Positions 1 to 64,000 of a stretch of DNA of 64,000 bases are shown in pieces. The translations under genes were made by a program, and so were the position numbers. Source of the stretch: a virus; the IMG/VR virus record IMGVR_UViG_3300045988_069864; one strand, 5' to 3'. Positions within the stretch are counted from its first letter, which is position 1. The number at the start of each line of letters is the position of its first letter. The notes below the pieces were generated by a model, which was given only the letters and a program-made list of their open reading frames with translations, did not search any database and was not told the DNA's origin.

Positions 1-2787
1 GAAAAACTAAAAAGTAAAGGCTGGACCGAGACACCTGAAAACATCAAGAACGAATTTGGTCTGACTACTACTCAATATCGAGCTCAGAAAGCATTGGCTA
101 AAGATGAACGTCGAGGCTATGACGTGGCGAGAGCTAAATCGTTGGAAAGTGACGGTTTGGGTCCTACTGCCATTGCCAAAAAGATGTCTGAAGAACAAGG
201 CAAAAACATCAACGAATCTACTATTCGTTCTTGGCTTAATGAAGAGTCCGAAGCTCGTATGAATCAGGCTAAACAGACTGCTGAATTTATTAAGAAACAA
301 ATCGACGAAAAAGGCATGATTGATGTCGGTGTTGGTGTTGAACGAGAACTTGGTATATCCAAAGAAAAACTTAATCAAGCACTGGCAATTCTCGAAGCTG
401 AAGGCTATGAGCTTTATGGCGGTCGTGTTCCGCAGGTTACTAATCCTAATCAAATGACCACTCTTAAAGTCATTTGTCCTCCTGGTACTGAACATAAAGA
501 TATTTATGACTACGAAAATGTACATTCTCTGAATGAATATATTTCTCGTGACGGTGGCGAAACTTACGAAAAGAAGTTCCACTATCCTGAAAGCATGGAT
601 GCTAGTCGTCTTATGATTCGGTATAAAGAAGATGGCGGTATCGATAAAGATGGTGTTATTGAACTTCGTCGAGGCGTTCCTGATTTGTCTCTTGGTGAAT
701 CTCGTATCTCTCAGGTTCGAATCCTCGTTGACGGTGACAGATATTTGAAGGGCATGGCTGTTTATTCGGATAATATGCCTGATGGTGTCGATGTTATATT
801 TAACACCAATAAGTCCAAAGACGTTGCTATGCGAGATGTCCTCAAAAAGATTAAGGATGATCCGGACAATCCCTTTGGTTCCGCTATCAAGGATGTGGAA
901 AAGGGCGGTCAGTATTGGTATGATCCTAAAACCGGTAAACAAGTATCGGCATCAACTCCTGGTGCTAAGTTGGGTCTGATCAATAAACGAGCTGATGAGG
1001 GCGATTGGTCTGAATGGAAAGATGCACTTCCTGCTCAGTTCTTGTCTAAGCAATCATTGCATTTGGCTAAACAGCAGCTGAACATTGCCGCTTCTGATAA
1101 AGAGGCTGAGTTTGCAGAACTAAGTTCACTTACTAATCCTACTGTAAAGAAGTATTTACTTAATAAATTTGCAGATGAGTGTGATTCAGCAGCTGTACAT
1201 CTTCAAGCAGCAGCTCTGCCTGGTCAGAAGTATCATGTTATATTACCTGTTACTTCTATGAAGGACACCGAAGTGTATGCTCCAAGGTATGAAAATGGAT
1301 CTAAGCTCGCACTTATTCGATATCCTCATGGCGGCACCTTTGAGATTCCTATCTTGACTGTTAATAATAAACAGAAAGACGCCAAAGCTTTGCTTGGCAC
1401 TGATATTTCGGATGCTATCGCTATCAATAGTAAGGTTGCTGAGCGTCTGTCTGGTGCCGACTTTGATGGCGATACCGTTATGTGTATTCCTACTCATGAC
1501 AAAGCTGGCAAGGTCAAGATTACATCTACGAATCCGCTTAAGGGTCTCGAAGGATTTGATCCCAAGACTTCTTATGGTGCTACGAAGACTGTCAAAGATT
1601 CCGATGGCACTGAACATTATCTTCGTAACGGTAAAGAATATAAGATTATGAAGAATACTCAGACCGAAATGGGTAAGATCTCTAATCTTATCAGCGATAT
1701 GACACTGAAAGGTGCTAATGATGACGAGTTAGCTAGAGCTGTTCGTCATAGCATGGTTGTCATCGATGCCGAGAAACATAAGCTTGACTATAAGCAGAGC
1801 GAGATCGACAATAACATCTCCGCTCTTAAGAAGGAGTACCAGAATGGCGGCGGTGCATCCACCTTGATCTCTAGAAGTAAAGGCGAAATCCCGGTTCTTA
1901 AACGACAGGGTAGCCCTATAGTCAATACCAAGACCAAGAACGGAAAACCCAACCCCGACTATGATTCTAGTAAGCCTGAAGGGTCTCTCATATGGAAGAC
2001 TGCCGATGATGTGAATTACCAGTATACAAAAGTAAACAAGAAAACTGGTGAAGTTACTACCATCACCAAGCAACGTACTCAGAAGAGTACTCGTATGGCG
2101 GAGACAACCGATGCACGTACCCTTATCTCGGATGCAGATACCCCCATGGAACGGGCCTATGCGGACTATGCTAACCATATGAAGAACCTGGCCAATAAGG
2201 CCCGCATTGAGGTATCCACTACCGGTAAGATAGCATACTCCTCTAAGGCTAAAGCTACCTATCAGACCGAGGTAAAGAGTCTCAATGATAAGCTGAATAA
2301 TGCCTTACTTAATGCTCCACGAGAGCGACAGGCTACCCTTAAGGCTAATGCAGAGGTACAGCGCAAGGTTGATGCTGCTAAGGCCGCTATCAAAAAAGAG
2401 AACCCCGAGGCCACTAATAGGGAGATTAACAAGCTTGTTCGTAAGAAGATTGATGTTAAGAAGACCGGACAGCAGGCTCTTACTAAATATCGTACTGAGG
2501 CTGGTTCTGTAAAACGTAGTGATCGATCTATTAAGATTACTGATAAGGAATGGGAAGCTATTCAGGCTGGTGCTATTAGTGAGAATGTACTTAAGAAGAT
2601 CCTTGCTAACTCTGACGTGGATAGTCTTAGACAAAGAGCAACGCCTCGTTCTACAACAACGCTTAGTACAGCTAAGATTAATAGAATCAAAGCTATGCGC
2701 GCTTCTGGTAAAACACTTAATGAAATCGCAAATGCGCTTAATGTTTCTGCATCAACAGTTGCAACTTATGTGAAAGGAGTGAATTGA
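1..2787 (+). CDS. Single-polypeptide two-barrel RNA polymerase homolog (YonO-like), 5' end cut by window edge
   Basis: Frame is open from nt 1; the track start at 94 is an internal TTG. Beta-like barrel signature DGDRYLKGMAVYSDNMPDGVDVIFN (nt 730-804; compare bacterial beta GDK..RHGNKG..EDMP..G..VDI.LNP). Beta-prime-like catalytic loop RYPHGG...LSGADFDGDTVM (nt 1318-1482; compare NADFDGD). HTH-like segments near both ends. Confidence 0.6.
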   Translation, partial: EKLKSKGWTETPENIKNEFGLTTTQYRAQKALAKDERRGYDVARAKSLESDGLGPTAIAKKMSEEQGKNINESTIRSWLNEESEARMNQAKQTAEFIKKQIDEKGMIDVGVGVERELGISKEKLNQALAILEAEGYELYGGRVPQVTNPNQMTTLKVICPPGTEHKDIYDYENVHSLNEYISRDGGETYEKKFHYPESMDASRLMIRYKEDGGIDKDGVIELRRGVPDLSLGESRISQVRILVDGDRYLKGMAVYSDNMPDGVDVIFNTNKSKDVAMRDVLKKIKDDPDNPFGSAIKDVEKGGQYWYDPKTGKQVSASTPGAKLGLINKRADEGDWSEWKDALPAQFLSKQSLHLAKQQLNIAASDKEAEFAELSSLTNPTVKKYLLNKFADECDSAAVHLQAAALPGQKYHVILPVTSMKDTEVYAPRYENGSKLALIRYPHGGTFEIPILTVNNKQKDAKALLGTDISDAIAINSKVAERLSGADFDGDTVMCIPTHDKAGKVKITSTNPLKGLEGFDPKTSYGATKTVKDSDGTEHYLRNGKEYKIMKNTQTEMGKISNLISDMTLKGANDDELARAVRHSMVVIDAEKHKLDYKQSEIDNNISALKKEYQNGGGASTLISRSKGEIPVLKRQGSPIVNTKTKNGKPNPDYDSSKPEGSLIWKTADDVNYQYTKVNKKTGEVTTITKQRTQKSTRMAETTDARTLISDADTPMERAYADYANHMKNLANKARIEVSTTGKIAYSSKAKATYQTEVKSLNDKLNNALLNAPRERQATLKANAEVQRKVDAAKAAIKKENPEATNREINKLVRKKIDVKKTGQQALTKYRTEAGSVKRSDRSIKITDKEWEAIQAGAISENVLKKILANSDVDSLRQRATPRSTTTLSTAKINRIKAMRASGKTLNEIANALNVSASTVATYVKGVN

Positions 2788-2789
2788 TC

Positions 2790-3038
2790 ATGGAAAACGT
2801 TTGTGCATTGACCACAATTGACAATCCTTTTGATCCTTTTGATCAATTCAGTCAATGGTTTCTCTTTGATACAGAAAAAGGTTACAATTCTTGTTCTTAT
2901 CTTGCTCGAATTGCACAAACTTCTGATGAAATGTCTGAACAAGAATACAATCATGAAGTTGAACGAGCAATTGACGAAATTGTCACGATTAATCCTTTAG
3001 GAATTTACAAGAAAGTAACCAAACCCCAGGTAAATTAA
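2790..3038 (+). CDS. Small conserved phage protein, function unknown
   Basis: ATG 2790 lies 10 nt after GAAAGGAG and the ORF overlaps the RNAP stop. 82 aa, acidic, no motif I can name. Confidence 0.5.
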   Translation: MENVCALTTIDNPFDPFDQFSQWFLFDTEKGYNSCSYLARIAQTSDEMSEQEYNHEVERAIDEIVTINPLGIYKKVTKPQVN

Positions 3039-3058
3039 AAAGATGTAGAGCTAATGAT

Positions 3059-3067
3059 GGGGGGGGG
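3059..3067. repeat. Poly-G tract (about G9) that can pair with CCCCCTCC at 3082-3089
   Basis: Homopolymer read directly from the sequence, in an otherwise AT-rich intergenic leader. Confidence 0.6.
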
Positions 3068-3225
3068 TCGCTAAAACTACACCCCCTCCTCACATCGCCG
3101 GCCTCCTTGAAAATTCTCCGGAGGGATTTTTCAGAAAAGCATTTATATTTGAGGTAATGACGATACCAGTACGCTTAAGGTCGAGGAAGTTACGAATTGA
3201 TTGAGAATTAGATTGCTATTTTCCT

Positions 3226-3326
3226 GGGTAGTGTTTAGACGAGTTCATAAGGTTGAATATTGGTCATACTTTGCGCTCCTTTCAGTGAATCGTTATTGAC
3301 CTTATGGGCTCCTTTAAGCACTACCC
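3226..3326 (+). promoter_or_regulatory. 28-nt imperfect inverted repeat (long hairpin) in the leader of the late operon
   Basis: GGGTAGTG..CATAAGGT (3226-3253) against ACCTTATG..CACTACCC (3299-3326). Both 8-nt ends are perfect and 7 of 12 internal positions match. The loop is 45 nt. Confidence 0.45.
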
Positions 3327-3375
3327 AAAACTGTAACTAAAGTCATTAATAACTGTATGAAAGGAGGCAGGATTA

Positions 3376-3720
3376 TTGGCTAAAGTTAAATCAAAACCAA
3401 AGTATTCTAAAGAAAACCAACCCAAAATAAGGCCAGCTCTTACCCCAGAAGCAAGAGAGAATCAGCTTATTTCTTTAGCAGTCGACTTAGTGGAACAGAG
3501 ATTGCTTGATGGTACTGCCTCTTCTCAGGAAACTACTCATTTTCTCAAACTCGGTTCTATGAAGAATCGTCTTGAGATGGAAAAACTTCAAGAAGAGAAC
3601 AAGTTACTCCAGGCAAAGACTGAAGCGCTTCAATCCGCTAAACGAGTTGAAGAACTGTATTCCGAAGCTATCTCTGCCATGCGTCGATATAGCGGTAATG
3701 GTGATCCTGATGAGTATTAG
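3376..3720 (+). CDS. Putative small terminase / DNA-packaging protein
   Basis: First gene of the late operon, TTG start after AAAGGAGG. 114 aa, basic N-terminus plus coiled coil. Its position upstream of HNH and TerL supports the call; the family assignment is not certain. Confidence 0.4.
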   Translation: MAKVKSKPKYSKENQPKIRPALTPEARENQLISLAVDLVEQRLLDGTASSQETTHFLKLGSMKNRLEMEKLQEENKLLQAKTEALQSAKRVEELYSEAISAMRRYSGNGDPDEY

Positions 3721-4159
3721 ACGATATTCCGAGCTAATTACCATTCCTACATACGAGGAACGATTTAAGTATCTTCAACTTAAAGGTGCTGTTGGCGCTG
3801 ATACCTTTGGCTATGATCGATATTTGAATCAGATTCTGTATAACTCTCCGGAGTGGAAGCGATTCAGAAATGACATCATCATTCGAGATAATGGCTGTGA
3901 TCTTGCTTGTGAAGGATATGAGATTAAAGGTTGGAAAGATCAAGAAGGTAAGATTCATAGAGCTAGAATAATCATTCATCATATGAATCCTATCACAGTC
4001 GACGACATTCTTAATCATAATCCAATGGTGTTTGATCCTGAGAATGTTATAACTACAGTTCTCAATACTCACAACGCCATTCATTACGGTGACGAGAAGT
4101 TATTAGTTACTGGACCAGTCACAAGGTCTCCTAACGATACGTGTCTCTGGCGAAAATAA
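3710..4159 (+). CDS. HNH endonuclease (packaging-associated type)
   Basis: ATG 3710 overlaps the previous stop. The protein has the IIIHHMNPI...N...LNTHNAIH H-N-H pattern. HNH genes next to terminase are typical of cos-type phages. Confidence 0.8.
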   Translation: MSIRRYSELITIPTYEERFKYLQLKGAVGADTFGYDRYLNQILYNSPEWKRFRNDIIIRDNGCDLACEGYEIKGWKDQEGKIHRARIIIHHMNPITVDDILNHNPMVFDPENVITTVLNTHNAIHYGDEKLLVTGPVTRSPNDTCLWRK

Positions 4160-4176
4160 TCAAAAGGAGAATAATT

Positions 4177-4518
4177 GTGGAAAGTATTCTGACATCAATT
4201 AAAAAGTTACTCGGAATCGCCGAAGAAGATACCAACTTTGATCAGGATCTTATTATGCATATCAACTCGGTATTCATGATCCTAACTCAACTTGGTGTTG
4301 GTCCTTCCAAGGGATTCTCCATCAAAGATGAGAATGACGTCTGGTCCGATTTTATACCAGAACAGTCTCCTCTCGAGGCAGTCAAAACTTATGTCTACAT
4401 GAAAGTTAGACTTATGTTTGATCCTCCTTTAAGTTCCGCAGTCGTAGACGCCATTAATAGAAACATCTCCGAACTTGAGTGGCGACTTAATGTTGGTGCT
4501 GAGAATGGAGGTGAGTAA
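4177..4518 (+). CDS. Putative gp6-like head-tail connector / packaging accessory protein
   Basis: GTG 4177 lies 7 nt after AAAGGAG. The N-terminus ILTSIKKLLGI..D..FD.DLIMHINSVF resembles gp6-like connector proteins. Confidence 0.4.
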   Translation: MESILTSIKKLLGIAEEDTNFDQDLIMHINSVFMILTQLGVGPSKGFSIKDENDVWSDFIPEQSPLEAVKTYVYMKVRLMFDPPLSSAVVDAINRNISELEWRLNVGAENGGE

Positions 4519-4519
4519 T

Positions 4520-4792
4520 ATGACAGAATGGATGGTTGCTGGGATCGTTGTAACAATTATTGGCGGTGGTTGGGCAGTTATTAAAGCTATTTCCGGTATT
4601 GTTCAACCATTGACAGAACAAATCACAAGACTCAATGATAGCATGAAATCGATCACTAATGATATGAACGAACTTACTGAACGAAACAGTAAAACTCATA
4701 CCCGATTGTTTCAAGCTATCGAAGAGCATGGTAAAATGCTAAGCGAACATGAAATTCGAATTGTAAAACTGGAAGAACATGAAAAGAAATGA
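4520..4792 (+). CDS. Small membrane protein, N-terminal TM helix plus coiled coil (BhlA/XhlA-like architecture)
   Basis: ATG 4520 follows GGAGGTGAG. The TM segment is MVAGIVVTIIGGGWAVIKAI, followed by a heptad-like charged tail. Confidence 0.4.
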   Translation: MTEWMVAGIVVTIIGGGWAVIKAISGIVQPLTEQITRLNDSMKSITNDMNELTERNSKTHTRLFQAIEEHGKMLSEHEIRIVKLEEHEKK

Positions 4793-4809
4793 GTGAAAGG
4801 AGGGATAGT

Positions 4810-5364
4810 ATGAAGTCTTATAATCACTCTGAAGAACTCTATCATCATGGCATCAAAGGTATGAAATGGGGTGTCCGGCGCTATCAGAATTCCGATGGTT
4901 CGCTTACTGCGGCTGGTCAGAAACGATACGCGAGAGATGCTCGAGAAAAAGAATTTAATAAGTATGATTCGTCCACTAAGACATATTACAAAACGTCTAA
5001 GAAAAATGGGCGAAGTGATTTGGAAGCAGATCCTAAACGTTATGCTAAAGAGGATCTATCTCGAACCAAAAAACTTGCTGACGAGTCAGCCAATCTTACA
5101 AGAAATCTAAAAACTGCTAATGATCAGGCTATCAAAAGTAAACCCAAGACTCGAATGGACCTTAGCAAGATGACTGACCAGGAGATGCGGGAAAAGATTA
5201 ATCGAGAATTACTTGAACGACAGTATAACGATGTCTTTAATCCTCCTACTGTTTCTAAGGGTCGGGAGTATGCAAGCAAAGTTCTCGATACTACTGGTAC
5301 TGTTTTGGCTATTACTAGTTCCGCATTGGGAATCGCCCTGGCTATTAAAGATCTTAAGGGGTGA
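4810..5364 (+). CDS. YHHG-motif paralog 1 of 4 (unknown function)
   Basis: ATG 4810 follows GAAAGGAGGG. N-terminus is ELYHHGIKGMKWGVRRYQNSDGSLTAAGQKRY. The body is Lys/Arg-rich and there is a C-terminal hydrophobic helix. Confidence 0.7.
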   Translation: MKSYNHSEELYHHGIKGMKWGVRRYQNSDGSLTAAGQKRYARDAREKEFNKYDSSTKTYYKTSKKNGRSDLEADPKRYAKEDLSRTKKLADESANLTRNLKTANDQAIKSKPKTRMDLSKMTDQEMREKINRELLERQYNDVFNPPTVSKGREYASKVLDTTGTVLAITSSALGIALAIKDLKG

Positions 5365-5372
5365 TCGTCAAA

Positions 5373-6428
5373 ATGGAATTGTATCACCACGGAATCAAGG
5401 GACAGAAGTGGGGCATTCGCCGGTATCAATATGCTGACGGTACTTATACTCCTGCTGGTAGGAAGCGATACGGCGTTAGTCAAAGTTCAAGTAATGCTCA
5501 ACGTGTTGCAACCATGATGGGTATGAGAGTAAAAGATGTGGTTAACACAGCGAGAACTCAAGTTACCGGAAGACAGTATGTTGATACATATCTGAAACGA
5601 GGTACAACATTTGCAAGAATTCAAACTTCTAAAGAGTTTGAAAATTTTGCATTCTACGCCACTTATAAGAAGGCTGACTCTGATAAGTATATGGGTCTGT
5701 TTGGGAAGAATCTGACTAGTCGTGCAAACAGTGATGCTAAGCGAGCAGAGAAAACAGCCAATGCTTCCGGTAGTGAAGCTGATGCCGCCACAGCTAAGCA
5801 ACTTCGAGATAAAGCTAACAACATGAAAGTTTATCAGCTGAAGCTAGAGACTACTAAGAAACTGAAAGTTCCGTCAGATGAGAATGCTAGTGACATCACT
5901 GCTAATCTACTGAAAGACTCTGAGTTTAAGAAGAATGTTGTTGCTTCAATTGAGGACTCGAAGGAAAAGATGCGTCGTCCTACTCAACAGGTCTTGTTTA
6001 AGCAAGCTCAAAATGCTTTGAATAAAGATCCGAGTAGGATGACAACTTCAGAGAAGGTTGCAGTCTACAAAGCTTTGAATCTGTCTTTGACTAATCACAA
6101 TCAGCAGGAAGTTGCAGCTCAGGCTAAGTTCTACTCGGAACTAAAGAAGAAAGGTTACAATGCACTGCTCGATTATAATGACAAAGATTATTCGAGTTAT
6201 CATGCTAAGCGACCAATGATCGTGTTCGATACTGACTCCGTGAAGCTTCAATCAGTGGCTGAGGCTAATCCGAAGGTCGTGGAAAAGATGTATGCGAAGT
6301 ATAACGCTGAACGAATCATGAAGGAAGTCGGAGCCAATACAATTGGCTATGTCGGCAAACTTGGTAAAAAGACTGTATCCGAATGCGAATCTTATGTGAA
6401 ACAGAAAACTGACAGCTATTTGAGTTAA
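5373..6428 (+). CDS. YHHG-motif paralog 2 of 4
   Basis: N-terminus is ELYHHGIKGQKWGIRRYQYADGTYTPAGRKRY. At 351 aa it is the longest member. Confidence 0.7.
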   Translation: MELYHHGIKGQKWGIRRYQYADGTYTPAGRKRYGVSQSSSNAQRVATMMGMRVKDVVNTARTQVTGRQYVDTYLKRGTTFARIQTSKEFENFAFYATYKKADSDKYMGLFGKNLTSRANSDAKRAEKTANASGSEADAATAKQLRDKANNMKVYQLKLETTKKLKVPSDENASDITANLLKDSEFKKNVVASIEDSKEKMRRPTQQVLFKQAQNALNKDPSRMTTSEKVAVYKALNLSLTNHNQQEVAAQAKFYSELKKKGYNALLDYNDKDYSSYHAKRPMIVFDTDSVKLQSVAEANPKVVEKMYAKYNAERIMKEVGANTIGYVGKLGKKTVSECESYVKQKTDSYLS

Positions 6429-6433
6429 TTTTA

Positions 6434-6443
6434 GGGGGGGGGG
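6434..6443. repeat. Poly-G tract G10 immediately upstream of paralog 3
   Basis: The 22-nt gap between stop 6428 and ATG 6451 reads TTTTA-G10-TAGATTA. The count is fixed by the flanking ORF coordinates. Confidence 0.9.
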
Positions 6444-6450
6444 TAGATTA

Positions 6451-7170
6451 ATGAATTCCAATGAACTTTACCACCATGGCGTCAAAGGCATGAAATGGGG
6501 TGTTCGCAAAGATCGATCTAGCTACACATCGACTGGACTTAGAGCTGCTATTGCTAGAAGACAGAATGAAAAAGTAGATGCGAACTTTAAAAACTGGAAA
6601 GAAAATTCTGAGAAAAGGACCAATGCCATTGAGCTCGGCAAGAAAATGAACCAATCCAAGATGGCATACGAAAATAACAAATCCGATAAGACATTTCGGC
6701 AGACGTATAAGCAGGACAGTAAAGCTTATAAAAAGGCTCTTAGAAGTAACACTACTTATCGCAAAGGTCAGATTAAGCAGGAAGTTGGTCAGGATGCTTC
6801 TCGGAAATACCTGAGCGAAGCTAAAAAGATAAAGAAACAGTTGGATTCCGATCCTTCTAATAAGCAGCTCCAAAAGAAGTATAATGATCTGATGAGTAAG
6901 CACGACATTGAACGAGCTAATGCTCGTAGAGCTCCAGAAGTAGCAGCGAACCGGTCTAGAAAGAAAGCTGCCATCAAGAGAGCGATGACAATGTCCGTAA
7001 AAGCTGCAGCTACAACCGCTGTTGTTACTGCTGGAACATACGCGGTAAATAAGTATTTGTCAGATCATAATGTAACTTTGAATGGCAACAATCTTCGAGT
7101 CGATTCTAACATGGTCAACACATTTAGTAATGCTGTCAAAGTTGGTAGCGAAATTTTTAAGTATATTTAA
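6451..7170 (+). CDS. YHHG-motif paralog 3 of 4
   Basis: N-terminus is ELYHHGVKGMKWGVRK. The body is K-rich with a hydrophobic segment near the C-terminus. About 43 nt of the 5' end is identical to paralog 4. Confidence 0.7.
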   Translation: MNSNELYHHGVKGMKWGVRKDRSSYTSTGLRAAIARRQNEKVDANFKNWKENSEKRTNAIELGKKMNQSKMAYENNKSDKTFRQTYKQDSKAYKKALRSNTTYRKGQIKQEVGQDASRKYLSEAKKIKKQLDSDPSNKQLQKKYNDLMSKHDIERANARRAPEVAANRSRKKAAIKRAMTMSVKAAATTAVVTAGTYAVNKYLSDHNVTLNGNNLRVDSNMVNTFSNAVKVGSEIFKYI

Positions 7171-7207
7171 CATTTGAGTTCCAGATTAAAGGAGGTGACA
7201 ACTCTAA

Positions 7208-7795
7208 GTGGATTCCAGTGAACTTTACCACCATGGCGTCAAAGGCATGAAATGGGGTGTTAGGCGGTATCAGCGTGAAGATGGTACTCGTACTATTGCT
7301 GGACAGAAGCACGCTCAGACATTAACCGGCGGAGTTGCTGGTGTGATCAGAAAGAAGCAGCGCAGTAATGCTGAAAAAGACTTAGCACGAACGATCTCTA
7401 AGCAAAAGCAAGTCAATAGTGAACTGCGTGAACTTCGCGGTTATTCAAAAAACCCAAGTAAAATCGGTCGTTCAAAATTGGCTACTGCTATTCGAAATCA
7501 GCAGATTAAGTCTTTGGAACGGACCAATTCTAAGCTCGACCAGCGTAAAAAAGAGAGCACGAGCGCTTTGAAAGAGCTGAAACAGATCGATGAATATCAG
7601 GCAAAGAAAGCTGCCGACAGAGCGCAGAGGAAACTCGCTAATGCAAAGATCAAAGATCTTCAGAAGAAGTATGGGCGTCTCGAAGATCAGATGACTTATG
7701 GTAAAAACGCCGACACTAAGGCTAACGCTCGTATTCAGAAGCAGATGTCTAGTATCGACACTCAGATTAACAAGCTTAAAAAGTCTACACGATAA
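7208..7795 (+). CDS. YHHG-motif paralog 4 of 4
   Basis: GTG 7208 lies 9 nt after AAAGGAGGTGA. N-terminus is ELYHHGVKGMKWGVRRYQREDGTRTIAGQKH, followed by a K/R/Q-rich coiled-coil-like tail. Confidence 0.7.
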   Translation: MDSSELYHHGVKGMKWGVRRYQREDGTRTIAGQKHAQTLTGGVAGVIRKKQRSNAEKDLARTISKQKQVNSELRELRGYSKNPSKIGRSKLATAIRNQQIKSLERTNSKLDQRKKESTSALKELKQIDEYQAKKAADRAQRKLANAKIKDLQKKYGRLEDQMTYGKNADTKANARIQKQMSSIDTQINKLKKSTR

Positions 7796-7809
7796 GGAGC
7801 TAATTCAAA

Positions 7810-9555
7810 ATGGCATTATCAAATACTGCCGTGCCAATCTATTACGGCCAGTTTCGTGATGCCGTATTGAGAGGCGAAATTCCAGTATGTAAAGAAATCT
7901 CTATGGAGATGAACCGAATAGATGGACTCATTGCAAACCCCGGCATTTGGTATGATGACCAAGCTGTCGAGGGTTTTATTGCATTTTGTGAGAATGAACT
8001 TACGTTGACTGACGGAGAAGACCTTAAGCTTCTAGATTCATTCAAACTTTGGGCTGAGTCAATTTTCGGTTGGTATTACTTTGTAGAGAGAAGTGTATAT
8101 GTTCCGTCTCCGGATGGTCATGGCGGTCACTATGAAAGAAAGTCTATTAAGAAACGATTAGTTAACAAGCAATATCTCATCGTTGCTCGCGGTGCGGCTA
8201 AATCAATGTATGGTGCATGTCTTCAGAGTTTCTTCTTGAATGTGGATACCTCAACTACAAATCAGATCACGACTGCTCCGACAATGAAGCAGGCTGAAGA
8301 AGTTATGAGTCCAATTCGAACCGCAATTACTCGATCCCGTGGACCATTGTTTAAGTTCTTAACCGAAGGTTCACTTCAGAATACGACCGGATCTAAAGCC
8401 AATCGTCAGAAGCTTGTACCTACCAAAAAGGGTATTGAGAATTTCTTAACTGGTTCTCTTCTTGAGATCCGACCGATGACAATCGACAAGATTCAGGGTT
8501 CTCGTGCGAAGATCTGGACAATCGATGAATGGCTTTCTGGCGATGTTCGAGAGGACATTGTTGGTGCTGCTGAACAGGGTGCTTCCAAGAACGACGACTA
8601 TCTGATCGTAGCTATCAGCTCAGAAGGTACCGTCCGTAATGGTAGTGGTGATACGATCAAAATGGAATTGATGGACATCTTAAAAGGTGATTACATCAAT
8701 CCTCATGTGTCAATCTGGTGGTACAAGCTGGATGACATTGACGAAGTCGCTAATCCTGATATGTGGCTCAAAGCCAACCCGAATCTCGGTAAGACTGTCA
8801 GCTATGAAACTTATCAGCTTGACGTCGATCGAGCCGAAAAAGCTCCTGCTACACGAAACGACATCCTGGCAAAGCGCTTCGGTATTCCGTGCGAAGGCTA
8901 TACGTATTACTTTACGTACGAGGAAACTCTTCCTCATCGGAGACGAGATTACTGGAGTATGCCGTGTGCACTTGGCGCTGACCTTTCTCAGGGCGATGAC
9001 TTCTGTGCATTTACGTTCATGTTTCCATTGTCCGATGGTTCATTCGGAATCAAGACTCGTAACTACATAACCGAGCTTACATTGATGAAGCTTCCCGGTG
9101 CTATGCGGAACAAGTACAACGAGTTCATGCGCGAAGGAAGCTTAATTGTTATGCCCGGAACTGTTCTTGACATGATGCAAGTTTATGAGGATCTGGATGA
9201 CCACATCGCCAAGTGCGAGTATGACGTTCGTTGCTTCGGTTTCGACCCCTACAATGCTCGTGAGTTTGTAGAACGATGGGAAAGAGAGAATGGTCCTTTT
9301 GGTATTGAAAAAGTCATTCAGGGTGCCAAAACTGAGTCTGTGCCTTTGGGTGAACTGAAGAAACTTTCTGAGGAAAGAATGCTTAGGTTCGATGAAGATC
9401 TTATGACTTTCGCTATGGGTAACTGCATTACTTTGGAAGATACCAACGGTAACCGTAAACTTTTGAAAAAGCGATATGATCAGAAGATCGATGCTGTTGC
9501 AGCTATGATGGATGCTTATGTGGCATTCAAACTTAATCGAGAAGCATTTGAATAA
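7810..9555 (+). CDS. terL: Terminase large subunit
   Basis: 581 aa. The N-terminal pattern (YYGQFRD..L.GEIP....I......ID) and overall layout are typical of TerL, and the gene precedes portal. Confidence 0.85.
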   Translation: MALSNTAVPIYYGQFRDAVLRGEIPVCKEISMEMNRIDGLIANPGIWYDDQAVEGFIAFCENELTLTDGEDLKLLDSFKLWAESIFGWYYFVERSVYVPSPDGHGGHYERKSIKKRLVNKQYLIVARGAAKSMYGACLQSFFLNVDTSTTNQITTAPTMKQAEEVMSPIRTAITRSRGPLFKFLTEGSLQNTTGSKANRQKLVPTKKGIENFLTGSLLEIRPMTIDKIQGSRAKIWTIDEWLSGDVREDIVGAAEQGASKNDDYLIVAISSEGTVRNGSGDTIKMELMDILKGDYINPHVSIWWYKLDDIDEVANPDMWLKANPNLGKTVSYETYQLDVDRAEKAPATRNDILAKRFGIPCEGYTYYFTYEETLPHRRRDYWSMPCALGADLSQGDDFCAFTFMFPLSDGSFGIKTRNYITELTLMKLPGAMRNKYNEFMREGSLIVMPGTVLDMMQVYEDLDDHIAKCEYDVRCFGFDPYNAREFVERWERENGPFGIEKVIQGAKTESVPLGELKKLSEERMLRFDEDLMTFAMGNCITLEDTNGNRKLLKKRYDQKIDAVAAMMDAYVAFKLNREAFE

Positions 9556-9575
9556 TTCAAAATGGAGATGATTGA

Positions 9576-10823
9576 ATGGGTTTTATAGACCGGCTTCAGC
9601 ATGGATGGAACGCATTCATGAGCAGAGCCCCCACTGGAAGCTATTACGACATTGGACAGAGCTATTCATATCGACCGGATCGAGTGGTTTTTACCCGAGG
9701 CAATGAACGTTCCATTATTACGTCGGTATACAACCGAATTGCTTTGGACGTTTCTGCAATCAATATCAAACATTGCCGTCTGGATAATAATGATCGATAC
9801 ATGTCTGTAATCGACTCTGGTTTGAATAGCTGTTTGAATCTGGAGGCTAATATCGACCAAACTGGACGAGCCTTCATCCAGGATATTGTCATGTCGATGC
9901 TGGACGAAGGTTGCGTAGCTATTGTTCCAGTCGATACGTCTATCGATCCCAAGGTGAGTAGTTCGTACGATATTTTATCGATGCGAACTGGTAAGATCTT
10001 GGATTGGTATCCGGAGCATGTGAAAGTTCGACTCTATAATGAGCGAACAGGTAATAAGGAGGAAATCATCGTCCCGAAGAAAACGGTGGCGATCATTGAG
10101 AATCCTCTTTATGCAGTGACTAATGCTCCTAACTCAACAATGCAACGTCTTATTAGGAAGCTTAGTCTACTCGACGTAACAGATGAGAAGACCGCTTCAG
10201 GTAAATTGGATTTGATCATTCAGTTGCCCTATGTTATTAAGACGGAAGCTAGACGTCAACAAGCCGAAACAAGGCGCAAAGATATCGAGATGCAGCTTGC
10301 CGGAAGTAAGTATGGTATTGCGTACACGGATGGCACTGAAAAGATCACACAGTTAAATCGTTCTGTTGAGAACAATCTTATGTCTCAGATTGAATACTTG
10401 ACGAGCATGCTTTATAGCCAGTTAGGTATCACTCAGAGTATTTTGGATGGTTCTGCAGATGAGAAAACTATGCTGAACTACCATAATCGAACTATCGAAC
10501 CAATTGTTTCTGCGATTGTTGACGAAATGAAACGAAAATTCTTAACTAAAACTGCTCGGTCACAACAGCAGTCTATCTTGTTCTTTAGAGATCCGTTTAA
10601 ACTTGTTCCGTTGAATGACATCGCTGAAATTGGCGATAAATTTACCAGAAATGAGATTATGACGTCTAATGAAATTAGGCAAATCATTGGTATGACACCG
10701 TCTAACGATCCGAAGGCTGACCAGTTGGTTAACAGTAATCTGAATCATCCCGATGAGGAGTCTATGGTACCTGCGGTTTTGACCGAAAACTCTAACGAAG
10801 GGAGAATAAATCAAAATGGTTAA
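9576..10823 (+). CDS. Portal protein
   Basis: 415 aa, immediately after TerL and before the protease-capsid gene. Its size fits HK97-type portals. Confidence 0.7.
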   Translation: MGFIDRLQHGWNAFMSRAPTGSYYDIGQSYSYRPDRVVFTRGNERSIITSVYNRIALDVSAINIKHCRLDNNDRYMSVIDSGLNSCLNLEANIDQTGRAFIQDIVMSMLDEGCVAIVPVDTSIDPKVSSSYDILSMRTGKILDWYPEHVKVRLYNERTGNKEEIIVPKKTVAIIENPLYAVTNAPNSTMQRLIRKLSLLDVTDEKTASGKLDLIIQLPYVIKTEARRQQAETRRKDIEMQLAGSKYGIAYTDGTEKITQLNRSVENNLMSQIEYLTSMLYSQLGITQSILDGSADEKTMLNYHNRTIEPIVSAIVDEMKRKFLTKTARSQQQSILFFRDPFKLVPLNDIAEIGDKFTRNEIMTSNEIRQIIGMTPSNDPKADQLVNSNLNHPDEESMVPAVLTENSNEGRINQNG

Positions 10824-12645
10824 ATGCGATTTTGCTGGTTGGGCCACGCGAAACGATTTGTTGTGTGGCGATGGCAGAATTATTAAGAAAGATGCGTTTA
10901 AGGATAACGATGGCGACACGGTATCGTTGGTTTGGAATCACGATCATTCTGATCCTAATGCAGTTCTGGGTCATGCTCTGCTTGAGAATCGAGACGAAGG
11001 TGTTTATGCATATTGCACCTTCAATGACACTGAGCAGGGTCGAAACGCCAAGGAACTGGTTCGTCATGGTGATGTAAGTGCTCTTTCCATTTATGCTAAT
11101 AAGCTGAAACAGAATGGTAAAGAAGTTGTTCATGGTGCAATTCGGGAGCTGAGTCTCGTACTTGCTGGCGCTAATCCCGGTGCATATATCGATTTCGTCA
11201 TGGCTCACAGTGACGATGGCGAAGAATCTGTAGATGGTCTGTATGCTGGATACAATGAAAACATTGTGCTCTATCATTCGGATGAGTCTAGTAATGAAAC
11301 TGACAGTAAAAAGGAGGATTCCAAAGTGGCAGAAGAAACTAAGAAGCCCGAGAGTGAAAAGACTGTTAAAGATGTGTTCGATACTCTCAATGAAGAGCAG
11401 AAGACCGTTGTTTACGCACTGATTGGTCAGGCATTGGAAGATGCCGGTGTTAGTGACGATGACAATGATGCTAATAACGATGACAACAAGGAGGACGACG
11501 AGATGAAACACAATGTATTTGACAATGATGATCAGGAGATGGATAATGTTCTGACTCATTCCGCCATGAATGATGTTCTGGACCTGGCTAAGACGCCCAG
11601 TGTGGGTAGCTTCAAGCAGGCCATGAAAATCTACGAGAATGAGAATGAGCTTCAGCATGACGCTTTCGATAGCGAGACCATGGACATGCTGTTGCCGGAG
11701 TATAAGCTGATCGATCCTGCCGAACCGAAGATTCTGTATCCTGATGACACTTGGGTGTCCAGCGTTATCAATGGTGTACATAAGTCTCCGTATAGCCGTG
11801 TCCGTACTCGTCGTGCTGATGCTCGTCAGGCTGAACTGCAGGCCCTGGGTTACAAGAAGGGTGACTACAAGAAGGAAGGTCAGAAGATCAAACTGCTGGG
11901 TCGTACTCACGATGCTCAGACGGTTTATGTAAAAGATAAGATCAACCGTGATGACGTTCTGGACATCACTGATTTCGACATCGTCGCTTACCAGTGGAAG
12001 ATCATGCGTCACGCTATGGACCAGACTCTGGCCACTGCAATTCTGATTGGCGATGGTCGTGATGATCTGGACCCGGATAAGATCAAGGAAGATCACATTC
12101 GTCCTATTTGGAAGGATGATGATATGTACTGCATCCATCAGGATATCGATATCGCTTCCGCTAAGGCAGAACTTCAGGGCACCAATACTGGCGCTAATTT
12201 CGGCGAGAACTACATTTATGCTGAAGCAATCATCACTGCTGCTCTGTATTCTCGTGAAAAGTATAAGGGTTCTGGCAATCTGACTTTCTTCTGCACTCCG
12301 CATCTGCTGAATGTCATGCTGCTGGCTCGTGATCTGAATGGTCGTCGTATCTATTCTTCTAAGAATGATCTGGTTGCAGCACTGAACGTTAAGGATATTC
12401 AGACCGTCGAACAGTTTGAGGGTCTGACTCGTACCACTACTGATAGCAAGACTAAGAAGCTGCTGGGTCTGTTCGTTAATCTGGCTGACTATCAGCTGGG
12501 CTGTGTCAAGGGCGGCGAGATTACCAAGTTCGAAGGCTTCGATATCGATTTCAACCAGCACAAACTGCTGCTGGAGACTCGTGCTTCTGGTGCCTTGGTT
12601 GAGTGGTATTCCGCTATTGCTCTGGAAGAAGACGTTACTGAATAA
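10816..12645 (+). CDS. Prohead protease (HK97/S78-like) fused to HK97-fold major capsid protein
   Basis: The N-terminal ~180 aa carry LVWNHD...VLG...SIYA...IRELSLVLAGANPGA. An acidic ~80-aa linker (DDDNDANNDDNKEDDE) follows, then a ~350-aa capsid-sized C-terminal part. No separate scaffold gene is present. Confidence 0.65.
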   Translation: MVKCDFAGWATRNDLLCGDGRIIKKDAFKDNDGDTVSLVWNHDHSDPNAVLGHALLENRDEGVYAYCTFNDTEQGRNAKELVRHGDVSALSIYANKLKQNGKEVVHGAIRELSLVLAGANPGAYIDFVMAHSDDGEESVDGLYAGYNENIVLYHSDESSNETDSKKEDSKVAEETKKPESEKTVKDVFDTLNEEQKTVVYALIGQALEDAGVSDDDNDANNDDNKEDDEMKHNVFDNDDQEMDNVLTHSAMNDVLDLAKTPSVGSFKQAMKIYENENELQHDAFDSETMDMLLPEYKLIDPAEPKILYPDDTWVSSVINGVHKSPYSRVRTRRADARQAELQALGYKKGDYKKEGQKIKLLGRTHDAQTVYVKDKINRDDVLDITDFDIVAYQWKIMRHAMDQTLATAILIGDGRDDLDPDKIKEDHIRPIWKDDDMYCIHQDIDIASAKAELQGTNTGANFGENYIYAEAIITAALYSREKYKGSGNLTFFCTPHLLNVMLLARDLNGRRIYSSKNDLVAALNVKDIQTVEQFEGLTRTTTDSKTKKLLGLFVNLADYQLGCVKGGEITKFEGFDIDFNQHKLLLETRASGALVEWYSAIALEEDVTE

Positions 12646-12659
12646 GGAGGAAATTAATT

Positions 12660-12941
12660 ATGGCTATGATTACTATTATGGAACACGCTGACGATCAGCA
12701 CGTTCGCGCTTATGTTGTCTATGGTAAGGCCGCTGACCATAAGCTGTATTACGAGAAGGATTATAAGACTCAGGTCACCCAGGCTGATGCTGAGAACGCT
12801 TTCAAGAAGAACCTGCTGCAGATCGTGGATACTACCACTACTCTGGTTCCGGTTGCCATGACTGGTACTACTGTTAAGACTGTTGCTGGTTCCAGCACTG
12901 CTGCCACTCTGACTGATTGGGCTGTTAAGGCTGATAGCTAA
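12660..12941 (+). CDS. Small head-associated protein (hypothetical)
   Basis: Strong SD (AAGGAGG), position directly after the capsid gene, 93 aa. Confidence 0.5.
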   Translation: MAMITIMEHADDQHVRAYVVYGKAADHKLYYEKDYKTQVTQADAENAFKKNLLQIVDTTTTLVPVAMTGTTVKTVAGSSTAATLTDWAVKADS

Positions 12942-12969
12942 AACTATTAAGTTGAGGTGAGAATTCAAA

Positions 12970-13284
12970 ATGGCAAAATACTGTGGAAAAATTGGATTCG
13001 CGGTTACCGAGGAAACCAAACCCGGTGTATGGACCGAGCAAATGGTGGAACGACGGTATTACGGTGATCTAACGAGAAATACTCGGCGACTTCAATCGTC
13101 TGGTAATCTCAACGATAACGTAACCATCTCTAATCAGATTTCTATCGTGGCTGATCCTTTTGCCAATGAGAATTTTCATGCGATGCGTTACGCTGAGTTT
13201 ATGGGTACTAAATGGAAGATCGCTAGTGTCGAAGTTCAGTACCCTAGACTGATACTGGAATTGGGGGATGTGTTCAATGCATGA
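12970..13284 (+). CDS. Putative head-tail adaptor/neck protein
   Basis: Position between capsid and tail tube genes, 104 aa, SD GAGGTGA. Confidence 0.45.
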   Translation: MAKYCGKIGFAVTEETKPGVWTEQMVERRYYGDLTRNTRRLQSSGNLNDNVTISNQISIVADPFANENFHAMRYAEFMGTKWKIASVEVQYPRLILELGDVFNA

Positions 13285-13582
13285 CCGCTTAGGTTTACAC
13301 GAGGAATTATGTAAAATCCTCGGATCAAGGAACGTATATTTTCAACCCCCAGTATCAGTATCAATGAAGTATCCGGCGATTGTGTATGAACGTGATAACA
13401 TTCGTAATGAACATGCGAATGATAGCGTTTACATGCAACCTCTGGTATATTCTTTAACGGTTATCGATTCAGATCCCGATAGTGAGATTGTCGAGAAGAT
13501 TTCTAAACTTCCCAAATGCAGTTTCTCTCGGCATTTCACATCGGATAATCTTAATCATGATGTATTTACTATATATTATTAA
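13268..13582 (+). CDS. Putative neck/tail-completion protein
   Basis: Overlaps the upstream stop (alternative ATG at 13277). 104 aa, in the neck module. Confidence 0.45.
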   Translation: MCSMHDRLGLHEELCKILGSRNVYFQPPVSVSMKYPAIVYERDNIRNEHANDSVYMQPLVYSLTVIDSDPDSEIVEKISKLPKCSFSRHFTSDNLNHDVFTIYY

Positions 13583-13600
13583 CAAAAGGAGGAATAATAA

Positions 13601-14272
13601 ATGCCTGAAACTTCTAAAGCTCTTGTTTGGGATGCTGCCGGTGAGCGTCTGTATGAGACTGGCGTAAAGAAAGGTGTTCTTTATGTTCAGGGCGATGACG
13701 GCAAGTATCCGAAAGGCGTTGCCTGGAACGGTCTGACTGGTGTTACGGAATCTCCGTCTGGTGCAGAAGCAAACGCTATCTATGCCGACGATATGAAGTA
13801 TCTGAACCTGTATTCTGCAGAGGAGTTCGGTGCAACCATCGAGGCTTACACCTATCCTGATGAATTTGCAGAATGTGATGGTTCTGCTGAACTGACGAAG
13901 GGTGTTAATATCGGTCAGCAGAAGCGTAAAGCATTTGGTATGTGCTATCGTACTGTGCTGGGTAACGACATTACTGGTGAAGATTACGGTTATAAGTTGC
14001 ATATCATTTATGGCGCTATGGCATCTCCGTCTGAGAAGGCTTATGCAACTATCAACGATAGCCCCGAGGCTATCACTTTCTCTTGGGAGATTACTACTAC
14101 CCCTGTCAACGTCGCTGGTCTGAAGCCGACCGCTTCTTTGGTGATCGATTCCACTAAAGCAGATTCTACTAAACTGACTGCTCTGGAAACTATTCTGTAT
14201 GGTAGTGAGAGTGTTGATCCTCGTCTGCCGCTGCCTGATGAAATCAAGACTCTGATGACTGCTGGCGGCTGA
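13601..14272 (+). CDS. Major tail (tube) protein
   Basis: 223 aa. The N-terminus (WDAAGERLYETGVKKGVLY...GVAWNGLTGVTESPSG) is typical of siphovirus tube proteins, and the chaperone genes follow. Confidence 0.7.
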   Translation: MPETSKALVWDAAGERLYETGVKKGVLYVQGDDGKYPKGVAWNGLTGVTESPSGAEANAIYADDMKYLNLYSAEEFGATIEAYTYPDEFAECDGSAELTKGVNIGQQKRKAFGMCYRTVLGNDITGEDYGYKLHIIYGAMASPSEKAYATINDSPEAITFSWEITTTPVNVAGLKPTASLVIDSTKADSTKLTALETILYGSESVDPRLPLPDEIKTLMTAGG

Positions 14273-14344
14273 TCAAATTATTTACATGCGTGAAATTCGT
14301 AGCATTGACCGTTATAGCCGGTTTTATTTGAAAGGAGATTTATT

Positions 14345-14713
14345 ATGCTGAAAAAATCTATTACTTATTACGATTACAATGGTGTTGAGCGTACTGAGGA
14401 TTTCCGTTTTAATCTGTCCAAGGCAGAACTGATGGAAATGGAGATGAGTACTAATGGCGGTCTGACTGAAATGATCGATAAGATTGTCGCTGCTCAAGAC
14501 ATTCCGGCAATTATTAAAGTCTTCAAGGATCTTATCCTGAAGGCTTATGGTGAGAAGAGCCCGGATGGTAAGCGATTCATTAAGTCTGAAGAGCTCTCCA
14601 CTGCGTTTGCTCAGACTGAAGCCTACTCTCAGTTGTTTATGGAATTGGCTACTAATCCGGAAGAAGCCGCCAAGTTTATTAATGGCATTATTCCAACGGA
14701 TGCCGACAAATAA
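14345..14713 (+). CDS. Tail assembly chaperone
   Basis: 122 aa, acidic, between the tube and tape-measure genes. Confidence 0.6.
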   Translation: MLKKSITYYDYNGVERTEDFRFNLSKAELMEMEMSTNGGLTEMIDKIVAAQDIPAIIKVFKDLILKAYGEKSPDGKRFIKSEELSTAFAQTEAYSQLFMELATNPEEAAKFINGIIPTDADK

Positions 14714-14739
14714 TGTGAATATAATAGAGGTGATAAGAA

Positions 14740-15285
14740 ATGCTTCGAATAATAGTACCGGCAGTCGAAGGGTGGGATGAAGCTAAGCAAGAATTTGTTG
14801 ATCTAAAACCAGCCCAAACATTGTCGCTTGAACATTCTCTTGTCTCTCTTTCAAAATGGGAATCGAAATGGTGCAAACCGTTTGTTTCTACAAAAGATAA
14901 AACTTCAGAAGAAATGATCGACTACATTAAATGTATGACATTAACACAGAATGTCAGTGACGATGTTTATAATCGATTATCTACTGAAAACATTAGACAA
15001 ATAAATGAATACATAAATGCTCCGATGACTGCTACCTGGTTTAATGAACGAAAAAATGGATCACAACGTAGTGAGCAGATTACATCGGAGCTTATTTATT
15101 ATTGGATGATTGCTTTGAACATTCCTTTTGAGTGTCAAAAGTGGCATCTAAATCGTCTTCTCACTTTGGTGCGGATTTGTAATATAAAGAATCAGCCATC
15201 TAAAAAGATGAGTAGAAATGAGATATTGAGTCAAAACGCAGCGTTAAATGCTGCTCGAAAAAAGCAACTTAATTCAAGAGGGTGA
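14740..15285 (+). CDS. Second tail chaperone-like protein (Gp15-like)
   Basis: Has its own SD (GAGGTGA). 181 aa. Position is equivalent to gpT or Listeria A118 gp15. Confidence 0.5.
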   Translation: MLRIIVPAVEGWDEAKQEFVDLKPAQTLSLEHSLVSLSKWESKWCKPFVSTKDKTSEEMIDYIKCMTLTQNVSDDVYNRLSTENIRQINEYINAPMTATWFNERKNGSQRSEQITSELIYYWMIALNIPFECQKWHLNRLLTLVRICNIKNQPSKKMSRNEILSQNAALNAARKKQLNSRG

Positions 15286-15291
15286 TAGTTT

Positions 15292-16695
15292 ATGAGTAAC
15301 AGTCCTTTGGTTGTTTATACAAAAATCAGTCCTAACCGAAATAGTCCTCGTAATCGGCCGATTCGTAAGATCACCATTCATCACATGGCCGGTAATCTGA
15401 GTATTGAGCGATGTGGTGAAGTATTTGCACCGGTTAGTCGCCAAGCTTCTAGTAATTATGGTATTGGTACTGACGGCCGAATCGGAATGTATGTTGAAGA
15501 GAAGGATCGTGCTTGGACAAGTTCTAGTCCGGAGAATGATCATCAGGCTATCACGATCGAAGTGGCTAATGATGAGATTGGTGGGCAGTGGCATGTTTCT
15601 GACAAAGCTATGGTCTCTCTGATTAACTTGTGTGCCGACATTTGTAAACGCAATGGTATCAAGAAGCTGAACTATACCGGCGACAAATCTGGTAACTTGA
15701 CGATGCATTGTTGGTTTGCAAATACTCTTTGTCCAGGTCCGTATTTGAAGAGTAAATTCCCTTATATCGCCGAAGAAGTGAACAAGCGTCTTGGCCAGAG
15801 TTCTGCAAATCAAACCGGAACTCAAGCCGCTGATTTGGGAAGCCTGTCTGAAGAGGCGATCATATCTAAAATCGGCCCGTTGTTTACTGCCGATCAGAAG
15901 AAGACTGGCGTTCTGGCATCTGTATCTATGGCTCAGTTTATTCTTGAATCCGCTTATGGCAAAAGCGAGCTTGCTAAGAATGCTAACAACTGTTTTGGCA
16001 TGAAGACTCAGTTGTCCGGTAATACTTGGTCGGGTTCTACTTGGGACGGAAGTGTTTATATCAAAGAAACTAAAGAGTTTACGAATGGCACATATACGAC
16101 CATCACTGCAAATTTTCGTAAGTATTCGTCCATTGAAGATTCTATTGCCGACCATTCTGCATATTTGCTTGGCGCTATGAACGGTTCCAAGAAGCGTTAT
16201 GAAGGTTTGAAAGGTGAACCTAATTATAAGAAAGCTGCTCAGCTGATTAAGGATGGCGGTTATGCAACATCACCTACTTATGTCGAGAACCTTTGCAAAG
16301 TGATCGAAAAATGGAATCTTACCAAATACGAATGTAAACAGACAGAAAGTGAGTCTAGTGATATGGCATTTCCTAATGTCCCGTTTGCGGTAACGGTACT
16401 TGTAAACGATTTGAACTATCGTTCGGAGCCTTCTATGAAGGGGGCTGTTAAGGGTCAGACTGGTAAAGGCATCTTCACGATTGTCAAAGTTTCCGATGGT
16501 TGGGGTAAACTCAAATCTGGTGTTGGTTGGATTTGGCTTGGAAACAGTGACTATTGCACTTTTGAAAAGCCTGCCGCTCCTAAATCTATTTGGGACACTA
16601 ACGGACCATGGCGAATTGAAGGCGCTACTGGTACTGATAAAACTGCGTTGAAAGAAGTATGTGAGAAATACGGTCTTAAGGTGACGTCTATCTAA
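15292..16695 (+). CDS. Peptidoglycan hydrolase: N-acetylmuramoyl-L-alanine amidase + glucosaminidase + SH3-like domain
   Basis: Amidase_2-like ITIHHMAG...SSNYGIGTDGRI...AITIEVAN. Glucosaminidase-like AQFILESAYGKSELAKNANNCFGMK. SH3-like VNDLNYRSEPS...GWGKLKSGVGWIW. Confidence 0.8.
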   Translation: MSNSPLVVYTKISPNRNSPRNRPIRKITIHHMAGNLSIERCGEVFAPVSRQASSNYGIGTDGRIGMYVEEKDRAWTSSSPENDHQAITIEVANDEIGGQWHVSDKAMVSLINLCADICKRNGIKKLNYTGDKSGNLTMHCWFANTLCPGPYLKSKFPYIAEEVNKRLGQSSANQTGTQAADLGSLSEEAIISKIGPLFTADQKKTGVLASVSMAQFILESAYGKSELAKNANNCFGMKTQLSGNTWSGSTWDGSVYIKETKEFTNGTYTTITANFRKYSSIEDSIADHSAYLLGAMNGSKKRYEGLKGEPNYKKAAQLIKDGGYATSPTYVENLCKVIEKWNLTKYECKQTESESSDMAFPNVPFAVTVLVNDLNYRSEPSMKGAVKGQTGKGIFTIVKVSDGWGKLKSGVGWIWLGNSDYCTFEKPAAPKSIWDTNGPWRIEGATGTDKTALKEVCEKYGLKVTSI

Positions 16696-16706
16696 CGGAG
16701 GGTCAA

Positions 16707-17084
16707 ATGATCACATTTAGACAAAAGGGTGACTTTTCTAAGTTAACTCAATACTTGGAAAGAGTAAAGGGGGTCGTTAAATTAAGTCAACTTGATAAAT
16801 ACGGCCAACAAGGTGTAGCTGCCCTTTCGTCTGCGACACCAGTTGATTCAGGATTGACGGCTACTTCTTGGTATTATAAGGTCGAACATCAAAATGGTTC
16901 GACTTCGATTAATTTCTATAATTCGAATACGAACAAAGGGGTCAACATCGCCATCATTTTACAGTATGGTCATGGAACTCGCAATGGTGGCTGGGTTCAG
17001 GGTCGAGATTATATCAATCCTGCAATTCAGCCTATTTTTGATAAGATCGCGAATGATGCATGGGAGGAGGTTACTAAAGTATGA
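16707..17084 (+). CDS. HK97 gp10-like neck/tail-terminator family protein
   Basis: 125 aa with the pattern GVAALSSATPVDSGLTATSW...ILQYGHGTRNGG, which is typical of that family. Confidence 0.55.
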   Translation: MITFRQKGDFSKLTQYLERVKGVVKLSQLDKYGQQGVAALSSATPVDSGLTATSWYYKVEHQNGSTSINFYNSNTNKGVNIAIILQYGHGTRNGGWVQGRDYINPAIQPIFDKIANDAWEEVTKV

Positions 17085-20000
17085 GTCGAACAATTGATGA
17101 AAAAATTGTATCGATGCAATTCGACAATAAACAGTTTGAAAGCAATGTTAAGACGAGTCTGTCCACTTTGGATAAACTTAAGCAAAGTTTGAAATTGGAC
17201 GGAGCTTCTAAAGGTCTTGAGAATGTTAGCTCTGCAGCTAAAAGTTTCGATATGTCTCCTATGGGTAATGGCATCGAAATGGTCCAGGCTAAATTTTCAG
17301 CTTTGGAGGTTATGGCTGTAACCGCCCTTGCAAATATTACTAATTCCGTGGTCAATGCCGGTAAAAAGTTGGTTTCTGCTATAACAATTGAACCAATCAA
17401 AAGCGGTTTCCAAGAATATGAGACACAGATGAATGCCGTTCAGACCATTTTAGCTAATACGCAAAAAGAAGGTACGAACGTTAAAATTGTAAATGCGGCA
17501 CTCGATGATTTGAATCATTATGCTGATAAGACGATCTATAACTTTACTGAGATGACTCGTAACATCGGCACCTTTACTGCTGCTGGCGTTAAGTTGGATA
17601 CATCAGTATCGGCAATTAAGGGTATTGCTAACCTCGCAGCTGTATCGGGATCTAGTTCTCAGCAGGCGTCTACGGCTATGTATCAGCTATCACAGGCAAT
17701 TGCTTCCGGTACTGTAAAACTTATGGACTGGAACTCGGTTGTTAATGCCGGTATGGGTGGTCAGGTATTTCAGGATGCTCTTATTAGAACATCTGAACAT
17801 CTGAAGACTGGTGCAAATGCTGCGATTAAGGCGAAAGGCTCTTTCCGAGAGTCTTTGCAAGAAGGATGGCTTACAACTGAAGTTCTTACTCAAACTTTGG
17901 ACCAATTTGCAACCGCTGCAGATACTCAAGAAGAGTATGAAGCTGCTGTTAAGAAGTTTGTTGACCAAGGGTATACTCAAGAAGAAGCAAAGCAGATGGC
18001 CAATATGGCTAGAACGGCTGGCGATGCTGCTACTAAAGTTAAAACCTTCTCTCAGCTTATTGATACCTTGAAGGAAGCTCTTGGTTCTGGTTGGACTGAG
18101 AGTTGGCGACTCATAATTGGTGACTTTGAGGAAGCAAAAGAATTATGGACACAAGCTTCTGATTATTTTAGCGAAGCAATCAATAAATCTTCGGATGCTC
18201 GTAATGAATTGATAAAAGCTTGGGCTGATGGTGGCGGACGTGAAATGGGCATCGAGGCCATCAAAAATGCATTCGATGCTCTTCTTAGAATAGTCAAACC
18301 AATCAAAGAGGCTCTTAGCGAGGTATTTCCTCGAGTAACATCTGATCAACTGCTCAAAATCACTAAAAGTATTAAAGACTTCACAGAAAAATTGAAGATA
18401 AGCGATGAGACCGCAGATAAACTTAAGAGAACATTCAAGGGCGTCTTTTCTGTCTTTGATATTTTCAAAAAAGTGCTAGGGACTGTCGGAAAAGCTATTG
18501 CAAGTCTCCTCGGTTCGGATGGTGTATCTAGTCTTGGCAGTTTCCTTCTCGATATTACGGCAAGTATTGGTGACTTCTTGACCTCGCTTAATGAGGGTTT
18601 TAGTACAGATGGCATTTCTGGAATCATTTCGAAAGCTGTTTCCGGGATATCTAATGCTCTAAAGGGAGCAGTCAGCGGTCTTGGCAGTTTTGGGGACATG
18701 CTCTCATCAGTAGGAAGCACTATCACTACTGTTGCCGGTAAAATCTGGGAAGCTCTTAAAGGCTTTTTTGGATGGCTTACCGAAAATATGTCTTTCAAAG
18801 GAATTTTGAGTGCTATTGCCGGAATATTCGGAGTTTTAACTGGTAAAAAGCTGTATAACGCCGCATCCGGTGTTCAAGAGTTCATTCAGAAAATATTTGA
18901 TAAGAGTGGATTCAAGCAGATGGGTATCAAAGAGAAAATCAGTGATTTGCTTAATTCGGTACACGATTCTCTTCAATCGTTCACTAGTGGAATTAAGGTG
19001 TCGTCGCTTCTTGCAATTGCAGCTGCCATCGGAATTCTTGCTGCATCCATGAATACTATAGCTAAACTTAAATTCCCAGACGTATTAAAGTCTTTGACCG
19101 CTATCGGCGTTATGTTCAAAATGCTTAGTGTTACACTTGACTCCGTAACCAAATCGTTGTCTAAAAATGGCTCTAAAGGTTTGATCAAAGCCGGTGTATC
19201 GCTTTTACTTATAGCAGAAGCCATTAGTATTTTGGCTAAAGCTATGACCAAAATGGCTGGATTGTCTCTTAAAGAGATTGGTAAAGGTCTTATAGGCATT
19301 GGTGGAGGTCTGGCTGAACTTTGTGCTGGTCTTAAAGTTCTAGACGGTACAAAAGTTTCGCTTCGCACGAGTGTGGCTATGCTTGCGTTGGCTGAAAGCT
19401 GTAAGATTCTTGCAGATGCACTTGAAAAGTTTGGCAAAATGAAATGGGACGAGATCAAGCATGGTCTTGTTGGCATGGGTGGAGCTCTTGCTGAACTCGT
19501 CATCTCTCTTGGAGTGTTGAATAAATTTGGTGGTGGCGGTTCTCTTCTTGGAAGCGTCAGTATATTAATCGTGGTTCAATCTCTAAAGAAAATGGCTGAC
19601 GGTCTTAAGAGCTTTGGCGACATGAAATGGGATGAGATCAAACGTGGTCTTGCCGGCATGGGCGGAGCTCTTGCTGAATTGAGTGTAGCTGTTGGAGCTC
19701 TTGGCAAATTTTCTGGATTCTCTGGTGTTCTTGGATCGGTATCGATTCTTCTTGTTGTACAGTCTCTACAGAAAATGGCAGATGCATTCAAAGATTTCGG
19801 TAGTATGTCCTGGGATGAGATCAAACGTGGTCTTGCCGGCATGGGCGGAGCATTAACCGAAGTCGGTGTCATTAGTGGCGCGCTTGGATATTTGACTAAT
19901 TTTGCTGGATTACTTGGTAGTGGCTCACTGCTCTTGGCAATTCAGGGCTTAGGCGATTTAGCCGATGCTTTTAAGAAATTTGGAGAAATGTCTTGGGATG

Positions 20001-22435
20001 AGATCAAACAGGGTCTGGCTGGAATGGCCGGAGCTCTTGGTGAGACTGCTCTCGGCGGTTTGTTAAATACCTTCTCTGGTTTCGGTGCTGCAGCTATAGG
20101 TGAAATGGCTCAACCTTTGGGTGATTTAGCTGATGCGGTCAAGAAATGGAGTGGAGTAACTGTTCCTGAAGGTCTGAGTCTTCAGCTTGGGTCTCTTGCT
20201 AGTGGCGTTAATACTTTTATGTTTTCTGGCATGGGTGCTGACGCCATTGCTACTGCAGCTCCTGGCGTCGGTGCTATGGCCGATGCTGTTAAAAAATGGA
20301 GTGGTGTAACAATACCCGAGGGGATAGGGTCTAGTTTAGGATCGCTTGCTAATGGTGTCAACACTTTTACATTCAGTGGTCTAGGTGCAAGTGCTATTGC
20401 TACGGTAGCTCCTGGAATTGGAACTTTAGCTGATTCTGTTAAAAAATGGAGTGGTGTGACAGTTCCTGAGGGCATTGGCACAAAACTTATGGCTCTTGCT
20501 AATGGCATCAATTCTTTCACATTCAGTGGAATGGGCGCTGGTGCAATCGCTACAGCAGCTCCGGCTATTGGAACGATGGCTGATTCCATTAAAAAGTGGT
20601 CGAACGTTACCATACCAGAGAATATTGGTACTCAACTTAGCGATCTAGCTAATGGTGTTAAAGCGTTTAGCTTTGCATTTATGGGCGGATTGAGTATAGC
20701 TACACTCGTCGAGCCTCTTGGTAATTTGGCTGGTTCTGTTAAGAAATGGAACGGAGTGAAGATTCCCGATACCCTTGGCGATCAACTTGATAAACTCGCC
20801 AGTGGTGTAAAAGCGTTTACGTTCGCTTTCATAGGTGCATGGACGATTGACACACTCGTCGAGCCTCTTGGTAATTTGGCTGGGGCCGTTAAGAAGTGGA
20901 ATGGCGTTAGTATTCCAGAGGGTCTCGGCGATCAGTTATCGACACTTGCTACTGGAGTAAAATCGTTCGCCAATGTTGGTGATATATCTGGTGCAACTTC
21001 CGGTATGAAGACCATTGTTTCCTCGGTAAACACCCTTTCGAGTATTAATTTTGGGACCATATCTGATGGCTTTACGAGTTTAATCACATCCATAACCAAT
21101 CTGAGTGCGGCTGGCCCTATCATTAGTTCGGCAGCTCAACAGATATCGTCGTCGATTTCCAGTTTGATGACCGGTCTTGTTGTGAGTATCGCTTCTAGTG
21201 GTCCGATGATTAGTATGGCATTTTCTAGTGTAATAACTAATGCTTTAAATTCTGTAGTTAGTAATCAGCAATCTTTTTATTTTGCTGGCACGAATGCCAT
21301 ACAGAGTTTCGCTAGTGGTATTACTGCTGGTGGTGGTTCGGTTATGGTGTCTGTATCGGCGTTTGTTAGTATGATTGCGACTAGCATTTCTGGTTGTCAG
21401 GGTCTATTTCAAAATGCTGGTATTATGCTTATGACTCAATTTTATGCTGGTATAAATATAGGCATGAACAATGTTCAGGTGACAGTATCGTCTGCTATTA
21501 CTAGAATCGTATCTTATCTTAATAACAATCAGGGTAGATTCCAAGCTTCTGGTATGATGCTGATGACTCAGTTTAATAGCGCTATACTTTCCGGCAGCAG
21601 CATGGTAATTTCGACGATGAACGTTTTTATTACGCGTCTGCTTACCATGATAACTAATCGGGCTGCTTTGTTCAGCAATGCCGGTAGGATGCTTATGGAA
21701 CGAATGAAACAAGGTATCATGATCGGCGGCGCTGGATTCTCGGCCGCTATAGCATCGATTATTGTCAGTGCCGTGAGTACGATCAATAGTTGCTATCAGT
21801 CTTTCTACAGCGCTGGTGCATATCTGGGTGATGGTTTGATCGATGGTATTGAGTCTAAAGAAACAGAAGCTTATGATGCTGGTTATGCTCTGGGTCAAGC
21901 TGCTGTTCAGGGCGAGAAGGATGGTCAGCAATCCAATTCTCCGTCCAAGCTTACCATTAAAGCTGGTAAATGGATTGGGGAAGGTCTCGTTATTGGCATG
22001 AATCAGATGAGTAAATCTGTATACAAAGCCGGCGAAAATATGGGCGGTTCTGCTGTTGATAGTATTTCTGGTGCATTGGCGCGAGTGTCCAATTCTACTA
22101 AATACGCTATGGATGTTCAACCTACCATTAGACCGGTCGTAGATTTGAGTAACGTTAATGCTATGAATTTCGATCTTGGATCTACCGTCAAATTCTCAAT
22201 GGCTAAACCGATTAACTCTTTGTCTCAAATCGTTACCGATGCACAATCTAGTATTGATGCTAGTAATCGAGAAGTTGTGTCGGCTATTGATGGCTTGCGA
22301 AAAGATCTTTCGGAATTGTATTCTTCCGATGGACAAGAGGTAGCTCTCTACGTTGACTCTAAGAAGCTCGCAAGCTCTATTGCTAAACCCATGAATCGTC
22401 AACTCAATATTCTTTCGAAAAGGGGTGATTACTAA
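17081..22435 (+). CDS. Tail tape measure protein (1784 aa)
   Basis: TP901-type core (YNFTEMTRNIGTFTAAGV...SQQASTAMYQLSQAIASG..KLMDWNSV), long helical and Gly/Ala-rich repeats, and position before Dit. Confidence 0.9.
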   Translation: MSRTIDEKIVSMQFDNKQFESNVKTSLSTLDKLKQSLKLDGASKGLENVSSAAKSFDMSPMGNGIEMVQAKFSALEVMAVTALANITNSVVNAGKKLVSAITIEPIKSGFQEYETQMNAVQTILANTQKEGTNVKIVNAALDDLNHYADKTIYNFTEMTRNIGTFTAAGVKLDTSVSAIKGIANLAAVSGSSSQQASTAMYQLSQAIASGTVKLMDWNSVVNAGMGGQVFQDALIRTSEHLKTGANAAIKAKGSFRESLQEGWLTTEVLTQTLDQFATAADTQEEYEAAVKKFVDQGYTQEEAKQMANMARTAGDAATKVKTFSQLIDTLKEALGSGWTESWRLIIGDFEEAKELWTQASDYFSEAINKSSDARNELIKAWADGGGREMGIEAIKNAFDALLRIVKPIKEALSEVFPRVTSDQLLKITKSIKDFTEKLKISDETADKLKRTFKGVFSVFDIFKKVLGTVGKAIASLLGSDGVSSLGSFLLDITASIGDFLTSLNEGFSTDGISGIISKAVSGISNALKGAVSGLGSFGDMLSSVGSTITTVAGKIWEALKGFFGWLTENMSFKGILSAIAGIFGVLTGKKLYNAASGVQEFIQKIFDKSGFKQMGIKEKISDLLNSVHDSLQSFTSGIKVSSLLAIAAAIGILAASMNTIAKLKFPDVLKSLTAIGVMFKMLSVTLDSVTKSLSKNGSKGLIKAGVSLLLIAEAISILAKAMTKMAGLSLKEIGKGLIGIGGGLAELCAGLKVLDGTKVSLRTSVAMLALAESCKILADALEKFGKMKWDEIKHGLVGMGGALAELVISLGVLNKFGGGGSLLGSVSILIVVQSLKKMADGLKSFGDMKWDEIKRGLAGMGGALAELSVAVGALGKFSGFSGVLGSVSILLVVQSLQKMADAFKDFGSMSWDEIKRGLAGMGGALTEVGVISGALGYLTNFAGLLGSGSLLLAIQGLGDLADAFKKFGEMSWDEIKQGLAGMAGALGETALGGLLNTFSGFGAAAIGEMAQPLGDLADAVKKWSGVTVPEGLSLQLGSLASGVNTFMFSGMGADAIATAAPGVGAMADAVKKWSGVTIPEGIGSSLGSLANGVNTFTFSGLGASAIATVAPGIGTLADSVKKWSGVTVPEGIGTKLMALANGINSFTFSGMGAGAIATAAPAIGTMADSIKKWSNVTIPENIGTQLSDLANGVKAFSFAFMGGLSIATLVEPLGNLAGSVKKWNGVKIPDTLGDQLDKLASGVKAFTFAFIGAWTIDTLVEPLGNLAGAVKKWNGVSIPEGLGDQLSTLATGVKSFANVGDISGATSGMKTIVSSVNTLSSINFGTISDGFTSLITSITNLSAAGPIISSAAQQISSSISSLMTGLVVSIASSGPMISMAFSSVITNALNSVVSNQQSFYFAGTNAIQSFASGITAGGGSVMVSVSAFVSMIATSISGCQGLFQNAGIMLMTQFYAGINIGMNNVQVTVSSAITRIVSYLNNNQGRFQASGMMLMTQFNSAILSGSSMVISTMNVFITRLLTMITNRAALFSNAGRMLMERMKQGIMIGGAGFSAAIASIIVSAVSTINSCYQSFYSAGAYLGDGLIDGIESKETEAYDAGYALGQAAVQGEKDGQQSNSPSKLTIKAGKWIGEGLVIGMNQMSKSVYKAGENMGGSAVDSISGALARVSNSTKYAMDVQPTIRPVVDLSNVNAMNFDLGSTVKFSMAKPINSLSQIVTDAQSSIDASNREVVSAIDGLRKDLSELYSSDGQEVALYVDSKKLASSIAKPMNRQLNILSKRGDY
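19244..20137 (+). repeat. Tandem 183-nt (61-aa) coding repeats, about 5 units, inside the tape measure gene
   Basis: The unit core FG.M.WDEIK.GLAGMGGAL recurs at 19427, 19610, 19793 and 19976, with a degenerate copy near 19244. Confidence 0.8.
20138..21037 (+). repeat. Six tandem 150-nt (50-aa) coding repeats inside the tape measure gene
   Basis: VKKW(S/N)GV.(V/I)PE... begins at 20138, 20288, 20438, 20588, 20738 and 20888, an exact 150-nt period. Confidence 0.9.
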
Positions 22436-23328
22436 TGGGTTATCCGGATTTCCCTAAAAATAGATTGATTGTCGATGGTGCTGATCTATCTGAGACATTT
22501 GGTATGATTTTGGTCGATGGATATACATTAGAGCCTCCTGAACCGAAGCTATACAAAGTTGATGTTCCTGGCGGTGATGGATGTTTGGATTTAACGGAGG
22601 CTATCACAGGAGACGTTTTGTTTTCAAATCGAAAACAAGAATTCGAATTTTATGTGATCGCACCTGAAAACTTTGAAAAAGTAAAGACGAGAGTTACAAA
22701 CTTTCTTCATGGAAAAGCATATGACTATAAAATGACCATGGACCCGGATTATACCTACCATGGTCGTTTTACTGTTTCTAGCTATACACATGAGGCATAC
22801 TCCATAGGAAAAGTTGGAATCATCAAAATAGCAGTCGATAGCGATCCGTACAAATTTAAAAAGCCAATCACCTTATTTGTCGATAATTCATACGGTCAAT
22901 ATCTTACCCTTGAAAGTGGTAGGAAAATAGTCCAACCTACATTCGAGTTTTCTTGTCCGTCCGTAATCATATTTGATAAGTATCGATATGAAGTCGTCGA
23001 AGGTTCTTATAAATTTGAAAATATTTGGTTTACTAGCGGCTATAACAATGTTTACATCGGTCGTGTAGGATTTCAAAGCGCAATGATGTATAGTGATATG
23101 GCATCTTATACATACAGCACGCTAAAAAGTAAATACCGAATTTTTGAATGGTATAAAGGGACTGACGAAGGAAGTGCTAAAAAGACGGCGACATTTGGCG
23201 ACTATGCTAAAGCGGGATCAAATCCTAAGACGTATAGCCAGATGAAGAAAATGATTTCTCGTTTGTATTTGATTGACGACAGCGCTTCGTATCCAACCTA
23301 TATACAATATGATTGGAGGGATTTGTGA
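22435..23328 (+). CDS. Distal tail protein (Dit)
   Basis: 297 aa, directly after the tape measure gene. The N-terminus resembles the siphovirus tail-component family. Confidence 0.6.
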   Translation: MGYPDFPKNRLIVDGADLSETFGMILVDGYTLEPPEPKLYKVDVPGGDGCLDLTEAITGDVLFSNRKQEFEFYVIAPENFEKVKTRVTNFLHGKAYDYKMTMDPDYTYHGRFTVSSYTHEAYSIGKVGIIKIAVDSDPYKFKKPITLFVDNSYGQYLTLESGRKIVQPTFEFSCPSVIIFDKYRYEVVEGSYKFENIWFTSGYNNVYIGRVGFQSAMMYSDMASYTYSTLKSKYRIFEWYKGTDEGSAKKTATFGDYAKAGSNPKTYSQMKKMISRLYLIDDSASYPTYIQYDWRDL

Positions 23329-23861
23329 TGGGTACAACCACGTCAAAACTTAAACTCACTAAACCGTACGAAAGTGATTATTTTGATATCGGTGTTTTTA
23401 ATGATAACGCTGATAAGATTGATGCTCTTACGCATATCGTTGCTTCTGGTAGCACCACTTCCACTAAGTATGCTATTAATTCCACCAGTACCTCGGATGG
23501 AACGTTTACCTGGTATTACAAGAAGTATGACGATAAAACATTTGAAGCCATGGGTAATTTTACAACGACTAATCTCCGTTGTAATGAATCTTGGGGGGAA
23601 GACGGAACATATATTAGTGGCTATATTCGTATCAAACTTCCTAGTTTGGGAATCAAGTCTATCTATATGAAATCCCTCAACATCGCAGCAAACGGAGCTA
23701 GTGAAACGGGTTATTGTCGCTTCAATTGGACTGTCGACACCACGGAGATTGGTAGCGTTCTTCAGCATGTTGACGTCCGCCTTGCTGGTTTCTCCAATGA
23801 ACCTGTCTCGGAGGCAATCAACAAGACTATTTACATTAGTATTCATGGGACCTGGGGTTAA
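23328..23861 (+). CDS. Tail fibre-like / baseplate protein
   Basis: ATG 23328 lies 7 nt after GGAGGG. The N-terminus TSKLKLTKP...D..DIGVFN.NADKID is a motif common at the N-termini of phage fibres. Confidence 0.45.
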   Translation: MGTTTSKLKLTKPYESDYFDIGVFNDNADKIDALTHIVASGSTTSTKYAINSTSTSDGTFTWYYKKYDDKTFEAMGNFTTTNLRCNESWGEDGTYISGYIRIKLPSLGIKSIYMKSLNIAANGASETGYCRFNWTVDTTEIGSVLQHVDVRLAGFSNEPVSEAINKTIYISIHGTWG

Positions 23862-23864
23862 TCT

Positions 23865-26186
23865 ATGTACCTCGTAAAATATGGAACTGAGTGTCTGCAT
23901 GATGTTCGCACTGATAACTGTCAACTATTAAGCTTGACTCTGGACGGCGAATCAAATGCGTGTGATCACTGCGAATTTGAAATAGCTACCAATCATCCTA
24001 TGTATGACAAACTAAAGGAACGAGATCTTAGTTCTCCTGTATGCGTATATGATGGCGAGGAGATGATATTCTCTGGCTTTATCTATGAGATTGGCGAGGA
24101 ATTTAATCGAACCAAAACCATCAAATGTAAGGGCGAATTAGCATATCTTGGAGACACTGTCGTCAGACCATATTCTACACTTAAAGGCGAGTACGGAGAA
24201 ATCGTTCCGAATTATCTATCCGGATATTTCGAATGGCTTATCGATCAGCATAATCTTCAAGTCGATGTCTCTAAGCAGTTTGTTGTTGGTTATAACGAAG
24301 GCTCCATGCTGTATTCTGGACTGGTTTACAAATCGTCCGTTGAATATCCAACGACTTCTACTGAAATTAAAGAACAAATTTTGGACTCGTTTGGAGGTTA
24401 CCTTCGGATCAGAAGAGAAAATGGAATTCGGTACATCGATTTGCTTAGCGAGTATACAGATGTCAATGAGCAATTGATTGACTTTGGTGTTAACATTCTA
24501 GATTATGCCAAGACCGACGATTCCCTTGATGTTTATACGGCTATTGTTCCTCTTGGTGCGAATATGTCCGAAACAGATTACTATTATTCTGATGGATATT
24601 TTCTAACCAAAGATAAAACCCCCAGCTCGATCAAGACTTATTATTCTCAAAGTACTTATGAGCGATGCAGCGATATTGAGACTTTTGAGTCTGGTGTAAA
24701 ATATTTCGAGTTACTTACTAGAGATACTTATACACGGACTGCTGACACGACTCCGAGTACGTTTAAAACGTATTATACAAAAGGGAGTATGTCTGAACAG
24801 TCGAAATTGTTGTATTTTACATATGGCATTGAGTATTACGAAAAGAACGGGGACTCTTACTATAGAACCCCAGATTTAACGCCCAATTATCGCAAATCGT
24901 ATTATACGCAATCTTGGTCGAGTAATACTGGAGTAGCAGAATGGGAAGCAAATACCGTATATTACGAGCTATCGAGCTACCAGTGGTATAGTGAAACAAA
25001 AGACAGTAAACCTATTTACGGTAAAACGTATTATACTATGGCTGTGTACAGTACTTCTAAAACTGAAGAAGAAGGTCTTACTGCGTTTGCCAATGATAAA
25101 ACGTATTATGAGTTCGACGAATCACTAAATCAATCGGACAAACCGCTTACCCTATCGATGATTGCCGACTGGAAAGTAACGGATGATCTTTATCATACCG
25201 GCGACTATATATTTTCTAAGGAGAATGTTGCTGCTCATGGTTTGAGGGTTTTCTCCTCTAAAAATACCGACATTATTACCGTTGGTGATCTTCTTATGTG
25301 GGGAACAAAAGAGCTAAATTCGGTTCTTTCTCCGATTACAACAATCGAAATCAAGGCAATCGATTTGTCGTTGGTGGATAAAAATTATAAGGGGATTCGA
25401 GTTGGGCAATATGTTCGAGTTCGTAGTAAACCACATGGGTTTGACTCGTACATGCTTTGTGACAGTATCGATCTGGATTTAGTAAATCCGGAGAATACGA
25501 CATATACATTTGGTATGTCTTATGATACATTCACTGGCCAGCAAAGTAAGAAAATTAGTGCTCTGAATAGTACGATTAACAAAGAGTATCAAAATGCGGC
25601 CACTATAAGTCAGGAAGCTAAGAAAACAGCTCAAGATGCGCTAAACATATCCAAAGATGCTAATAACAACGCTAGTTCTGCTAAAGATACTGCCAGTTCT
25701 GCCGTAGTATCTGTAACTGAGCAATATGCTGTATCTGCTTCAAGGACTGAAGTTCCAACCGAAGGATGGTCTACAGAGACGCCGTCGGATACTGATAAAT
25801 ACGTTTGGCATCGAATAGTCACAACCTATGGAGACGGTTCGACTGTTGTTGGTGAACCAGCATTGCTTACTGGACCGAATGGTGAAAATGCGGTGCTTCT
25901 TCGAATCGATAGTAGTCGCGGAACTGTATTCAAGAACGACTCTATTTCAACGGTGTTAAGTGCTGTTATTTATAATGGTTCCAACCGAATTACTGGAATT
26001 GACGATCTACATTCCATTTTTGGTTCTGGGGCTTATTTGCAATGGTATTGGCAAAAAGTTGACGATGAAACATTTGGTGTCATTTCTTCTGGTGATAGCA
26101 TGATTAGTAATAACGGTTTTACTCTTACAATCGCCGCGAATCAAGTGGACACCAAAGTTACTTTTATGTGCGAACTTATAACTTAA
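23865..26186 (+). CDS. Tail-associated lysin-type baseplate hub protein (Tal) with repeat region and C-terminal Ig-like module
   Basis: 773 aa. The N-terminal ~350 aa resemble prophage tail endopeptidase/Tal proteins. Internal (T/S)P...KTYY repeats lie at nt ~24600-25125. Confidence 0.65.
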   Translation: MYLVKYGTECLHDVRTDNCQLLSLTLDGESNACDHCEFEIATNHPMYDKLKERDLSSPVCVYDGEEMIFSGFIYEIGEEFNRTKTIKCKGELAYLGDTVVRPYSTLKGEYGEIVPNYLSGYFEWLIDQHNLQVDVSKQFVVGYNEGSMLYSGLVYKSSVEYPTTSTEIKEQILDSFGGYLRIRRENGIRYIDLLSEYTDVNEQLIDFGVNILDYAKTDDSLDVYTAIVPLGANMSETDYYYSDGYFLTKDKTPSSIKTYYSQSTYERCSDIETFESGVKYFELLTRDTYTRTADTTPSTFKTYYTKGSMSEQSKLLYFTYGIEYYEKNGDSYYRTPDLTPNYRKSYYTQSWSSNTGVAEWEANTVYYELSSYQWYSETKDSKPIYGKTYYTMAVYSTSKTEEEGLTAFANDKTYYEFDESLNQSDKPLTLSMIADWKVTDDLYHTGDYIFSKENVAAHGLRVFSSKNTDIITVGDLLMWGTKELNSVLSPITTIEIKAIDLSLVDKNYKGIRVGQYVRVRSKPHGFDSYMLCDSIDLDLVNPENTTYTFGMSYDTFTGQQSKKISALNSTINKEYQNAATISQEAKKTAQDALNISKDANNNASSAKDTASSAVVSVTEQYAVSASRTEVPTEGWSTETPSDTDKYVWHRIVTTYGDGSTVVGEPALLTGPNGENAVLLRIDSSRGTVFKNDSISTVLSAVIYNGSNRITGIDDLHSIFGSGAYLQWYWQKVDDETFGVISSGDSMISNNGFTLTIAANQVDTKVTFMCELIT

Positions 26187-26207
26187 TAGTAAAGGAGAAA
26201 ATTCAAA

Positions 26208-26897
26208 ATGGCAGTTAAAGCTTCTGATCAAATTTCAATTGTTGACGTAACCGATGCTTATTCAATTACTCTTACTTCCGAGGCTTACACTTTTGTCGGT
26301 AGTGCATCTGGTGTAGCCTCTGGTAATTCTTGTAGTACTCAGGTGGTTGCCTATTGTGGTACCAACCAATGTTCTAGTGTGACCGTGGATGCTAGTAAAA
26401 TTACCTGTCCTACAGGTATTTCCGCTTCGGTATCCAATAGCGGAAGTTCAGTTGTAACTATTTCTTTTACTACTACTGCCACTATTTCCAAAGCTTGTGA
26501 GGCGACCATTCCTGTATCTGTAGATGGTATCGCGATTAACAAGAAGTTCTCTTTTGCCGTCGCCATTGCAGGTCAAAAAGGTGAGAAAGGTAAAGATGGT
26601 ACCAACGGTAAAGATGGCACTAATGGTAAAAACGGAGCGGATGCTATTACTATGAGTATTAGTTCTAGTAACGGTACTGTCTTTAAAAACAGCTCCGGTT
26701 CTACTGTACTGACAGCTCATGTGTACAAAGGCGGTGCTGAACAAACTATTACGGATGCCGGTGTTTGCGGTTCTCTTGGTTCCGTTAAATGGTATAAAGG
26801 TACTTCGACCACTGCTTTCAAGACGTCTAAAACCATTACTGTTTCTGCTTCTGAAGTCGATAATGCTTTGGCATATACTTGTCAGCTGGAGGGATGA
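26208..26897 (+). CDS. Collagen-like repeat fibre protein with Ig-like C-terminal module
   Basis: Eight G-X-Y triplets (GQKGEKGKDGTNGKDGTNGKNGAD, nt 26571-26642). The C-terminus is homologous to the Tal C-terminus (SS.GTVFKN.S.STVL.A.(V/I)Y). Confidence 0.7.
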   Translation: MAVKASDQISIVDVTDAYSITLTSEAYTFVGSASGVASGNSCSTQVVAYCGTNQCSSVTVDASKITCPTGISASVSNSGSSVVTISFTTTATISKACEATIPVSVDGIAINKKFSFAVAIAGQKGEKGKDGTNGKDGTNGKNGADAITMSISSSNGTVFKNSSGSTVLTAHVYKGGAEQTITDAGVCGSLGSVKWYKGTSTTAFKTSKTITVSASEVDNALAYTCQLEG

Positions 26898-26900
26898 TGT

Positions 26901-28538
26901 ATGGCGGTAAAAGCTAGTGCATCAATTACTTTGAGTTTTATGGTGGATGTCTACGCTAGTTATCGCTATTACAAATTGCAGGCATCTACCGCATCTGCTC
27001 CTAATGCGCCTACAGTATTTCCTCCAAGTACTTCCAGTGGTTGGGACGATACAGAGCCAAGCTATACAAGTGGAAGTACCAATACGTTATACTTCGTTGA
27101 CTGTACCGTATTTACTGACGATAGCTTTGCGTATTCCAAAGTATCCATATCTAGCAGCTATGAAGCAGCTAAGGAGGCATGGAATAAAGCTAATAACGCC
27201 CAGAAGACAGCTGACGATGCTAAGGACAAAGCAAATGATGCAAATGTCAAGATTGATAATCTGGAAGTCGGCGGAAGGAATCTGCTTGTTAATGGAACGC
27301 TAGTTAACGGTTACCCATCTGCTAGTACTGGACAAATGGCATCAACAAGTGCTAATTTCAGAACGTCTGATTTTATTCCTTTAAAAACTGGAGAAACGTA
27401 TACGATAAGTTGGAGAAGAAACAGTAAAATAATTCGCCAATGGCTCGGTGTGTTTTACTATAAGTCAGACAAGACATTTATTAGTTGCGAAGATTTACAA
27501 CGAACTGGCGATCCAGTCATTCTAACAAAAGTGGCTCCTACTGAATGCGCTTATTTAAGAATCTATTGGCAATACTCGGTTGATGATAAAGTCAAAGTCG
27601 AAAAAGGCAACAAAGCTACCGACTGGACTCCTGCACCAGAAGATGTTGACAATGCTATTGACGATGCTGCCAAAACTGCAACCAATTATATGGAATTCAC
27701 CGAAGGAACTGGTTTGGTAGTTGGTGACATGACATCTGATACATTAGGGAAGAACTCTTTGATCGACTCCGATGGAATGGCTATTCGAGATGGCACTACA
27801 GAAATAGCTAGATTTTGTGCTAATAAGATTGAACTTGGTAAAAATAACGATTCATCTAAAACTAGCATAAGTCTGCTAAATGGATATGGAAACATAGATA
27901 CTACAACTGTTAATATAACCGACGTAGGAGAATACAAGTATTTGGATATATATGCAGAGAAAATTAGCATGGCATCCCAAACCGCAGCAAATAACATAGA
28001 TGGTTATATCCCAAGTATTATTATTACTCCAGATATTGCATCACTAAGATCCAGAGGCGCTTATGTTAGTGCTAATGCTGATGGGTCGGTATCTATACAT
28101 TCGGGCCTTAATAATGTATCTATTGAAGCAGGGTCTGTTAATTTCAAAACCGGTAATACTTCCTTGACCAAAAACTCGAATTATCGTATTTATGGTGGTC
28201 GCGTACTTTATAGTAATTCCAGCGGATCAACCGGAACCATTACTTTAAATGAAACAGCTAATAACTTTTCCATGATTGAAATATTTTACGGAAAAGACGG
28301 TCAAGGATATGACTCTACTAAAATATTTCTTCCGAATGGAAAAACGGCATCTCTTACCGTCACGAATATGTATAGTACTACTGGGATTCAGACGGCAACC
28401 AAACTTGTGACTATTTCCGGAACATCAGTTACCCCCAATACATCAAGATGCGGTTATGTTAACTTGGATGGTTCTAGTTTTTCAAAGACAGGCGCAGAAA
28501 ATACGATAAAAATACGCTATGTTGTCGGATACAAATAA
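26901..28538 (+). CDS. Receptor-binding / tail fibre protein 1
   Basis: 545 aa. Starts MAVKAS like the previous gene, has a coiled-coil neck (AKEAWNKANNAQKTADDAKDKANDANVKIDNLE) and a beta-rich head. Confidence 0.6.
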   Translation: MAVKASASITLSFMVDVYASYRYYKLQASTASAPNAPTVFPPSTSSGWDDTEPSYTSGSTNTLYFVDCTVFTDDSFAYSKVSISSSYEAAKEAWNKANNAQKTADDAKDKANDANVKIDNLEVGGRNLLVNGTLVNGYPSASTGQMASTSANFRTSDFIPLKTGETYTISWRRNSKIIRQWLGVFYYKSDKTFISCEDLQRTGDPVILTKVAPTECAYLRIYWQYSVDDKVKVEKGNKATDWTPAPEDVDNAIDDAAKTATNYMEFTEGTGLVVGDMTSDTLGKNSLIDSDGMAIRDGTTEIARFCANKIELGKNNDSSKTSISLLNGYGNIDTTTVNITDVGEYKYLDIYAEKISMASQTAANNIDGYIPSIIITPDIASLRSRGAYVSANADGSVSIHSGLNNVSIEAGSVNFKTGNTSLTKNSNYRIYGGRVLYSNSSGSTGTITLNETANNFSMIEIFYGKDGQGYDSTKIFLPNGKTASLTVTNMYSTTGIQTATKLVTISGTSVTPNTSRCGYVNLDGSSFSKTGAENTIKIRYVVGYK

Positions 28539-28554
28539 AAAAGGAGTAATGAAT

Positions 28555-28842
28555 ATGGCCCTGTATAAAGAAATTGATCTTGATAATGGAGTAACTGTTA
28601 GGTATCACCGAGTAGTATCTGTCAATACGATCACTAATGTTCAGAACATCATCGAAGTGGCAAGCTATACCAGCAAAGAAAAACGCGATGAAGAGAAAAA
28701 ATCGATTGAGACTGGGGGCGATTCCAATGTCTTCATTGAAACGACATTTGTAAATGCCGATTATAATCAAAGTATGACCATTATCGATGCGTATGATTAT
28801 TTGAAAGCGCTTCCCGAGTATGAGGGAGCAATTGAGGTGTGA
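28555..28842 (+). CDS. Small fibre-module protein (hypothetical)
   Basis: ATG 28555 follows AAAAGGAG. 95 aa. Confidence 0.5.
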   Translation: MALYKEIDLDNGVTVRYHRVVSVNTITNVQNIIEVASYTSKEKRDEEKKSIETGGDSNVFIETTFVNADYNQSMTIIDAYDYLKALPEYEGAIEV

Positions 28843-28858
28843 ACCAAAGGAGTTTATT

Positions 28859-29725
28859 ATGGTAGTTAAAAAGGGAACCTTGAGTGTAAGTTTGTATGAG
28901 GGCGCTCCCTCCACAATCTATACCGTTTGGGAATTCATCGAAGATGTTGAAAATTTGATTGTAATGCGTAATGAAGCATTTCCGTCCGAACAGGCAAAAG
29001 CTTATGCCGGAATTGACGTATCTGAGATTGCGTCGATCTTTGATTCTGCTCAGTATCCCGATCCCATTTGTACATGGGATGTCGAATTGACTCCGGTATC
29101 TGAAGAATCCGAGTCGGTTGACGTCAATCTTATTCCCAATGCTTCTGTTGATTGCAACCTCGTTGATACAAGCGGAAAACTCTATAACATGTTCTCCAGA
29201 GATTCTGATGAAACTAGAAACTTCCCTATTAGAATTAATGGTTGGCTTGAAACCATGGTTTATTCTAGTGATACAAACTACAGAACTCAACGCTATACTA
29301 CCTACAAAGGCGTCGTATATGAACGAAATATGATCGATGGCGTGTGGACTGCTTGGGCTAGACAGATGCGACAGTATGTTCTGTTTAACAATGATTCGGC
29401 TAGCCTTAGCGGTTCTGTCACTTTGTCCGAAAGTGCAGCAAATTTCGATAAGCTTACCATCATGTACCGCTCCAATGATAACTATTTTGCCAGTATTGAT
29501 GTGTGGAATCCGAATGGGAAATATGCAGTTCTTACGTCTTCCAGTTATACAAGTGTTTCTAACGTTATCCTGAAGAGTAAGACTATTTATATTTCTGGAA
29601 CCAGTATCACTACTCATCATAATAGCTCTAATTTCTATTATACAGGAGAAGCAGCTGTTAATGGGAATCAGCCGACTACTCATAAAGATTCGGTATGTGT
29701 GACTCAGGTAATCGGTTGGAAGTAA
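28859..29725 (+). CDS. Receptor-binding protein 2 (C-terminal head homologous to RBP 1)
   Basis: ATG 28859 follows AAAGGAG. The last ~120 aa align with the last ~120 aa of the 26901 product (L.N..S...G..TL.E.A.NF....I.Y........S...........L...). Confidence 0.55.
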   Translation: MVVKKGTLSVSLYEGAPSTIYTVWEFIEDVENLIVMRNEAFPSEQAKAYAGIDVSEIASIFDSAQYPDPICTWDVELTPVSEESESVDVNLIPNASVDCNLVDTSGKLYNMFSRDSDETRNFPIRINGWLETMVYSSDTNYRTQRYTTYKGVVYERNMIDGVWTAWARQMRQYVLFNNDSASLSGSVTLSESAANFDKLTIMYRSNDNYFASIDVWNPNGKYAVLTSSSYTSVSNVILKSKTIYISGTSITTHHNSSNFYYTGEAAVNGNQPTTHKDSVCVTQVIGWK

Positions 29726-29787
29726 TTTAATATTACTTATAAATCATGTCCTGCGATATATAGCTATGGACATAGTAAGGAGGCGTA

Positions 29788-30102
29788 ATGATGAGACTTC
29801 TACAGTTTATGGTTGATAACCAGAAATTAACTAGAAATGGAGATTTCTCTCATATTATTCGAGGTACAAAGGGCTACTTGAGATGCTTCTTCGAGTTCCA
29901 TGGTAACGAATGGACAAATTGCAATATTGTAGCTATTTTTGAAAAAGGCTCTGAAGAATTTTATGAAAGGGTATCTAAAAATGGAATGTGCAAAGTTCCA
30001 GACGAGGTAACTGATAATGCAAGTTTTCGAGTTAAACTCGTAGGGGCAAGAAACAACATTAGACTTGTAACGAATAAAATTCTCATAAGTCAGGAGGGAT
30101 GA
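29788..30102 (+). CDS. Small structural-module protein (hypothetical)
   Basis: SD AAGGAGG, 104 aa, immediately precedes and abuts the spike gene. Confidence 0.5.
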   Translation: MMRLLQFMVDNQKLTRNGDFSHIIRGTKGYLRCFFEFHGNEWTNCNIVAIFEKGSEEFYERVSKNGMCKVPDEVTDNASFRVKLVGARNNIRLVTNKILISQEG

Positions 30103-30103
30103 T

Positions 30104-32362
30104 ATGGCGAATCTTGAGGAATTACTTACTACCTCCACAAACACAGACGATAACAACATAGATTATTACAATGATGAGATCCAGTTTGATATTGATAATG
30201 ATCTAAGAGCAATTTCCTATTCGAGTAAAGGTGCCGTTATTGGTGTAGTTGGAGATAAGAATGTAAATCGCATTAATTTTCGAATGCCAAGATACTATAA
30301 CGGCTTTGATATGTCTGAATTTTCAATCAGAGTCAACTATGTAAATGCCAATGGTGATCCCAACTATTATGATGTTAATGATGGAATTGTTGAAGAAGAT
30401 AAAATTAAATTTACCTGGTTAGTAGATTCAGATGTTACTGCATATATTGGCGATGTGAATTTCGCAATCGAGTTGTATAAATTAATCGATACCGATACTA
30501 TCACCCAGTCGTTCAATACGACAACAACATCATGTAAAGTTCTTAAGGGTTTAAATGCTAATTCTTATATAACTCCAGAACAAATTCAGGATCTCATTGC
30601 GCATTTGCAATCGGATCTTGACGCGTATAGTGACATCAAGAAAAAAGAGATATCCAATTCTAGCATGCAGACAGTTACGACTGGCGGACGCCGTATACGT
30701 CCTATTATTAGTTTTATTGATGACGACTGTCGTGACACTGTATACACCACGTTGTATCCGCTTATTAAGGAACTAAATATTCCGTATGCATTGGCTTGTC
30801 CAGCGCAGCAGATTGACACAAATGGGTATCTCACATCATCACAAATCAAAGAAATGATGAATGATGGAGTTGAGATTTCTTGTCATTTTGCTAAACAAGA
30901 ATCGATGGGGTCTTTTACCACAGTCGACGATCTGACCAAAAACTTGGATGCTTGTATGACGGTATATCGTTCTCTTGGTGCACAAGTAAATTCGATTGCT
31001 TATCCAAATGGCATATATGTATCCGATTATTTAAATACCATTAGGAAATATTTCAAACTTGGAATGACTGTTACTCGTGGTATAAATAAAATTCCATATT
31101 CTAGTTCAGTGATGATGCGTGTGGAAGTATTTCCGAGAGCGAATACGAGTGGTACATATCCATATTCTTTTAGCGATGTGAAAAAATATGTAGATATGGT
31201 AAATGCTAACGGCGGTTGGTTGATCTTGATGACACACTGTTGGTATACCAGTTTCGATGCTGATAAGTTAAACGAATTGGTACAGTATATCCAGAGTAAT
31301 GGTATTGATATTGTTGGTATAAATGAAGCCATGGAACTGACCGAAAACCCGGTTGATTGCGGTAGCTCTACTGAAACTTCAAAATACAATGCAGATGCCT
31401 ACACAATTATAGATGCGAATGGTGAATTGTGGACAAACGCATTTCATGACATGGGTACTGGATACGGTGTGGAGAATATCGAAATCGAGTTTAGTCCAGG
31501 GAGTGAATCGAAACCTGGATGCATGCTAGATGGGACTACTGGAAAGAAAACCACCACAAGTGACCCCTCGTATAAAATTACGCAGGAGATCGATTGCAGT
31601 GGTTATGGCGCGGTAATCGTATCTGGCTGGGCTTGTGATGGTTATAACATCTATTCGTTCTTTGACGAAAATAGAGCATATATTAGCGGCTATAGTAGTA
31701 CTGGAACTTACAATGAGGCTCAAACGCTGAGCGAGTATATCGTGGAGATCCCGTCTAATGCCAAGTACGTACGAATTGCTGGTTATCTTTATAAGCAGTT
31801 GCCAAAAGCTACTCTGATAAGTAAAGATCGTTATGTCGTATATAATACCAATGTTACACCTGCTTGGAATAGCGGATATAAACTAAGTACAAATGGTAAG
31901 TTACTTAACAAAAAAGAAAGTTCTTTCCGTGTAAGTGTGGATGTGGCAGCGGAAGAAGGCGACATCTTTGAAATCTCAGCTAGTTCGAATTACAACAATG
32001 CTTTGTATGTTGTTTACGATGCAAATAATAATGTCGTAACTTATTTAGCAGACACTACCAATACGGTTGCAGGTACTACAATTACAGATTATCGTGTTGT
32101 GATGCCGGCAGATACAGCTAAGTTCAAAGTAGCCACAAATATCACGGTACAGCCAAATGGATTTTCTGTAAAACATCTTGGTTCAATTAATGCTAGTAAA
32201 TATGATGTAACTTTAACTCGACGCGATCAAGCTCCTGATTCCCAGGTAGTTGGGGAGAAATTGAATAAAAATTCCAACGATATTACAGCTTTGCAAACAA
32301 TAATCGCATCACTCGAACAACGTATCACTAAACTCGAAAATCCTTCAGATACTGGTACCTAA
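30104..32362 (+). CDS. Tail spike/baseplate protein: BppU-like N-terminus + polysaccharide deacetylase-like (NodB/CE4) domain + beta-rich C-terminal domains
   Basis: The N-terminus (RINFRMPRYYNGFDMSEFSIRVNY...KFTWLV...GDVNFAI) is BppU_N-like. ISFIDDDCRD...EISCH...IAYPNG resembles NodB motifs. The C-terminus is a coiled coil. Confidence 0.5.
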   Translation: MANLEELLTTSTNTDDNNIDYYNDEIQFDIDNDLRAISYSSKGAVIGVVGDKNVNRINFRMPRYYNGFDMSEFSIRVNYVNANGDPNYYDVNDGIVEEDKIKFTWLVDSDVTAYIGDVNFAIELYKLIDTDTITQSFNTTTTSCKVLKGLNANSYITPEQIQDLIAHLQSDLDAYSDIKKKEISNSSMQTVTTGGRRIRPIISFIDDDCRDTVYTTLYPLIKELNIPYALACPAQQIDTNGYLTSSQIKEMMNDGVEISCHFAKQESMGSFTTVDDLTKNLDACMTVYRSLGAQVNSIAYPNGIYVSDYLNTIRKYFKLGMTVTRGINKIPYSSSVMMRVEVFPRANTSGTYPYSFSDVKKYVDMVNANGGWLILMTHCWYTSFDADKLNELVQYIQSNGIDIVGINEAMELTENPVDCGSSTETSKYNADAYTIIDANGELWTNAFHDMGTGYGVENIEIEFSPGSESKPGCMLDGTTGKKTTTSDPSYKITQEIDCSGYGAVIVSGWACDGYNIYSFFDENRAYISGYSSTGTYNEAQTLSEYIVEIPSNAKYVRIAGYLYKQLPKATLISKDRYVVYNTNVTPAWNSGYKLSTNGKLLNKKESSFRVSVDVAAEEGDIFEISASSNYNNALYVVYDANNNVVTYLADTTNTVAGTTITDYRVVMPADTAKFKVATNITVQPNGFSVKHLGSINASKYDVTLTRRDQAPDSQVVGEKLNKNSNDITALQTIIASLEQRITKLENPSDTGT

Positions 32363-32411
32363 GCTCGGTTCACGGATATTAAAGTTTCAAAAAAATAAGG
32401 AGGTAACATTT

Positions 32412-32672
32412 ATGGACTTCACTGTGTTTGAAAACTATTTCGTTCTTTCGGTTGTACTGGCCTGCCTTATTGTGGGCTACATTATCAAAAAATGGATTAA
32501 GGATGTAGATAATAAGTACATTCCCACCATTGTCACCGTTGTTGGTATGCTGCTGAATCTGGCAGTAAGCGGCGTTTCCATTGAATCCGCTATTTTTGGC
32601 GCATTTATGGGTCTCGCTTCCACTGGTCTGCATCAGGCATTCAAACAGTATATTGAGAAAGATAAAGAATGA
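32412..32672 (+). CDS. Holin
   Basis: 86 aa with multiple hydrophobic helices and a charged C-terminus (KQYIEKDKE). It is the last gene of the late operon and has a strong SD. Confidence 0.7.
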   Translation: MDFTVFENYFVLSVVLACLIVGYIIKKWIKDVDNKYIPTIVTVVGMLLNLAVSGVSIESAIFGAFMGLASTGLHQAFKQYIEKDKE

Positions 32673-32676
32673 AAAC

Positions 32677-32720
32677 AAGGAGGGGCAGTCCGTGTGGGCT
32701 ACTCCTCCTTTTATTTTTTA
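32677..32720 (+). terminator. Intrinsic terminator after holin
   Basis: AAGGAGG...CCTCCTT stem followed by TTATTTTTTATTT. Confidence 0.75.
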
Positions 32721-32725
32721 TTTAC

Positions 32726-32754
32726 TTCGCGTAAAATGCACCTCTTTTTATGAA
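32726..32754 (+). promoter_or_regulatory. TTCGCG-N17-TATG motif copy 1
   Basis: TTCGCG 32726-32731, 17-nt spacer, TATGAA 32749-32754. The SD follows directly. Precedes the gene at 32769. Confidence 0.5.
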
Positions 32755-32768
32755 AGGAGGCAATAAAT

Positions 32769-33059
32769 ATGTTGCTAAAAACAGTTGCATTCAATGCGGA
32801 ATGCGCTAATTGGACGGACGATATAAAAATCAATGTTGCATTTTTGAAGAATGCTGAACATCATCTGAATACAATTATTCAATACAGAGGATACGTATAT
32901 CTAAATCAGATATATGAACACTTAGGTATCAAGTGGAATCCAGAAGATGAAAACATATGTATCAAAAATGACAACACGGATCAAAATGCGTTCATCGAAT
33001 TTAAGGTGTTTCCAAATTTGAAAAATTCGTTTTTAATTAACATTTATTCCCGCGAATAA
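32769..33059 (+). CDS. Hypothetical protein (moron-like unit next to integrase)
   Basis: 96 aa, bracketed by its own motif copy and its own terminator. Confidence 0.55.
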   Translation: MLLKTVAFNAECANWTDDIKINVAFLKNAEHHLNTIIQYRGYVYLNQIYEHLGIKWNPEDENICIKNDNTDQNAFIEFKVFPNLKNSFLINIYSRE

Positions 33060-33066
33060 GAAAAAG

Positions 33067-33100
33067 AGGCTCTGCCACTATGACAGGGCCTTTTATTTTT
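33067..33100 (+). terminator. Intrinsic terminator
   Basis: AGGCTCTG...CAGGGCCT stem (one G-T pair) followed by TTTTATTTTT. Confidence 0.75.
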
Positions 33101-33203
33101 GCTCGTGTTATTGACCTGAATAAATAAAACTTTTAGAATAATAAGAGAGACGGATGCCATTGCATATTAAGTACATCTACTTTGGAGAAGATTCTCTTAA
33201 TAC

Positions 33204-33238
33204 GCAAAAGAACCCAAGCCAGTGATAGCAAGGGTTCC
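33204..33238 (-). terminator. Terminator-like hairpin downstream of integrase
   Basis: On the minus strand: GGAACCC-loop-GGGTTC followed by TTTTG. The T-run is short. Confidence 0.45.
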
Positions 33239-33247
33239 ACGTATATT

Positions 33248-34705
33248 TTATGCAAATTTCCAGTAGACATGAAGATCTTCTTCGTCTACGACAATCTCTT
33301 TAATCAGCTCTTGTACAAGGGCTTTGATCTCGTCAATATCTCCACTATCAATCACATCACACAAACTCGATGCGATTTCTACAGCTTCTTCTTTTGACAT
33401 CTTCTCTTTATTTTCTAAAGATCTCATGTTAACTTCTAGCTTTTCTTTTTCAGCGAGCAATGCATCGGTTCTACTCTTAATCACATTTATATCTAGAGTT
33501 CCAAGAGTATATAAATCTATCAATTTATCAAGTTGTGAATCTATTTCTTCGATACGTTTGGAGATGACTTTTATTTTCATCGCATTCTCATCGCTTTCGG
33601 TTGAACCAATATCAAACGATTCCGGATGTAATGCAAGTTTACGAACTTCATCAAACACTTCTTTCTCGAGTTCTTCAGCTTTCCAAATTTTATTTTTGCA
33701 ACGTTCTTCTTTGGGTATGTCTTTCCACTTACCAGCACGACAAGATCGTTTGTAGCAATTGCAATACAACTTCGCACTGTTCTTGGTCTTCGCTCGACGG
33801 AAGAAGAACTTATTTCCGCAGTGACCGCAACGTATCATTCCAGCAAGAGGAGCATTAATTCGAGATATACGACTGTTAGCATCTTCGTCACGCTCGGCTA
33901 GTATAGCCTGTGTTTTTTCAAATGTTTCCTTATCTATAATCGGTTTGTGAATTCCTTCGTACCATTCACCTTTATATGATACCATGCCGATATAATGCTT
34001 ATTTTCTAGCAATGGTCTAATATTATGTCGATTCCAGTTTCCATCGTAAGTAGTTCTATACCCCTTTGATTGTAGCATTTCTGCAACTCGTCTTTGCGAT
34101 ATTCTCATGTTGAACAGTCTAAACATTTCTCGAATTTGCATTGCCTCATATTCGTGGACTACGAGTTCATCATTTTCGACTCGATATCCGATAGGTACGT
34201 AACGACTACCACACCATTTTCCTTCTTTGGCTCTACCGATCTTACCAACTTCCATACGCTCTTTTATTTGTTCACGTTCAAGTTGGGCGAAAACACTTAG
34301 AATACCAATCATAGCTCGTCCGAACGGCGTACTCGTATCTAGATTCTCAGTCATACTAATGAAATCTACGTTGTTTGGAAGGAACACGTCCTCGATAAGA
34401 GTCAGTGTATCCTTCTGCGAACGTGAAAGTCGATCGAGTTTATATACTAAAACGGCGTTGACCTTGTTACTTTCTGCATCTTTAATTAAAGACTGTAGTC
34501 CGGGACGATCTGTGTCTGCTCCAGAGTAACCAGCATCTGTGTATATTTTATGAACTACCCAACCTTTAGCTTCACAGTATTTAATCATTCTCTCAGTTTG
34601 TTCATTGATAGAGTATCCATCCTTAGCTTGCTCTAATGTAGATACGCGTGGATATAATGCTACACGCATGGCGTTTCTATTGACCACTCCGTATGTTTCG
34701 CCCAT
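33248..34705 (-). CDS. int: Large serine recombinase (integrase)
   Basis: Resolvase-type N-terminus (YPRVSTLEQ...GYSGA..DRPGL...VLVYKLDRLSRS), a recombinase domain, Cys-rich zinc ribbon (CGHCG...CNCYKRSC) and a C-terminal coiled coil. Confidence 0.9.
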   Translation of the reverse strand: MGETYGVVNRNAMRVALYPRVSTLEQAKDGYSINEQTERMIKYCEAKGWVVHKIYTDAGYSGADTDRPGLQSLIKDAESNKVNAVLVYKLDRLSRSQKDTLTLIEDVFLPNNVDFISMTENLDTSTPFGRAMIGILSVFAQLEREQIKERMEVGKIGRAKEGKWCGSRYVPIGYRVENDELVVHEYEAMQIREMFRLFNMRISQRRVAEMLQSKGYRTTYDGNWNRHNIRPLLENKHYIGMVSYKGEWYEGIHKPIIDKETFEKTQAILAERDEDANSRISRINAPLAGMIRCGHCGNKFFFRRAKTKNSAKLYCNCYKRSCRAGKWKDIPKEERCKNKIWKAEELEKEVFDEVRKLALHPESFDIGSTESDENAMKIKVISKRIEEIDSQLDKLIDLYTLGTLDINVIKSRTDALLAEKEKLEVNMRSLENKEKMSKEEAVEIASSLCDVIDSGDIDEIKALVQELIKEIVVDEEDLHVYWKFA

Positions 34706-34710
34706 TTAAA

Positions 34711-35100
34711 TCATTCCCCTTTATCTAAGATGTCTTTAGCCAATTGTAGAATTTTAATAAGCATATATTTTTCTCGCTCAGTGACTTGCCTCGAGCCGAT
34801 TGTCAGATATTTAGAGTTCTTTACATAATTAATGAAATGATCCAATGAAAACAACAAATTGGTCGTCTTCCCTTCATTTCGTTCTTTAATGTCTGATTTA
34901 CCAATAAGCCAAGCAGGATTCACATTGAGCATAGATGCTATAGTTTCTAAAACTGGCAACTTGATGTCTTTTATTTCTCCATTCTCGTATCTGTGTATTG
35001 TAGCTTTACTCAGTCCTGTATAAGCAGCTACATCCGCAACTGATATATTTAAGGCTTTGCGTTGCTGTCGTATTCGCTTGCCTATTTCCATGTTCTTCAT
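34711..35100 (-). CDS. XRE-family repressor (cI-like)
   Basis: HTH IGKRIRQQRKALNISVADVAAYTGLSKATIHRYENG. Divergent from the early operon, and 5 nt upstream of int on the same strand. Confidence 0.8.
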   Translation of the reverse strand: MKNMEIGKRIRQQRKALNISVADVAAYTGLSKATIHRYENGEIKDIKLPVLETIASMLNVNPAWLIGKSDIKERNEGKTTNLLFSLDHFINYVKNSKYLTIGSRQVTEREKYMLIKILQLAKDILDKGE

Positions 35101-35122
35101 ATATTCACTCCTTCCATGTATA

Positions 35123-35152
35123 ATTATAAGCTAAAAAATTGCGCCATGCGAA
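35123..35152 (-). promoter_or_regulatory. Candidate repressor/integrase promoter: TTCGCA-N18-TATAAT (minus strand)
   Basis: Reverse complement of 35147-35152 is TTCGCA and of 35123-35128 is TATAAT. The SD GGAAGGAG and ATG 35100 lie downstream. Confidence 0.45.
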
Positions 35153-35161
35153 TGATTTGTA

Positions 35162-35172
35162 TGCGTAACGCA
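35162..35172. promoter_or_regulatory. Operator-like palindrome TGCGTAACGCA
   Basis: Perfect 11-bp palindrome in the divergent intergenic region. Shares the GC(G/A)TAACGC core with 35238-35252. Confidence 0.5.
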
Positions 35173-35187
35173 ACTTTCTATGTTATT

Positions 35188-35212
35188 TCAAACTTTTTTC
35201 AAACTTTTTTCA
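35188..35212. repeat. Tandem 11-bp direct repeat TCAAACTTTTT x2 (+TCA)
   Basis: Read directly; lies between the two palindromes. Confidence 0.8.
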
Positions 35213-35237
35213 TAAATTCGAGTTATTATTCTTTTTA

Positions 35238-35252
35238 GTCGCATAACGCGAC
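35238..35252. promoter_or_regulatory. Operator-like palindrome GTCGCATAACGCGAC
   Basis: 15-bp palindrome with one mismatch, 26 nt upstream of the TTG start of the first early gene. Confidence 0.5.
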
Positions 35253-35277
35253 AAAATTTTATAAGGAGTGACGCATT

Positions 35278-35499
35278 TTGATAAACACTAAAGAATTAAA
35301 GAAACTACTTATAGATAAAAATTTGAAAGTTAGCGATATAGCTGTACATATAGAGAAATCATATTCTAGCACAATGCTTAAGATAAACGGTAAATCTTCG
35401 ATGTCGTTAGGAGAAGCAGAGAAGATTCAGTTTCTTTTAGATATAGATGACAATGACTTTTGTTTTTATTTCTTGAGTCATGAGTCCGGGCTATGGTAA
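35278..35499 (+). CDS. Cro-like small DNA-binding protein (first early gene)
   Basis: TTG start 9 nt after AAGGAG. 73 aa with an HTH-like segment (LKVSDIAVHIEKSYSSTMLKING). Divergent from the repressor gene. Confidence 0.5.
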   Translation: MINTKELKKLLIDKNLKVSDIAVHIEKSYSSTMLKINGKSSMSLGEAEKIQFLLDIDDNDFCFYFLSHESGLW

Positions 35500-35607
35500 T
35501 CCATCACATGGTCGATGGAACGATAAGGCATAGTATAGATGGTCTTATCATTCCCAAAAGTTTTGTGACTGTATACGAATTAGCAAACAAAAGAAGAGGA
35601 ATACAAA

Positions 35608-36027
35608 ATGGCAACAGTAATACGAGCGGAACTATCAAAAAGAAATAAGTACTGGGTCGAGAAACACCGATACTACGAATTGAAACATTTTTGCTTGCAA
35701 TATCCAATTTGGAAACGAGCATATTCCGAGATTGAAATGCTAGGTGGGTGTACGTACGATCCAATGATATTTCATAGATCGAGTTCGCCAGGCGACCCAA
35801 CCGGACGACTAGCCGAGAAGCGGATGCTGTACCACGATCGAATGAAACTTGTCGAGCAAACAGCATTAGCCGCCGATTCGGAACTAGCCACTTATATTTT
35901 AAAGGGGGTGACTGAAGAACTAAGTTTTAACATGCTGAAATCAAAGTTGGACATACCGTGTAGTAAAGATACTTACTACGATCGGTACAGAAGATTCTTT
36001 TGGTTATTGGATGAAATAAGAGATTGA
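35608..36027 (+). CDS. RinA/ArpU-like (sigma region-4-like) transcription regulator candidate
   Basis: 139 aa. The YYELKHFCLQYP..K pattern and a C-terminal HTH-like segment (CSKDTYYDRYRRFFWLLDE) resemble phage late activators. Confidence 0.4.
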   Translation: MATVIRAELSKRNKYWVEKHRYYELKHFCLQYPIWKRAYSEIEMLGGCTYDPMIFHRSSSPGDPTGRLAEKRMLYHDRMKLVEQTALAADSELATYILKGVTEELSFNMLKSKLDIPCSKDTYYDRYRRFFWLLDEIRD

Positions 36028-36047
36028 TATTTTAGGAGGAAACAACA

Positions 36048-36194
36048 ATGGAAAACAAAATTCTTAATGCAGTAATGATTGCAGTAGCAGGCGGTATCGT
36101 GGCTAAAGTATTGAAAACAGTAAGAGATAGAAAGATCGAAAAAGAATTATATGATACGGAGGTTGTTTGCGATGAACAATCAGATAAAGAGTAG
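36048..36194 (+). CDS. 48-aa membrane peptide
   Basis: ATG 8 nt after AGGAGGA. TM segment ILNAVMIAVAGGIVAKVL. Below the track's size cutoff. Confidence 0.4.
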   Translation: MENKILNAVMIAVAGGIVAKVLKTVRDRKIEKELYDTEVVCDEQSDKE

Positions 36195-36402
36195 TATTCG
36201 TGCAAAAGCTAGATTAATTTACGGATTACTGAATGTTCTTGAATACGATATTGATAATCTTCGTTCAGATGTAAACACTTGCGAAGTTGCTAGTTTGATG
36301 AAAACCATCCAAGATACTAACATGACACTTGAAAACCTAATCGATATTGTAGCTGAGATCGAATACTTATTATATTTACATAATGCAGAGGAGTCCCTAT
36401 AG
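36172..36402 (+). CDS. Hypothetical 76-aa protein
   Basis: ATG 36172 lies 9 nt after GGAGG. Overlaps the end of the 48-aa ORF. Confidence 0.45.
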   Translation: MNNQIKSSIRAKARLIYGLLNVLEYDIDNLRSDVNTCEVASLMKTIQDTNMTLENLIDIVAEIEYLLYLHNAEESL

Positions 36403-36414
36403 GGGCTCTTTTTG
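36391..36414 (+). terminator. Intrinsic terminator
   Basis: GAGTCCC-TATA-GGGGCTC followed by TTTTTG. Confidence 0.6.
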
Positions 36415-36443
36415 TTCGCGCGAAAAGCATGTTCATTTATGAA
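36415..36443 (+). promoter_or_regulatory. TTCGCG-N17-TATG motif copy 2
   Basis: TTCGCG 36415-36420 and TATGAA 36438-36443. Heads ORF-less unit A. Confidence 0.5.
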
Positions 36444-36544
36444 GAGAGAACAAAAGTGAACATTAGAAAGACAAATTTATAAGATGCGACCGTCTATGCC
36501 TTCGCAAGAAGGAGGGAACACATATCGCACTCTCTTTTCATTTT
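36441..36544 (+). ncRNA. ORF-less transcription unit A (candidate ~100-nt RNA)
   Basis: No SD-preceded ORF. The 5' GAAGAGAGA (36441-36449) pairs with CTCTCTTTTC (36530-36539), which precedes ATTTT. There is an internal CCTTC-GCAA-GAAGG hairpin. Confidence 0.3.
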
Positions 36545-36571
36545 CGCGAAAAAAACTTGTTCCTTTATGCA
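36543..36571 (+). promoter_or_regulatory. TTCGCG-N17-TATG motif copy 3
   Basis: TTCGCG 36543-36548 (inside the palindrome TTTTCGCGAAAA) and TATGCA 36566-36571. Confidence 0.5.
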
Positions 36572-36597
36572 AATAAAACTTTTAGGAGGAATTTATT

Positions 36598-36750
36598 ATG
36601 ATGCCTGTAGGAGCTAAAATTGTGTCGAATATTGCTATTGGAATTATTTATATATGCACGATTCCAGTTGTAGTTACGACAATCAAAGCTGTCATTGCAG
36701 AAATCAAAAATATTCTTAGCGAAGAAGCATTTGACGACGAGGAGAGCTGA
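36598..36750 (+). CDS. 50-aa membrane peptide
   Basis: ATG after TAGGAGGA. TM segment IVSNIAIGIIYICTIPVVVTTI and an acidic tail. Confidence 0.5.
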   Translation: MMPVGAKIVSNIAIGIIYICTIPVVVTTIKAVIAEIKNILSEEAFDDEES

Positions 36751-36767
36751 GCAAGCTCTTCTTTTTT
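36743..36767 (+). terminator. Intrinsic terminator
   Basis: AGAGCT-GAGCA-AGCTCT followed by TCTTTTTT. Confidence 0.7.
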
Positions 36768-36769
36768 AT

Positions 36770-36798
36770 TTCGCGTAGAAAACATCCTCCTTTATGCA
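36770..36798 (+). promoter_or_regulatory. TTCGCG-N17-TATG motif copy 4
   Basis: TTCGCG 36770-36775 and TATGCA 36793-36798. The downstream leader is nearly identical to that of copy 3 (AATAAAACTTTTAGGAGG). Confidence 0.5.
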
Positions 36799-36825
36799 GA
36801 ATAAAACTTTTAGGAGGTATTTATT

Positions 36826-37026
36826 ATGAGTAACAGTATTATTCACAAGGTATTGGATTGGACTGAGAAAACAACGAATGAACTCGATCCTAAGACTGAC
36901 AAACATGCCTACGCAAAAGCGTTTGGTTTGGGTGCCATTGAAGGATTGATTGATTCCGCTGTATTCTGGTATCTGCCATTGCTTGCATTGTGCTATTACT
37001 GGAAAGGTAAGGCTGAAAAGAAGTAA
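36826..37026 (+). CDS. 66-aa membrane protein
   Basis: Strong SD and a C-terminal TM segment (AVFWYLPLLALCYYW). Confidence 0.55.
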   Translation: MSNSIIHKVLDWTEKTTNELDPKTDKHAYAKAFGLGAIEGLIDSAVFWYLPLLALCYYWKGKAEKK

Positions 37027-37034
37027 TTCTGAGG

Positions 37035-37072
37035 TGAGGGCCATCTAAACGATGGCTCTTTCTTTTATATTT
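37035..37072 (+). terminator. Intrinsic terminator
   Basis: GAGGGCCATC-TAAAC-GATGGCTCTT followed by TCTTTTATATTTT. Confidence 0.7.
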
Positions 37073-37207
37073 TCTAATCTAGATTAAGTATCCTAACCTA
37101 GCTTTAAAAGTTCCGTACTCGGGTGACGACAAACAATGTTATTTTTATAAAGTCGAAATTTTCCCGGGTGGGATTTTTGAAAAAACAAAATGAAAGGAGG
37201 TGGGTAT

Positions 37208-37423
37208 ATGGATTACATAATTCTCTTTGTTGTCTGTATCTTGGTTAATATTGCGATCAACATTATATTTTTCGATCATAAACCATCCGGAACCCTTCGA
37301 ATCGATCATTCTAATCCTGAGAAAGATATCTATCGTTTTGAAATAAACGATTTTGATGCACTGTCCAAGAAAAAGCGAATCGTCATCAATGTGGATAACA
37401 ATGCTTATCTTTCGCAAGAGTAG
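37208..37423 (+). CDS. 71-aa membrane protein
   Basis: ATG 37208 follows AAAGGAGGTGGG. N-terminal TM segment IILFVVCILVNIAINIIFF. Confidence 0.55.
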   Translation: MDYIILFVVCILVNIAINIIFFDHKPSGTLRIDHSNPEKDIYRFEINDFDALSKKKRIVINVDNNAYLSQE

Positions 37424-37439
37424 CATGCACTATTATGGA
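37411..37439 (+). promoter_or_regulatory. TTCGCG-N17-TATG motif copy 5 (TTCGCA / TATGGA)
   Basis: TTCGCA 37411-37416 overlaps the last codons of the upstream gene. TATGGA is at 37434-37439. Confidence 0.4.
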
Positions 37440-37474
37440 ACGTAAGTTCACATATTTGAAAGGAGTAGTTATTT

Positions 37475-37858
37475 ATGAGCTACAAGACCCTGTTGAATGA
37501 AGAAATCGAAAACGAGTTCAAAGAATTAAAGAAATTGAATGTTGGCTCGGAACAGTACAAAACGGCAGTTGATGGTCTGACCAAACTGATGGACAAAAAT
37601 CTTGAGATTCAGAAGTTCGAAGCGGAACGTTCGGAGAAGGATACTAGTCATTGTGACGACTATGAACTTCAAACGAAACAGTTCGAAAGCGAACGTCGGG
37701 ATCGCATTGTGAAGAACGTCCTGACTGCGGCCGGTATCGTATTGCCGCTTGGTGTAACTATCTGGGGAACAATCGTATCGATGGATTTTGAGAAGGAGGA
37801 GACGTTTACTACGATCATGGGTCGAGGCTTTATCCAAAAGCTTCTTCCAAAGAAGTAA
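37475..37858 (+). CDS. Hypothetical 127-aa protein with one TM helix
   Basis: SD GAAAGGAG, a coiled-coil N-terminal part and TM segment VLTAAGIVLPLGVTIWGTIV. Confidence 0.6.
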   Translation: MSYKTLLNEEIENEFKELKKLNVGSEQYKTAVDGLTKLMDKNLEIQKFEAERSEKDTSHCDDYELQTKQFESERRDRIVKNVLTAAGIVLPLGVTIWGTIVSMDFEKEETFTTIMGRGFIQKLLPKK

Positions 37859-37870
37859 GAACTAAGTTTT

Positions 37871-37903
37871 AAGAAGGGGCCGTGGAAACATGGTCTCTTC
37901 TTT
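37871..37903 (+). terminator. Intrinsic terminator (GAAACATGG-loop family)
   Basis: AAGAAGGGGCC-GTGGAAACATGG-TCTCTTCTT followed by TTT. Confidence 0.55.
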
Positions 37904-37932
37904 TTCGCGAAATTTACAGCGTGTATTATGAG
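37904..37932 (+). promoter_or_regulatory. TTCGCG-N17-TATG motif copy 6
   Basis: TTCGCG 37904-37909 and TATGAG 37927-37932. Heads ORF-less unit D. Confidence 0.5.
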
Positions 37933-38080
37933 AGAAAGCAATGGATAAATGCTGGTGGAAATCCAGCGGTGAGACACGAAGGCGGTGCGCCAAGTAATAA
38001 CTTAATAAAAGATGCACCCTACCGGGCAACGGTTTTCGTTGGGCCGACCCTGAAGTCATTACTTTCTCTCTTTTATTTTT
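37930..38080 (+). ncRNA. ORF-less unit D (candidate ~150-nt structured RNA or terminator-containing leader of gene 38109)
   Basis: The 5' GAGAGAAAG (37930-37938) is the perfect complement of CTTTCTCTC (38062-38070), which precedes TTTTATTTTT. Internal hairpins are GCTGG..CCAGC, GGCG-GTG-CGCC and CGGGCAACG..CGTTGGGCCG. Confidence 0.35.
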
Positions 38081-38108
38081 ACAAAACTTTTACAAGGAGA
38101 GGATTGTC

Positions 38109-38850
38109 ATGAGATTACGTCCCAGGCTTAGAAAGATTCATTAAAAAGAATGGAGCAACTATTCTAACTGGTATCGGGGTCACCGGAGTTGTGGCTACTT
38201 CAGTTTTAGTCGGTAAAGCTACATTCAAAGCTTCCGAAATTTTAGAAGAAACCAAGAAAGAAAAAGGTGGAAAACTGGAAACTATGGAAGCCGTTAAACT
38301 TGTAGCTCCGGTTTATATTCCGTCAATCGTAATGGGCGCATCTACTATTGCTTGTATTCTTGGTGCGAACGTACTGAACAGACATCATCAAGCAGCTTTA
38401 ACTAGTGCGTATGCGTTTGTTGATCAATCTTTCAAAGAGTACAAAGCAAAAGTTACTGAATTGTATGGTGAAGAAGCCGATCAAGCAGTAGAAGAGGCAA
38501 TCGAGCAAGATCATGTTTCAGGAGAAAACGATCTTCAATTATTCTATGATGAATTATCAGACCGATATTTTGAATCTACGCCATACAGAGTCCAAAGAGC
38601 AGAATACGAGTTGAATAGAAATATGCTTAAGCGAGACTATGCATACTTGAATGAATGGTATGAAGAATTAGACCTAGACATCGTAGAGAACGGCTATGCT
38701 TTAGGTTGGTCTACATTCCAATGTATGGAAATGTACTGGCAACCATGGATTGACTTCGATCACTATTCATTCACCACTGAAGATGGTCGAGAATGTATGG
38801 GACTTTGCATTATCCAACAACCGATCTTAGATTTTGAGGATTATTGCTAA
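38109..38850 (+). CDS. TM-anchored paralog A (family of 3); needs a +1 shift at CCC-AGG-C (38121-38127), or is a pseudogene
   Basis: ATG 38109 lies 7 nt after AAGGAGAGG, and the zero frame stops at 38144. The +1 frame from 38113 encodes GLERFIKKNGATILTGIGVTGVV, which aligns with paralogs B and C. Confidence 0.5.
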
Positions 38851-38879
38851 TTCGCGATAGAAACTCCTTCTTTAATGAA
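38851..38879 (+). promoter_or_regulatory. TTCGCG-N17-TATG motif copy 7 (AATGAA)
   Basis: TTCGCG 38851-38856 starts 1 nt after the stop of the upstream gene. AATGAA is at 38874-38879. Confidence 0.45.
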
Positions 38880-38903
38880 AGATATTTAAAGGAGGAACCT
38901 ACT

Positions 38904-39203
38904 ATGTTAAACAAACAAGTTAAAAACCTATTCGAAAGCGAAAAGATGGCTAGAAACATAGAAAACTTTGTGGAAAATATCTACATTGACCAGCTTGTAC
39001 GAGATGATCTCGGAGTTGAAGAGAAAGAAGACATTGCCAAAAGAGCTAAGGAACATTTAGCTAATATGGGAAAGTACGAAGAACAAAACTCTGAGTACTG
39101 GTACAAGTATGGCATTATTGAAGGTGAAATCAAAGGTATGTGGAAAGCTATTGGTGTCTTTGCAGTAAGTTATGCACTTGGAGCTTTACTATTTAGAAAA
39201 TGA
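38904..39203 (+). CDS. Hypothetical 99-aa protein with C-terminal TM helix
   Basis: ATG 38904 follows AAAGGAGGA. C-terminal segment AIGVFAVSYALGALLF. Confidence 0.55.
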   Translation: MLNKQVKNLFESEKMARNIENFVENIYIDQLVRDDLGVEEKEDIAKRAKEHLANMGKYEEQNSEYWYKYGIIEGEIKGMWKAIGVFAVSYALGALLFRK

Positions 39204-39216
39204 CTTAAAATCTTTC

Positions 39217-39256
39217 AAGGGGAGGGTCCTTGGTCGGACTCTTCCTTTTATTTTTC
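39217..39256 (+). terminator. Terminator-like hairpin
   Basis: AAGGGGAGGGTCC..GGACTCTTCCTT imperfect stem followed by TTATTTTT. Confidence 0.5.
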
Positions 39257-39267
39257 CGGAGATAACA

Positions 39268-39624
39268 ATGAGATACCATTATGAAAAACCAGCTATATAT
39301 TCGTCTAAATATGGTGCTACATATACATGTAACCATCCAGTTTACAATAAATGTACTTTATATTTAATTGACGGGAAAGGATTAGCCGTAATCCAGCAGC
39401 GATGTGACGATGAAAAACGAACCTGGTGGGATGAGATAGATCCATGGTTAACTAATGAATTATATTTACATCCAAGATTCAAAAAATTCTTCGATACTCG
39501 CGCAGGAAAGCATGACGAGGGATTATATCCAACTGTGACCATTAGACAAATAATGTGGGCATTAAGAATGAAACCTTTAAAACGTGAGCGATGGGAAACA
39601 TGTTTTGATAAAAAAGATATTTAG
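39268..39624 (+). CDS. Hypothetical 118-aa protein
   Basis: ATG 39268 follows GGAG. No recognisable motif. Confidence 0.5.
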   Translation: MRYHYEKPAIYSSKYGATYTCNHPVYNKCTLYLIDGKGLAVIQQRCDDEKRTWWDEIDPWLTNELYLHPRFKKFFDTRAGKHDEGLYPTVTIRQIMWALRMKPLKRERWETCFDKKDI

Positions 39625-39625
39625 T

Positions 39626-39654
39626 TTCGCGATGAAAACATTTTCCTTTATGAG
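39626..39654 (+). promoter_or_regulatory. TTCGCG-N17-TATG motif copy 8
   Basis: TTCGCG 39626-39631 starts 2 nt after the upstream stop. TATGAG is at 39649-39654. Confidence 0.5.
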
Positions 39655-39685
39655 AAAATAAACTTTCTGAAAAGGAGAAAGGAAT

Positions 39686-39910
39686 ATGTTTGACATTATG
39701 CAAATCAAAACTAAATTCATGAGAGGCATGATCGCAAAATTGATCGGAATAGCAATTAAGAACAAATTGGGCTGTAAGATTAAAGTCCAATTTGACGATA
39801 TTGATATTCGCATCGATGACGAGATTGCTCACGTACATGTGAACGGTGGATTTGACATGAAAGTCGACGATCTAAAAAAGTTCACAAAGTTTATCGACGA
39901 AGAGGACTGA
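39686..39910 (+). CDS. Hypothetical 74-aa protein
   Basis: SD AAAGGAG, 74 aa. Confidence 0.55.
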   Translation: MFDIMQIKTKFMRGMIAKLIGIAIKNKLGCKIKVQFDDIDIRIDDEIAHVHVNGGFDMKVDDLKKFTKFIDEED

Positions 39911-39937
39911 GCTAGCAATAGCTCTTCCTTTTGATAT
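39909..39937 (+). terminator. Intrinsic terminator
   Basis: GAGCTA-GCAA-TAGCTC (GNRA loop) followed by TTCCTTTTGATATTT. Confidence 0.65.
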
Positions 39938-39966
39938 TTCGCAAAAATTACAAGCTGTATTATGAG
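39938..39966 (+). promoter_or_regulatory. TTCGCG-N17-TATG motif copy 9 (TTCGCA)
   Basis: TTCGCA 39938-39943 and TATGAG 39961-39966. The SD (AAAGGAGG) follows immediately. Confidence 0.45.
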
Positions 39967-39983
39967 AAAGGAGGTAATGCTTT

Positions 39984-40130
39984 ATGAACGGAACTACATT
40001 GAAAATTATCAAAACTACTCTTACCGTTATCGGTTTGGGCGTAAATATCGCCTCTACCGTTTTGGCAGAGAAAGAACTTGATGTTAAGATTGCAAAAGCT
40101 GTTAGCAAAGCAGTTACCCGCCACAAGTAA
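39984..40130 (+). CDS. 48-aa membrane peptide
   Basis: ATG 39984, TM segment LKIIKTTLTVIGLGVNIASTVL. Below the track cutoff. Confidence 0.45.
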   Translation: MNGTTLKIIKTTLTVIGLGVNIASTVLAEKELDVKIAKAVSKAVTRHK

Positions 40131-40132
40131 TG

Positions 40133-40164
40133 AGAGGGGCCCACATCGGGCCTCTTTTATTTTT
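40133..40164 (+). terminator. Intrinsic terminator
   Basis: AGAGGGGCCC-ACATC-GGGCCTCT followed by TTTATTTTT. Confidence 0.7.
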
Positions 40165-40187
40165 CCACAAATGAAAGGAGTTTAACT

Positions 40188-40961
40188 ATGAACGCATCAA
40201 TCGTAACTAATTTTATCAAAAGCATTAGAAGTACCGCGACTAAGCATAGTCCTGAAATTCTCACTGGCATCGGCATTGCTGGTATGGTTACTACTACCGT
40301 ATTGGCTGTACGAGCTACTCCGAAAGCTATGACGCTCATCGAGGATAAGAAAGAGGAATTGAAAACCGAAAAATTGCCGGTGATAGAAACCGTAAAAACA
40401 ACGTGGAAATGCTATATTCCGGCGGTTATCACTGGTGCTCTTTCTGTTTCTTGTCTTGTAGGCGCAAGTGCGACTAACCTGAAACGTAATGCAGCTCTTG
40501 CTACTGCATATAAACTGTCTGAAACAGCTCTTAGTGAGTATAAGGACGCAGTAGTTGAGACTATTGGCGAGAAAAAGATGCAGGACGTTAAAGATAAAGT
40601 TGCTGAAAAACAGCTTGAGAGAAGTTCTGCTACTAGATCTGACGTGATTGTTGAGGGTAAGGGTACTACACTTTGCTGCGAAGGTTTCACTGGCAGACGT
40701 TTCTATTGCGATATGGACACATTGAAGAAAGCTGAGAACGAACTCAACCGTAATATTATTAACAACATGTATCAATCTTTGAATGATTTCTACGATTTAC
40801 TTGGGGTTGAATACAGTGAAATGGGTGACGAACTTGGCTGGAATCTTGATAGCGGGACAATTGAATTAAGTTTTAGTTCTCAGCTTACTAGTGATGGTCG
40901 TCCTTGCCTTGTTTATGACTTTAATCATGCCCCGGAGTATAACTTTTCCAACTTTCTATGA
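40188..40961 (+). CDS. TM-anchored paralog B (unknown function)
   Basis: 257 aa with an N-terminal TM segment (ILTGIGIAGMVTTTVLAV). Blocks shared with A and C: RNAALA.AY....EY...V.E..G and LN..Y..LG.....G..LGW. Confidence 0.65.
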   Translation: MNASIVTNFIKSIRSTATKHSPEILTGIGIAGMVTTTVLAVRATPKAMTLIEDKKEELKTEKLPVIETVKTTWKCYIPAVITGALSVSCLVGASATNLKRNAALATAYKLSETALSEYKDAVVETIGEKKMQDVKDKVAEKQLERSSATRSDVIVEGKGTTLCCEGFTGRRFYCDMDTLKKAENELNRNIINNMYQSLNDFYDLLGVEYSEMGDELGWNLDSGTIELSFSSQLTSDGRPCLVYDFNHAPEYNFSNFL

Positions 40962-40994
40962 TTGGTTTACACCATATATTCCGTACTATATACG

Positions 40995-41023
40995 TCCGCG
41001 AAATTTGCAAGTTATTTTATGAG
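40995..41023 (+). promoter_or_regulatory. TTCGCG-N17-TATG motif copy 10 (TCCGCG)
   Basis: TCCGCG 40995-41000 and TATGAG 41018-41023. Confidence 0.45.
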
Positions 41024-41065
41024 AAGCAGATAGCTTCCGTTATATTTCGAAAGGAGTAATTAATC

Positions 41066-41338
41066 ATGAGTGAAAATGTTGAAATGAATGCAGTTGAGGT
41101 CAAGGAAACTGTCGAAACCAAAAAGAACTTTGGTTCCAAACTTATCGATGGCATCAAGGAGCATAAGAAGGAAATCGCAGGTATTGCGGTGACCGCCGTA
41201 TGCAGCTATGCCGCATATAAGTATGGTGTCAAGGTCGGACTTAAAAAGATCGACGTTAAACCTGTCATCGAAGCTGTAGCTGACACTGACATTGGCGACG
41301 TGGTTGAGGACGTTATTGAAGACACAACGGAAATCTGA
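41066..41338 (+). CDS. Hypothetical 90-aa protein with central TM helix and acidic tail
   Basis: SD GAAAGGAG, TM segment IAGIAVTAVCSYAAY. Confidence 0.55.
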   Translation: MSENVEMNAVEVKETVETKKNFGSKLIDGIKEHKKEIAGIAVTAVCSYAAYKYGVKVGLKKIDVKPVIEAVADTDIGDVVEDVIEDTTEI

Positions 41339-41345
41339 TTACTAA

Positions 41346-41390
41346 AAGGGGAGGCACCCATAACAAGGTGCTTTCCCTTTTTACTTTTTG
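41346..41390 (+). terminator. Intrinsic terminator
   Basis: AAGGGGAGGCACC-loop-GGTGCTTTCCCTT followed by TTTACTTTTT. Confidence 0.65.
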
Positions 41391-41399
41391 GAGGTTAGG

Positions 41400-41600
41400 A
41401 TGAGCGAGTATCATCGATATGTTTATATAGGCCCGGTGTTGTTATTTGACAGCTGCATCACTGGAAATTGGAAAGCAGAGACAATGGCTGTCTCTAAAGA
41501 GAAAGCTTTGAGTAATCTCAAACATCAATATAAGAAAAAACAACGATTGGCAGTTAATTCCAAAATTGATTTGCCTGGAAAATTAAAAGCTGTCGATTAA
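41400..41600 (+). CDS. Hypothetical 66-aa protein
   Basis: ATG 41400 follows GGAGGTTAGG. Confidence 0.45.
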   Translation: MSEYHRYVYIGPVLLFDSCITGNWKAETMAVSKEKALSNLKHQYKKKQRLAVNSKIDLPGKLKAVD

Positions 41601-41614
41601 AGGAGGCATTTATC

Positions 41615-42226
41615 ATGGATGATTTTAAACCAAACTCTCACCGTTTCAAAGAAGAACAGAACAACCTGCCCGCATTGCCGGAGCCAAAGAAAGTTGAAAA
41701 GGTTGTAACTGGCACCGTTAAAACTCGAAAGAAAACTGAGTTTGACAAGATCAAAGAAACGTTTATTTCCGAAGACGCTCGTAATATCAAAAGTTTTGTG
41801 ATTGACGACGTTCTTATTCCGTCCATCAAGAAAGCGATCAGCGATATTGTTGTTAATAGTATCGACATGCTCCTTTATGGAGATAGTGGTAGACCTAATA
41901 GACGTACTACTGTAACTGATCGTTTCTCTTATGATCAATGCAGTCGAAATCGTACTACTAGAACTGAATCTCGTGGACGTTCCGGGTATGACTTCGATGA
42001 TATTGTTCTCGAGACTAGGGGTGAAGCTGAAGCTGTCTTGTCTCAAATGGATGCAATTATTGATACTTACGGTGTGGCGAAAGTATCTGACTTGTATGAT
42101 CTTGTCGGTAAAACTTGCGCTTACACTGATAATAAATACGGTTGGACCAATCTTCGCAATGCCGAACCGATTCGAGTTCGTGATGGATATTTGTTGAAGA
42201 TGCCCAAAGCAATTCCCATTGATTAA
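41615..42226 (+). CDS. Hypothetical 203-aa protein
   Basis: SD AAAGGAGG. Conserved-looking C-terminal block YGVAKVSDLYDLVGK....DNKYGW, but no function can be assigned. Confidence 0.6.
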   Translation: MDDFKPNSHRFKEEQNNLPALPEPKKVEKVVTGTVKTRKKTEFDKIKETFISEDARNIKSFVIDDVLIPSIKKAISDIVVNSIDMLLYGDSGRPNRRTTVTDRFSYDQCSRNRTTRTESRGRSGYDFDDIVLETRGEAEAVLSQMDAIIDTYGVAKVSDLYDLVGKTCAYTDNKYGWTNLRNAEPIRVRDGYLLKMPKAIPID

Positions 42227-42236
42227 GGAGTAACAA

Positions 42237-42578
42237 ATGATTAGGAATGATATTTTGGAAAAGGCTCGTTCTATCATTAACGGTGAGCGAGCCGGTACTT
42301 ATGGTAAAGCGGAAGATAGCTTTGCTACCATTGCCCAAATGTGGAGCGCATATTTGGACCATCCGGTTACTAGTGCCGATGTGGCAAATATGATGATTCT
42401 TTTGAAAATTGCTCGTAATTCCAGTGGTGTTTATAAGGATGACAATTGGATTGATATTTGTGGCTATGCGGCTTTGGGTGCCGAAATTCAGAGCGATGCA
42501 AGTAAAACAGAATTTGGAAAAATGTATTCTGAAACTATCGCGGCCATGAAAAAATATGCTAATAACGAAAAGGAGTAA
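42237..42578 (+). CDS. Hypothetical protein (GER..YG / LK.AR pattern, DUF6378-like)
   Basis: INGERAGTYGKAEDSFATIAQMW...ADVANMMILLKIAR matches a small family common in phages. I am recalling the family name from memory. Confidence 0.5.
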   Translation: MIRNDILEKARSIINGERAGTYGKAEDSFATIAQMWSAYLDHPVTSADVANMMILLKIARNSSGVYKDDNWIDICGYAALGAEIQSDASKTEFGKMYSETIAAMKKYANNEKE

Positions 42579-42584
42579 TGAACT

Positions 42585-43511
42585 ATGAAATTCAATGATA
42601 TTATGGCGAGTGCATCTCGTACGTTCAGCAAGGTAAGTCTGCAGGGCAAGAAGTATGCACCCGAGGTTATGATTGTTGTCGGTGTCGTTGGTGTTGTAGC
42701 CAGTGCTGTTATGGCATGCAAAGCCACTACTAAGGCCGGTGCTATTGTAGAAGATACCAAGGATCAGATGGATCAGATCCATGAAGTAGCTGAAACTCAT
42801 GCTGAGGAATATTCTGAAGACGATATGAAGAAAGACACTGTCATCGTCTACACTCAGACTGCTGTCAAATTCGCAAAACTGTACGGTCCAGCGGTTATTC
42901 TTGGCGCTGCTTCTATCGCATGCATCCTTGGTTCTCATCATATTTTGAGTAAACGTAATGCTGCTTTGGCTGCTGCTTACGCAACTGTGGATAAAGGATT
43001 TAAAGAATACCGTGGTCGTGTAATCGAGCGTTTCGGCAGGGAACTCGATAAAGAACTTCGCTATAATGTCAAGGCGAAAGACTTTGAGGAAACTGTAGTC
43101 AACGAAGAAACCGGTGAAGAGACTAAAGTTACGAACACTGTAAACGTAGCTGATCCTAATGATTATAGTGACTATGCTCGTTTCTTTGATGATGGATGCA
43201 CTGGTTGGACCAAGGATTCTGAGCAGAATTTATATTTCCTGAAATGTCAGCAGAACTATGCTAATGAGCGTCTTCAGAAAAAAGGCTATTTGTTCCTGAA
43301 TGATGTGTATGAAATGCTTGGTATTCCTAAGACCAAGGCTGGTCAGATTGTTGGTTGGATCTATGACAAGAAGAATCCTGTAGGCGACAACTTTGTAGAT
43401 TTCGGCATTTACAACATGAACCGTGAGAAAGCTCGCGACTTTGTTAACGGTTATGAACGCACTATCCTGCTTGACTTCAATGTCGATGGTAATATTCTCG
43501 ACTTGATCTAA
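42585..43511 (+). CDS. TM-anchored paralog C (unknown function)
   Basis: 308 aa with an N-terminal TM segment (VMIVVGVVGVVASAVMA) and the same conserved blocks as paralogs A and B. Confidence 0.65.
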   Translation: MKFNDIMASASRTFSKVSLQGKKYAPEVMIVVGVVGVVASAVMACKATTKAGAIVEDTKDQMDQIHEVAETHAEEYSEDDMKKDTVIVYTQTAVKFAKLYGPAVILGAASIACILGSHHILSKRNAALAAAYATVDKGFKEYRGRVIERFGRELDKELRYNVKAKDFEETVVNEETGEETKVTNTVNVADPNDYSDYARFFDDGCTGWTKDSEQNLYFLKCQQNYANERLQKKGYLFLNDVYEMLGIPKTKAGQIVGWIYDKKNPVGDNFVDFGIYNMNREKARDFVNGYERTILLDFNVDGNILDLI

Positions 43512-43518
43512 TCTCAAA

Positions 43519-43562
43519 TTACCTTTGTCTCTTTGCTAGCGGAGACAGGGGTAATTATATTT
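43519..43562 (+). terminator. Terminator-like hairpin
   Basis: TTACCTTTGTCTC-loop-GAGACAGGGGTAA followed by TTATATTT, a weak T-run. Confidence 0.45.
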
Positions 43563-43578
43563 GAAAGGAGTGACTTAA

Positions 43579-43806
43579 ATGACTGGGCGAGATCTGATCG
43601 TGTATATTCTTCAGAACAATCTTGAAGATACAGACGTGGACTCCATTATGTCATCGGTTTTCATTGATGAGGAAAAAGTTGCTAAGAAGTTTAACGTTGG
43701 TGTTGCAACGGTAAGAACTTGGTATGCTCTTGGAATCATTAGAGGTTTCGAGGACCATAACAAGTTATATTTCCCAATCACCATTAAAGATCCTAGAAAG
43801 GAATGA
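43579..43806 (+). CDS. Small HTH DNA-binding protein
   Basis: 75 aa. VAKKFNVGVATVRTWYALGII resembles a MerR/excisionase-type HTH. Confidence 0.5.
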   Translation: MTGRDLIVYILQNNLEDTDVDSIMSSVFIDEEKVAKKFNVGVATVRTWYALGIIRGFEDHNKLYFPITIKDPRKE

Positions 43807-43898
43807 GCAATATGCTAAAAACCCTAGAAGCAGTTTTTGCAGTAATGTCAGCTCTATGTCTTGCTAGTGGTATCGCAATCCTACACGGAAGGGGCTGA
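43803..43898 (+). CDS. 31-aa membrane peptide (tentative)
   Basis: ATGA overlap with the upstream stop. Segment LEAVFAVMSALCLASGIAIL. Confidence 0.3.
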   Translation: MSNMLKTLEAVFAVMSALCLASGIAILHGRG

Positions 43899-43902
43899 TC
43901 TT

Positions 43903-44049
43903 ATGGACAGATTCGAAGAGATTCTATCTATTATAGATGAAGCATTAAACACAAAACGGAAGCGTCATATTGTTGGTGGAGTTCTTTTGAGTACCGCATT
44001 ACTTTTCGGGAGGCTTAGCTTTCACCGTTATAACGTTACGAGAGGATGA
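43903..44049 (+). CDS. 48-aa protein with TM segment (tentative)
   Basis: ATG 43903 follows GGAAGGGG. Overlaps the next start. Confidence 0.3.
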   Translation: MDRFEEILSIIDEALNTKRKRHIVGGVLLSTALLFGRLSFHRYNVTRG

Positions 44050-44627
44050 AGATGATGGGAGATAAAATTGTAAAACTTCTTATATTTGGAGTAGGTGCTG
44101 CTATCGGTTCGGTCGTAACTTGGAAACTTGTAAAAACAAAATATAAGCGAATTGCAGACGAAGAGATCGAGTCTGTGAAAAAAATCTACAATTATAAAAA
44201 GATCGCTGAAGAACACGCAGCAAAGCCTGAAGTTAAGGTTCAAAATGTTGTTGAAGTTGAGCCAAAGGTTAACCAGGATCGTGTCGATTATTCGAAGTTA
44301 ACCGTGGATCTTGGTTATACAAATGAATCTAAGGAAGGAGGAGAGGACATGCATGAGAAGCCCTATGTGATTGCTCCAGAAGAATTCGGCGAAATGGATG
44401 ACTACGAAACTGTTAGTCTGACATACTATTCCGATGGTGTTTTGACTGACGACTTTGACAATGAGATTGAAGATGTCGAAGGTATGGTCGGTGAAGATTC
44501 GCTGGATCATTTTGGTGAGTATGAGGACGACTCTGTCTTTGTACGAAATGACCGATATAAAACCGATTATGAAATTCTTCTGGATCTTCGTAAGTATTCT
44601 GATGTTAAAAAGTCCAATCCTAATTAA
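44046..44627 (+). CDS. Hypothetical 193-aa protein, N-terminal TM helix and acidic C-terminal half
   Basis: Clean ORF with TM segment IVKLLIFGVGAAIGSVVTW. Confidence 0.6.
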   Translation: MKMMGDKIVKLLIFGVGAAIGSVVTWKLVKTKYKRIADEEIESVKKIYNYKKIAEEHAAKPEVKVQNVVEVEPKVNQDRVDYSKLTVDLGYTNESKEGGEDMHEKPYVIAPEEFGEMDDYETVSLTYYSDGVLTDDFDNEIEDVEGMVGEDSLDHFGEYEDDSVFVRNDRYKTDYEILLDLRKYSDVKKSNPN

Positions 44628-44641
44628 GGAGTGGATAGTTT

Positions 44642-45196
44642 ATGACATTTGGAGATCGAATAACTAATGAATACTTCGATTGGATGTATGATCTAGCTTG
44701 TAAAGATCGATATCCTGAACAAATCTCATATCGAAAACTGTTTGTGCTGCTTCATGATACCGAATTCATCTATTCTATTCCGAGAGATAAAAACCGAGCT
44801 GAGGATGGAATAGATTTACGTTATCGATTTTCTCGTCTTAAAGGCTATGAGCAAGATGGTATTGATATTTATCAGTATCTCGACATGCCATGTAGTGTGC
44901 TTGAGATGATTCTTGCACTGGCTATCAGATGCGAAGAAACGATAATGGACGATCCAAGCATTGGTGATCGAACTCAGCAATGGTTTTGGGGGATGATCAC
45001 TAATCTTGGTCTTGGTTCTATGACTGATAGCAGATTTGACAGAGATGCCGCGAATGATATTCTTGAACGGTTTCTTAATCGAGAATATGAGCCCGATGGT
45101 AAGGGCGGATTATTCACGGTTAGAAATTGCGATTCCGATCTACGAGATGTTGAAATCTGGTATCAGATGTGCGGGTATCTCAACCATATTACTTGA
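44642..45196 (+). CDS. Hypothetical 184-aa protein
   Basis: SD AAGGAGTGG. Looks like a conserved phage protein, but I recognise no domain. Confidence 0.6.
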   Translation: MTFGDRITNEYFDWMYDLACKDRYPEQISYRKLFVLLHDTEFIYSIPRDKNRAEDGIDLRYRFSRLKGYEQDGIDIYQYLDMPCSVLEMILALAIRCEETIMDDPSIGDRTQQWFWGMITNLGLGSMTDSRFDRDAANDILERFLNREYEPDGKGGLFTVRNCDSDLRDVEIWYQMCGYLNHIT

Positions 45197-45215
45197 TATT
45201 TGAAAGGAGTCATAA

Positions 45216-45479
45216 ATGGAACCACTCTATATTCAGCTTGCTAAAGAATGTGAAATGATCAATCGTAACTTTGCTAATGTTGGTGAGGATATTAACGCTA
45301 TCGCCAAAGCACTTGCGAAGCAGCGTAGATTCAATACTAAGACTACTATCCTTCTAGTTGTGGGCGGTATTTGTATCTATGGCATTGCCGAACAGTGTAA
45401 AGAGCTGACCAAAAAAGTAAATGATTTAGAGCAAGAGGTCTACAAACTCAAATATCCCGACGTGTTCAAGGAGGATTGA
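45216..45479 (+). CDS. Hypothetical 87-aa protein with TM helix
   Basis: SD GAAAGGAG, TM segment TTILLVVGGICIYGI. Confidence 0.55.
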   Translation: MEPLYIQLAKECEMINRNFANVGEDINAIAKALAKQRRFNTKTTILLVVGGICIYGIAEQCKELTKKVNDLEQEVYKLKYPDVFKED

Positions 45480-45483
45480 GAAT

Positions 45484-48400
45484 GTGCTTGATTTCTTGCT
45501 GATTTCAACAAGATCCAAGAAGCAAGGAGTCGTCGAGGTATATCCTAAGTTCGTGATAAAGAAAAGTAAGGACTTAATGATCCGAGGCGGCGATTTCTAT
45601 GCTGTTTGGATCGAGGATCGGGGCTTGTGGTCCACAGATGAGCAGGACGCTTTATATTTGATTGACCAAGCGTTGGATGCATACGCAAATGATTATAAAC
45701 AGAAAACTTCTGATACGGTCATAACCCTTCATTTGTGGGATGCTGGCTCAGGAATGATTGACGCTTGGCATAAGTATTGTCAGAAGCAGATGCGTGATAA
45801 CTTCCACATGCTTGATGAAAAATTGATATTCTTGAACACTCCTACGAATAAGAAGGATTATGCAAGTAAAAAGCTCAATTATTCTCTTGAACCTGGCAGC
45901 ATTGATGCATATGAGAAGATCATTTCTACCTTATATTCTCCAGAAGAGCGCCACAAGATTGAATGGGCTATTGGGTCTATTATCGAAGGCGATTCGAAAA
46001 CGATTCAGAAATTTGTAGTCTTTTACGGTTCAATGGGCACAGGTAAATCTACGATTCTGAATATTATTCAACAGTTATTTGAGGGTTACTATTCGGTCTT
46101 TGATGCTAAGGCATTGGGATCGTCTAGTAACTCTTTTGCTTTGGAGCCGTTCAAAAACAATCCTCTTGTGGCTATTCAACATGATGGTGACTTATCGAAA
46201 ATCGAAGATAACACTCGTTTAAACAGTCTGGTTTCTCACGAGATGATGACCGTGAATGAGAAGTTTAAGTCTGCATATTCTAATCGATTTAAATGTTTCT
46301 TGTTCATGGGTACGAATAATCCTGTGAAGATTACTGACGGTAAATCCGGTTTGATTCGAAGACTGATTGATGTATCTCCATCTGGAAACAAGTTGAAGCC
46401 AAAAGAGTATAAGGCTGCTGTAAAGCAGGTGTCGTTTGAACTTGGAGCTATAGCAAGCCATTGTCATGAGGTATATTTAGACGATCCTGGAGCATACGAT
46501 GACTATATTCCGGTTGCAATGCTGGGAGCATCAAACGACTTCTACAACTTTATTGTCGATAACTATCATATTTTCAAGAAAGACGATGGAACGACACTGA
46601 AAGCTGCTTGGGAGATGTATAAAGTATATTGTGATGAGGCGAAGGTTCCTTTCTCGTTGAGTAAGATGAAATTCAAGGAGGAATTGAAGAACTATTTCTG
46701 GGACTTCAAAGAACGATTCGTAGCAGAAGATGGATCTCGTGTACGTAGCTACTACACAGGATTCAGAACTGATAAATTTGAAAACGAAATTGAAGATCCA
46801 AAAATTCCCAGGGAGGAAAAACCGTGGATTCAATTCAATTCGACGGAATCTATATTTGACAAAGAATGCGCGGATTGCTTTGCACAGTATGCTTCGTCAA
46901 AAGAGACTCCGAGTAAAAAATGGGATGACGTAACTTCTACTCTGAAAGATTTGGATACAACAAAGCTTCATTATGTGAAAGTTCCGGAGAATCATATAGT
47001 GATCGACTTCGATATTCCAGATGAGAAAGGAGAGAAGTCGCTTGAGAGAAACCTTGCTGCTGCTTCTTCTTGGCCTACTACTTATGCGGAACTTTCTAAA
47101 AGTGGTGCGGGTATCCACCTACATTATGTTTACGCTGGCGATGTTACTCGCCTTAGTCGGGTGTACGATGATCATATTGAAATAAAAGTATTTAACGGAA
47201 AAAGCTCGCTGAGGCGCAAATTAACCAAATGCAATGATATTCCGATCGCGACTATTAACTCCGGGTTGCCGTTGAAGGAGGATGCAAAATTGATTAATAA
47301 AGACGTAGTTCAGACTGAAAAAGGTCTTCGAACTACTATTAAGAAATGCCTAAACAAAGAGGTTCATCCGAACACGAGATGTAATGTTGATTTCATCAAT
47401 GATATTTTGACTAAAGCCTATGATAGTGGAATTTCATATGACGTATCTGATATGAAAAATGCTGTAATTGCTTTTGCAGCACAAAGCACCAATCAATCGG
47501 ACTATTGCATCAAGCTCGTCAATAGGATGAAATTCAAGTCGGACGAACCTTCAGTTAATAAAGAAGATGAGTCAGCAGACCTGGTCTTTTACGATGTAGA
47601 GGTCTTCCCGAACTTATTCCTTGTGAACTGGAAAATTGCTGGCGAAGGAAAACCGGTAGTCCGAATGATCAATCCTAAGCCGAGTGAGATTGAGGATTTA
47701 CTGAGATTCAAACTTGTTGGCTTTAACTGTCGTCGTTACGACAATCACATGCTTTATGCCAGAATGATTGGCTATACAACCGAGCAGTTGTATGAATTGT
47801 CTCAAAAGATCATTAACACCAAGAAAGGTACTAAAGGCGTATTCTTCGGTGAAGCCTATAACCTCTCGTACACTGATATTTACGACTTCGCTTCTGCCGG
47901 TAACAAAAAGAGCTTGAAGAAACTCGAGATCGAGATGGGTATCCATCATCAGGAGCTCGGACTTCCTTGGGATCAGCCGGTACCGAAAGAAAGATGGATT
48001 GAGGTTGCTGAATATTGCGATAATGACGTTATTGCGACCGAGGCAGCATTCAACTATCTGAAAGCGGATTGGACTGCTCGAGAAATTCTGGCTGACTTGG
48101 CTGGCATGACGGTTAATGATACGACTAACAGTCTCACAACCAAGATTATATTTGGTAACAACAAGAAACCCCAAGGATCTTTCTGTTATCGAGATATGTC
48201 GAAACCGGTCACGGCACTTGATCCGGAAGTCGAAGCATTCTTGAACATGGCTTGTCCCGAAATGATGCAGGCTGCTACTGATGAATCTTATCTCCCATAT
48301 TTTCCTGGGTACAAATTCGAGGGTGGCAAGTCTACTTACCGTGAGGAAGAAGTCGGTGAGGGTGGCTATGTATATTCTGAACCTGGCATATATTTCGATG

Positions 48401-49461
48401 TAGCGCTGCTTGATATTGCTTCCATGCATCCTCATAGTCTTATTGCCGAGTGTTTGTTGGGTGTCCAATTCACTAAAGCATTCCGTGATATTGTTGAGGG
48501 TCGAGTGAGTATCAAGCATGAAGCTTGGGATGAAGTTAGCCATATGCTGGATGGTAAGCTTGTTCCTTATATTCAGAAAGTAAAAGATGGAGAACTAACT
48601 TCAAAACAGCTTGCTGATGCACTTAAGACGGCCATTAACTCGGTTTATGGTTTAACATCTGCCAGCTTCGACAATCCGTTCCATGATCCTCGTAACAAGG
48701 ATAACATCGTAGCTAAGCGTGGCGCTCTATTCATGATCGACTTGAAACATGAAGTTCAGAAACGAGGATTCACTGTTGCTCATATCAAGACGGACTCAAT
48801 CAAGATCCCGAATGCTACTCCGGAGATTATTGAGTTTGTTATGGATTTCGGCAAGCGTTATGGCTACACATTCGAGCATGAGGCTACTTATGAACGTATG
48901 TGTCTCGTGAATGATGCTGTTTATATTGCTAAGTATAAAGACGGTAAACATGCTGGAGAATGGACTGCTACTGGTAAGCAATTCGCTGTTCCTTATTTGT
49001 TCAAGACTCTGTTTAGCAAGGAACCTATTGAATTCGACGACGTATGTGAGACTTTCTCGGTTAGCTCTGCTTTATATTTGGACATGAATGAACGTCTACC
49101 CGAAGGCGAACATAACTACCAATTCATCGGAAAGGTTGGTCAATTCTGTCCGATTAAACCTGGCTGCGGTGGCGGTGAACTTGTTCGGGAGGGTGTCGAT
49201 AAGGATGGTAACACCAAATACGATTCTGCTTCTGGTGCCAAAGGTTATCGTTGGCTTGAATCTGAGATGGTTCGAGTTCTTGGTAAAGAGGAAGATATTG
49301 ATCGCTCGTTCTATGGAAAACTCGTAGATGACGCTGTTGAATCTATTTCTCAGTACGGAGATTTCGAACAGTTTGTCGGAGATGATATTTCTAATGAGGA
49401 ACCTCCGTGGAATAATCCAGACGAGCCTTGGAACGAAACAACCGCATTCGATGTGCGATAA
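45484..49461 (+). CDS. Replicase fusion: SF3 (D5/P4-type) helicase + AEP primase-polymerase + family B DNA polymerase with 3'-5' exonuclease
   Basis: Walker A VVFYGSMGTGKST, then LFMGTNNP and RRL. AEP motifs VIDFDIPD and SGAGIHLHY. Exo motifs FYDVEVFPN and YCDNDV. PolB motifs DIASMHPHS, KTAINSVYG and HIKTDSI. Confidence 0.75.
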   Translation: MLDFLLISTRSKKQGVVEVYPKFVIKKSKDLMIRGGDFYAVWIEDRGLWSTDEQDALYLIDQALDAYANDYKQKTSDTVITLHLWDAGSGMIDAWHKYCQKQMRDNFHMLDEKLIFLNTPTNKKDYASKKLNYSLEPGSIDAYEKIISTLYSPEERHKIEWAIGSIIEGDSKTIQKFVVFYGSMGTGKSTILNIIQQLFEGYYSVFDAKALGSSSNSFALEPFKNNPLVAIQHDGDLSKIEDNTRLNSLVSHEMMTVNEKFKSAYSNRFKCFLFMGTNNPVKITDGKSGLIRRLIDVSPSGNKLKPKEYKAAVKQVSFELGAIASHCHEVYLDDPGAYDDYIPVAMLGASNDFYNFIVDNYHIFKKDDGTTLKAAWEMYKVYCDEAKVPFSLSKMKFKEELKNYFWDFKERFVAEDGSRVRSYYTGFRTDKFENEIEDPKIPREEKPWIQFNSTESIFDKECADCFAQYASSKETPSKKWDDVTSTLKDLDTTKLHYVKVPENHIVIDFDIPDEKGEKSLERNLAAASSWPTTYAELSKSGAGIHLHYVYAGDVTRLSRVYDDHIEIKVFNGKSSLRRKLTKCNDIPIATINSGLPLKEDAKLINKDVVQTEKGLRTTIKKCLNKEVHPNTRCNVDFINDILTKAYDSGISYDVSDMKNAVIAFAAQSTNQSDYCIKLVNRMKFKSDEPSVNKEDESADLVFYDVEVFPNLFLVNWKIAGEGKPVVRMINPKPSEIEDLLRFKLVGFNCRRYDNHMLYARMIGYTTEQLYELSQKIINTKKGTKGVFFGEAYNLSYTDIYDFASAGNKKSLKKLEIEMGIHHQELGLPWDQPVPKERWIEVAEYCDNDVIATEAAFNYLKADWTAREILADLAGMTVNDTTNSLTTKIIFGNNKKPQGSFCYRDMSKPVTALDPEVEAFLNMACPEMMQAATDESYLPYFPGYKFEGGKSTYREEEVGEGGYVYSEPGIYFDVALLDIASMHPHSLIAECLLGVQFTKAFRDIVEGRVSIKHEAWDEVSHMLDGKLVPYIQKVKDGELTSKQLADALKTAINSVYGLTSASFDNPFHDPRNKDNIVAKRGALFMIDLKHEVQKRGFTVAHIKTDSIKIPNATPEIIEFVMDFGKRYGYTFEHEATYERMCLVNDAVYIAKYKDGKHAGEWTATGKQFAVPYLFKTLFSKEPIEFDDVCETFSVSSALYLDMNERLPEGEHNYQFIGKVGQFCPIKPGCGGGELVREGVDKDGNTKYDSASGAKGYRWLESEMVRVLGKEEDIDRSFYGKLVDDAVESISQYGDFEQFVGDDISNEEPPWNNPDEPWNETTAFDVR

Positions 49462-49490
49462 TTCGCTAATTTTGCATGTCATATTATGAA
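49462..49490 (+). promoter_or_regulatory. TTCGCG-N17-TATG motif copy 11 (TTCGCT)
   Basis: TTCGCT 49462-49467 starts 1 nt after the replicase stop. TATGAA is at 49485-49490 and the SD follows directly. Confidence 0.45.
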
Positions 49491-49504
49491 AGGAGTGATT
49501 CTAA

Positions 49505-49705
49505 ATGAAAATCACTGATGGTATCAAACTCGGTTTTGGTCTTGCAATTGGTAAGACTCTGTATGACATCGCATTTGCTGCCGGTGGAACAGTATTGTTC
49601 CAGGTGGCTAGCAATGACGATAAGTTCGTAGAATGGTGTGAAACCAATGCACCCAAAACCTACGCGAACCTCATGAAATTCAAAGGTGAAAATCACACCG
49701 ACTAA
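49505..49705 (+). CDS. Hypothetical 66-aa protein
   Basis: SD AAAGGAGTG, with a hydrophobic N-terminal half. Confidence 0.55.
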   Translation: MKITDGIKLGFGLAIGKTLYDIAFAAGGTVLFQVASNDDKFVEWCETNAPKTYANLMKFKGENHTD

Positions 49706-49755
49706 AAAAGCCCAAAGGGCCCTGTAACAGGGGCTCTTTGCTTTTATATTTTACT
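49706..49755 (+). terminator. Intrinsic terminator
   Basis: GGGCCCTG-TAA-CAGGGGCTC with outer pairing, followed by TTTGCTTTTATATTTT. Confidence 0.7.
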
Positions 49756-49776
49756 ATTTTAAAGGAGACTCTACCA

Positions 49777-50028
49777 ATGGAAGAAAAGAAGAATGTGAAA
49801 TGCGTTTGCAAGAAATGCGGTAAAGAATTTACTGCGCCTAAAGCTTATGAGCTTTGCTACGATTGCAGTAACGAAGTAGTCGAAACTCGTAAGTGTCGTC
49901 AGTGCGGTAAGGAATTTAAAATCAAGCTTGGTGAATCCGTTTTTTATGAAAAGACGGGTCTTAAACTTCCTAATCGTTGTCCCGAGTGCCGCAAAGAACA
50001 TAAAGTACGTCCTAAGAAAATTAATTAA
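49777..50028 (+). CDS. Zinc-ribbon protein (4 x CxxC)
   Basis: ATG 49777 follows AAAGGAG. Cys pairs are CKKCG, CYDC, CRQCG and CPEC. Confidence 0.6.
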   Translation: MEEKKNVKCVCKKCGKEFTAPKAYELCYDCSNEVVETRKCRQCGKEFKIKLGESVFYEKTGLKLPNRCPECRKEHKVRPKKIN

Positions 50029-50058
50029 AAATATTTAAGAAAAAAGGAGAATTATATT

Positions 50059-50538
50059 ATGAACATTGCATATGCACCTCGCGGTATCCTTCAGATCGAT
50101 GATGCTCGTATCATTTACCGTAACTTTGCAGGCGTTGGTAGTAAGTTTAATCGTGATGGCGATCGCAACTTCGCAGTTATTATTCCTAATCAGGAGATTG
50201 CCGACGAGCTGATTGAAGCCGGTTGGAACATTAAGATCAAGCCTCCCAGAGATGATCAGGACATGCCGTTCATGTATCTGCCGGTTAAGATCAAGTTCAA
50301 TGACCGCGGTCCTAATGTATATTTGGTTACTGGTGACCGTCGTAATCCGCTGAATGAAGAGACTGTTGGCTGCATTGACGACATTGATATTTCCAGTGTA
50401 AATCTGGACATTCGCCCGTATGACTGGGAAGTGAATGGTAAGGCTGGTCGTACTGCGTATCTGCAGGCAATGGAAGTCATTCAGGAGATCGATCGCTTCG
50501 CAGCTCGCTATGCTGAGGAAGAACATCCTGAGGAATAA
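50059..50538 (+). CDS. Putative phage single-stranded DNA-binding protein (gp2.5-like architecture)
   Basis: 159 aa, beta-rich, with an acidic C-terminal tail (RYAEEEHPEE), in the replication module. Homology was not verified. Confidence 0.4.
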   Translation: MNIAYAPRGILQIDDARIIYRNFAGVGSKFNRDGDRNFAVIIPNQEIADELIEAGWNIKIKPPRDDQDMPFMYLPVKIKFNDRGPNVYLVTGDRRNPLNEETVGCIDDIDISSVNLDIRPYDWEVNGKAGRTAYLQAMEVIQEIDRFAARYAEEEHPEE

Positions 50539-50567
50539 ATCGCGAATCCTACTTCTTCTTTAATGAA
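50539..50567 (+). promoter_or_regulatory. TTCGCG-N17-TATG motif copy 12 (ATCGCG / AATGAA)
   Basis: ATCGCG 50539-50544 starts 1 nt after the upstream stop. AATGAA is at 50562-50567 and the SD follows directly. Confidence 0.4.
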
Positions 50568-50581
50568 GGAGGTTGATATTT

Positions 50582-50716
50582 ATGAAAAAACTCAAAGTAA
50601 TGGTATCTAAACTAATTTGGAAAATAGCTGGCATTTCTCCTGAGTGGGGAAATAGGGTTATGGATATTTTAGGTGAAGATCTGTACTGCAAAGTTATGAG
50701 GTATCAACAAATGTAA
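50582..50716 (+). CDS. 44-aa peptide (tentative)
   Basis: ATG 9 nt after GGAGG. Below the track cutoff. Confidence 0.35.
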   Translation: MKKLKVMVSKLIWKIAGISPEWGNRVMDILGEDLYCKVMRYQQM

Positions 50717-50721
50717 AAGTT

Positions 50722-50757
50722 TAGGGCATCTGAAACATGGTGTCCTATTCTCTTTAT
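50722..50757 (+). terminator. Terminator hairpin, variant of the GAAACATGG-loop family
   Basis: TAGGGCATC-TGAAACAT-GGTGTCCTA followed by TTCTCTTTAT. Confidence 0.6.
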
Positions 50758-50785
50758 CGCGAACTGAAAAACTAACTTAAAAGGG

Positions 50786-50826
50786 TAAGACCTGGTGGAA
50801 ACGCTGGGTCTTATTCTTTTATATTT
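50786..50826 (+). terminator. Hairpin + T-run immediately upstream of the tRNA
   Basis: TAAGACC-TGGTGGAAACGCTG-GGTCTTA followed by TTCTTTTATATTT. Preceded by a degenerate motif copy (ATCGCG 50756-50761, but AAAAGG in place of TATG). Confidence 0.5.
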
Positions 50827-50901
50827 GGGCCATTAGCTTAAGGGTAAAGCTGGCAGCTCATAACTGCTTGAGTGCGGGTTCGAATCCTGCATGGCCCACC
50901 A
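50827..50901 (+). tRNA. tRNA with anticodon CAT (elongator Met or Ile2-type), CCA encoded
   Basis: Hand fold: 7-bp acceptor stem (GGGCCAT/ATGGCCC), 4-bp D stem, anticodon stem GGCAG/CTGCT with loop CTCATAA, 5-nt variable loop, T arm GCGGG-TTCGAAT-CCTGC, then ACCA. Confidence 0.85.
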
Positions 50902-50932
50902 TTTATATTTTATAGAAAGGATGCGACTAATC

Positions 50933-51040
50933 ATGAGAAAGCGAGGACTTTTAGGTCTTATCTTGGACTTCATTTTAGTGTTCGCTACTGGTGGATTGTG
51001 GTTGATCTGGATCTTGATTCGATTTTTAAGAAATAGTTGA
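50933..51040 (+). CDS. 35-aa membrane peptide (tentative)
   Basis: ATG after AAAGGATG. Segment GLLGLILDFILVFATGGLWLIWILI. Confidence 0.35.
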   Translation: MRKRGLLGLILDFILVFATGGLWLIWILIRFLRNS

Positions 51041-51052
51041 GGAGTGATATTT

Positions 51053-51266
51053 ATGGCACGAATTATGTTCACTAATCAGAAATGCCCTATTTGTGGGAGG
51101 CGAAGTTCATTATCCAGTCGGTTATAATCCAAAGACGGCTAAAGATCATGGGAATGTCGAATGGATTGTAACTAAAAGAGGTTTAAAACAATTCTTTCAT
51201 ACTAATTGCTATTGGGCTTTAATTGAAGCACAAAAGATCGAAACCGAGATGAATTCTCATGACTAA
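51053..51266 (+). CDS. Zinc-finger-like 70-aa protein; needs a +1 shift at GGG-AGG-C (51095-51101), or is a pseudogene
   Basis: The zero frame gives MARIMFTNQKCPICG then stops at 51127. The +1 frame continues GEVHYPVGYNPKTAKDHGNVEWIVTKRGLKQFFHTNCYW... to TAA at 51266. Total length is 3n+1. Confidence 0.45.
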
Positions 51267-51429
51267 GTATGCAATATTTGTTCGTTTCGATGAGTCGGAG
51301 TCAGGAGATATTTGTGACTATGCTGATGATTTGGAAGAAGCACGCTATCTGCTTAACGAGTATTATGCAGCTTATCATGGCTATTGTGAATTCAAAGTGT
51401 TACCGATATCTGAAAAGGAGTCTGGTTAA
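51259..51429 (+). CDS. Hypothetical 56-aa acidic protein
   Basis: ATG 51259 overlaps the upstream gene's end. The protein begins MTKYAIFVRFDESESGD. Below the track cutoff; the overlapping track ORF at 51269 looks composite. Confidence 0.4.
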   Translation: MTKYAIFVRFDESESGDICDYADDLEEARYLLNEYYAAYHGYCEFKVLPISEKESG

Positions 51430-51430
51430 A

Positions 51431-51875
51431 ATGTTAGCACAAGCTTATCACGACTTACAGGAAAAACAACGACAAGAGATTAATGACTTCCCTATTGCTT
51501 ATGCATTCAGTAATGAACAATTAAAAGAAGCCCTTGTGAAGCTGAGGCAATGTTGAATTATCCGATTGCTGCACTGTAATGAATCATGGCGATATTATGC
51601 TGAAAAAAGACGCTAAACGTTTCATTGAAATGTTGAGACGTCATAATCAAGAAGTTCATGACTTACTCATGAGCAGCGATGATATTGCCTATGAAACATT
51701 CGTGTACGAAATGGATAATCATGAATACGCCATCAACTGGGATGGTGATTATGATGTATTGTGCTCTTTAGGATTAGATGCAAAAGACTTGGAAGACATG
51801 GGACTGCAATGTATCTACCAAAAAGCAAGACATGAACATCTGCGTAAAGCTCATGAAGAATGGGAGATTATTTGA
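51431..51875 (+). CDS. 148-aa protein; needs a +1 shift at CTG-AGG-C (51542-51548), or is a pseudogene
   Basis: Zero frame 51431-51556 ends ..KEALVKLRQC*. The frame of track ORF 51579 is open from 51546. Joining at L-G gives ..FSNEQLKEALVKLGNVELSD..DIMLKKDAKRF... The two halves look like one protein family. Confidence 0.5.
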
Positions 51876-51876
51876 T

Positions 51877-52071
51877 ATGAAAACTGCAAACTGGTATCGA
51901 CATCGATTGGCTAAATACACTGAGGATCATTATGGTAGATATTCGGATGAGATTGAGTTCTTTCCAGATCCGGATATTAATCAATGGAAATTCAAAATTC
52001 CATCTCTCAATCTCGTAGTGGTGTTGGTTTGTCTGGATAGCGGAAATATTAATGAATTTTCATTGTTTTAA
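51877..52071 (+). CDS. Hypothetical 64-aa protein
   Basis: ATG 51877 follows GGGAGA. The track ORF starts further upstream, inside the previous gene. Confidence 0.45.
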   Translation: MKTANWYRHRLAKYTEDHYGRYSDEIEFFPDPDINQWKFKIPSLNLVVVLVCLDSGNINEFSLF

Positions 52072-52098
52072 CGCGGCCTAAACAAGCCCCTTTATGAA
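52070..52098 (+). promoter_or_regulatory. TTCGCG-N17-TATG motif copy 13 (AACGCG)
   Basis: AACGCG 52070-52075 overlaps the upstream stop. TATGAA is at 52093-52098 and the SD follows directly. Confidence 0.4.
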
Positions 52099-52111
52099 AG
52101 GAGTGGTTTAA

Positions 52112-52393
52112 ATGACCGATAAACAAGTTTATATTTATGGAATTGGTGGAGCTGATAAGCAGTATAAAGTTTTAGCTTATTGTTTTGTCATGGACGAGGA
52201 GGTGACAATTAGAAATATTTTATACCAAGCAGCCATGCTTAAGGCTAGAAACCCGAGCGTGGAGAAGGTATATGCTATTGATAATTATCGCGGTTTGCGT
52301 CGTGACTTCAACGATAGCATAAGAAAAAATACCATCGAAAGCTGTGCCATTTTCAAGAACATTCTTGAATCCCAAGGTATTAAAATCCTCTAA
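52112..52393 (+). CDS. Hypothetical 93-aa protein
   Basis: SD AAAGGAGTGG. Confidence 0.55.
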   Translation: MTDKQVYIYGIGGADKQYKVLAYCFVMDEEVTIRNILYQAAMLKARNPSVEKVYAIDNYRGLRRDFNDSIRKNTIESCAIFKNILESQGIKIL

Positions 52394-52400
52394 AAAGGTT

Positions 52401-52444
52401 TAGGAGATCTGAAACATGGTCTCCTATTCTTTTATATTTGTAAA
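52401..52444 (+). terminator. Intrinsic terminator, copy 1 of an identical 44-nt element
   Basis: TAGGAGATCTGAAACATGGTCTCCTATTCTTTTATATTTGTAAA. The stem is AGGAGATC/GGTCTCCT and a T-run follows. Confidence 0.8.
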
Positions 52445-52470
52445 TTGGTAAAAATTGAAAGGAGTCGATC

Positions 52471-53130
52471 ATGACTTGGAAAGAATTTTCAGATCCTAAC
52501 CGAATTGATCAGCAAGCATCACAAAAACTCGTCGGCAATATTACTGATGGATATTCATTCGTCGATCCCATTAAGTATGCTGCACAACTTAAAACAGAAA
52601 GGAAGACGAATATGGGTTTTGCAAACGGTGACCGTGTAATGGTCGGCTATAACTCTGACGAATACAATGGTAAATTTCGTAGGACTTTTGGAGAGGTTAA
52701 ATTCGATTACGCAAAGGAATCCAAAATAGCCGTGGAAATTGATTACATTACAAACAAAGGGAGTAGATATGGATATTTCTATTTCGCTCCCGAGCATCTG
52801 ATCAAGGTACCCAACGATAAGAAACAGAATTTGGAGGATTATACTATGAATTCGCACGAAGATATTAACACCGCAATGTACAGAGCCTGCGTTAACGCTA
52901 CGTATGGTATCCCCACCAAGGTTCCTGGCATTAAAAACGTCATCTTCAACGCTCCTGCTACCATTGTCTTCTGGGCTGATGACACTAAGACCATTGTAAA
53001 ATGTGGTCCGAATGATATTTATGATCCTGAGAAGGGTTTGGCTATAGCAATTGCTAAGAAGCATTTTGGCAACGATAATTGCTTCCACAAGATCTTTAAG
53101 CAGTGGCTACCTAAGGAGGAAGAGAAATGA
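52471..53130 (+). CDS. Hypothetical 219-aa protein
   Basis: SD GAAAGGAG, clean ORF, no domain recognised. Confidence 0.6.
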   Translation: MTWKEFSDPNRIDQQASQKLVGNITDGYSFVDPIKYAAQLKTERKTNMGFANGDRVMVGYNSDEYNGKFRRTFGEVKFDYAKESKIAVEIDYITNKGSRYGYFYFAPEHLIKVPNDKKQNLEDYTMNSHEDINTAMYRACVNATYGIPTKVPGIKNVIFNAPATIVFWADDTKTIVKCGPNDIYDPEKGLAIAIAKKHFGNDNCFHKIFKQWLPKEEEK

Positions 53131-53420
53131 AAAAAGATGATATTTTGGTGGTTAAATGCAATGTTTTTCTGAAACAAGATAAATATAAGGATCTCTATCA
53201 AAGCATTCTTGAGCAAAAAATAAACGGTGTGGTTATTCTTCCAGCATATTGCGATGCCGTCATTGTTCCAAAAGATACTGAAATTAAGGTTGAACCTGAC
53301 TCTGACCAGCCTAACCATACATGTATAAATTGTAAGTGCGGTGATAATATAGCTTCTGATGATCCTTGTTACAGATGTATGGAAAAAAGTCTCTGGGAGC
53401 CTAAGGATGATCTTAAATGA
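53127..53420 (+). CDS. Hypothetical 97-aa protein with C-terminal Cys cluster
   Basis: Start/stop overlaps with both neighbours. Cys cluster CINCKCG....DDPCYRC. Confidence 0.55.
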   Translation: MKKDDILVVKCNVFLKQDKYKDLYQSILEQKINGVVILPAYCDAVIVPKDTEIKVEPDSDQPNHTCINCKCGDNIASDDPCYRCMEKSLWEPKDDLK

Positions 53421-55120
53421 ATAAGGAAATATGGAAGGATATCGAGGGCTTTCCTAATTATGAAGTAAGTAATCATGGACAAATTAGAAACAAAACAACT
53501 AACCATATTTTATCTCCGATCCCGGACAAAGACGGATACTTAAGAGTACATTTAAATACTGATAAAACTGTAAAAAGAGTTCATCGATTAGTGGCCGAAG
53601 CGTTTATTCTAAACCCGAACAATAAGTCCCAAGTTAATCATATAGACGGTGACAAAACTAACAATGATGAAACTAATCTCGAATGGGTTACTGTTGGAGA
53701 AAACAACATTCATGCATTAAAAACAGGATTACGAAATATTTCTAGACCAGTCCGAATAGTAGAAACAGGAGAAATTTTTAGCAGTATACGAGAGTGTGCT
53801 TCCGCAATAAATGCTAAAGAACAAAATGTCCAAGCAGTTGCTTCTGAAATGAAAAATCGTAAAACAGTAAATGGTCTACATATTGAATATATGGAAAAAC
53901 CTAAACGTACTCCATTCTTATACGATTATCAAATGGAAGCTGTGCAAAAACTCCATAACGGATGCATTCTTTGTGGTTCTGTGGGATCTGGCAAATCAAG
54001 AACAGGACTTTTCTATTATTTCAAAGAAAACGGTGGTTGGATTGATGAGAACGGTTATGTTCCAATGAAGAACCCTCAAGACTTAATTATCATTACAACT
54101 GCAAAAAAGAGAGATTCGCTCGAATGGGAAGGAGAGTTAGCTAATTTTCTAATTTCAAAAAATCCAGAAGTAAGTTATTACAAAAACAAAGTGATAATCG
54201 ATAGCTGGAATAATATCAAAAAGTACAAAGATGTAACTGGAGCATTCTTTTTGCTGGATGAACAACGATTAGTCGGTAGCGGTTCATGGGTTAAGACTTT
54301 TCTTAAGATTGCTAAATCAAATCAATGGATATTATTAAGTGCAACTCCTGGGGATTCGTACATGGACTATTTGCCGGTATTTTTGGCAAACGGTTTCTTC
54401 AGAAACAAAACCGAATTCACAAGAGAGCATGTTGTATATTCCAGATACACAAAGTATCCAAAGATCGATCACTATGTAGGTACACAATTTCTCAATCGAT
54501 TACGAGACAAAGTTCTTGTAAAAATGAACTATCAGCATAAGATTAATACTCATCATGAGGACATCTATTGCCGGTATGATATTTCAGCTTACAAAGACGC
54601 TATTCGTAACCGTTGGGACCCATATAAAAACGAACCAATTCAACAAGCATCGGGGCTTTGCTATGTTCTAAGAAGAATAGTCAATTCGGATGAATCAAGA
54701 CAGATACAGTTACTCGAAATTCTTGAGGACTACGATCGAGCAATTATATTCTATTCGTTTGACTATGAATTAGATATTCTTAGAAATCTTGGTTACGGCG
54801 AAGATGTTGAAGTTGCTGAATACAATGGGCACAAGCATCAGCCTGTTCCAGAAGGTAAGAAGTGGATATATTTATGTAACTATACATCAGCATGCGAAGG
54901 TTGGGAGAACACACGAACCAACTGTATTATATTTTACAGCCAAAGCTACTCATATAAAGTCATGACTCAAGCTGCTGGACGGATCGATCGACTGAACACT
55001 CCATACGCTGATTTATATTACTATCACCTCAAAAGCCGTTCTGGAATCGACCTAGCCATCTCTAAAGCTCTTAGAGAGAAGAAGCAATTTAATGAAGTTC
55101 GTTGGGTTAACGGACATTGA
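53417..55120 (+). CDS. HNH homing-endonuclease-like module (NUMOD4 + HNH + IENR-like) fused in frame to an SF2 (DEAD/SNF2-like) helicase
   Basis: aa 1-~155 carry WKDIEGFPNYEVSNHGQIRN, HRLVAEAF and VNHIDGDKTNN..NLEW. From the internal Met 159 (nt 53891) the helicase motifs follow: YDYQ, GSVGSGKS, LLDEQ and SATPG. Confidence 0.7.
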   Translation: MNKEIWKDIEGFPNYEVSNHGQIRNKTTNHILSPIPDKDGYLRVHLNTDKTVKRVHRLVAEAFILNPNNKSQVNHIDGDKTNNDETNLEWVTVGENNIHALKTGLRNISRPVRIVETGEIFSSIRECASAINAKEQNVQAVASEMKNRKTVNGLHIEYMEKPKRTPFLYDYQMEAVQKLHNGCILCGSVGSGKSRTGLFYYFKENGGWIDENGYVPMKNPQDLIIITTAKKRDSLEWEGELANFLISKNPEVSYYKNKVIIDSWNNIKKYKDVTGAFFLLDEQRLVGSGSWVKTFLKIAKSNQWILLSATPGDSYMDYLPVFLANGFFRNKTEFTREHVVYSRYTKYPKIDHYVGTQFLNRLRDKVLVKMNYQHKINTHHEDIYCRYDISAYKDAIRNRWDPYKNEPIQQASGLCYVLRRIVNSDESRQIQLLEILEDYDRAIIFYSFDYELDILRNLGYGEDVEVAEYNGHKHQPVPEGKKWIYLCNYTSACEGWENTRTNCIIFYSQSYSYKVMTQAAGRIDRLNTPYADLYYYHLKSRSGIDLAISKALREKKQFNEVRWVNGH

Positions 55121-55138
55121 TATTTAAGGAGAAAACTT

Positions 55139-55384
55139 ATGAAAAAACTCACAGCGATTCTTCTTGCAATCGGAATGACATTTATCATGACCGGATGCAA
55201 CAAGCAAATCATCGACACTACATACAAATACACTTATGCCTATGTGGAACTTCCGAACGGCAAATGTGTTGAAGGTAAGATTTCATCTTGGAAGGATTAT
55301 GATGACGGAGATCAGATCCAAGTTGTAATCGATGGTGTCACATATTTCACTGATACGACTCGTGTAGTTCTGACGACTAAGTAA
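55139..55384 (+). CDS. Lipoprotein (signal peptide + lipobox)
   Basis: MKKLTAILLAIGMTFIMTGC with Cys at position 20. 81 aa. Confidence 0.65.
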   Translation: MKKLTAILLAIGMTFIMTGCNKQIIDTTYKYTYAYVELPNGKCVEGKISSWKDYDDGDQIQVVIDGVTYFTDTTRVVLTTK

Positions 55385-55396
55385 AGGAGAAAAACC

Positions 55397-55564
55397 ATGG
55401 GTAACCCTTGTAAGGAATTCTTTCCATATTGTGTTTGTAATAAATGTCAGCATAAAGTAGAAAATCCAAAATGCTGCATTGATCATCATAAAAATTGTTA
55501 TCAAGATCAACAATACCCTGGACGAAAGTATTCATGCAAACAATTCGTCAGGATTAAACGCTAA
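55397..55564 (+). CDS. 55-aa Cys-rich protein
   Basis: ATG after AAAGGAG. Nine Cys residues (C..FFPYCVCNKC...CC...C...C). Below the track cutoff. Confidence 0.45.
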   Translation: MGNPCKEFFPYCVCNKCQHKVENPKCCIDHHKNCYQDQQYPGRKYSCKQFVRIKR

Positions 55565-55575
55565 CGGAGGCTTTT

Positions 55576-55671
55576 ATGTGTCCATTTTGTAAAGTGCCAC
55601 TAACTAAACTCCATGGAATTTATATTTGTCCATTGTGCGGAATGCAGTTTATTGACGAGGAGGATGTCTGA
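55576..55671 (+). CDS. 31-aa zinc-ribbon peptide
   Basis: MCPFC...ICPLCG. SD GGAGG lies 6 nt upstream. Confidence 0.4.
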   Translation: MCPFCKVPLTKLHGIYICPLCGMQFIDEEDV

Positions 55672-55826
55672 TGGAAGAGCAATTCAAAGAAGTATATTTC
55701 GATCAGTACTGTAAAACTTGCAAGCACGAAAAGGTAGCAGAAGAAAAAGATCCTTGTCACGAGTGTTTGAGTGAGCCTACTAATTTATATTCTCACACAC
55801 CTGTCAATTGGGAGGAAAAGGAATGA
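55671..55826 (+). CDS. 51-aa CxxC...CxxC protein
   Basis: The ATG shares its A with the preceding TGA. Cys pairs are CKTC...CHEC. Confidence 0.4.
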   Translation: MEEQFKEVYFDQYCKTCKHEKVAEEKDPCHECLSEPTNLYSHTPVNWEEKE

Positions 55827-56104
55827 ACTTCGAAGATTTTAAGATTCAGACTTTTGAGGAGAATCCAGAAGTAAAAGAAGAGTATGACCAGCATGACTAT
55901 ACCAAACTGTCAACAGGTCTTGAAGCAACTTTCGCTACATTTGTTAAAGTTTCAAAAGATGTTATGATGACCATTCTTGGGATTAAAGATTCAGTCCTTG
56001 ATATTTGTCCGAATAAACGAGTGGTTCATTTAGCTAAGCATGGCAGTAAAAAGACTCGTAAGAAGAATTTCCATAGAGCTATTAAAATTCTGGAGGAACG
56101 GTAA
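55823..56104 (+). CDS. Hypothetical 93-aa protein
   Basis: ATG 55823 follows GGGAGGAAAAGGA and overlaps the upstream stop. Confidence 0.55.
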   Translation: MNFEDFKIQTFEENPEVKEEYDQHDYTKLSTGLEATFATFVKVSKDVMMTILGIKDSVLDICPNKRVVHLAKHGSKKTRKKNFHRAIKILEER

Positions 56105-56316
56105 TGAGACGCTTTGAATTGATCATTGAAGATGACGGTGTTGGGAACCAAAATATTAAAGCTACCAACGATGGCTTTTATACCATAGAACTAATCGGGT
56201 CGCTGGAAATCGAACTGCACAGTCTTAAAGAGCAGGCTTATAATAAGACAAATTTCGATAGAACCTGTATTATGCCCGACGGTAAAATTATGAAAATCGA
56301 GGATAAAAAGGAGTAA
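56104..56316 (+). CDS. Hypothetical 70-aa protein
   Basis: ATG overlaps the upstream stop (TAATG). Confidence 0.55.
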   Translation: MRRFELIIEDDGVGNQNIKATNDGFYTIELIGSLEIELHSLKEQAYNKTNFDRTCIMPDGKIMKIEDKKE

Positions 56317-56320
56317 AACA

Positions 56321-56716
56321 ATGAGTACGCTGCATGATATTACAATCAAACTAGAACGACGGCTTTGCGAAGTTAACGGCGAACTTGGATATTTTCATTG
56401 CTGGGAACAGCATTCTACAACAGTACCTTCGATTGGATCATTACCAGGTGGACAAGAAACTCATATGTTTGGAATCGTGGAGTTTAAGGATCGTGTTGCA
56501 CGTATTCTCCCTTGGGAAATCAAATTCAATGATGAGGAAAATTATACACTTGGAATGATGCAGAAAGAATGGGACAAACGAAAATCCAAACATTGGATCG
56601 ATAATGCCGATTCTTATATTTGCCCGATCTGTGGCGAAGAGGTGCGAAGTCCAAGCGCTTACCCTGGATGCAAATGTCCGAAATGTGGATTCCAGGACGA
56701 AAAAGATAAGGAGTAA
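56321..56716 (+). CDS. Hypothetical 131-aa protein with C-terminal zinc ribbon
   Basis: Cys pattern CPICGEE...CKCPKCG. Confidence 0.55.
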   Translation: MSTLHDITIKLERRLCEVNGELGYFHCWEQHSTTVPSIGSLPGGQETHMFGIVEFKDRVARILPWEIKFNDEENYTLGMMQKEWDKRKSKHWIDNADSYICPICGEEVRSPSAYPGCKCPKCGFQDEKDKE

Positions 56717-56719
56717 ACT

Positions 56720-57214
56720 ATGAAAATCGAAAACTGGTGCGGTTATGATATTCGTTTTGTTGAGATCAATGGTGAATGGTGGGCTATTCTGAAGGATATT
56801 TGCGATGCATTGAATCTAAAGACATTTAAGATTGCCCAACGACTTAATCCCGACATGCTCACCAGAGTTACAGTTGAAGTATCTGATATACCTTCAAAGT
56901 ATAACAGATCACGAGGCGATAATATTACTCGATCTATGCTCGCAGTTAATGAGCTTGGCATATACGAGGCGCTCTTTGCTAGTAGGAAGCTTGAGGCTCG
57001 TAAATTCCGTATGTGGGCCGGCACTGTCATGCAGAAACTTCGTAAGAATGTTGGTCTCGAACAATATGAAGTCATGCGTATGACCGAACCGGAGATTCAG
57101 GATGAGATTGATGATATTCTTGATACCCTGTTCTATGACGAAGAGACTGGCAAGCTCATGCAGTCGGTTACAGTTCAGGGTGGGGATGTTGAACAGGTGC
57201 CGTTTGAGGAGTAA
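56720..57214 (+). CDS. Bro-N domain protein (antirepressor-like)
   Basis: The pattern IRFVEINGEWWAILKDICDALNL...LAVNELGIYEALFASRKLEARKFRMW is typical of Bro-N/KilA-type phage proteins. Confidence 0.65.
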   Translation: MKIENWCGYDIRFVEINGEWWAILKDICDALNLKTFKIAQRLNPDMLTRVTVEVSDIPSKYNRSRGDNITRSMLAVNELGIYEALFASRKLEARKFRMWAGTVMQKLRKNVGLEQYEVMRMTEPEIQDEIDDILDTLFYDEETGKLMQSVTVQGGDVEQVPFEE

Positions 57215-57218
57215 TATT

Positions 57219-57455
57219 TTGAAACGCGATAATTGTCCTATTTGCGATTACCCATTCGAGTACTGTCAGTGCTTATTTGCTGGAAATGCTCATCCGGATA
57301 GAGAAAAACGTAAGCAAGTGGTTAAAGATCATTTATATTTACTATCCAATGCCCAGATACGTCATCTCGCAAAACTCGAATCTTGGTGGGCCACTTCTTA
57401 CGATGACTATGAAAAGAACGTTATTTTAGAAGAACTTAAGGAGAAAAAGCAATGA
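57219..57455 (+). CDS. Hypothetical 78-aa protein (CPIC..C.C)
   Basis: TTG 57219 lies 7 nt after GAGGAG. The upstream part of the track ORF overlaps the Bro gene. Confidence 0.45.
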   Translation: MKRDNCPICDYPFEYCQCLFAGNAHPDREKRKQVVKDHLYLLSNAQIRHLAKLESWWATSYDDYEKNVILEELKEKKQ

Positions 57456-58246
57456 TTAAAATTGAAAATGTAGAGGTAATGGGCTGGGATGCTGCTATTA
57501 GAGGCATGCGTAATCCGATGAACTCTTGGGAGAAGAGTGATAGTAACTATAGACCAATTCTTGCTAGCAGATGTGATACATGTACGTCTTATCTACTCGA
57601 TAATTGGGACGACTGTGACAATTGCGAGGTGCATAAGCTGTGCAATTCGCCAAATTATTTTCTGGTTGGTCCGAATGACCTCGATCTCATGACCCGTCTT
57701 AGTAAAGCCGGTACAGATCATCGTAAGTTCATGCGGATGATTACCGTATACCTTGATATTACAGCTCCGCTGTATTGGTGGAAAGAATTTGATACATACA
57801 AGGTAGGTACTGTTGCGAACTCTTGCTCAACTATGCACAAGATTGCGGCGAAGGAGTTTACGCTGGAGGATTTTAGTTGTGAGCATTTGATGAACCTTAC
57901 GGACTATAAAGAAGCTCCTTGTTTAGAAGATGATTTTCCAGCGTTTGAAGAAAAAGATGGCGAATCATTGTTCTGGACGCCGACCGATATTTTGGTCCGG
58001 ACCATTGGCGGGCTTAATTTCTATCGCCAGCGTTATCTTGAAACCAAAAATAAAAAATACTGGTGGCAGCTCATCCAACTCTTGCCGAGCTCTTATAACC
58101 AACGCCGGACGATCATGCTGGATTACGAGGTGTTGGCGAATATTTATAAATCTCGTAAAGGGCATAAACTTGACGAATGGAATAGCTTCTGCGACTGGAT
58201 TGAAAGTCTGCCTTATGCTGAGCTGATCATGGGTAAAGAGAAATGA
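57452..58246 (+). CDS. Hypothetical 264-aa protein, possibly a degenerate ThyX-like fold
   Basis: GTDHRKFMRMITVYLDITAPLYWWKEFDTYKVGTVANSCSTMH loosely parallels the ThyX H..F.....I.....R....E..RHR......S.RY region, but the Arg residues are missing. Confidence 0.25.
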   Translation: MIKIENVEVMGWDAAIRGMRNPMNSWEKSDSNYRPILASRCDTCTSYLLDNWDDCDNCEVHKLCNSPNYFLVGPNDLDLMTRLSKAGTDHRKFMRMITVYLDITAPLYWWKEFDTYKVGTVANSCSTMHKIAAKEFTLEDFSCEHLMNLTDYKEAPCLEDDFPAFEEKDGESLFWTPTDILVRTIGGLNFYRQRYLETKNKKYWWQLIQLLPSSYNQRRTIMLDYEVLANIYKSRKGHKLDEWNSFCDWIESLPYAELIMGKEK

Positions 58247-58455
58247 TATTTTCCTGTAATCGGTTCGCTCTTTTTCCACGTATGTGTTCCGAATGCAAAC
58301 GTTATATTTGGATGGAACCTTATAGAAGATCAGACGTTTGGCATGGAGGTTTTGTCGATAGATATTTTAAGGGGGATTACAAGAAAGAAAACATTTGTAA
58401 GAAATGTCTACCTAAATTCTTACCAAAAACTGAGCAAGACACAACCGCGATATAA
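58243..58455 (+). CDS. Hypothetical 70-aa protein (CSEC...CKKC)
   Basis: ATGA overlap with the upstream gene. Confidence 0.5.
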   Translation: MIFSCNRFALFPRMCSECKRYIWMEPYRRSDVWHGGFVDRYFKGDYKKENICKKCLPKFLPKTEQDTTAI

Positions 58456-58472
58456 ACCGATCCTTTAATGAA
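58444..58472 (+). promoter_or_regulatory. TTCGCG-N17-TATG motif copy 14 (ACCGCG / AATGAA)
   Basis: ACCGCG 58444-58449 overlaps the last codons of the upstream gene. AATGAA is at 58467-58472 and the SD follows directly. Confidence 0.4.
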
Positions 58473-58487
58473 AGGAGTTGATTTAAC

Positions 58488-58814
58488 ATGACTATTAGAG
58501 ATTGGCTGAAGAAACCGGTAAGGACATACACCTGTTCTGATGGATCGTATGAAATCCAAGAGAATCGACCGAGATTGTACTGTAATGATGGATATTCCAT
58601 TTCGGTACAAGCCAGCAGCTTTCATTACTGTAAACCGAGACTTAATGGGATACGGGACTATGAAAGCGTTGAGCTTGGTTTTCCGAGTACGGAAGATGAA
58701 CTCATTAACGAGTATGCCGAGAATGATTCGATTTACACGCAAACCGTTTATGGTTATGTGCCTATCGAAATTATTGAAAAACTTATCAACAAGCATGGAG
58801 GAATAAAAGCTTAA
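58488..58814 (+). CDS. Hypothetical 108-aa protein
   Basis: SD AAAGGAG. Confidence 0.55.
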   Translation: MTIRDWLKKPVRTYTCSDGSYEIQENRPRLYCNDGYSISVQASSFHYCKPRLNGIRDYESVELGFPSTEDELINEYAENDSIYTQTVYGYVPIEIIEKLINKHGGIKA

Positions 58815-58825
58815 TAAAACAATGA

Positions 58826-58870
58826 AGTAAGAGGTCATAAAATTGGCCTTTTACTTTTTCTTTTTATCTA
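58826..58870 (+). terminator. Intrinsic terminator
   Basis: AGTAAGAGGTCA-TAAAAT-TGGCCTTTTACT (two G-T pairs) followed by TTTTCTTTTTAT. Confidence 0.65.
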
Positions 58871-58906
58871 ATTCTGAGTTGATTACGGGAAAGGAGAAAA
58901 AAGCAG

Positions 58907-59107
58907 ATGCCTGAAGAAGTATACGCTTATTTATGTGACACGCATAAGTGTGAGAAGTGCTCATTTCCTGAATGCTCCCATACAACCGATGAGAGACATC
59001 GATGTATTTCTAACGAAGCGACTGAGATGAGACTTGTCGGGTCGACCAATGGTATTAACTATTATATGGAATTTGTTGCGATAGAAGGGAGAAGCCATGA
59101 AAATTAA
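58907..59107 (+). CDS. Hypothetical 66-aa Cys/His-rich protein
   Basis: SD AAAGGAGAAAAAAG. Cys/His pattern CDTHKCEKCSFPECSH. Confidence 0.5.
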   Translation: MPEEVYAYLCDTHKCEKCSFPECSHTTDERHRCISNEATEMRLVGSTNGINYYMEFVAIEGRSHEN

Positions 59108-59450
59108 AAATGCAAAAATCCATTCCACAATGCTTGGACGAGAAGATCATGGAATTATGACATTCATGATTTATATTGATGCAGACGGTTCCGGTTGTGG
59201 CGTCGGAGGATATTGCCTTGATGAATTCAACTCTGCTACTCAGACAAGAGTGTTCCGAGCTGAGTCCATGGAAGCGATATCTAAGATTTTGGAAGTAGTC
59301 GGTGTGGATAAGTGGGAGGACCTTCCAGGAAAGTATATTCGCTTCGAGGATAACGGCTTGGGTTCTACGGTGACCAAGATTGGCAATATCATCAAGGATA
59401 AATGGTTCGATTTGGAAGAATTCTTTCTGCCAACGAAACACTTTTCCTAG
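59097..59450 (+). CDS. Hypothetical 117-aa protein
   Basis: Overlaps the upstream end. Clean ORF. Confidence 0.55.
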   Translation: MKIKNAKIHSTMLGREDHGIMTFMIYIDADGSGCGVGGYCLDEFNSATQTRVFRAESMEAISKILEVVGVDKWEDLPGKYIRFEDNGLGSTVTKIGNIIKDKWFDLEEFFLPTKHFS

Positions 59451-59464
59451 TTATTGCTAGGGGT

Positions 59465-59493
59465 CACGCGAGAATTACATATCGTATTATGAG
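59465..59493 (+). promoter_or_regulatory. TTCGCG-N17-TATG motif copy 15 (CACGCG)
   Basis: CACGCG 59465-59470 and TATGAG 59488-59493. Heads ORF-less unit L. Confidence 0.45.
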
Positions 59494-59600
59494 AGAAAAG
59501 AGAATCATGTATTGGTGATGACCTTTGCCCGGTGTGTAAGGGGAATTGTACATTATTACAACAATACAGTAGAACTCGCACTTTTCTCTTTTATTTTTTT
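59491..59600 (+). ncRNA. ORF-less unit L (candidate ~110-nt RNA or terminator-containing leader)
   Basis: The 5' GAGAGAAAAG (59491-59500) pairs with CTTTTCTCTT (59581-59590), which runs into TTTTATTTTTTT. Only 9-aa or shorter ORFs have any start signal. Confidence 0.3.
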
Positions 59601-59638
59601 GTTTGCGTGGCTAACGGGGAACCACCCATTGGAATCCC

Positions 59639-59682
59639 TAGGAGATCTGAAACATGGTCTCCTATTCTTTTATATTTGTAAA
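59639..59682 (+). terminator. Intrinsic terminator, copy 2 of the identical 44-nt element
   Basis: Identical over 44 nt to 52401-52444. Confidence 0.8.
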
Positions 59683-59793
59683 AAGGAGTAAAGTATGGAA
59701 TGGTGGCATCGTTGTTGAAGACGATAGCTTTTGTTACAGAGCAGATACCAGAAAACGCTGGTGCGATGATATTCATAGAAAGGACTGATAAAA

Positions 59794-59952
59794 ATGAAAG
59801 TATCTGAAATCTTCGAGACCATTAGTGATATTGAACGATTGCGCGGCGTTCTTGCTACAGATGGTTATCACCCGACAAATGTTGAGATATCTGAGATTCG
59901 TGATCTATTGTGGGGTTATCGGAATGAACTTCTTAAGAAGGAAGTTAAATGA
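59794..59952 (+). CDS. Hypothetical 52-aa protein (tentative)
   Basis: ATG 59794 follows AGAAAGGA. Below the track cutoff. The 59695-59807 stretch holds only 7- and 35-aa ORFs. Confidence 0.35.
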   Translation: MKVSEIFETISDIERLRGVLATDGYHPTNVEISEIRDLLWGYRNELLKKEVK

Positions 59953-59966
59953 AAGAGGAATAAAAA

Positions 59967-60083
59967 ATGTTAGCTGTCGCTTTCGCAATCCTATATCTCG
60001 CCAATGCACCATTACCCACATACATAGCAATCGCACTTGCGTGGTATGTCAGTAGTTCATTTAACATTCGTATTGACAAATGA
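59967..60083 (+). CDS. 38-aa membrane peptide (tentative)
   Basis: ATG after AAGAGGAATAAAAA. Sequence begins MLAVAFAILYLANAPLPTYIAIALAWYV. Confidence 0.35.
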   Translation: MLAVAFAILYLANAPLPTYIAIALAWYVSSSFNIRIDK

Positions 60084-60107
60084 TATTTGAGGATAAGGAG
60101 TCTAATT

Positions 60108-60185
60108 ATGAACGAACAGAAATTCATTGAGGAAATGCTTCTAAATATGAATGAACAGAAATTCACTGAGGAAACGCTTCATACG
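60108..60185 (+). repeat. Tandem 39-nt duplication (2 units) at the 5' end of the gene
   Basis: 60108-60146 against 60147-60185 differ at a few positions. Confidence 0.8.
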
Positions 60186-60491
60186 ATGCTTTATTTTTTT
60201 GAAAATCGTAAGAACAAAGAAATTAGCGATCTTGCAGACGAATATTTCGAACATGACATGAGACTGGATGATTTTATTCTTAAGGCACAAGCGATTGTCG
60301 ATAAGCTTGAGTATGTAGAGACTATCGTCAAAAAGATATACCATGGACTGAATCCGAGCGACAGACTTTATGTTTCTTGTCCTAAGTGCGGTGCGTTTAT
60401 GACTTATGATGGCGAGCTCGAAGAATGTTTTTGCCCAGTTTGCAATTTTCATGCAAGGGTAGACACGCGAGGAGGTAAAGCTAATGATTGA
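60108..60491 (+). CDS. Hypothetical 127-aa protein with C-terminal zinc ribbon and a duplicated N-terminus
   Basis: ATG 60108 follows AAGGAG. N-terminus MNEQKFIEEMLLN/MNEQKFTEETLHT, and Cys pairs CPKCG...CPVC. Confidence 0.55.
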   Translation: MNEQKFIEEMLLNMNEQKFTEETLHTMLYFFENRKNKEISDLADEYFEHDMRLDDFILKAQAIVDKLEYVETIVKKIYHGLNPSDRLYVSCPKCGAFMTYDGELEECFCPVCNFHARVDTRGGKAND

Positions 60492-60732
60492 ACGAACAGT
60501 AACTATTAGTGGCAGAGAAGAGGACGTTGCTACTGTACTTAGGCTCCTTAAACATATGGAGTATCTTGGAAATGTTGGAGTAAGCAGAAATCTCCTTGTA
60601 TGGGTCGACGGAGACGGCTGTGGTCAGATTCATGTAATGGACAAAAGCGGAGAGAAGCTAGATAATGTCCATTATAGCATAGAGCAGATCCCTACTATGG
60701 GTGCTGTTGCTGGCATTTACGATATCGGTTGA
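60484..60732 (+). CDS. Hypothetical 82-aa protein
   Basis: ATG overlaps the upstream end. The gene is flanked by the 39-nt repeat pair 60432-60470 / 60748-60786. Confidence 0.55.
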   Translation: MIERTVTISGREEDVATVLRLLKHMEYLGNVGVSRNLLVWVDGDGCGQIHVMDKSGEKLDNVHYSIEQIPTMGAVAGIYDIG

Positions 60733-60747
60733 AAAGAAAACAACAAT

Positions 60748-60786
60748 TGCCCAGTTTGCGATTTTCAAGGAAGAGTAGACACGCGA
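60748..60786 (+). repeat. Second copy of the 3' end of gene 60108 (start-less CPVC..RVDTR remnant)
   Basis: TGCCCAGTTTGC.ATTTTCA........TAGACACGCGA matches 60432-60470 at about 31 of 39 positions. There is no start codon in frame. Confidence 0.7.
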
Positions 60787-60819
60787 CTTGGTATTGTACG
60801 TATAGACGAAAAGGAGTGA

Positions 60820-60955
60820 ATGAAATATTTTATGCCCTAAATGCCAAAAAGCCGAAATGAATTATTATAAAATTCCGTATGATGGATGGATTTATATTTA
60901 CAGGTCTTGTCCAGCATGCGGGTTTTATATTAGTAAAGGAATTCGTAATTTATGA
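60820..60955 (+). pseudogene. Small zinc-ribbon gene with a disrupted or non-canonical 5' end
   Basis: The ATG 60820 frame stops after 6 codons. The +1 frame reads LCPKCQKAEMNYYKIPYDGWIYIYRSCPACGF.. to TGA at 60955. An ATT at 60827, 10 nt after GGAG, is an alternative start. Confidence 0.35.
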
Positions 60956-60977
60956 AAATTAAAAGGTGGTGTGTCAA

Positions 60978-61286
60978 ATGGATGTAGCCGATGCAAACTC
61001 TCTGTACACATTGAAAGTAATTGCATTGATATTCATTGGATGTCCTGCTCTTATGCTCACCGGTGCTTTTCTGCTATGGCCCGAGATTTGGGTAGCATCG
61101 CATATTTATAGTGAGATCAATAAGCGATTGCGAAAAGTTATTCGATGCAAGGACTGTCGGTATCGCAACGAAGAAGGCTGTCCGTTGAAAGGTAATTGTA
61201 CAGACTATGATTTCTGCTCAAAAGGAGAAGAAATTCCTTTAAAGCAATATGGTACGGCTTACGAAAATGAGGAGGACAACGCATGA
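60978..61286 (+). CDS. Hypothetical 102-aa protein, N-terminal TM helix and Cys-rich C-terminal part
   Basis: ATG 60978 follows AAGGTGG. TM segment VIALIFIGCPALMLTGAFLLW and Cys pattern CKDC...C...C...C. Confidence 0.55.
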   Translation: MDVADANSLYTLKVIALIFIGCPALMLTGAFLLWPEIWVASHIYSEINKRLRKVIRCKDCRYRNEEGCPLKGNCTDYDFCSKGEEIPLKQYGTAYENEEDNA

Positions 61287-61450
61287 CTAATCCGTGCGAT
61301 AAATGCAAGCACACTGACGTTTGTAAATACAAAGAAGAACTTAATAATTGTTTGAACGACATTGACAAAATTGCACACGGCGATTTCATAACAATTAAAG
61401 TCGAATGTATTTATAGAGATAATATTTTCACTGCGAAAAGAGGTATGTAA
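61283..61450 (+). CDS. 55-aa Cys-rich protein
   Basis: ATGA overlap with the upstream gene. Cys pattern CDKCKHTDVC...C. Below the track cutoff. Confidence 0.4.
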   Translation: MTNPCDKCKHTDVCKYKEELNNCLNDIDKIAHGDFITIKVECIYRDNIFTAKRGM

Positions 61451-61453
61451 ACG

Positions 61454-61639
61454 ATGGTTATACCGGTTATTCTTATCTGTTTTGCTGCAGGGTTCATTTG
61501 GTTACTAACATTGGGATCGGTCGGTAGTAATCTTGATAGACACAAATCTGATGCTATATGGCCATGCGTTGCGATGCTTTTCTGCTCTGCTTTAGTCTGT
61601 CTAACTCTGATTAAATTTAGTTTCAGTTTTTTACTATAA
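61454..61639 (+). CDS. 61-aa two-TM membrane protein
   Basis: TM segments VIPVILICFAAGFIWLLTL and PCVAMLFCSALVCLTLI. Confidence 0.5.
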   Translation: MVIPVILICFAAGFIWLLTLGSVGSNLDRHKSDAIWPCVAMLFCSALVCLTLIKFSFSFLL

Positions 61640-61657
61640 ATAAAAGAGGTATAAATT

Positions 61658-61984
61658 ATGAATTTCTTCGCAATTGTCTCCGCTTTCATCATTGGCGGTA
61701 CTGTTGGATATTTTTACTGCGGACTCACGACTGGCGCCAAGAATGAGAATCTTGATCAAGAAACTACTAGTGAGGATATTAATATTATTGCGCGTTGCGA
61801 TAAACGAATCAAAGAATATGAAAAGACAGTTGAAAAGTACAAACAGATTATCGAAAACGACAATAAAAACATTCAGTATCTTCGTACATTGTTTATGAAA
61901 GCTTGCAAAATGGGCAACATTGATCCATTGACGGTTGATATTTGTGAAGAGACGGATAAAGCCGATAAGGAGGCAACTAAATGA
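61658..61984 (+). CDS. Hypothetical 108-aa protein, N-terminal TM helix + coiled coil
   Basis: SD AAGAGG, TM segment FFAIVSAFIIGGTVGYFY. Confidence 0.55.
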   Translation: MNFFAIVSAFIIGGTVGYFYCGLTTGAKNENLDQETTSEDINIIARCDKRIKEYEKTVEKYKQIIENDNKNIQYLRTLFMKACKMGNIDPLTVDICEETDKADKEATK

Positions 61985-62196
61985 GTCCGATTCAAGGAAA
62001 CAAAAACGAACGCGGAAGAAACTCATCCGGATATTCTGATCCGACTATGACAGAGGCGGTCGATAAGGCCACTAAAGACCGTAAGCGAATGGAGAAGCTT
62101 GTGAAGACCATCTATTATATTTGTGAGATGGCAGGTTTCGAAGTTGGCGAACGGATTATATTAGTTGATAAAACCACAGGCAAGATTTGGAGGTAA
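61981..62196 (+). CDS. Hypothetical 71-aa protein
   Basis: ATGA overlap with the upstream gene. Carries a YSDPTMTEAV motif that I recall from small proteins of Firmicutes mobile elements. Confidence 0.5.
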   Translation: MSPIQGNKNERGRNSSGYSDPTMTEAVDKATKDRKRMEKLVKTIYYICEMAGFEVGERIILVDKTTGKIWR

Positions 62197-62202
62197 TATA
62201 TT

Positions 62203-62535
62203 ATGAATATGTTCGATTATCAGTACGCAGCAGCTCGTAGCATCAATTATGATCTGACCGATGCAGAGAAAGGTAAACACGCACTTCACGGTATGGTGGC
62301 AGAAATTGGCGAACTCCACTCGATCTATCAGAAACGGTATCAGGGTCATCCGTTCAATGAGGAGCATGCTAAAAAAGAGCTAGGCGACCTGATATGGTTC
62401 ATTGCCGAGTATTGCACTGCTCACAACTGGGACCTTAATGATATTTGCCAAATGAATATTGACAAGCTCAAAGCTCGCTATCCCGATGGTTTCGAGGTTG
62501 ATAAGAGTCTGCATCGTGCTGAGGGTGATATTTGA
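62203..62535 (+). CDS. MazG-like nucleoside triphosphate pyrophosphohydrolase
   Basis: HGMVAEIGELHSIYQK...ELGDLIWFIAEYC...NIDKLKARYP has the EXXE...E..D MazG helix pattern. Confidence 0.7.
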   Translation: MNMFDYQYAAARSINYDLTDAEKGKHALHGMVAEIGELHSIYQKRYQGHPFNEEHAKKELGDLIWFIAEYCTAHNWDLNDICQMNIDKLKARYPDGFEVDKSLHRAEGDI

Positions 62536-62870
62536 TGAAAGCTCATGTTGGAAAAAATGGCATAGCACCGTGGGTTTTGGATGAAGCTGTAGCAGAAGCT
62601 ATGAAACAAATTGATATTCAGTCTAATGAAATTAGTGCTCGTTGCTACAATGAGATGACGATTGCAATGGATCAGGCTGGATTTTCCAAAGATGATATTT
62701 GCAAAGTACATAAAGTGTTGAACGATGTAATCTTGCCTAAGATCAAGTCTGTCCGTGACGATGGGTATGCTAAGAACAAAGATGACAACTCGCAGGAGAT
62801 CTCCGACAGTGATATTTGGATGCAGATGTATTGTGAGAGTCATGATTTGCCTTATTTGGAGTGCGAATGA
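62532..62870 (+). CDS. Hypothetical 112-aa protein
   Basis: ATGA overlap with the upstream gene. Clean ORF. Confidence 0.55.
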   Translation: MMKAHVGKNGIAPWVLDEAVAEAMKQIDIQSNEISARCYNEMTIAMDQAGFSKDDICKVHKVLNDVILPKIKSVRDDGYAKNKDDNSQEISDSDIWMQMYCESHDLPYLECE

Positions 62871-62872
62871 TA

Positions 62873-62901
62873 ATCGCTAAATAAACACGTGCTGTTATGG
62901 A
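62873..62901 (+). promoter_or_regulatory. TTCGCG-N17-TATG motif copy 16 (ATCGCT / TATGGA)
   Basis: ATCGCT 62873-62878 and TATGGA 62896-62901. The spacer AAATAAAC.. fits the family. This is the most degenerate copy. Confidence 0.35.
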
Positions 62902-62935
62902 CCGAAAGGTTACTATATTTTGGAGGTACATATTT

Positions 62936-63277
62936 ATGAAAAAGGTAAAGGCATTTATCAATGAGCACGAGGACGAGATTAAAACCGTGGCTAAGGTATC
63001 TGTTTGCTTGATCGTAGGTGGAACTATTGGATATTTCATTGGATACAAAAACAGTCCGGGAAATCGTTATTGGATTCCTGATAGCATGATGGATGTGCTG
63101 AAGGACGCCAAGCATGTATACCCAAACAGATTTAGTGTTTTTAATGGATACACCAATCCAGATGGGATCAAGGTAATGGATCTTGGCGAACTCGGTAAAG
63201 AAATTGTCGAATCTGGCGGTAAAGATGATACTATCTATACCCATTTCATTGCAATTGGACCCGAATCGAAGACCTAA
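62936..63277 (+). CDS. Hypothetical 113-aa protein with TM helix
   Basis: ATG 62936 follows TGGAGGT. TM segment VSVCLIVGGTIGYFIGY. Confidence 0.55.
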   Translation: MKKVKAFINEHEDEIKTVAKVSVCLIVGGTIGYFIGYKNSPGNRYWIPDSMMDVLKDAKHVYPNRFSVFNGYTNPDGIKVMDLGELGKEIVESGGKDDTIYTHFIAIGPESKT

Positions 63278-63287
63278 AGGTTAAATT

Positions 63288-63324
63288 TAGGGGGCTTGCT
63301 AGCAACAAGTCCTCTTTATTTTTG
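63288..63324 (+). terminator. Terminator-like hairpin
   Basis: GGGGCTTG-CTAGCAA-CAAGTCCTC imperfect stem followed by TTTATTTTTG. Confidence 0.5.
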
Positions 63325-63420
63325 ACAAAAAATTATTACTATATATGAATTGACTCACAAAAAATTATTACTATATATGAATTGACTCACAAAAAATTAT
63401 TACTATATAGTAATAAATTC
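63325..63420. repeat. Tandem 32-bp direct repeat, 2 full units + 1 variant
   Basis: ACAAAAAATTATTACTATATATGAATTGACTC occurs at 63325 and 63357. The third unit (63389-) turns into the palindrome. Confidence 0.9.
63397..63416. repeat. Perfect 20-bp palindrome TTATTACTATATAGTAATAA (copy 1)
   Basis: Self-complementary; an identical copy lies at 63625-63644. Confidence 0.9.
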
Positions 63421-63693
63421 GTGGCCACTTTTTGGGTTATGCCCACTTTAGTTTTGGGCTTCAACAAAATTCAAGTGGTCGTGGTCAAACTTGTGGCCAA
63501 AAAAGTGGGCTTTTGCCCGGTTTTGAAAAGTAGTTTTGGCCACAAAAAATAACGATACATCGTCGTTTTTTCTCGAAATGGCCAAAAGCCCATTTATTTT
63601 TTAATAATTCTTTAAAAATTAAAATTATTACTATATAGTAATAAATCGAGTTTTTATATATAGATGAGAAAACAAAGTGGGTTTTTGGCCACG
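63421..63693. repeat. Iteron-like array: GTGGCCA / TGGCCA(C/A) paired with A/T5 + GTGGG/CCCAC elements, both orientations
   Basis: Copies lie at about 63421, 63481 (variant GTGGTCA), 63493, 63537, 63579 and 63675. One example is GTGGCCAAAAAAGTGGGC, and another is GTGGGTTTTTGGCCAC. Confidence 0.6.
63625..63644. repeat. Perfect 20-bp palindrome TTATTACTATATAGTAATAA (copy 2)
   Basis: Identical to 63397-63416. The two copies bracket the iteron-like array. Confidence 0.9.
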
Positions 63694-63717
63694 AGTTTTA
63701 GCTTTATGGAGGTTTTT

Positions 63718-64000
63718 ATGGCCAATTATATTTTTGAGAACATGCAATCCTATTACCCGTTTCTGAGCGAGCGAATGGTTTCATACAAGAAAGTTGGTCC
63801 GTATGAGTTGATCGTCAAGACCAATGACGGTGAGACTATTCTGTATGACGATGTCAATCATTCGATTAGGAGACTGCCTCGAGATAGCAATAATATGACC
63901 GAGCAAGAGGTGAGTGTTGAGTTTAGGCAAAGACTTCGTCGATTAATGACTCGACAAGGTGTTAGTCAATTAGAGCTTTCGGAACTTACTGGCATTCCTC
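63718..64000 (+). CDS. HTH (XRE-like) protein, 3' end cut by window edge
   Basis: ATG 63718 follows GGAGG. Open to the window end. FRQRLRRLMTRQGVSQLELSELTGI looks like the start of an XRE HTH. Confidence 0.5.
   Translation, partial: MANYIFENMQSYYPFLSERMVSYKKVGPYELIVKTNDGETILYDDVNHSIRRLPRDSNNMTEQEVSVEFRQRLRRLMTRQGVSQLELSELTGIP

Follow-up and report, generated by a model that had tools for sequence, protein, structure and literature searches.

A strand-locked promoter-type element of a human-gut phage is co-inherited with a phage-encoded polymerase

Introduction

The non-virion two-barrel polymerase of phage phiKZ uses TATG promoters, in which the G is the +1 position (PMC4666361). In SPbeta, transcription by the phage polymerase YonO is restricted to the late operon and begins at a single site, and the promoter of YonO itself is still undefined (PMC5467207). 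Ten early promoters of SPbeta share a repeated element of 15–26 bp that is bound by MrpR (PMC10516654).

The locus described here combines features that recall each of these systems. A ~30-bp motif, for which no published description was found in the literature, precedes 18 early gene cassettes as well as several structured small RNAs and the operon of the phage RNA polymerase. The phage carrying it is a human-gut phage. The analysed window is a stretch of 64,000 nucleotides, which covers the ~65.4-kb genome except for 1,345 bp (1.35 kb).

Motif occurrence in the window

An earlier note on this DNA had listed 16 copies of a bipartite pattern on one strand and none in the late operon, and had proposed a scan for strand bias against shuffled controls. 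All 16 of the 16 copies were found where they had been listed, on the plus strand, and the degenerate pattern of the note gave 16 matches on this strand and 0 on the minus strand. The nine invariant bases alone (CGC-N8-C-N8-T-N-ATG) recovered exactly the same 16 sites, all on the plus strand, against 1.3 ± 1.2 matches in dinucleotide-preserving shuffles of both strands, where 0 of 100 shuffles reached 16. The enrichment is therefore 16 against 1.3 expected, and the strand bias is total. The spacing was equally sharp, with 11 matches at N17 and 0–4 at each of the other spacings between 10 and 25. With a 30-nt weight matrix, leave-one-out scores of the sites ranged from 17.8 to 33 bits, compared with 10.8 (plus) and 15.7 (minus) for the top non-sites. 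The matrix revealed no further sites in the window and none in positions 1–32,725, in agreement with the described absence from the late operon. The observation was thus confirmed. The count of 16 holds for the window, but the full genome carries 18, as two extra copies (17 and 18; L018 11187 and L018 11290) lie just past the window end, within the 1,345 bp outside it; copy 18 heads the polymerase operon.

Motif architecture

The element is tripartite and consists of tTCGCR, AAAwTTACA, five bases and T-w-T-T-A-T, followed by G and purines. The three blocks lie one helical turn apart (10-bp phasing). The hexamer at motif positions 20–25 is TwTTAT here and TATAAT or TATAGT in relatives, and the purine directly 3′ of it is invariant and leads into a purine run. 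The 6-17-6 layout proposed earlier was mis-framed, since the −10-like hexamer lies 3 nt upstream of TATGAR and TTCGCR is 14 nt away from it, not 17. The conserved WWW(A/G)C spacer block is indeed conserved, but it forms part of the strongly conserved AAAwTTACA. The view that this is not a standard sigma-A promoter was upheld, as the hexamer has no −35 at a distance of 17 ± 1 bp and fewer than half of 413 copies (48%) have A as its second base. A pyrimidine tract at positions 16–22 is able to pair with the downstream purine run or the SD.

Location of the motif copies

Copies follow terminators or stop codons and precede SDs or ORF-less RNA units, as had been noted, and those at stop codons lie 0–3 nt from them. 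Copy 1 (32726..32755) follows the late-operon terminator and heads the gene of a 96-aa DUF6353 fragment, with the SD 3 nt past the G. Copy 2 (36415..36444) heads an ORF-less unit of ~100 nt (36441–36541), whose 5′ GAAGAGAG pairs with CTCTCTTT ahead of a T-run. Copy 3 (36543..36572) heads a 50-aa gene (36598–36750); copy 4 (36770..36799), downstream of a terminator (36739–36763), a 66-aa gene; and copy 5 (37411..37440), which overlaps the 3′ end of the gene at 37208–37423, a 127-aa gene. Copy 6 (37904..37933) heads a conserved structured ncRNA (~37930–38080), and copy 7 (38851..38880) begins 1 nt past the stop of a DUF6353 gene (38191–38850). Copy 8 (39626..39655) begins 2 nt past a stop codon and heads a 74-aa gene, copy 9 (39938..39967) follows a terminator (39909–39924) and heads a 48-aa gene with its SD 3 nt past the G, and copy 10 (40995..41024) heads a 90-aa gene (41066–41338).

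The first base of copy 11 (49462..49491) directly follows the stop codon of the DNA polymerase, and that of copy 12 (50539..50568) likewise directly follows a stop codon; a tRNA gene (50827–50898) is located downstream of the latter. Copy 13 (52070..52099) overlaps a stop codon and heads a 93-aa gene, while copy 14 (58444..58473) heads a 108-aa gene (58488–58814). Copy 15 (59465..59494) heads a second short ORF-less unit of ~105 nt (59491–59599), whose initial 10 nt pair with CTTTTCTCTT, again ahead of a T-run, and copy 16 (62873..62902) begins 3 nt past a stop codon and heads a 113-aa gene. The three ORF-less units reported behind the copies at 36415, 37904 and 59465 are therefore real.

Additional cassettes in other strains carry their own motif copy. 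The late operon has its own conserved upstream block and leader, different from the motif, and no late-operon copies were found in the window, in the 3-kb flanks 3′ of the polymerase gene (loci reaching that far) or in the whole Scap1 genome. An element that is orientation-locked, sits at terminator and cassette boundaries, heads both ORFs and ORF-less RNAs and is excluded from the late operon is best described as promoter-type, as the note had proposed, and it appears to represent a phage-specific class.

Transcription start site

Initiation at the invariant G had been proposed from SDs lying 1–3 nt behind TATG in six copies. The six copies (32726, 39938, 49462, 50539, 52070 and 58444) were recovered, with an offset of 2–4 nt instead. 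Across more than 400 distinct copies, SD 4-mers begin at motif positions 28–32 (2–6 nt past the G) in ~20%, and 23 of 119 copies with such a near-G SD sit directly behind an intrinsic terminator. In the conserved ORF-less RNA, the closing helix runs from G/A26–27, and 8 of the 37 pairs of this RNA show compensatory changes. Units of P162 and Cheesy display the same start-near-G pattern. These observations indirectly support an RNA start at or near the G. The onset of the helix is sharp at the G, yet it is partly forced by base composition, and because of this a start ~6 nt past the G would also be compatible with the data.

Distribution among related phages

Over 500 distinct copies of the motif were identified in ~160 related gut-phage loci, always on the gene strand and never in a late operon. 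In 80 related loci (1.25 Mb), 644 matches were on the gene strand versus 1 on the opposite strand. In Faecalibacterium phage FP_oengus, the gene strand carries all of the 13–14 copies; in the 38.7 kb read of Arthrobacter phage Cheesy, 8 full copies lie on the plus and 0 on the minus strand; in Streptomyces phage Scap1, 6 copies were found where 0.29 were expected; and Lactococcus phage P162 has a partial motif, with 12–14 copies of blocks 2 and 3. The hexamer is a perfect TATAAT in Cheesy and P162 and mostly TATAGT in Scap1, and these forms also occur in divergent gut lineages.

The gut loci and all four of these phages encode a polymerase-like protein of ~980 aa with ADFDGD and fused HTH domains, and the four phages carry it at the matching genome end. 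The motif is therefore co-inherited with the polymerase across two host phyla. Given its retention in phages of two host phyla, the motif is probably read by a phage-encoded factor, most likely the phage polymerase, and not by an ordinary host sigma factor.

The phage polymerase and its operon

The polymerase-like protein is encoded on the plus strand at 1..2787 (C-terminal 929 of 982 aa), with ADFDGD, a beta′-type motif, at 1459–1476 and a C-terminal HTH at ~2659–2775. In one homologue this HTH also matches Pfam Sigma70_r4 models. The predicted structure was too poor for use (pLDDT 50). The polymerase had been called YonO-like; its similarity to SPbeta YonO is not significant and is limited to the catalytic DxDGD and one other short match collinear with it. 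Its candidacy as reader was nevertheless strengthened, since the motif travels with it across host phyla. A gene of ~84 aa (2784..3038, plus strand) comes directly after the polymerase gene in 5 of 5 phages read directly, and its product is a possible polymerase partner.

Among the 80 loci examined, the motif ahead of the polymerase operon scored above 10 with the weight matrix in 76 of 78 and above 14 in 67 of 80. In Cheesy, the distance from one copy to the polymerase match downstream of it is 938 nt, or 950 nt to the annotated polymerase start, and in Scap1 a variant copy ahead of the operon was spotted by eye. No positionally conserved sigma-70-type promoter was found at the polymerase operon. 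Because the operon itself lies behind the motif and lacks such a promoter, the first enzyme in a temperate phage needs another source.

Candidate readers of the motif

Promoter function, start site and reader identity are what we infer from the arrangement described above. The best explanation, which in our judgement has an even chance of being right, is that the motif is the promoter class of the ~980-aa phage polymerase. The motif heads every early or middle transcription unit, namely the small cassettes, structured ncRNAs, replication genes and polymerase operon, and the conserved single-chain enzyme with the ADFDGD catalytic motif would be the reader. Its fused helix-turn-helix domains might dock on the two upstream blocks, the AT-rich hexamer would melt, and RNA synthesis would begin at the invariant G or just past it. 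Host sigma-A holoenzyme would fire only the canonical promoters of the repressor and immediate-early switch, and would also have to supply the first polymerase molecules, whether through weak motif use, read-through or a helper immediate-early protein. This bootstrapping problem speaks against the polymerase as reader, as do two further observations. The late operon, with its own different upstream block and leader, fits a polymerase devoted to late genes, as in SPbeta, which would leave the motif to another reader, and TATAAT/TATAGT looks like a housekeeping-sigma −10, which suits host RNA polymerase with a conserved phage activator.

The latter is the main rival, a real but distinctly less probable possibility in which a phage-encoded factor redirects host RNA polymerase by the logic of T4 middle promoters. 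Sigma-A would read positions 20–25 as the −10, a phage protein on TTCGCR/TTACA would replace the −35 contact, RNA would start ~6–7 nt past the hexamer, and the polymerase made from a motif promoter would then transcribe the late operon. The G after the hexamer fits the discriminator contact of sigma region 1.2, and the TATAAT/TATAGT hexamers of three non-gut lineages and of divergent gut lineages also agree with this reading. Transcription would then follow a clean cascade of three tiers, each with its own promoter class (canonical sigma-70-type, motif and distinct late leader), and this reading would solve the bootstrapping of a motif-dependent polymerase operon and match the division of labour in SPbeta. 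Conversely, about half of the gut-phage copies have a base other than A at the second hexamer position, and with a start 6–7 nt past the hexamer ~20% of units, terminator-insulated ones among them, would lose all or part of their SD, and conserved ncRNA helices would lose their 5′ arm.

In the gut lineage, this role would fall to the 139-aa immediate-early protein (35608..36027, plus strand), an all-helical member of an orphan family and the second candidate of the earlier note; elsewhere an analogue would act. Its gene is universal in the gut lineage and always first or second behind a canonical sigma-70-type promoter, with the first motif copy coming after it. Here, that promoter (TTCATA-17-TATAAT, 35096..35124, plus strand) drives the immediate-early operon, composed of a cro-like gene, the 35608 gene and two small genes, and is the sole promoter of its class on the plus strand of the early region. 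Canonical promoters are confined to the switch and this operon (1.19 per kb there versus 0.21 per kb downstream). A Foldseek search with the 139-aa model gave weak structural matches (E 0.07–2) among small phage proteins that carry the annotations sigma-70 region 4, ECF sigma, DUF1492 or transcriptional activator. In INPHARED, the family is confined to 4 records from three phages, and it has no Pfam, NCBIfam, PDB or RinA link. Cheesy and P162 retain the motif, but neither the family HMM nor tblastn detected the protein in the parts of them that were read (38.7 and 33.6 kb, respectively). A collection-wide tblastn protein search gave none in Streptomyces phages. In a scaffold that lacks the motif, a 35%-identical homologue is encoded between the terminase and portal genes. 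The candidacy of the 35608 product was therefore weakened.

A third reading, which we regard as improbable, takes the copies as ordinary weak sigma-A promoters with an embedded operator for a master repressor, as in the MrpR-bound repeats (SPBRE) of the SPbeta early promoters (PMC10516654). It draws on TTCGCGAA, which is almost palindromic, and on the promoter of the CI-like gene, which begins with TTCGCA. The SPBRE promoters, however, retain canonical TAGACA-17-TATAAT boxes that the motif copies lack, and the dyad is not conserved, with G/A at 49/45% at motif position 5 while its partner C2 stands at 99%. Moreover, the motif is unchanged in strains and relatives without the CI-like gene or with other integrase modules (L012, L014, L016), and in Cheesy and P162 (parts read) and Scap1 (whole genome), where no integrase or repressor is annotated.

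Comparable orientation and intergenic placement are known from the stoperators of cluster A mycobacteriophages. An element acting on RNA or elongation (a processing site, a translational operator or a stoperator-type roadblock at cassette boundaries) would account for the strict orientation, the many copies adjoining an SD or start and the pairing capacity of the pyrimidine tract, but it is very unlikely, given that many copies lie directly behind strong terminators, where upstream transcripts should not arrive, that the ORF-less units require their own promoter, that the 10-bp phasing of the three blocks and the AT-rich hexamer are features of DNA recognition, and that no consensus RNA fold was found over the invariant bases.

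Comparison with known systems

FP_oengus (Oengusvirus) is the nearest cultured relative and shares the gene order of integrase, 139-aa gene, DUF6353 genes, 1,338-aa DNA polymerase, endo/exonuclease, polymerase and late operon, but its proteins are 41–75% identical and its block 1 is GACGCG. The paper describing FP_oengus does not discuss promoters.

T4 middle promoters combine a MotA box at −30 with a sigma-70 −10 and AsiA. If the hexamer is a −10, TTCGCR would likewise be centred near −30 in place of the −35, and both classes would be switched on after an immediate-early phase. In contrast to T4, MotA/AsiA homologues were not found here, many hexamers lack A at the second position, TTACA forms an additional upstream block, and the motif is conserved across host phyla.

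The layout of SPbeta is similar, as its many early promoters have a repeated element in common and its long late operon, which carries a non-coding leader, is closely preceded by the gene of a single-chain non-canonical polymerase. However, SPBRE (ACAAATACAAAwAATATGTATA inside TAGACA-17-TATAAT) is unrelated to the motif, the pattern of the earlier note is absent from SPbeta, and the polymerase here has no significant similarity to YonO.

With T7-type single-subunit systems, the locus shares one long promoter (23–30 bp) repeated many times in a single orientation, conservation up to the putative start, an AT-rich stretch immediately ahead of a G start and a purine-rich initial transcript. The polymerase families are unrelated, and the T7 polymerase gene lies behind host promoters, whereas the gene here lies behind the motif itself.

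Compared with the nvRNAP promoters of phiKZ, the late class TATG (G = +1) parallels the T-A-T-G at or next to the putative start here, with transcribed purines after it, and the upstream AAanTTACc of the middle class parallels the A/T-rich TTAC block. Unlike here, the upstream block of phiKZ has its centre at −24 and is part of a separate promoter class. The motif additionally contains a CGC block and a complete AT hexamer, and its start is deduced from sequence. The phiKZ enzyme has five subunits and serves a lytic jumbo phage, whereas the candidate reader here is a single ~980-aa chain with fused HTH domains; both are phage-encoded relatives of the beta/beta′ two-barrel polymerases.

Motif Copies and Genome Layout

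All 16 copies of the promoter-like motif claimed by the earlier note (TTCGCG, a 17-nt spacer and TATG) were recovered in place on the + strand, and its degenerate pattern gave 16 matches on the + strand of the window and 0 on the - strand. A spacing of N17 returned 11 matches, against 0–4 for each of the other spacings, and the nine invariant bases alone (CGC-N8-C-N8-T-N-ATG) returned exactly the 16 sites in the window. The shuffled control supported the same picture, with 1.3 ± 1.2 matches expected and none of 100 shuffles reaching 16. When a 30-nt weight matrix was applied with leave-one-out scoring, the sites scored 17.8–33 bits and the top non-sites 10.8 (+) and 15.7 (-); this matrix found no site in 1–32.7 kb of the window.

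Contigs encoding identical proteins indicate that the window represents a ~65.4-kb human-gut phage genome, cut within the polymerase gene. The window opens with the C-terminal 929 aa (residues 54–982) of the polymerase-like protein (1–2787), which is followed by the 29-kb late operon and then the lysis genes. Beyond these, the - strand encodes a serine recombinase and a CI-like repressor and the + strand a cro-like gene, with divergent sigma-70-type promoters between the CI-like and cro-like genes. The immediate-early operon includes the 139-aa "35608" gene, and the + strand past this operon is built of repeated units, each comprising the motif, one or more genes or an RNA, and an optional terminator. 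Two further motif copies were found in the missing 1,345 bp, as supplied by locus L018: one heads an ORF-less unit (L018 11213–11280), and the other heads an operon encoding an endonuclease, an exonuclease and the 982-aa polymerase.

The 139-aa operon is headed by a canonical sigma-70-type promoter, and not by the motif, in the window and in the related loci L014 and L016. Such a promoter also precedes it in nearly all of 70 loci, in forms such as TTnACn-17/18-TAGAAT and TTGACA-18-TATCTT, and in a comparison of loci the density of sigma-70-like sites (at least 10/12) was 1.19 per kb at the 139-aa operon versus 0.21 per kb over the 5 kb that follow. A motif copy upstream of this operon in L014 and L016 was considered as an objection and set aside, as it drives its own small gene and terminator and the canonical promoter follows.

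Several other features of the early region were recorded. In the strain variant L012, the recombinase, CI-like and cro-like genes are absent from the equivalent of window 33.1–35.5 kb and the 139-aa operon is retained along with every motif copy; L012 may be a virulent deletion derivative. A tRNA gene lies at 50827–50898 (Rfam, 64 bits), and in Lactococcus phage P162 a tRNA-like unit stands directly behind one motif copy (L190 2241–2350). The early region holds four scattered DUF6353 paralogues, of which one is a short fragment (32769–33059, 38191–38850, 40188–40961 and 42585–43511), with the same multiplicity in FP_oengus. A 440-nt non-coding region (63278–63718) upstream of a 131-aa HTH_3 gene carries direct repeats of ...CACAAAAAATTATTACTATATA..., each making a sigma-70-like TTGACT-16-TATATA, together with two copies of the palindrome TTATTACTATATAGTAATAA and many GTGGCC/GTGGGC boxes. 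In Arthrobacter phage Cheesy, a comparable GTGGCC-box region precedes the polymerase operon (L191 34462–34899). The region in the window may serve as a replication origin or as another regulatory switch, the second of the phage.

Motif Anatomy and Conservation Across Phyla

In 80 IMG/VR loci chosen by their 139-aa homologue (53–99% identity), the motif matched the gene strand 644 times and the other strand once. The consensus of 413 distinct copies, t-t-C-G-C-R-a-a-A-a-t-t-A-C-A-n-n-y-y-C-T-w-T-T-A-T-G-R-A-A, contains three blocks phased 10 bp apart. The hexamer at positions 20–25 reads TATAAT in divergent lineages and position 26 can be A there, which places the TATGAR frame of the earlier note 3 nt out of register. 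A second set of 80 loci was chosen by the polymerase homologue (41–99% identity). In most of these a motif copy lies 0.9–1.2 kb upstream of the polymerase start; the weight-matrix score there exceeds 10 in 76 of 78 scannable loci and 14 in 67 of 80. The 3 kb downstream of the polymerase, where flank was available, held no motif save one weak match common to two near-identical loci.

The motif is also carried by cultured phages of two phyla. FP_oengus (Firmicutes) has 13–14 copies, all on the gene strand. Cheesy (Actinobacteria) has 8 full copies on the + strand and 0 on the - strand of the 38.7 kb read (e.g., ATCGCGTAAATTACAAGGGGTATAATAGAAG), one of which heads the polymerase operon. Streptomyces phage Scap1 (Actinobacteria) carries TTCGCAAGTTTTACAnGCnTTATAGTGAG six times, always behind a terminator, versus 0.29 expected; its late half holds none, and a variant ahead of the polymerase operon was spotted by eye. 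P162 (Firmicutes) carries 12–14 copies of GTTTTACAyrCCCTATAATGAAAGG, corresponding to blocks 2 and 3 only. As the motif accompanies the polymerase backbone in phages of two phyla with differing sigma preferences, it has been inherited with the polymerase. The reader is then most simply a conserved phage protein, for which the polymerase, with its helix-turn-helix (HTH) domains, is the obvious candidate.

The 139-aa protein, which the earlier note had offered as a candidate reader, does not follow this distribution. Its family HMM matched the window (1.8e-59) and FP_oengus (2.4e-45), where the family is present, and found no member in the 38.7 kb of Cheesy or the P162 sequence read; tblastn gave no match in Scap1. 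These three phages keep the motif fully or in part, which weakens the candidacy. A 35%-identical 139-aa homologue was located between apparent terminase large-subunit and portal genes at 35992–36363 of MT835477, an 85-kb human faecal scaffold with no motif copies and no polymerase homologue, so the family is not tied to the motif everywhere. INPHARED contains only four records with the family, representing three phages. Two further scaffolds, each a truncated prophage with host flank, were uninformative: in MT835485 the motif and the 139-aa gene were present and no polymerase was found, and in MT835495 the polymerase was present with almost no motif copies.

The 139-aa protein belongs to no annotated family in Pfam, NCBIfam or PHROGs, and a Pfam search with 62 diverse members was also empty. 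Profile and Foldseek searches of the PDB yielded nothing, and its model showed only weak fold resemblance in BFVD. A RinA-like identity was rejected (hhalign against phi11 RinA, probability 0.3%), as was that of a sigma/RinA-like factor more generally, all of these searches being negative.

The Polymerase-Like Protein

The polymerase, which matched phrog_4291 ("RNA-dependent RNA polymerase") at E = 0, bears a beta'-type ADFDGD at residues 541–546, collinear with FDNDGD at residues 535–539 of YonO. The designation YonO-like was not borne out by sequence similarity (BLASTP E = 0.12, hhalign probability 0.9%), and no sequence match was found in the PDB; the AlphaFold model (pLDDT 50) was too poor to search with. 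The C-terminal HTH was assigned to HTH_38, and to Sigma70_r4 as well in one homologue; N-terminal HTH-like segments were also seen by eye. Homologues are labelled "RNA-dependent RNA polymerase" or "helix-turn-helix DNA-binding domain protein" in RefSeq and SEA-PHAGES.

The family occurs in 251 INPHARED records, with host genera including Arthrobacter, Gordonia, Streptomyces, Rhodococcus, Microbacterium, Curtobacterium, Lactococcus and Faecalibacterium, and is annotated in more than 250 cultured siphoviruses and thousands of gut-phage contigs. In listed genomes that begin at the left end, the polymerase gene lies at the right genome end, and an ~80-aa gene comes next in the five phages read directly. 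No positionally conserved sigma-70-type site was found for the polymerase operon, and a slight sigma-70-like excess just upstream of the polymerase gene was traced to a conserved coding motif. Megablast returned no close DNA relative of the phage, and blastn one weak match.

Between an ~84-aa gene and the first late gene, a late leader (window 3039–3375) is conserved in 17 loci. Many public contigs stop near 3096 (CACATC|GCC), after a GGGGGGGG...CACCCCCTCC inverted repeat, which makes this point probably a cos end; Cheesy and P162 carry the late-leader end sequence at their right ends as well. Past 3096, a conserved block GGCGGTCTTT-ATTTTCTCCGGAGGGATTTTT-GAAAA is followed by a long stem whose arms vary between phages, stay complementary and flank an invariant, anti-SD-like TCTCCTTTC. 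An "ATCGC" in the late leader was rejected as block 1, since it lies at the cos end, a frequent contig terminus, and was treated as a packaging feature.

Start Site and RNA Units

Transcription likely starts within ~2 nt of the G of TATG. The earlier note had proposed initiation at this G; the SD positions and RNA helices agree with it. Helix onsets peak sharply at position 26 (63 of 501 copies), a pattern that the T25/purine-run composition in part imposes and that is supportive only. SD 4-mers start at motif positions 28–32 in ~20% of copies, and then hardly any start before position 38. Of 119 SD-proximal copies, 23 lie directly behind an intrinsic terminator, and their only promoter must therefore have the SD inside the transcript. 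The sequence at the proposed start is TTATG, with G at 98% and purines after it. Among motif-less genes, 25 upstream regions (e.g., 37460, 43565, 45200 and 52455) show (T)ATATTTGAAAGGAG ahead of the start. This indicates that TGAAAGGAG is a general extended ribosome-binding context in the phage, a context that explains some of the purines following TATG in the six SD-proximal copies.

In the ORF-less units, a helix with its first base at the G is closed by a pyrimidine run ahead of the T-run. The unit behind motif copy 37904 specifies a conserved structured RNA of ~130–150 nt (37930–38080) whose 5' and 3' ends pair. Compensatory changes were observed in 8 of its 37 predicted pairs, some within the closing helix, and matched indels hold the closing helix at G/A. 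Similar units lie at 36441–36541, 59491–59599 and L018 11213–11280, and none of these RNAs, including that of the 37904 unit, matched Rfam. In the polymerase-operon leader, a terminator-like hairpin with a T-run directly follows the motif (L018 11316–11350), as it does, from motif position 26, in ~60 divergent loci with differing sequences; this hairpin is likely an attenuator of polymerase expression.

Candidate Machinery Reading the Motif

The motif very probably defines a promoter class dependent on phage-encoded machinery. The phage polymerase is the favoured reader, at about even odds. Cross-phylum co-inheritance, the non-sigma geometry, the start-site hints and the phiKZ precedent speak for the polymerase. 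Against it are the position of the polymerase gene itself behind the motif, the late-only transcription known from SPbeta, the separate conserved late leader and the perfect housekeeping -10 in three lineages. A fuller reading, which we put forward tentatively, is that the motif is the promoter of the widespread single-chain beta/beta'-like polymerases, nearly unchanged from Actinobacteria to Firmicutes. The fused HTH domains of the polymerase would dock on TTCGCR and TTACA, and RNA synthesis would start right after the AT hexamer with no sigma factor.

Recognition by the host RNA polymerase with a phage activator, the main rival and a less probable one, would account for bootstrapping and for the three promoter classes. 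It is at odds with the SD and RNA-helix evidence, and the conserved activator that it requires was not identified outside the gut lineage. If correct, it would add a cross-phylum case to the known examples of sigma appropriation.

A sigma-A promoter overlapped by an operator is a much poorer prospect. The claim that the motif is not a standard sigma-A promoter was upheld, as no -35 hexamer occurs 17 ± 1 bp from the motif hexamer: the corresponding slot (positions -3 to 2) carries little information, TTCGCR and TTTACA lie 14 bp and 5 bp from hexamer 20–25, and a generic sigma-70 scan recovered no motif copy. As a -10 the hexamer gives a mixed picture, with T6 at 99% and A2 at 48% among the 413 gut-phage copies and TA in 5 of the 16 window copies; Cheesy and P162 have a perfect TATAAT, and most Scap1 copies have TATAGT. 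An RNA or elongation element is the least probable of the named alternatives, and other readings take up the remainder. By eye, sigma-54, ECF, sporulation-sigma, TcdR-type and SPO1 gp28/gp34 consensus sequences were rejected for spacing mismatch.

Significance and Comparison with Known Systems

The motif can be regarded as a candidate new phage-specific polymerase promoter, which from its sequence we hold with about half confidence. The cultured carriers (Arthrobacter cluster AM phages, Scap1, P162 and FP_oengus) give it high practical value, as 5'-end mapping and in-vitro transcription are straightforward in these systems. Oengus was detected in up to 40% of virome samples in the paper describing FP_oengus, and in Oengus-like phages, which rank among the most prevalent groups in the human gut, early transcription units and ncRNA genes become annotatable from sequence alone. 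Should the motif be read by one polypeptide that recognises promoters by itself, the pair could be a compact orthogonal expression system across Gram-positive phyla.

The published descriptions of FP_oengus and of the Arthrobacter cluster AM phages contain no mention of the motif or of polymerase promoters, and targeted literature searches on the motif gave nothing further. The YonO promoter was left undefined in 2017 (PMC5467207), and the searchable literature yielded no later description of a YonO-type polymerase promoter; to this question the motif brings a specific candidate of 30 bp, with natural variants numbering in the dozens. Across the whole of SPbeta the top weight-matrix score was 14, equal to background. 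The YonO start region was not precisely placed on the sequence, and no motif similarity was found in that gap. Identity with SPBRE, the 15-bp SPbeta repeated element and operator of MrpR (YopR), was rejected, as the ten SPBRE promoters of SPbeta are unrelated in sequence.

The motif shares one orientation and intergenic placement with the stoperators, the repressor sites of Cluster A mycobacteriophages; it differs in being 30 bp long and tripartite and in being kept in phages without an annotated repressor. The SPbeta polymerase provides a precedent of late-only transcription from one start (PMC5467207). The late promoters of phiKZ contain TATG, with the G as +1, and are read by a two-barrel phage polymerase (PMC4666361).

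Follow-up and report, generated by a model that had tools for sequence, protein, structure and literature searches.

Candidate small structured-RNA genes closed by a terminal helix behind a promoter-like motif in a gut phage contig

Results

A promoter-like motif and a candidate polymerase

The window, the 64,000-nt stretch of the IMG/VR virus record IMGVR_UViG_3300045988_069864 that was analysed as a whole, opens with a gene for a two-barrel YonO-like RNA polymerase (1-2787, + strand; phrog_4291, E=0). Its ORF is open to the window start and its frame is open upstream of 94, so that the enzyme has 897 aa or more. The DxDGD signature of two-barrel RNA polymerases is present as ADFDGD (residues 455-460, with DFDGD from residue 456), and an HTH domain (HTH_38, residues 856-894) lies at the C-terminus. 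The protein is a homolog of gp55 of Faecalibacterium phage FP_oengus.

A 29-bp motif, CGCG-N17-TATG, occurs 16 times in the window, always on the + strand and between 32728 and 62875 (PWM scan). Its further conserved blocks are CGCG (-24) and AC (-13). The same motif gave 482 hits on the + strand versus 6 on the - strand in 90 related loci, and the cultured phage FP_oengus has 14 copies. Most copies lie after terminators and 10-40 nt 5' of an SD-ATG, and purines, usually the SD itself, follow every copy. Scans for sigma-70-type promoters returned none above chance. Judged by eye, the three conserved blocks are spaced wrongly for sigma-54, TcdR-type and ECF-type geometries, which were therefore rejected.

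In its placement the motif behaves like a promoter, and it may be one. The RNA 5' end would then probably be the G of TATG, because helices and tRNA-like genes begin 0-5 nt from this G and because the late promoters of phiKZ offer a precedent: they carry TATG with G as +1 and are used by a non-canonical phage RNA polymerase (PMC4666361). The phage's YonO-like polymerase may be the enzyme that reads the motif. A rival reader would be the host RNA polymerase together with a 139-aa phage protein. This protein had no sequence match in Pfam, NCBIfam or PDB; its AlphaFold2 model is of moderate quality (pLDDT 69), and the resemblance of the fold to sigma region 4 falls short of significance (E about 4). 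For YonO itself, the promoter sequence was stated in 2017 to be still undetermined, and the one start that was mapped lies ahead of a non-coding RNA without annotation (PMC5467207). A literature search on YonO promoters, DUF6353 and gut-phage tRNA-like RNAs returned nothing on the present system.

Three motif-led units and their closing helices

An earlier note, made from the sequence alone, had described three ORF-less units that run from a motif copy to a T-run, and had claimed that the pyrimidine arm before the T-run pairs with the purines that start at the G of TATG. Folding and motif scanning reproduced the units and their pairings as described. Unit A (36441-36544, + strand) is an ORF-less RNA of about 104 nt. 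Its motif (36413-36441; CGCG 36417-36420, TATG 36438-36441; PWM 31.8) lies directly 3' of the terminator of the upstream gene. In the minimum-free-energy fold, the 5' arm (36441-36449) and the 3' arm (36531-36539) form a terminal helix of 9 bp with one G-U; the tail ATTTT (36540-36544) follows, and the next promoter motif begins at 36545. Unit D (37930-38080, + strand) starts at the end of the motif at 37902-37930 (CGCG 37906-37909, TATG 37927-37930; PWM 34.5). A conventional terminator 5' of this motif, at about 37875-37905, was read from the sequence and was not flagged by the terminator scan. The terminal helix of unit D comprises 9 of 9 Watson-Crick pairs (37930-37938 with 38062-38070), continues with 5 more bp past a 1-nt bulge, and is followed by the U-run TTTTATTTTT (38071-38080). 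Unit L (59491-59600, + strand; motif 59463-59491, with CGCG 59467-59470 and TATG 59488-59491; PWM 29.4) has a terminal helix of 10 bp, including one G-U, between 59491-59500 and 59581-59590, and the U-run TTATTTTTTT at 59591-59600. The helices enclose 81 nt in A, 123 nt in D and 80 nt in L, and the fold z is about -2.2 for each unit.

In all three units, a U-rich tract lies directly 3' of the stem. The terminator scan found no local hairpin at the three ends, and none of these ends has a compact stem rich in G+C that closes a loop of about 3-8 nt; the same scan reported conventional hairpin terminators at 36739, 37036 and 59639. Measured from the next CGCG, the U-runs of stand-alone units sit where ordinary terminators have theirs. 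Unit L is followed by a stretch at 59601-59674 (+ strand) that consists of a conserved 40-nt spacer and a hairpin terminator (59639-59664) with a T-run, where the L transcript may have a second 3' end. The resemblance between the three 3' ends, which the earlier note had also pointed out, is largely that of the window phage's generic terminator tail, CTCTTTTATTTT; the additional TCGCACT is shared by A and L alone.

Homologs of unit A were found in relatives (referred to by locus number). In L123, L124 and L128, all 9 closing pairs are kept, with the G-U replaced by A-U in L128, and the hairpin CCTTC/GAAGG is swapped for CTCA/TGAG. In all of its homologs, unit A is followed by a promoter motif and is thus stand-alone. 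Searches of IMG/VR with a unit A pattern and with a frameshift-site pattern recovered nothing beyond the contig of the window itself and a 99% twin. For unit L, only near-identical relatives were found, in which two inner-helix substitutions keep pairing via G-U. For this unit, nhmmer had no hit in 80 loci that were collected by means of the upstream 117-aa protein, and an exact-protein look-up gave near-identical copies only. Other perfect panhandles do occur downstream of the homologous 117-aa gene, with 12 bp directly after it in L238 and 10 bp about 400 nt after it in L259. Since the homologs of A and L are few or near-identical, little covariation stands behind these two predicted structures. 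The region had no match among 50,697 phage records by either megablast or blastn. An IMG/VR query with a 15-mer made up of promoter and arm was too unspecific, with 120 mostly chance loci.

The core of unit D is a conserved RNA family

The conserved core of unit D (37943-38057, + strand) is 115 nt long, runs from GGATAAATGCTGG to CCCTGAAGTC, and folds into helices P1-P5 around a multi-helix junction. A covariance model scored 177.5 bits at this site. The core is present in 32 distinct units of contigs from gut phages and metagenomes, in every case immediately 3' of the motif. The covariation check on relatives that the earlier note had proposed was carried out, and the closing helix of the D family does covary. 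In a 14-sequence alignment, 10 pairs of the consensus structure are changed on both sides, of which five belong to P1 and four to P3. The covariation score was 0.279 versus 0.133 for shuffled alignments (0/500) and 0.04-0.07 with slid partners, and 97.7% of the cells were paired versus 33-49% when the partners were slid. The core is therefore a structured RNA whose common fold is supported by compensatory changes. It is near-invariant, including the junction nucleotides, and the arms vary. Across the family, cognate flanks pair at -12.45 kcal/mol and non-cognate ones at -7.59 kcal/mol (p=4e-8). Many G-U pairs are conserved, which makes the structures specific to the + strand.

Because the next promoter motif directly follows the U-run in 20 of the 32 distinct units, the D core can be regarded as a stand-alone unit. 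The core of L124 is 16 nt shorter. In L123/L124, L221, L224 and L226, the core is joined to a tRNA-like module; the insert in L123/L124 was called by neither ARAGORN nor Rfam. The covariance model did not find the units in the D slot of L126 and L128. It found neither A nor L, so the three window units, which are not mutually homologous, do not constitute one RNA family.

The whole window gave no Rfam hit at gathering thresholds except tRNA. With E up to 10, nothing relevant was reported in the three regions, nor in L123 and L128; no known riboswitch class matches, in line with the earlier note, which could assign the internal sequence to none. A cobalamin riboswitch was considered, as the D core is similar by eye (GGTGGAAATCC, GAAGTC), and was rejected; no Rfam cobalamin model reports the region with E up to 10. 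The D core represents an RNA family outside Rfam that is widespread and highly conserved in phages.

tRNA-like RNAs occupy the same slot in relatives

About 40 related prophages and phage FP_oengus carry a tRNA-like RNA in the same slot. In these RNAs, the arm pair is the 7-bp acceptor stem, extended by 2-3 leader/trailer pairs, and the D- and T-arms are canonical. Forty-one of the 45 tRNA or tRNA-like genes begin 2-5 nt after the G; none encodes CCA, and a U-rich tail follows all of them. ARAGORN called 29 of the 41 promoter-fused genes tRNA-???, with 2- or 4-base 'anticodons'. The anticodon loops are mostly of 6 or 8 nt or branched, and are mostly non-decoding. In FP_oengus, a phage of F. 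prausnitzii, the units lie at 2514-2640, 2934-3010 and 27708-27752 of NC_047916. Cultured lysogens of this group include Hungatella hathewayi DSM 13479, [Ruminococcus] torques ATCC 27756, Cuneatibacter caecimuris DSM 29486, strains of Blautia faecis and B. glucerasea, and Muriventricola aceti H5_61, in which the D core is present. The window units do not form a cloverleaf with a D-arm and a T-arm (GGTTCGAnTCC), and the only ARAGORN call in the window is a tRNA-Met at 50827. Their arm sequence (GAGAGA.../...TCTCTC) is of the same kind as the acceptor stems of the relatives' tRNA-like RNAs. The panhandle architecture recurs in relatives with many different interiors.

Discussion

Proposed explanation

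We interpret A, D and L as self-contained small structured-RNA genes that are built on one reused phage chassis, and give this reading a probability of roughly 0.55. Transcription would begin at the G of TATG or no more than about 2 nt away from it, and the first 9-14 nt would provide the 5' strand of the closing helix. The structured cargo would come next, and the complementary 3' strand would emerge immediately before the U-run. Closing helix and U-run would together work like an intrinsic terminator, with the entire RNA as its 'loop'. The product would be a released RNA of 100-150 nt with both ends in a helix, shielded from 5' and 3' exonucleases; we infer its 3' end at the U-run, its stability and its abundance from this arrangement. 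A long-range stem would close more slowly than a local hairpin, so termination would be partial, and read-through would supply the DUF6353 mRNA behind D and whatever lies behind L. The cargo would be a highly conserved five-helix RNA in D, tRNA-shaped RNAs in the corresponding slot of relatives, and lineage-specific RNAs in A and L. Of the two models in the earlier note, a family of panhandle-shaped RNAs and leader attenuators, the former is the better supported.

Several points speak against this reading. Arm complementarity in single units exceeds the background only modestly, and covariation in A and L is scarce. Loops of intrinsic terminators are normally 3-8 nt. Termination by a helix closing 85-130 nt would be atypical, especially for a YonO-like enzyme, given that YonO is without a flap domain (PMC5467207). 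Moreover, stem and U-run cannot terminate efficiently at D in the window or at many of the relatives' tRNA-like units, because the downstream gene there has no promoter of its own.

A broader and more doubtful proposal, which we put forward tentatively, is that phages of the Oengus type in gut Clostridia use the chassis of own promoter, probably read by a YonO-like polymerase, closing helix and U-run to make a swappable repertoire of tRNA-shaped and other structured RNAs, including the new 115-nt class, that acts in trans on conserved host machinery. Such RNAs could serve as decoys for tRNA-targeting defences or for tRNA-processing or translation factors. A link to the conserved +1 frameshift of the gene that follows them, with MRLRP-GLERF as the predicted junction peptide, is conceivable.

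Alternative explanations

Unit D could instead be a cis-acting attenuator or riboswitch-like leader whose cargo senses a ligand, protein or tRNA and whose P1 closes and terminates transcription before the gene. The arrangement in the window speaks for such a leader: unit D is the 150-nt leader of a DUF6353 gene (+ strand; SD AAGGAGAGG at 38094-38102, ATG at 38109-38111) that has no promoter motif of its own and whose start codon lies 29 nt past the unit. Eight other distinct D copies likewise have a promoter before them and a gene lacking a motif behind them, and DUF6353 genes are often preceded by such units. The core also looks like an aptamer, with invariant junction nucleotides, covarying helices and P1 followed by the U-run, and the 3' arm can pair with the SD instead. 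However, where a promoter motif directly follows, as in 20 of the 32 units, the next gene is independent of read-through. The genes downstream of D copies differ, so that the RNA fronts unrelated contexts, and a consistent position upstream of a read-through-dependent gene is lacking. No conserved antiterminator or alternative arm-core pairing was found; the latter is unlikely because the arms vary freely around an invariant core. With no known riboswitch class matching, we consider regulation of this kind unlikely.

Alternatively, the units might protect the 5' end, or promote translation, of the downstream mRNA without any termination, the SD-like 5' arm holding the anti-SD-like 3' arm off the real SD. 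Other motif leaders do start with a hairpin at the G of TATG, as at 37438 (GGAAC-GUAA-GUUC), 39653 and 41022, and so do several leaders in relatives. In addition, when the read-through D transcript is folded, the minimum-free-energy structure joins the 3' arm to AAGGAGAGG, while the centroid keeps P1; in the window, this alternative pairing involves low-complexity sequence. Such a role would leave unexplained unit A and most D copies, where a promoter comes directly next, as well as the constant U-run after the 3' arm. We regard it as improbable.

The arms might also be complementary by chance, since purines follow the motif and pyrimidine tails precede the U-runs; every terminator tail in the window phage is pyrimidine-rich. 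For single units, arm complementarity is modestly above the composition-matched background (2-6%): non-cognate 5'-arm/3'-arm pairings match the duplex energy of D in 6% and that of L in 2%, and reach at least 7 bp in 14.5%. In a non-redundant set of 63 units without an ORF, all taken from relatives, helices that are anchored at the G of TATG, abut a U-run and have 8 bp or more were found in 19 of 63 cognate versus 281 of 3906 non-cognate pairings (Fisher 8e-8). An energy-based test over all 63 units, in which the U-run was chosen automatically and wrongly for unit A, was not significant overall (p=0.23), with enrichment only in the tail. The arm pairs in relatives are of many different sequences (GAAATAGAATAA/TTATTCTATTTC, GAAAAGTAAG/CTTACTTTTC and GAAGAAAGATGAT/ATCATCTTTCTT, among others) and include perfect arms of 10-13 bp with non-repetitive sequence, and pairing occurs in all three ORF-less window units, each of which has no local hairpin. 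We take the covariation of the closing helix within the D family as the decisive sequence evidence for pairing. Together with the advantage of cognate over non-cognate flanks, the compensatory changes in P1 already largely refute chance for D, and chance is very improbable as the general explanation.

Small peptides would be another possibility, with the purine arm as SD and the products (MDKCWWKSSGETRRRCAK in D, MNIRKTNL in A and MYW in L) possibly leader peptides. The absence of an SD-preceded ORF, as claimed in the earlier note, does not hold strictly: D contains an 18-codon ATG ORF and A an 8-codon GTG ORF, SD-like purines precede the start codons by 5-9 nt, and the D peptide has tandem Trp codons. 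Neither start codon nor reading frame is conserved, however. The ATG of D is ACG in copies of the L206, L216, L217 and L321 type, the GTG of A is GCG in L128, the 16-nt shortening of the L124 core is not a multiple of three, and substitutions in D are compensatory in helices rather than codon-like. A coding function is scarcely credible.

Finally, the units might be DNA-level elements, the arms being the terminal inverted repeats of miniature mobile elements that had inserted behind the promoter. The arms are indeed inverted repeats, and close relatives differ in their interiors at one locus in a cassette-like manner. Against this, many conserved G-U pairs would turn into A-C mismatches when read from the opposite strand, the arms always span from the same promoter position to the U-run, there are no target-site duplications, and only the + strand is used. 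This explanation is also scarcely credible.

The findings matter for several reasons. The motif is a candidate promoter for an understudied family of single-chain, two-barrel, phage-encoded polymerases. The D core represents an undescribed RNA family that is common in human-gut phage contigs, and many cultured gut Clostridia prophages as well as FP_oengus harbor unannotated, promoter-fused tRNA-like RNAs with mostly non-decoding loops. If the reading is true, the gene architecture is one in which a whole small RNA serves as the terminator 'loop'. These predictions are testable in existing strains.

Comparison with known systems

As in intrinsic terminators, the helix ends at a U-run of 6-10 nt, and its position relative to the next motif is that of the phage's own hairpin terminators. 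The 'loop', however, is a folded RNA of 85-130 nt where 3-8 nt would be usual, the putative transcript start itself provides the 5' strand, and the stems are rich in A/U and G-U pairs. A, D and L lack the D-arm and the T-arm that characterise phage-encoded tRNA genes and tRNA-like RNAs; the relatives' RNAs differ from phage tRNAs in having no encoded CCA and in leader-trailer pairing that extends up to the predicted start site. Bacterial Y RNAs (YrlA) are likewise modular RNAs in which paired ends close a molecule with a tRNA-like module, as in L123/L124, L221, L224 and L226. Unlike them, the present RNAs have no Rfam Y-RNA match and no identified Ro-binding helix, and no Ro/Rsr gene was noticed in a cursory view of the neighbourhood.

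Transcriptional OFF riboswitches share with unit D a multi-helix core and a covarying P1 next to a U-run, directly behind a promoter. They differ in that the D core belongs to no known class, that most D copies have no dependent gene, and that no antiterminator pairing was found. The 5' stabiliser stem-loops of Firmicute mRNAs resemble the units in that the helix begins at the predicted 5' end or within 2 nt of it, as in other motif leaders, whereas the partner strand here lies 90-130 nt away and is followed by a U-run, and many units have no mRNA behind them. Compared with phiKZ and YonO, the motif is a longer one, of 29 bp with extra blocks, and its link to the polymerase is a putative one. 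The motif ends in TATG, as in the phiKZ late promoters with their G as +1, and the window phage encodes a single-chain DFDGD polymerase of the kind of SPbeta YonO.

Terminal helices of units A, D, and L

Units A (36441-36544), D (37930-38080), and L (59491-59600) span 104, 151, and 110 nt, with no credible gene after the motif. The earlier note had described terminal helices in which purines starting at the G of TATG pair with pyrimidines before the U-run. Minimum-free-energy folding closed all three units with exactly those pairings, from TATG G to the U-run. The closing helix comprised 9 bp with one G-U in A, 9 Watson-Crick pairs, a bulge, and 5 more pairs in D, and 10 bp with one G-U in L; fold z-scores were about -2.2. 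The 3' arms had been said to lack a nearby partner, and a terminator scan that detected ordinary terminators near the units gave no local hairpin at their ends; none of the three has the compact hairpin of an intrinsic terminator. The Rfam scan proposed there matched none of the three regions, whether gathering thresholds or E values up to 10 were applied. The window units are not tRNAs, Rfam family members, or Y RNAs.

Arm pairing compared with chance

Purines follow every motif copy and every terminator tail is pyrimidine-rich; hence, some complementarity comes free. As a chance control, 5' arms were matched to segments bordering the U-run in units other than their own. Of these non-cognate pairs, 14.5% formed a helix of 7 bp or more, and the duplex energies of units D and L were equalled by 6% and 2% of them, respectively. 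Among 63 non-redundant ORF-less units gathered from relatives, the proportion of pairings giving a helix of 8 bp or more was 19/63 for cognate and 281/3906 for non-cognate arms (p=8e-8). A cruder energy-based arm test placed the enrichment in the tail only. Because background complementarity is substantial, one unit alone is not convincing; the comparative sequence data argue convincingly for arm pairing beyond chance.

Unit D is a predicted conserved RNA family

Syntenic relatives were found via DUF6353 homologs (L123, L124, L126, L128, L318, and L319). All six carry a long ORF-less unit in the D slot, with complementary arms and different interiors. A 19-nt string from the D interior recovered 23 IMG/VR contigs, and a degenerate 31-mer recovered 46 metagenome contigs, several named as human-gut assemblies. 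The combined searches yielded 32 distinct units with a common 115-nt core (GGATAGATGCTGG...CCCTGAAGTC), always located 9-13 nt past TATG G or past another RNA module starting at that G.

The RNAalifold consensus of 14 distinct sequences has five helices. The covariation that the earlier note had suggested looking for in homologs is present in this set, with two-sided changes at 5 pairs of P1 (the closing helix) and 4 pairs of P3. Alignment cells were paired in 97.7% of cases, versus 33-49% with partners slid by 1-3 columns, and no shuffle equalled the observed covariation score. Mean pairing of the P1 flanks was -12.45 kcal/mol for cognate and -7.59 kcal/mol for non-cognate arms of the D family (p=4e-8). 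Because many of the conserved pairs are G-U, the fold is specific to the + strand. Unit D is predicted to be a conserved structured RNA. A D-core covariance model matched only known D members in 0.92 Mb of related DNA, and it did not match units A and L. The core is near-invariant even between phages that share only 50-60% identity in neighbouring proteins, which suggests a conserved partner. An 18-codon ORF in D was rejected, as several members have ACG in place of its ATG and the L124 core is 16 nt shorter.

Stand-alone genes or leaders

The earlier note had left two models, small panhandle RNAs and, for D and L, leader attenuators of the downstream genes. Directly after the U-run comes the next promoter motif in 20 of 32 distinct D units, a ribosome-binding site and gene in 9 (window included), and a tRNA-like module in 3; the loci were gathered with probes from the window phage, so these frequencies are not population estimates. 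The next motif comes immediately after unit A, both in the window and in every homolog (L123, L124, and L128). These homologs keep all nine closing pairs, with one hairpin stem swapped (CCTTC/GAAGG to CTCA/TGAG), and the GTG mini-ORF of unit A is absent in L128. Only near-identical relatives of unit L were found, in which two inner-helix substitutions still pair via G-U; few homologs underlie the structures of A and L. The position of the motif directly after most D units and all A units favours the first model, with A and D as putative independent small-RNA genes, over gene-specific leaders. The window DUF6353 gene starts 29 nt past D without a motif of its own and must be transcribed through D's U-run.

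At 8607-8730 of the close relative L123, an additional motif leads into ~65 nt of non-coding DNA and then an ordinary hairpin terminator. In the window counterpart, a 66-aa gene runs directly into the same terminator; such units are thus gained and lost between near-identical phages.

The DUF6353 gene (38109-38850) starts ATG AGA TTA CGT CCC in frame 0 and meets a stop after 11 codons. A +1 shift at CCC AGG C (38121-38127) is required to reach the DUF6353 frame (GLERFIKKNGATILT...). CCC AGG and the same +1 need recur in seven diverged loci (window, L123, L124, L126, L128, L318, and L319), and the in-frame homolog at L127 (P0005) has TAT CCA GGC instead. AGG and CCC are rare here (1.8 and 3.4 per 1000 codons, respectively). 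The arrangement has the appearance of a conserved programmed +1 frameshift ('hungry AGG' type). Gene callers shorten the frameshifted proteins to 179-221 aa.

tRNA-like and other cargos in relatives

With an alignment of a 139-aa protein (35608-36027), 80 prophages were recovered from Lachnospiraceae, Oscillospiraceae, and other Clostridia, including several cultured strains. In ~40 of the 80, a tRNA-like gene starts 2-5 nt past TATG G. Across fetched prophages, syntenic relatives, and IMG/VR contigs, 41 of 45 ARAGORN-called tRNA(-like) genes were motif-fused with this spacing. Twenty-nine of the 41 were called 'tRNA-???' with 6- or 8-nt loops, and the loop UGAAAU recurred on covarying stems; tetraloops or branched insertions were seen in others, and a few have loops read as suppressor or Ile anticodons. 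The motif-fused genes all lack an encoded CCA and have a U-rich tail behind them. In these genes, the purine-arm/pyrimidine-arm pair consists of the acceptor stem (GAGACAG/CTGTTTC and variants) plus 2-3 leader-trailer pairs reaching TATG G. In L183 and L187 (Hungatella hathewayi DSM 13479 and a Lachnospiraceae strain) and L184, ARAGORN read suppressor anticodons TTA and TCA in 7-nt loops; these loops have no U33, so decoding is doubtful.

The cultured Faecalibacterium phage FP_oengus (NC_047916.1) carries a motif-fused tRNA-like RNA with a 6-nt anticodon loop (2934-3010), a stand-alone panhandle unit of ~125 nt (2514-2640), and a 45-nt start-anchored hairpin with a U-run before gp53 (27708-27752). 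The RefSeq record annotates no RNA at these sites.

The D core often shares a unit with a tRNA-like module, which lies 5' in L123, L124, and L226 and 3' in L221, L224, and L227. Unit D of two close relatives has an extra insert of ~85 nt (L123 9576-9660; L124 9672-9757) whose T-arm is canonical (TTAGGTTCGATTCCTAA); its CGCG...CGCG resembles a D-arm, and it also has an acceptor-like stem. The insert was called by neither ARAGORN nor Rfam. Perfect 10-13-bp arms enclose other cargos in L141, L161, L164, L221, L238, and L259. The prophage locus L164 (3309-3900) has three consecutive motif-driven ORF-less units with repeated modules (GAGAAGGTTAA..ACCTTGAG; GGACGAAGGTTCG), the first having a perfect 11-bp panhandle. 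Given the tRNA-shaped cargos, tRNA-handling machinery or tRNA-targeting defences could be the conserved partner suggested by the D core.

Promoter-like motif and candidate polymerase

The window is essentially the entire genome (IMG/VR contig 3300045988_029432) of a temperate siphophage related to FP_oengus, with a primase-polymerase 60% identical in protein. The structural genes fill roughly the 3-32 kb interval, a serine integrase is encoded on the minus strand (33248-34705), and the stretch from 35.6 to 63 kb contains numerous short + strand genes together with three DUF6353 paralogs and the replication genes. A 567-aa ORF (53417-55120) joins an N-terminal NUMOD4 and HNH homing-endonuclease module to a DEAD-box helicase-like region and may represent an endonuclease insertion or fusion in a helicase gene.

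The motif reads CGCG-N17-TATG followed by purines; its three conserved blocks (CGCG, AC, and T-TATG) are spaced by roughly one helical turn. A weight matrix derived from 15 copies located 16 in the window, all on the + strand of the early/replication half (32728, 36417, 36545, 36772, 37413, 37906, 38853, 39628, 39940, 40997, 49464, 50541, 52072, 58446, 59467, and 62875), and none in the structural block (3-32 kb) or on the minus strand. In 90 related loci, 482 matches fell on the gene strand versus 6 on the opposite strand; the first 30 kb of FP_oengus contains 14 copies, likewise confined to one strand. Most copies have a hairpin terminator immediately 5' and a Shine-Dalgarno sequence (SD) and start codon within 10-40 nt of TATG. 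No sigma-70-like promoter above chance was found near the units. The sole canonical tRNA in the window (Met, CAT, CCA encoded; 50720-50901) is not motif-fused and lies behind two consecutive hairpin terminators and a degenerate form of the motif (CGCGAACTGAAAAAC..., no TATG).

A two-barrel RNA polymerase ORF on the + strand (94-2787, open to the window start, 1-2787) matched phrog_4291 (E=0), labelled 'RNA-dependent RNA polymerase'. It has ADFDGD, the two-barrel polymerase catalytic signature, a C-terminal HTH domain (HTH_38), and homologs in FP_oengus (gp55) and many Arthrobacter, Gordonia, Streptomyces, and Lactococcus phages. Together, these features predict a single-chain enzyme of the YonO kind. 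Some 250 homologous phage records (Arthrobacter, Gordonia, Streptomyces, Rhodococcus, Lactococcus, and Faecalibacterium) are labelled 'RNA-dependent RNA polymerase' or merely 'HTH DNA-binding protein'; they come largely from the phage groups matched by the 1325-aa primase-polymerase.

The promoter of YonO is unknown, and its single mapped start precedes an unannotated non-coding RNA (PMC5467207). Late promoters of the phiKZ non-virion polymerase have the consensus TATG, with G as +1 (PMC4666361). This precedent makes a start at TATG G plausible, in agreement with the helices and tRNA-like genes that begin there. Longer-than-minimum motif leaders often open with a small hairpin from that G, e.g., GGAAC-GUAA-GUUC (window 37438-37452, 39653-39670, and 41022-41040; L126 12664; L123 8631), which fits a 5' end there and 5'-end protection. 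The YonO-like polymerase may read the motif, a circumstantial link. Alternatively, host RNA polymerase may be directed to the motif by the 139-aa protein, a possible specificity factor encoded a short distance upstream of the first early-region copy (36417). The AlphaFold2 model of this protein (pLDDT 69) best matched ECF sigma region 4 in the C-terminal half; however, the match was not significant (E about 4). The protein belongs to phrog_11237, with >5800 homologs in the protein database and no Pfam or NCBIfam family.

Proposed mechanism and relation to known systems

We propose that the units are small-RNA cassettes. The closing helix would form once its 3' strand emerges and, with the U-run, would end the transcript and leave both RNA ends paired. 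Closure over 80-130 nt should be slower than that of a hairpin, so part of the polymerases would read through; past D, this read-through would supply DUF6353 mRNA. The SD (AAGGAGAGG) is an alternative partner for the 3' arm in such a read-through transcript; hence P1 may, on weak support, also keep the SD free.

The kinds concerned are already known: phage small RNAs, tRNA-like RNAs, and intrinsic termination. In our literature searches, no description was found of the architecture, the D core, or promoter-fused non-decoding tRNA-like RNAs, and all three appear undescribed in the literature searched. The units are proposed to work like intrinsic terminators, yet without a compact hairpin, and, judging from their arrangement, they do not behave as gene-specific riboswitches would.
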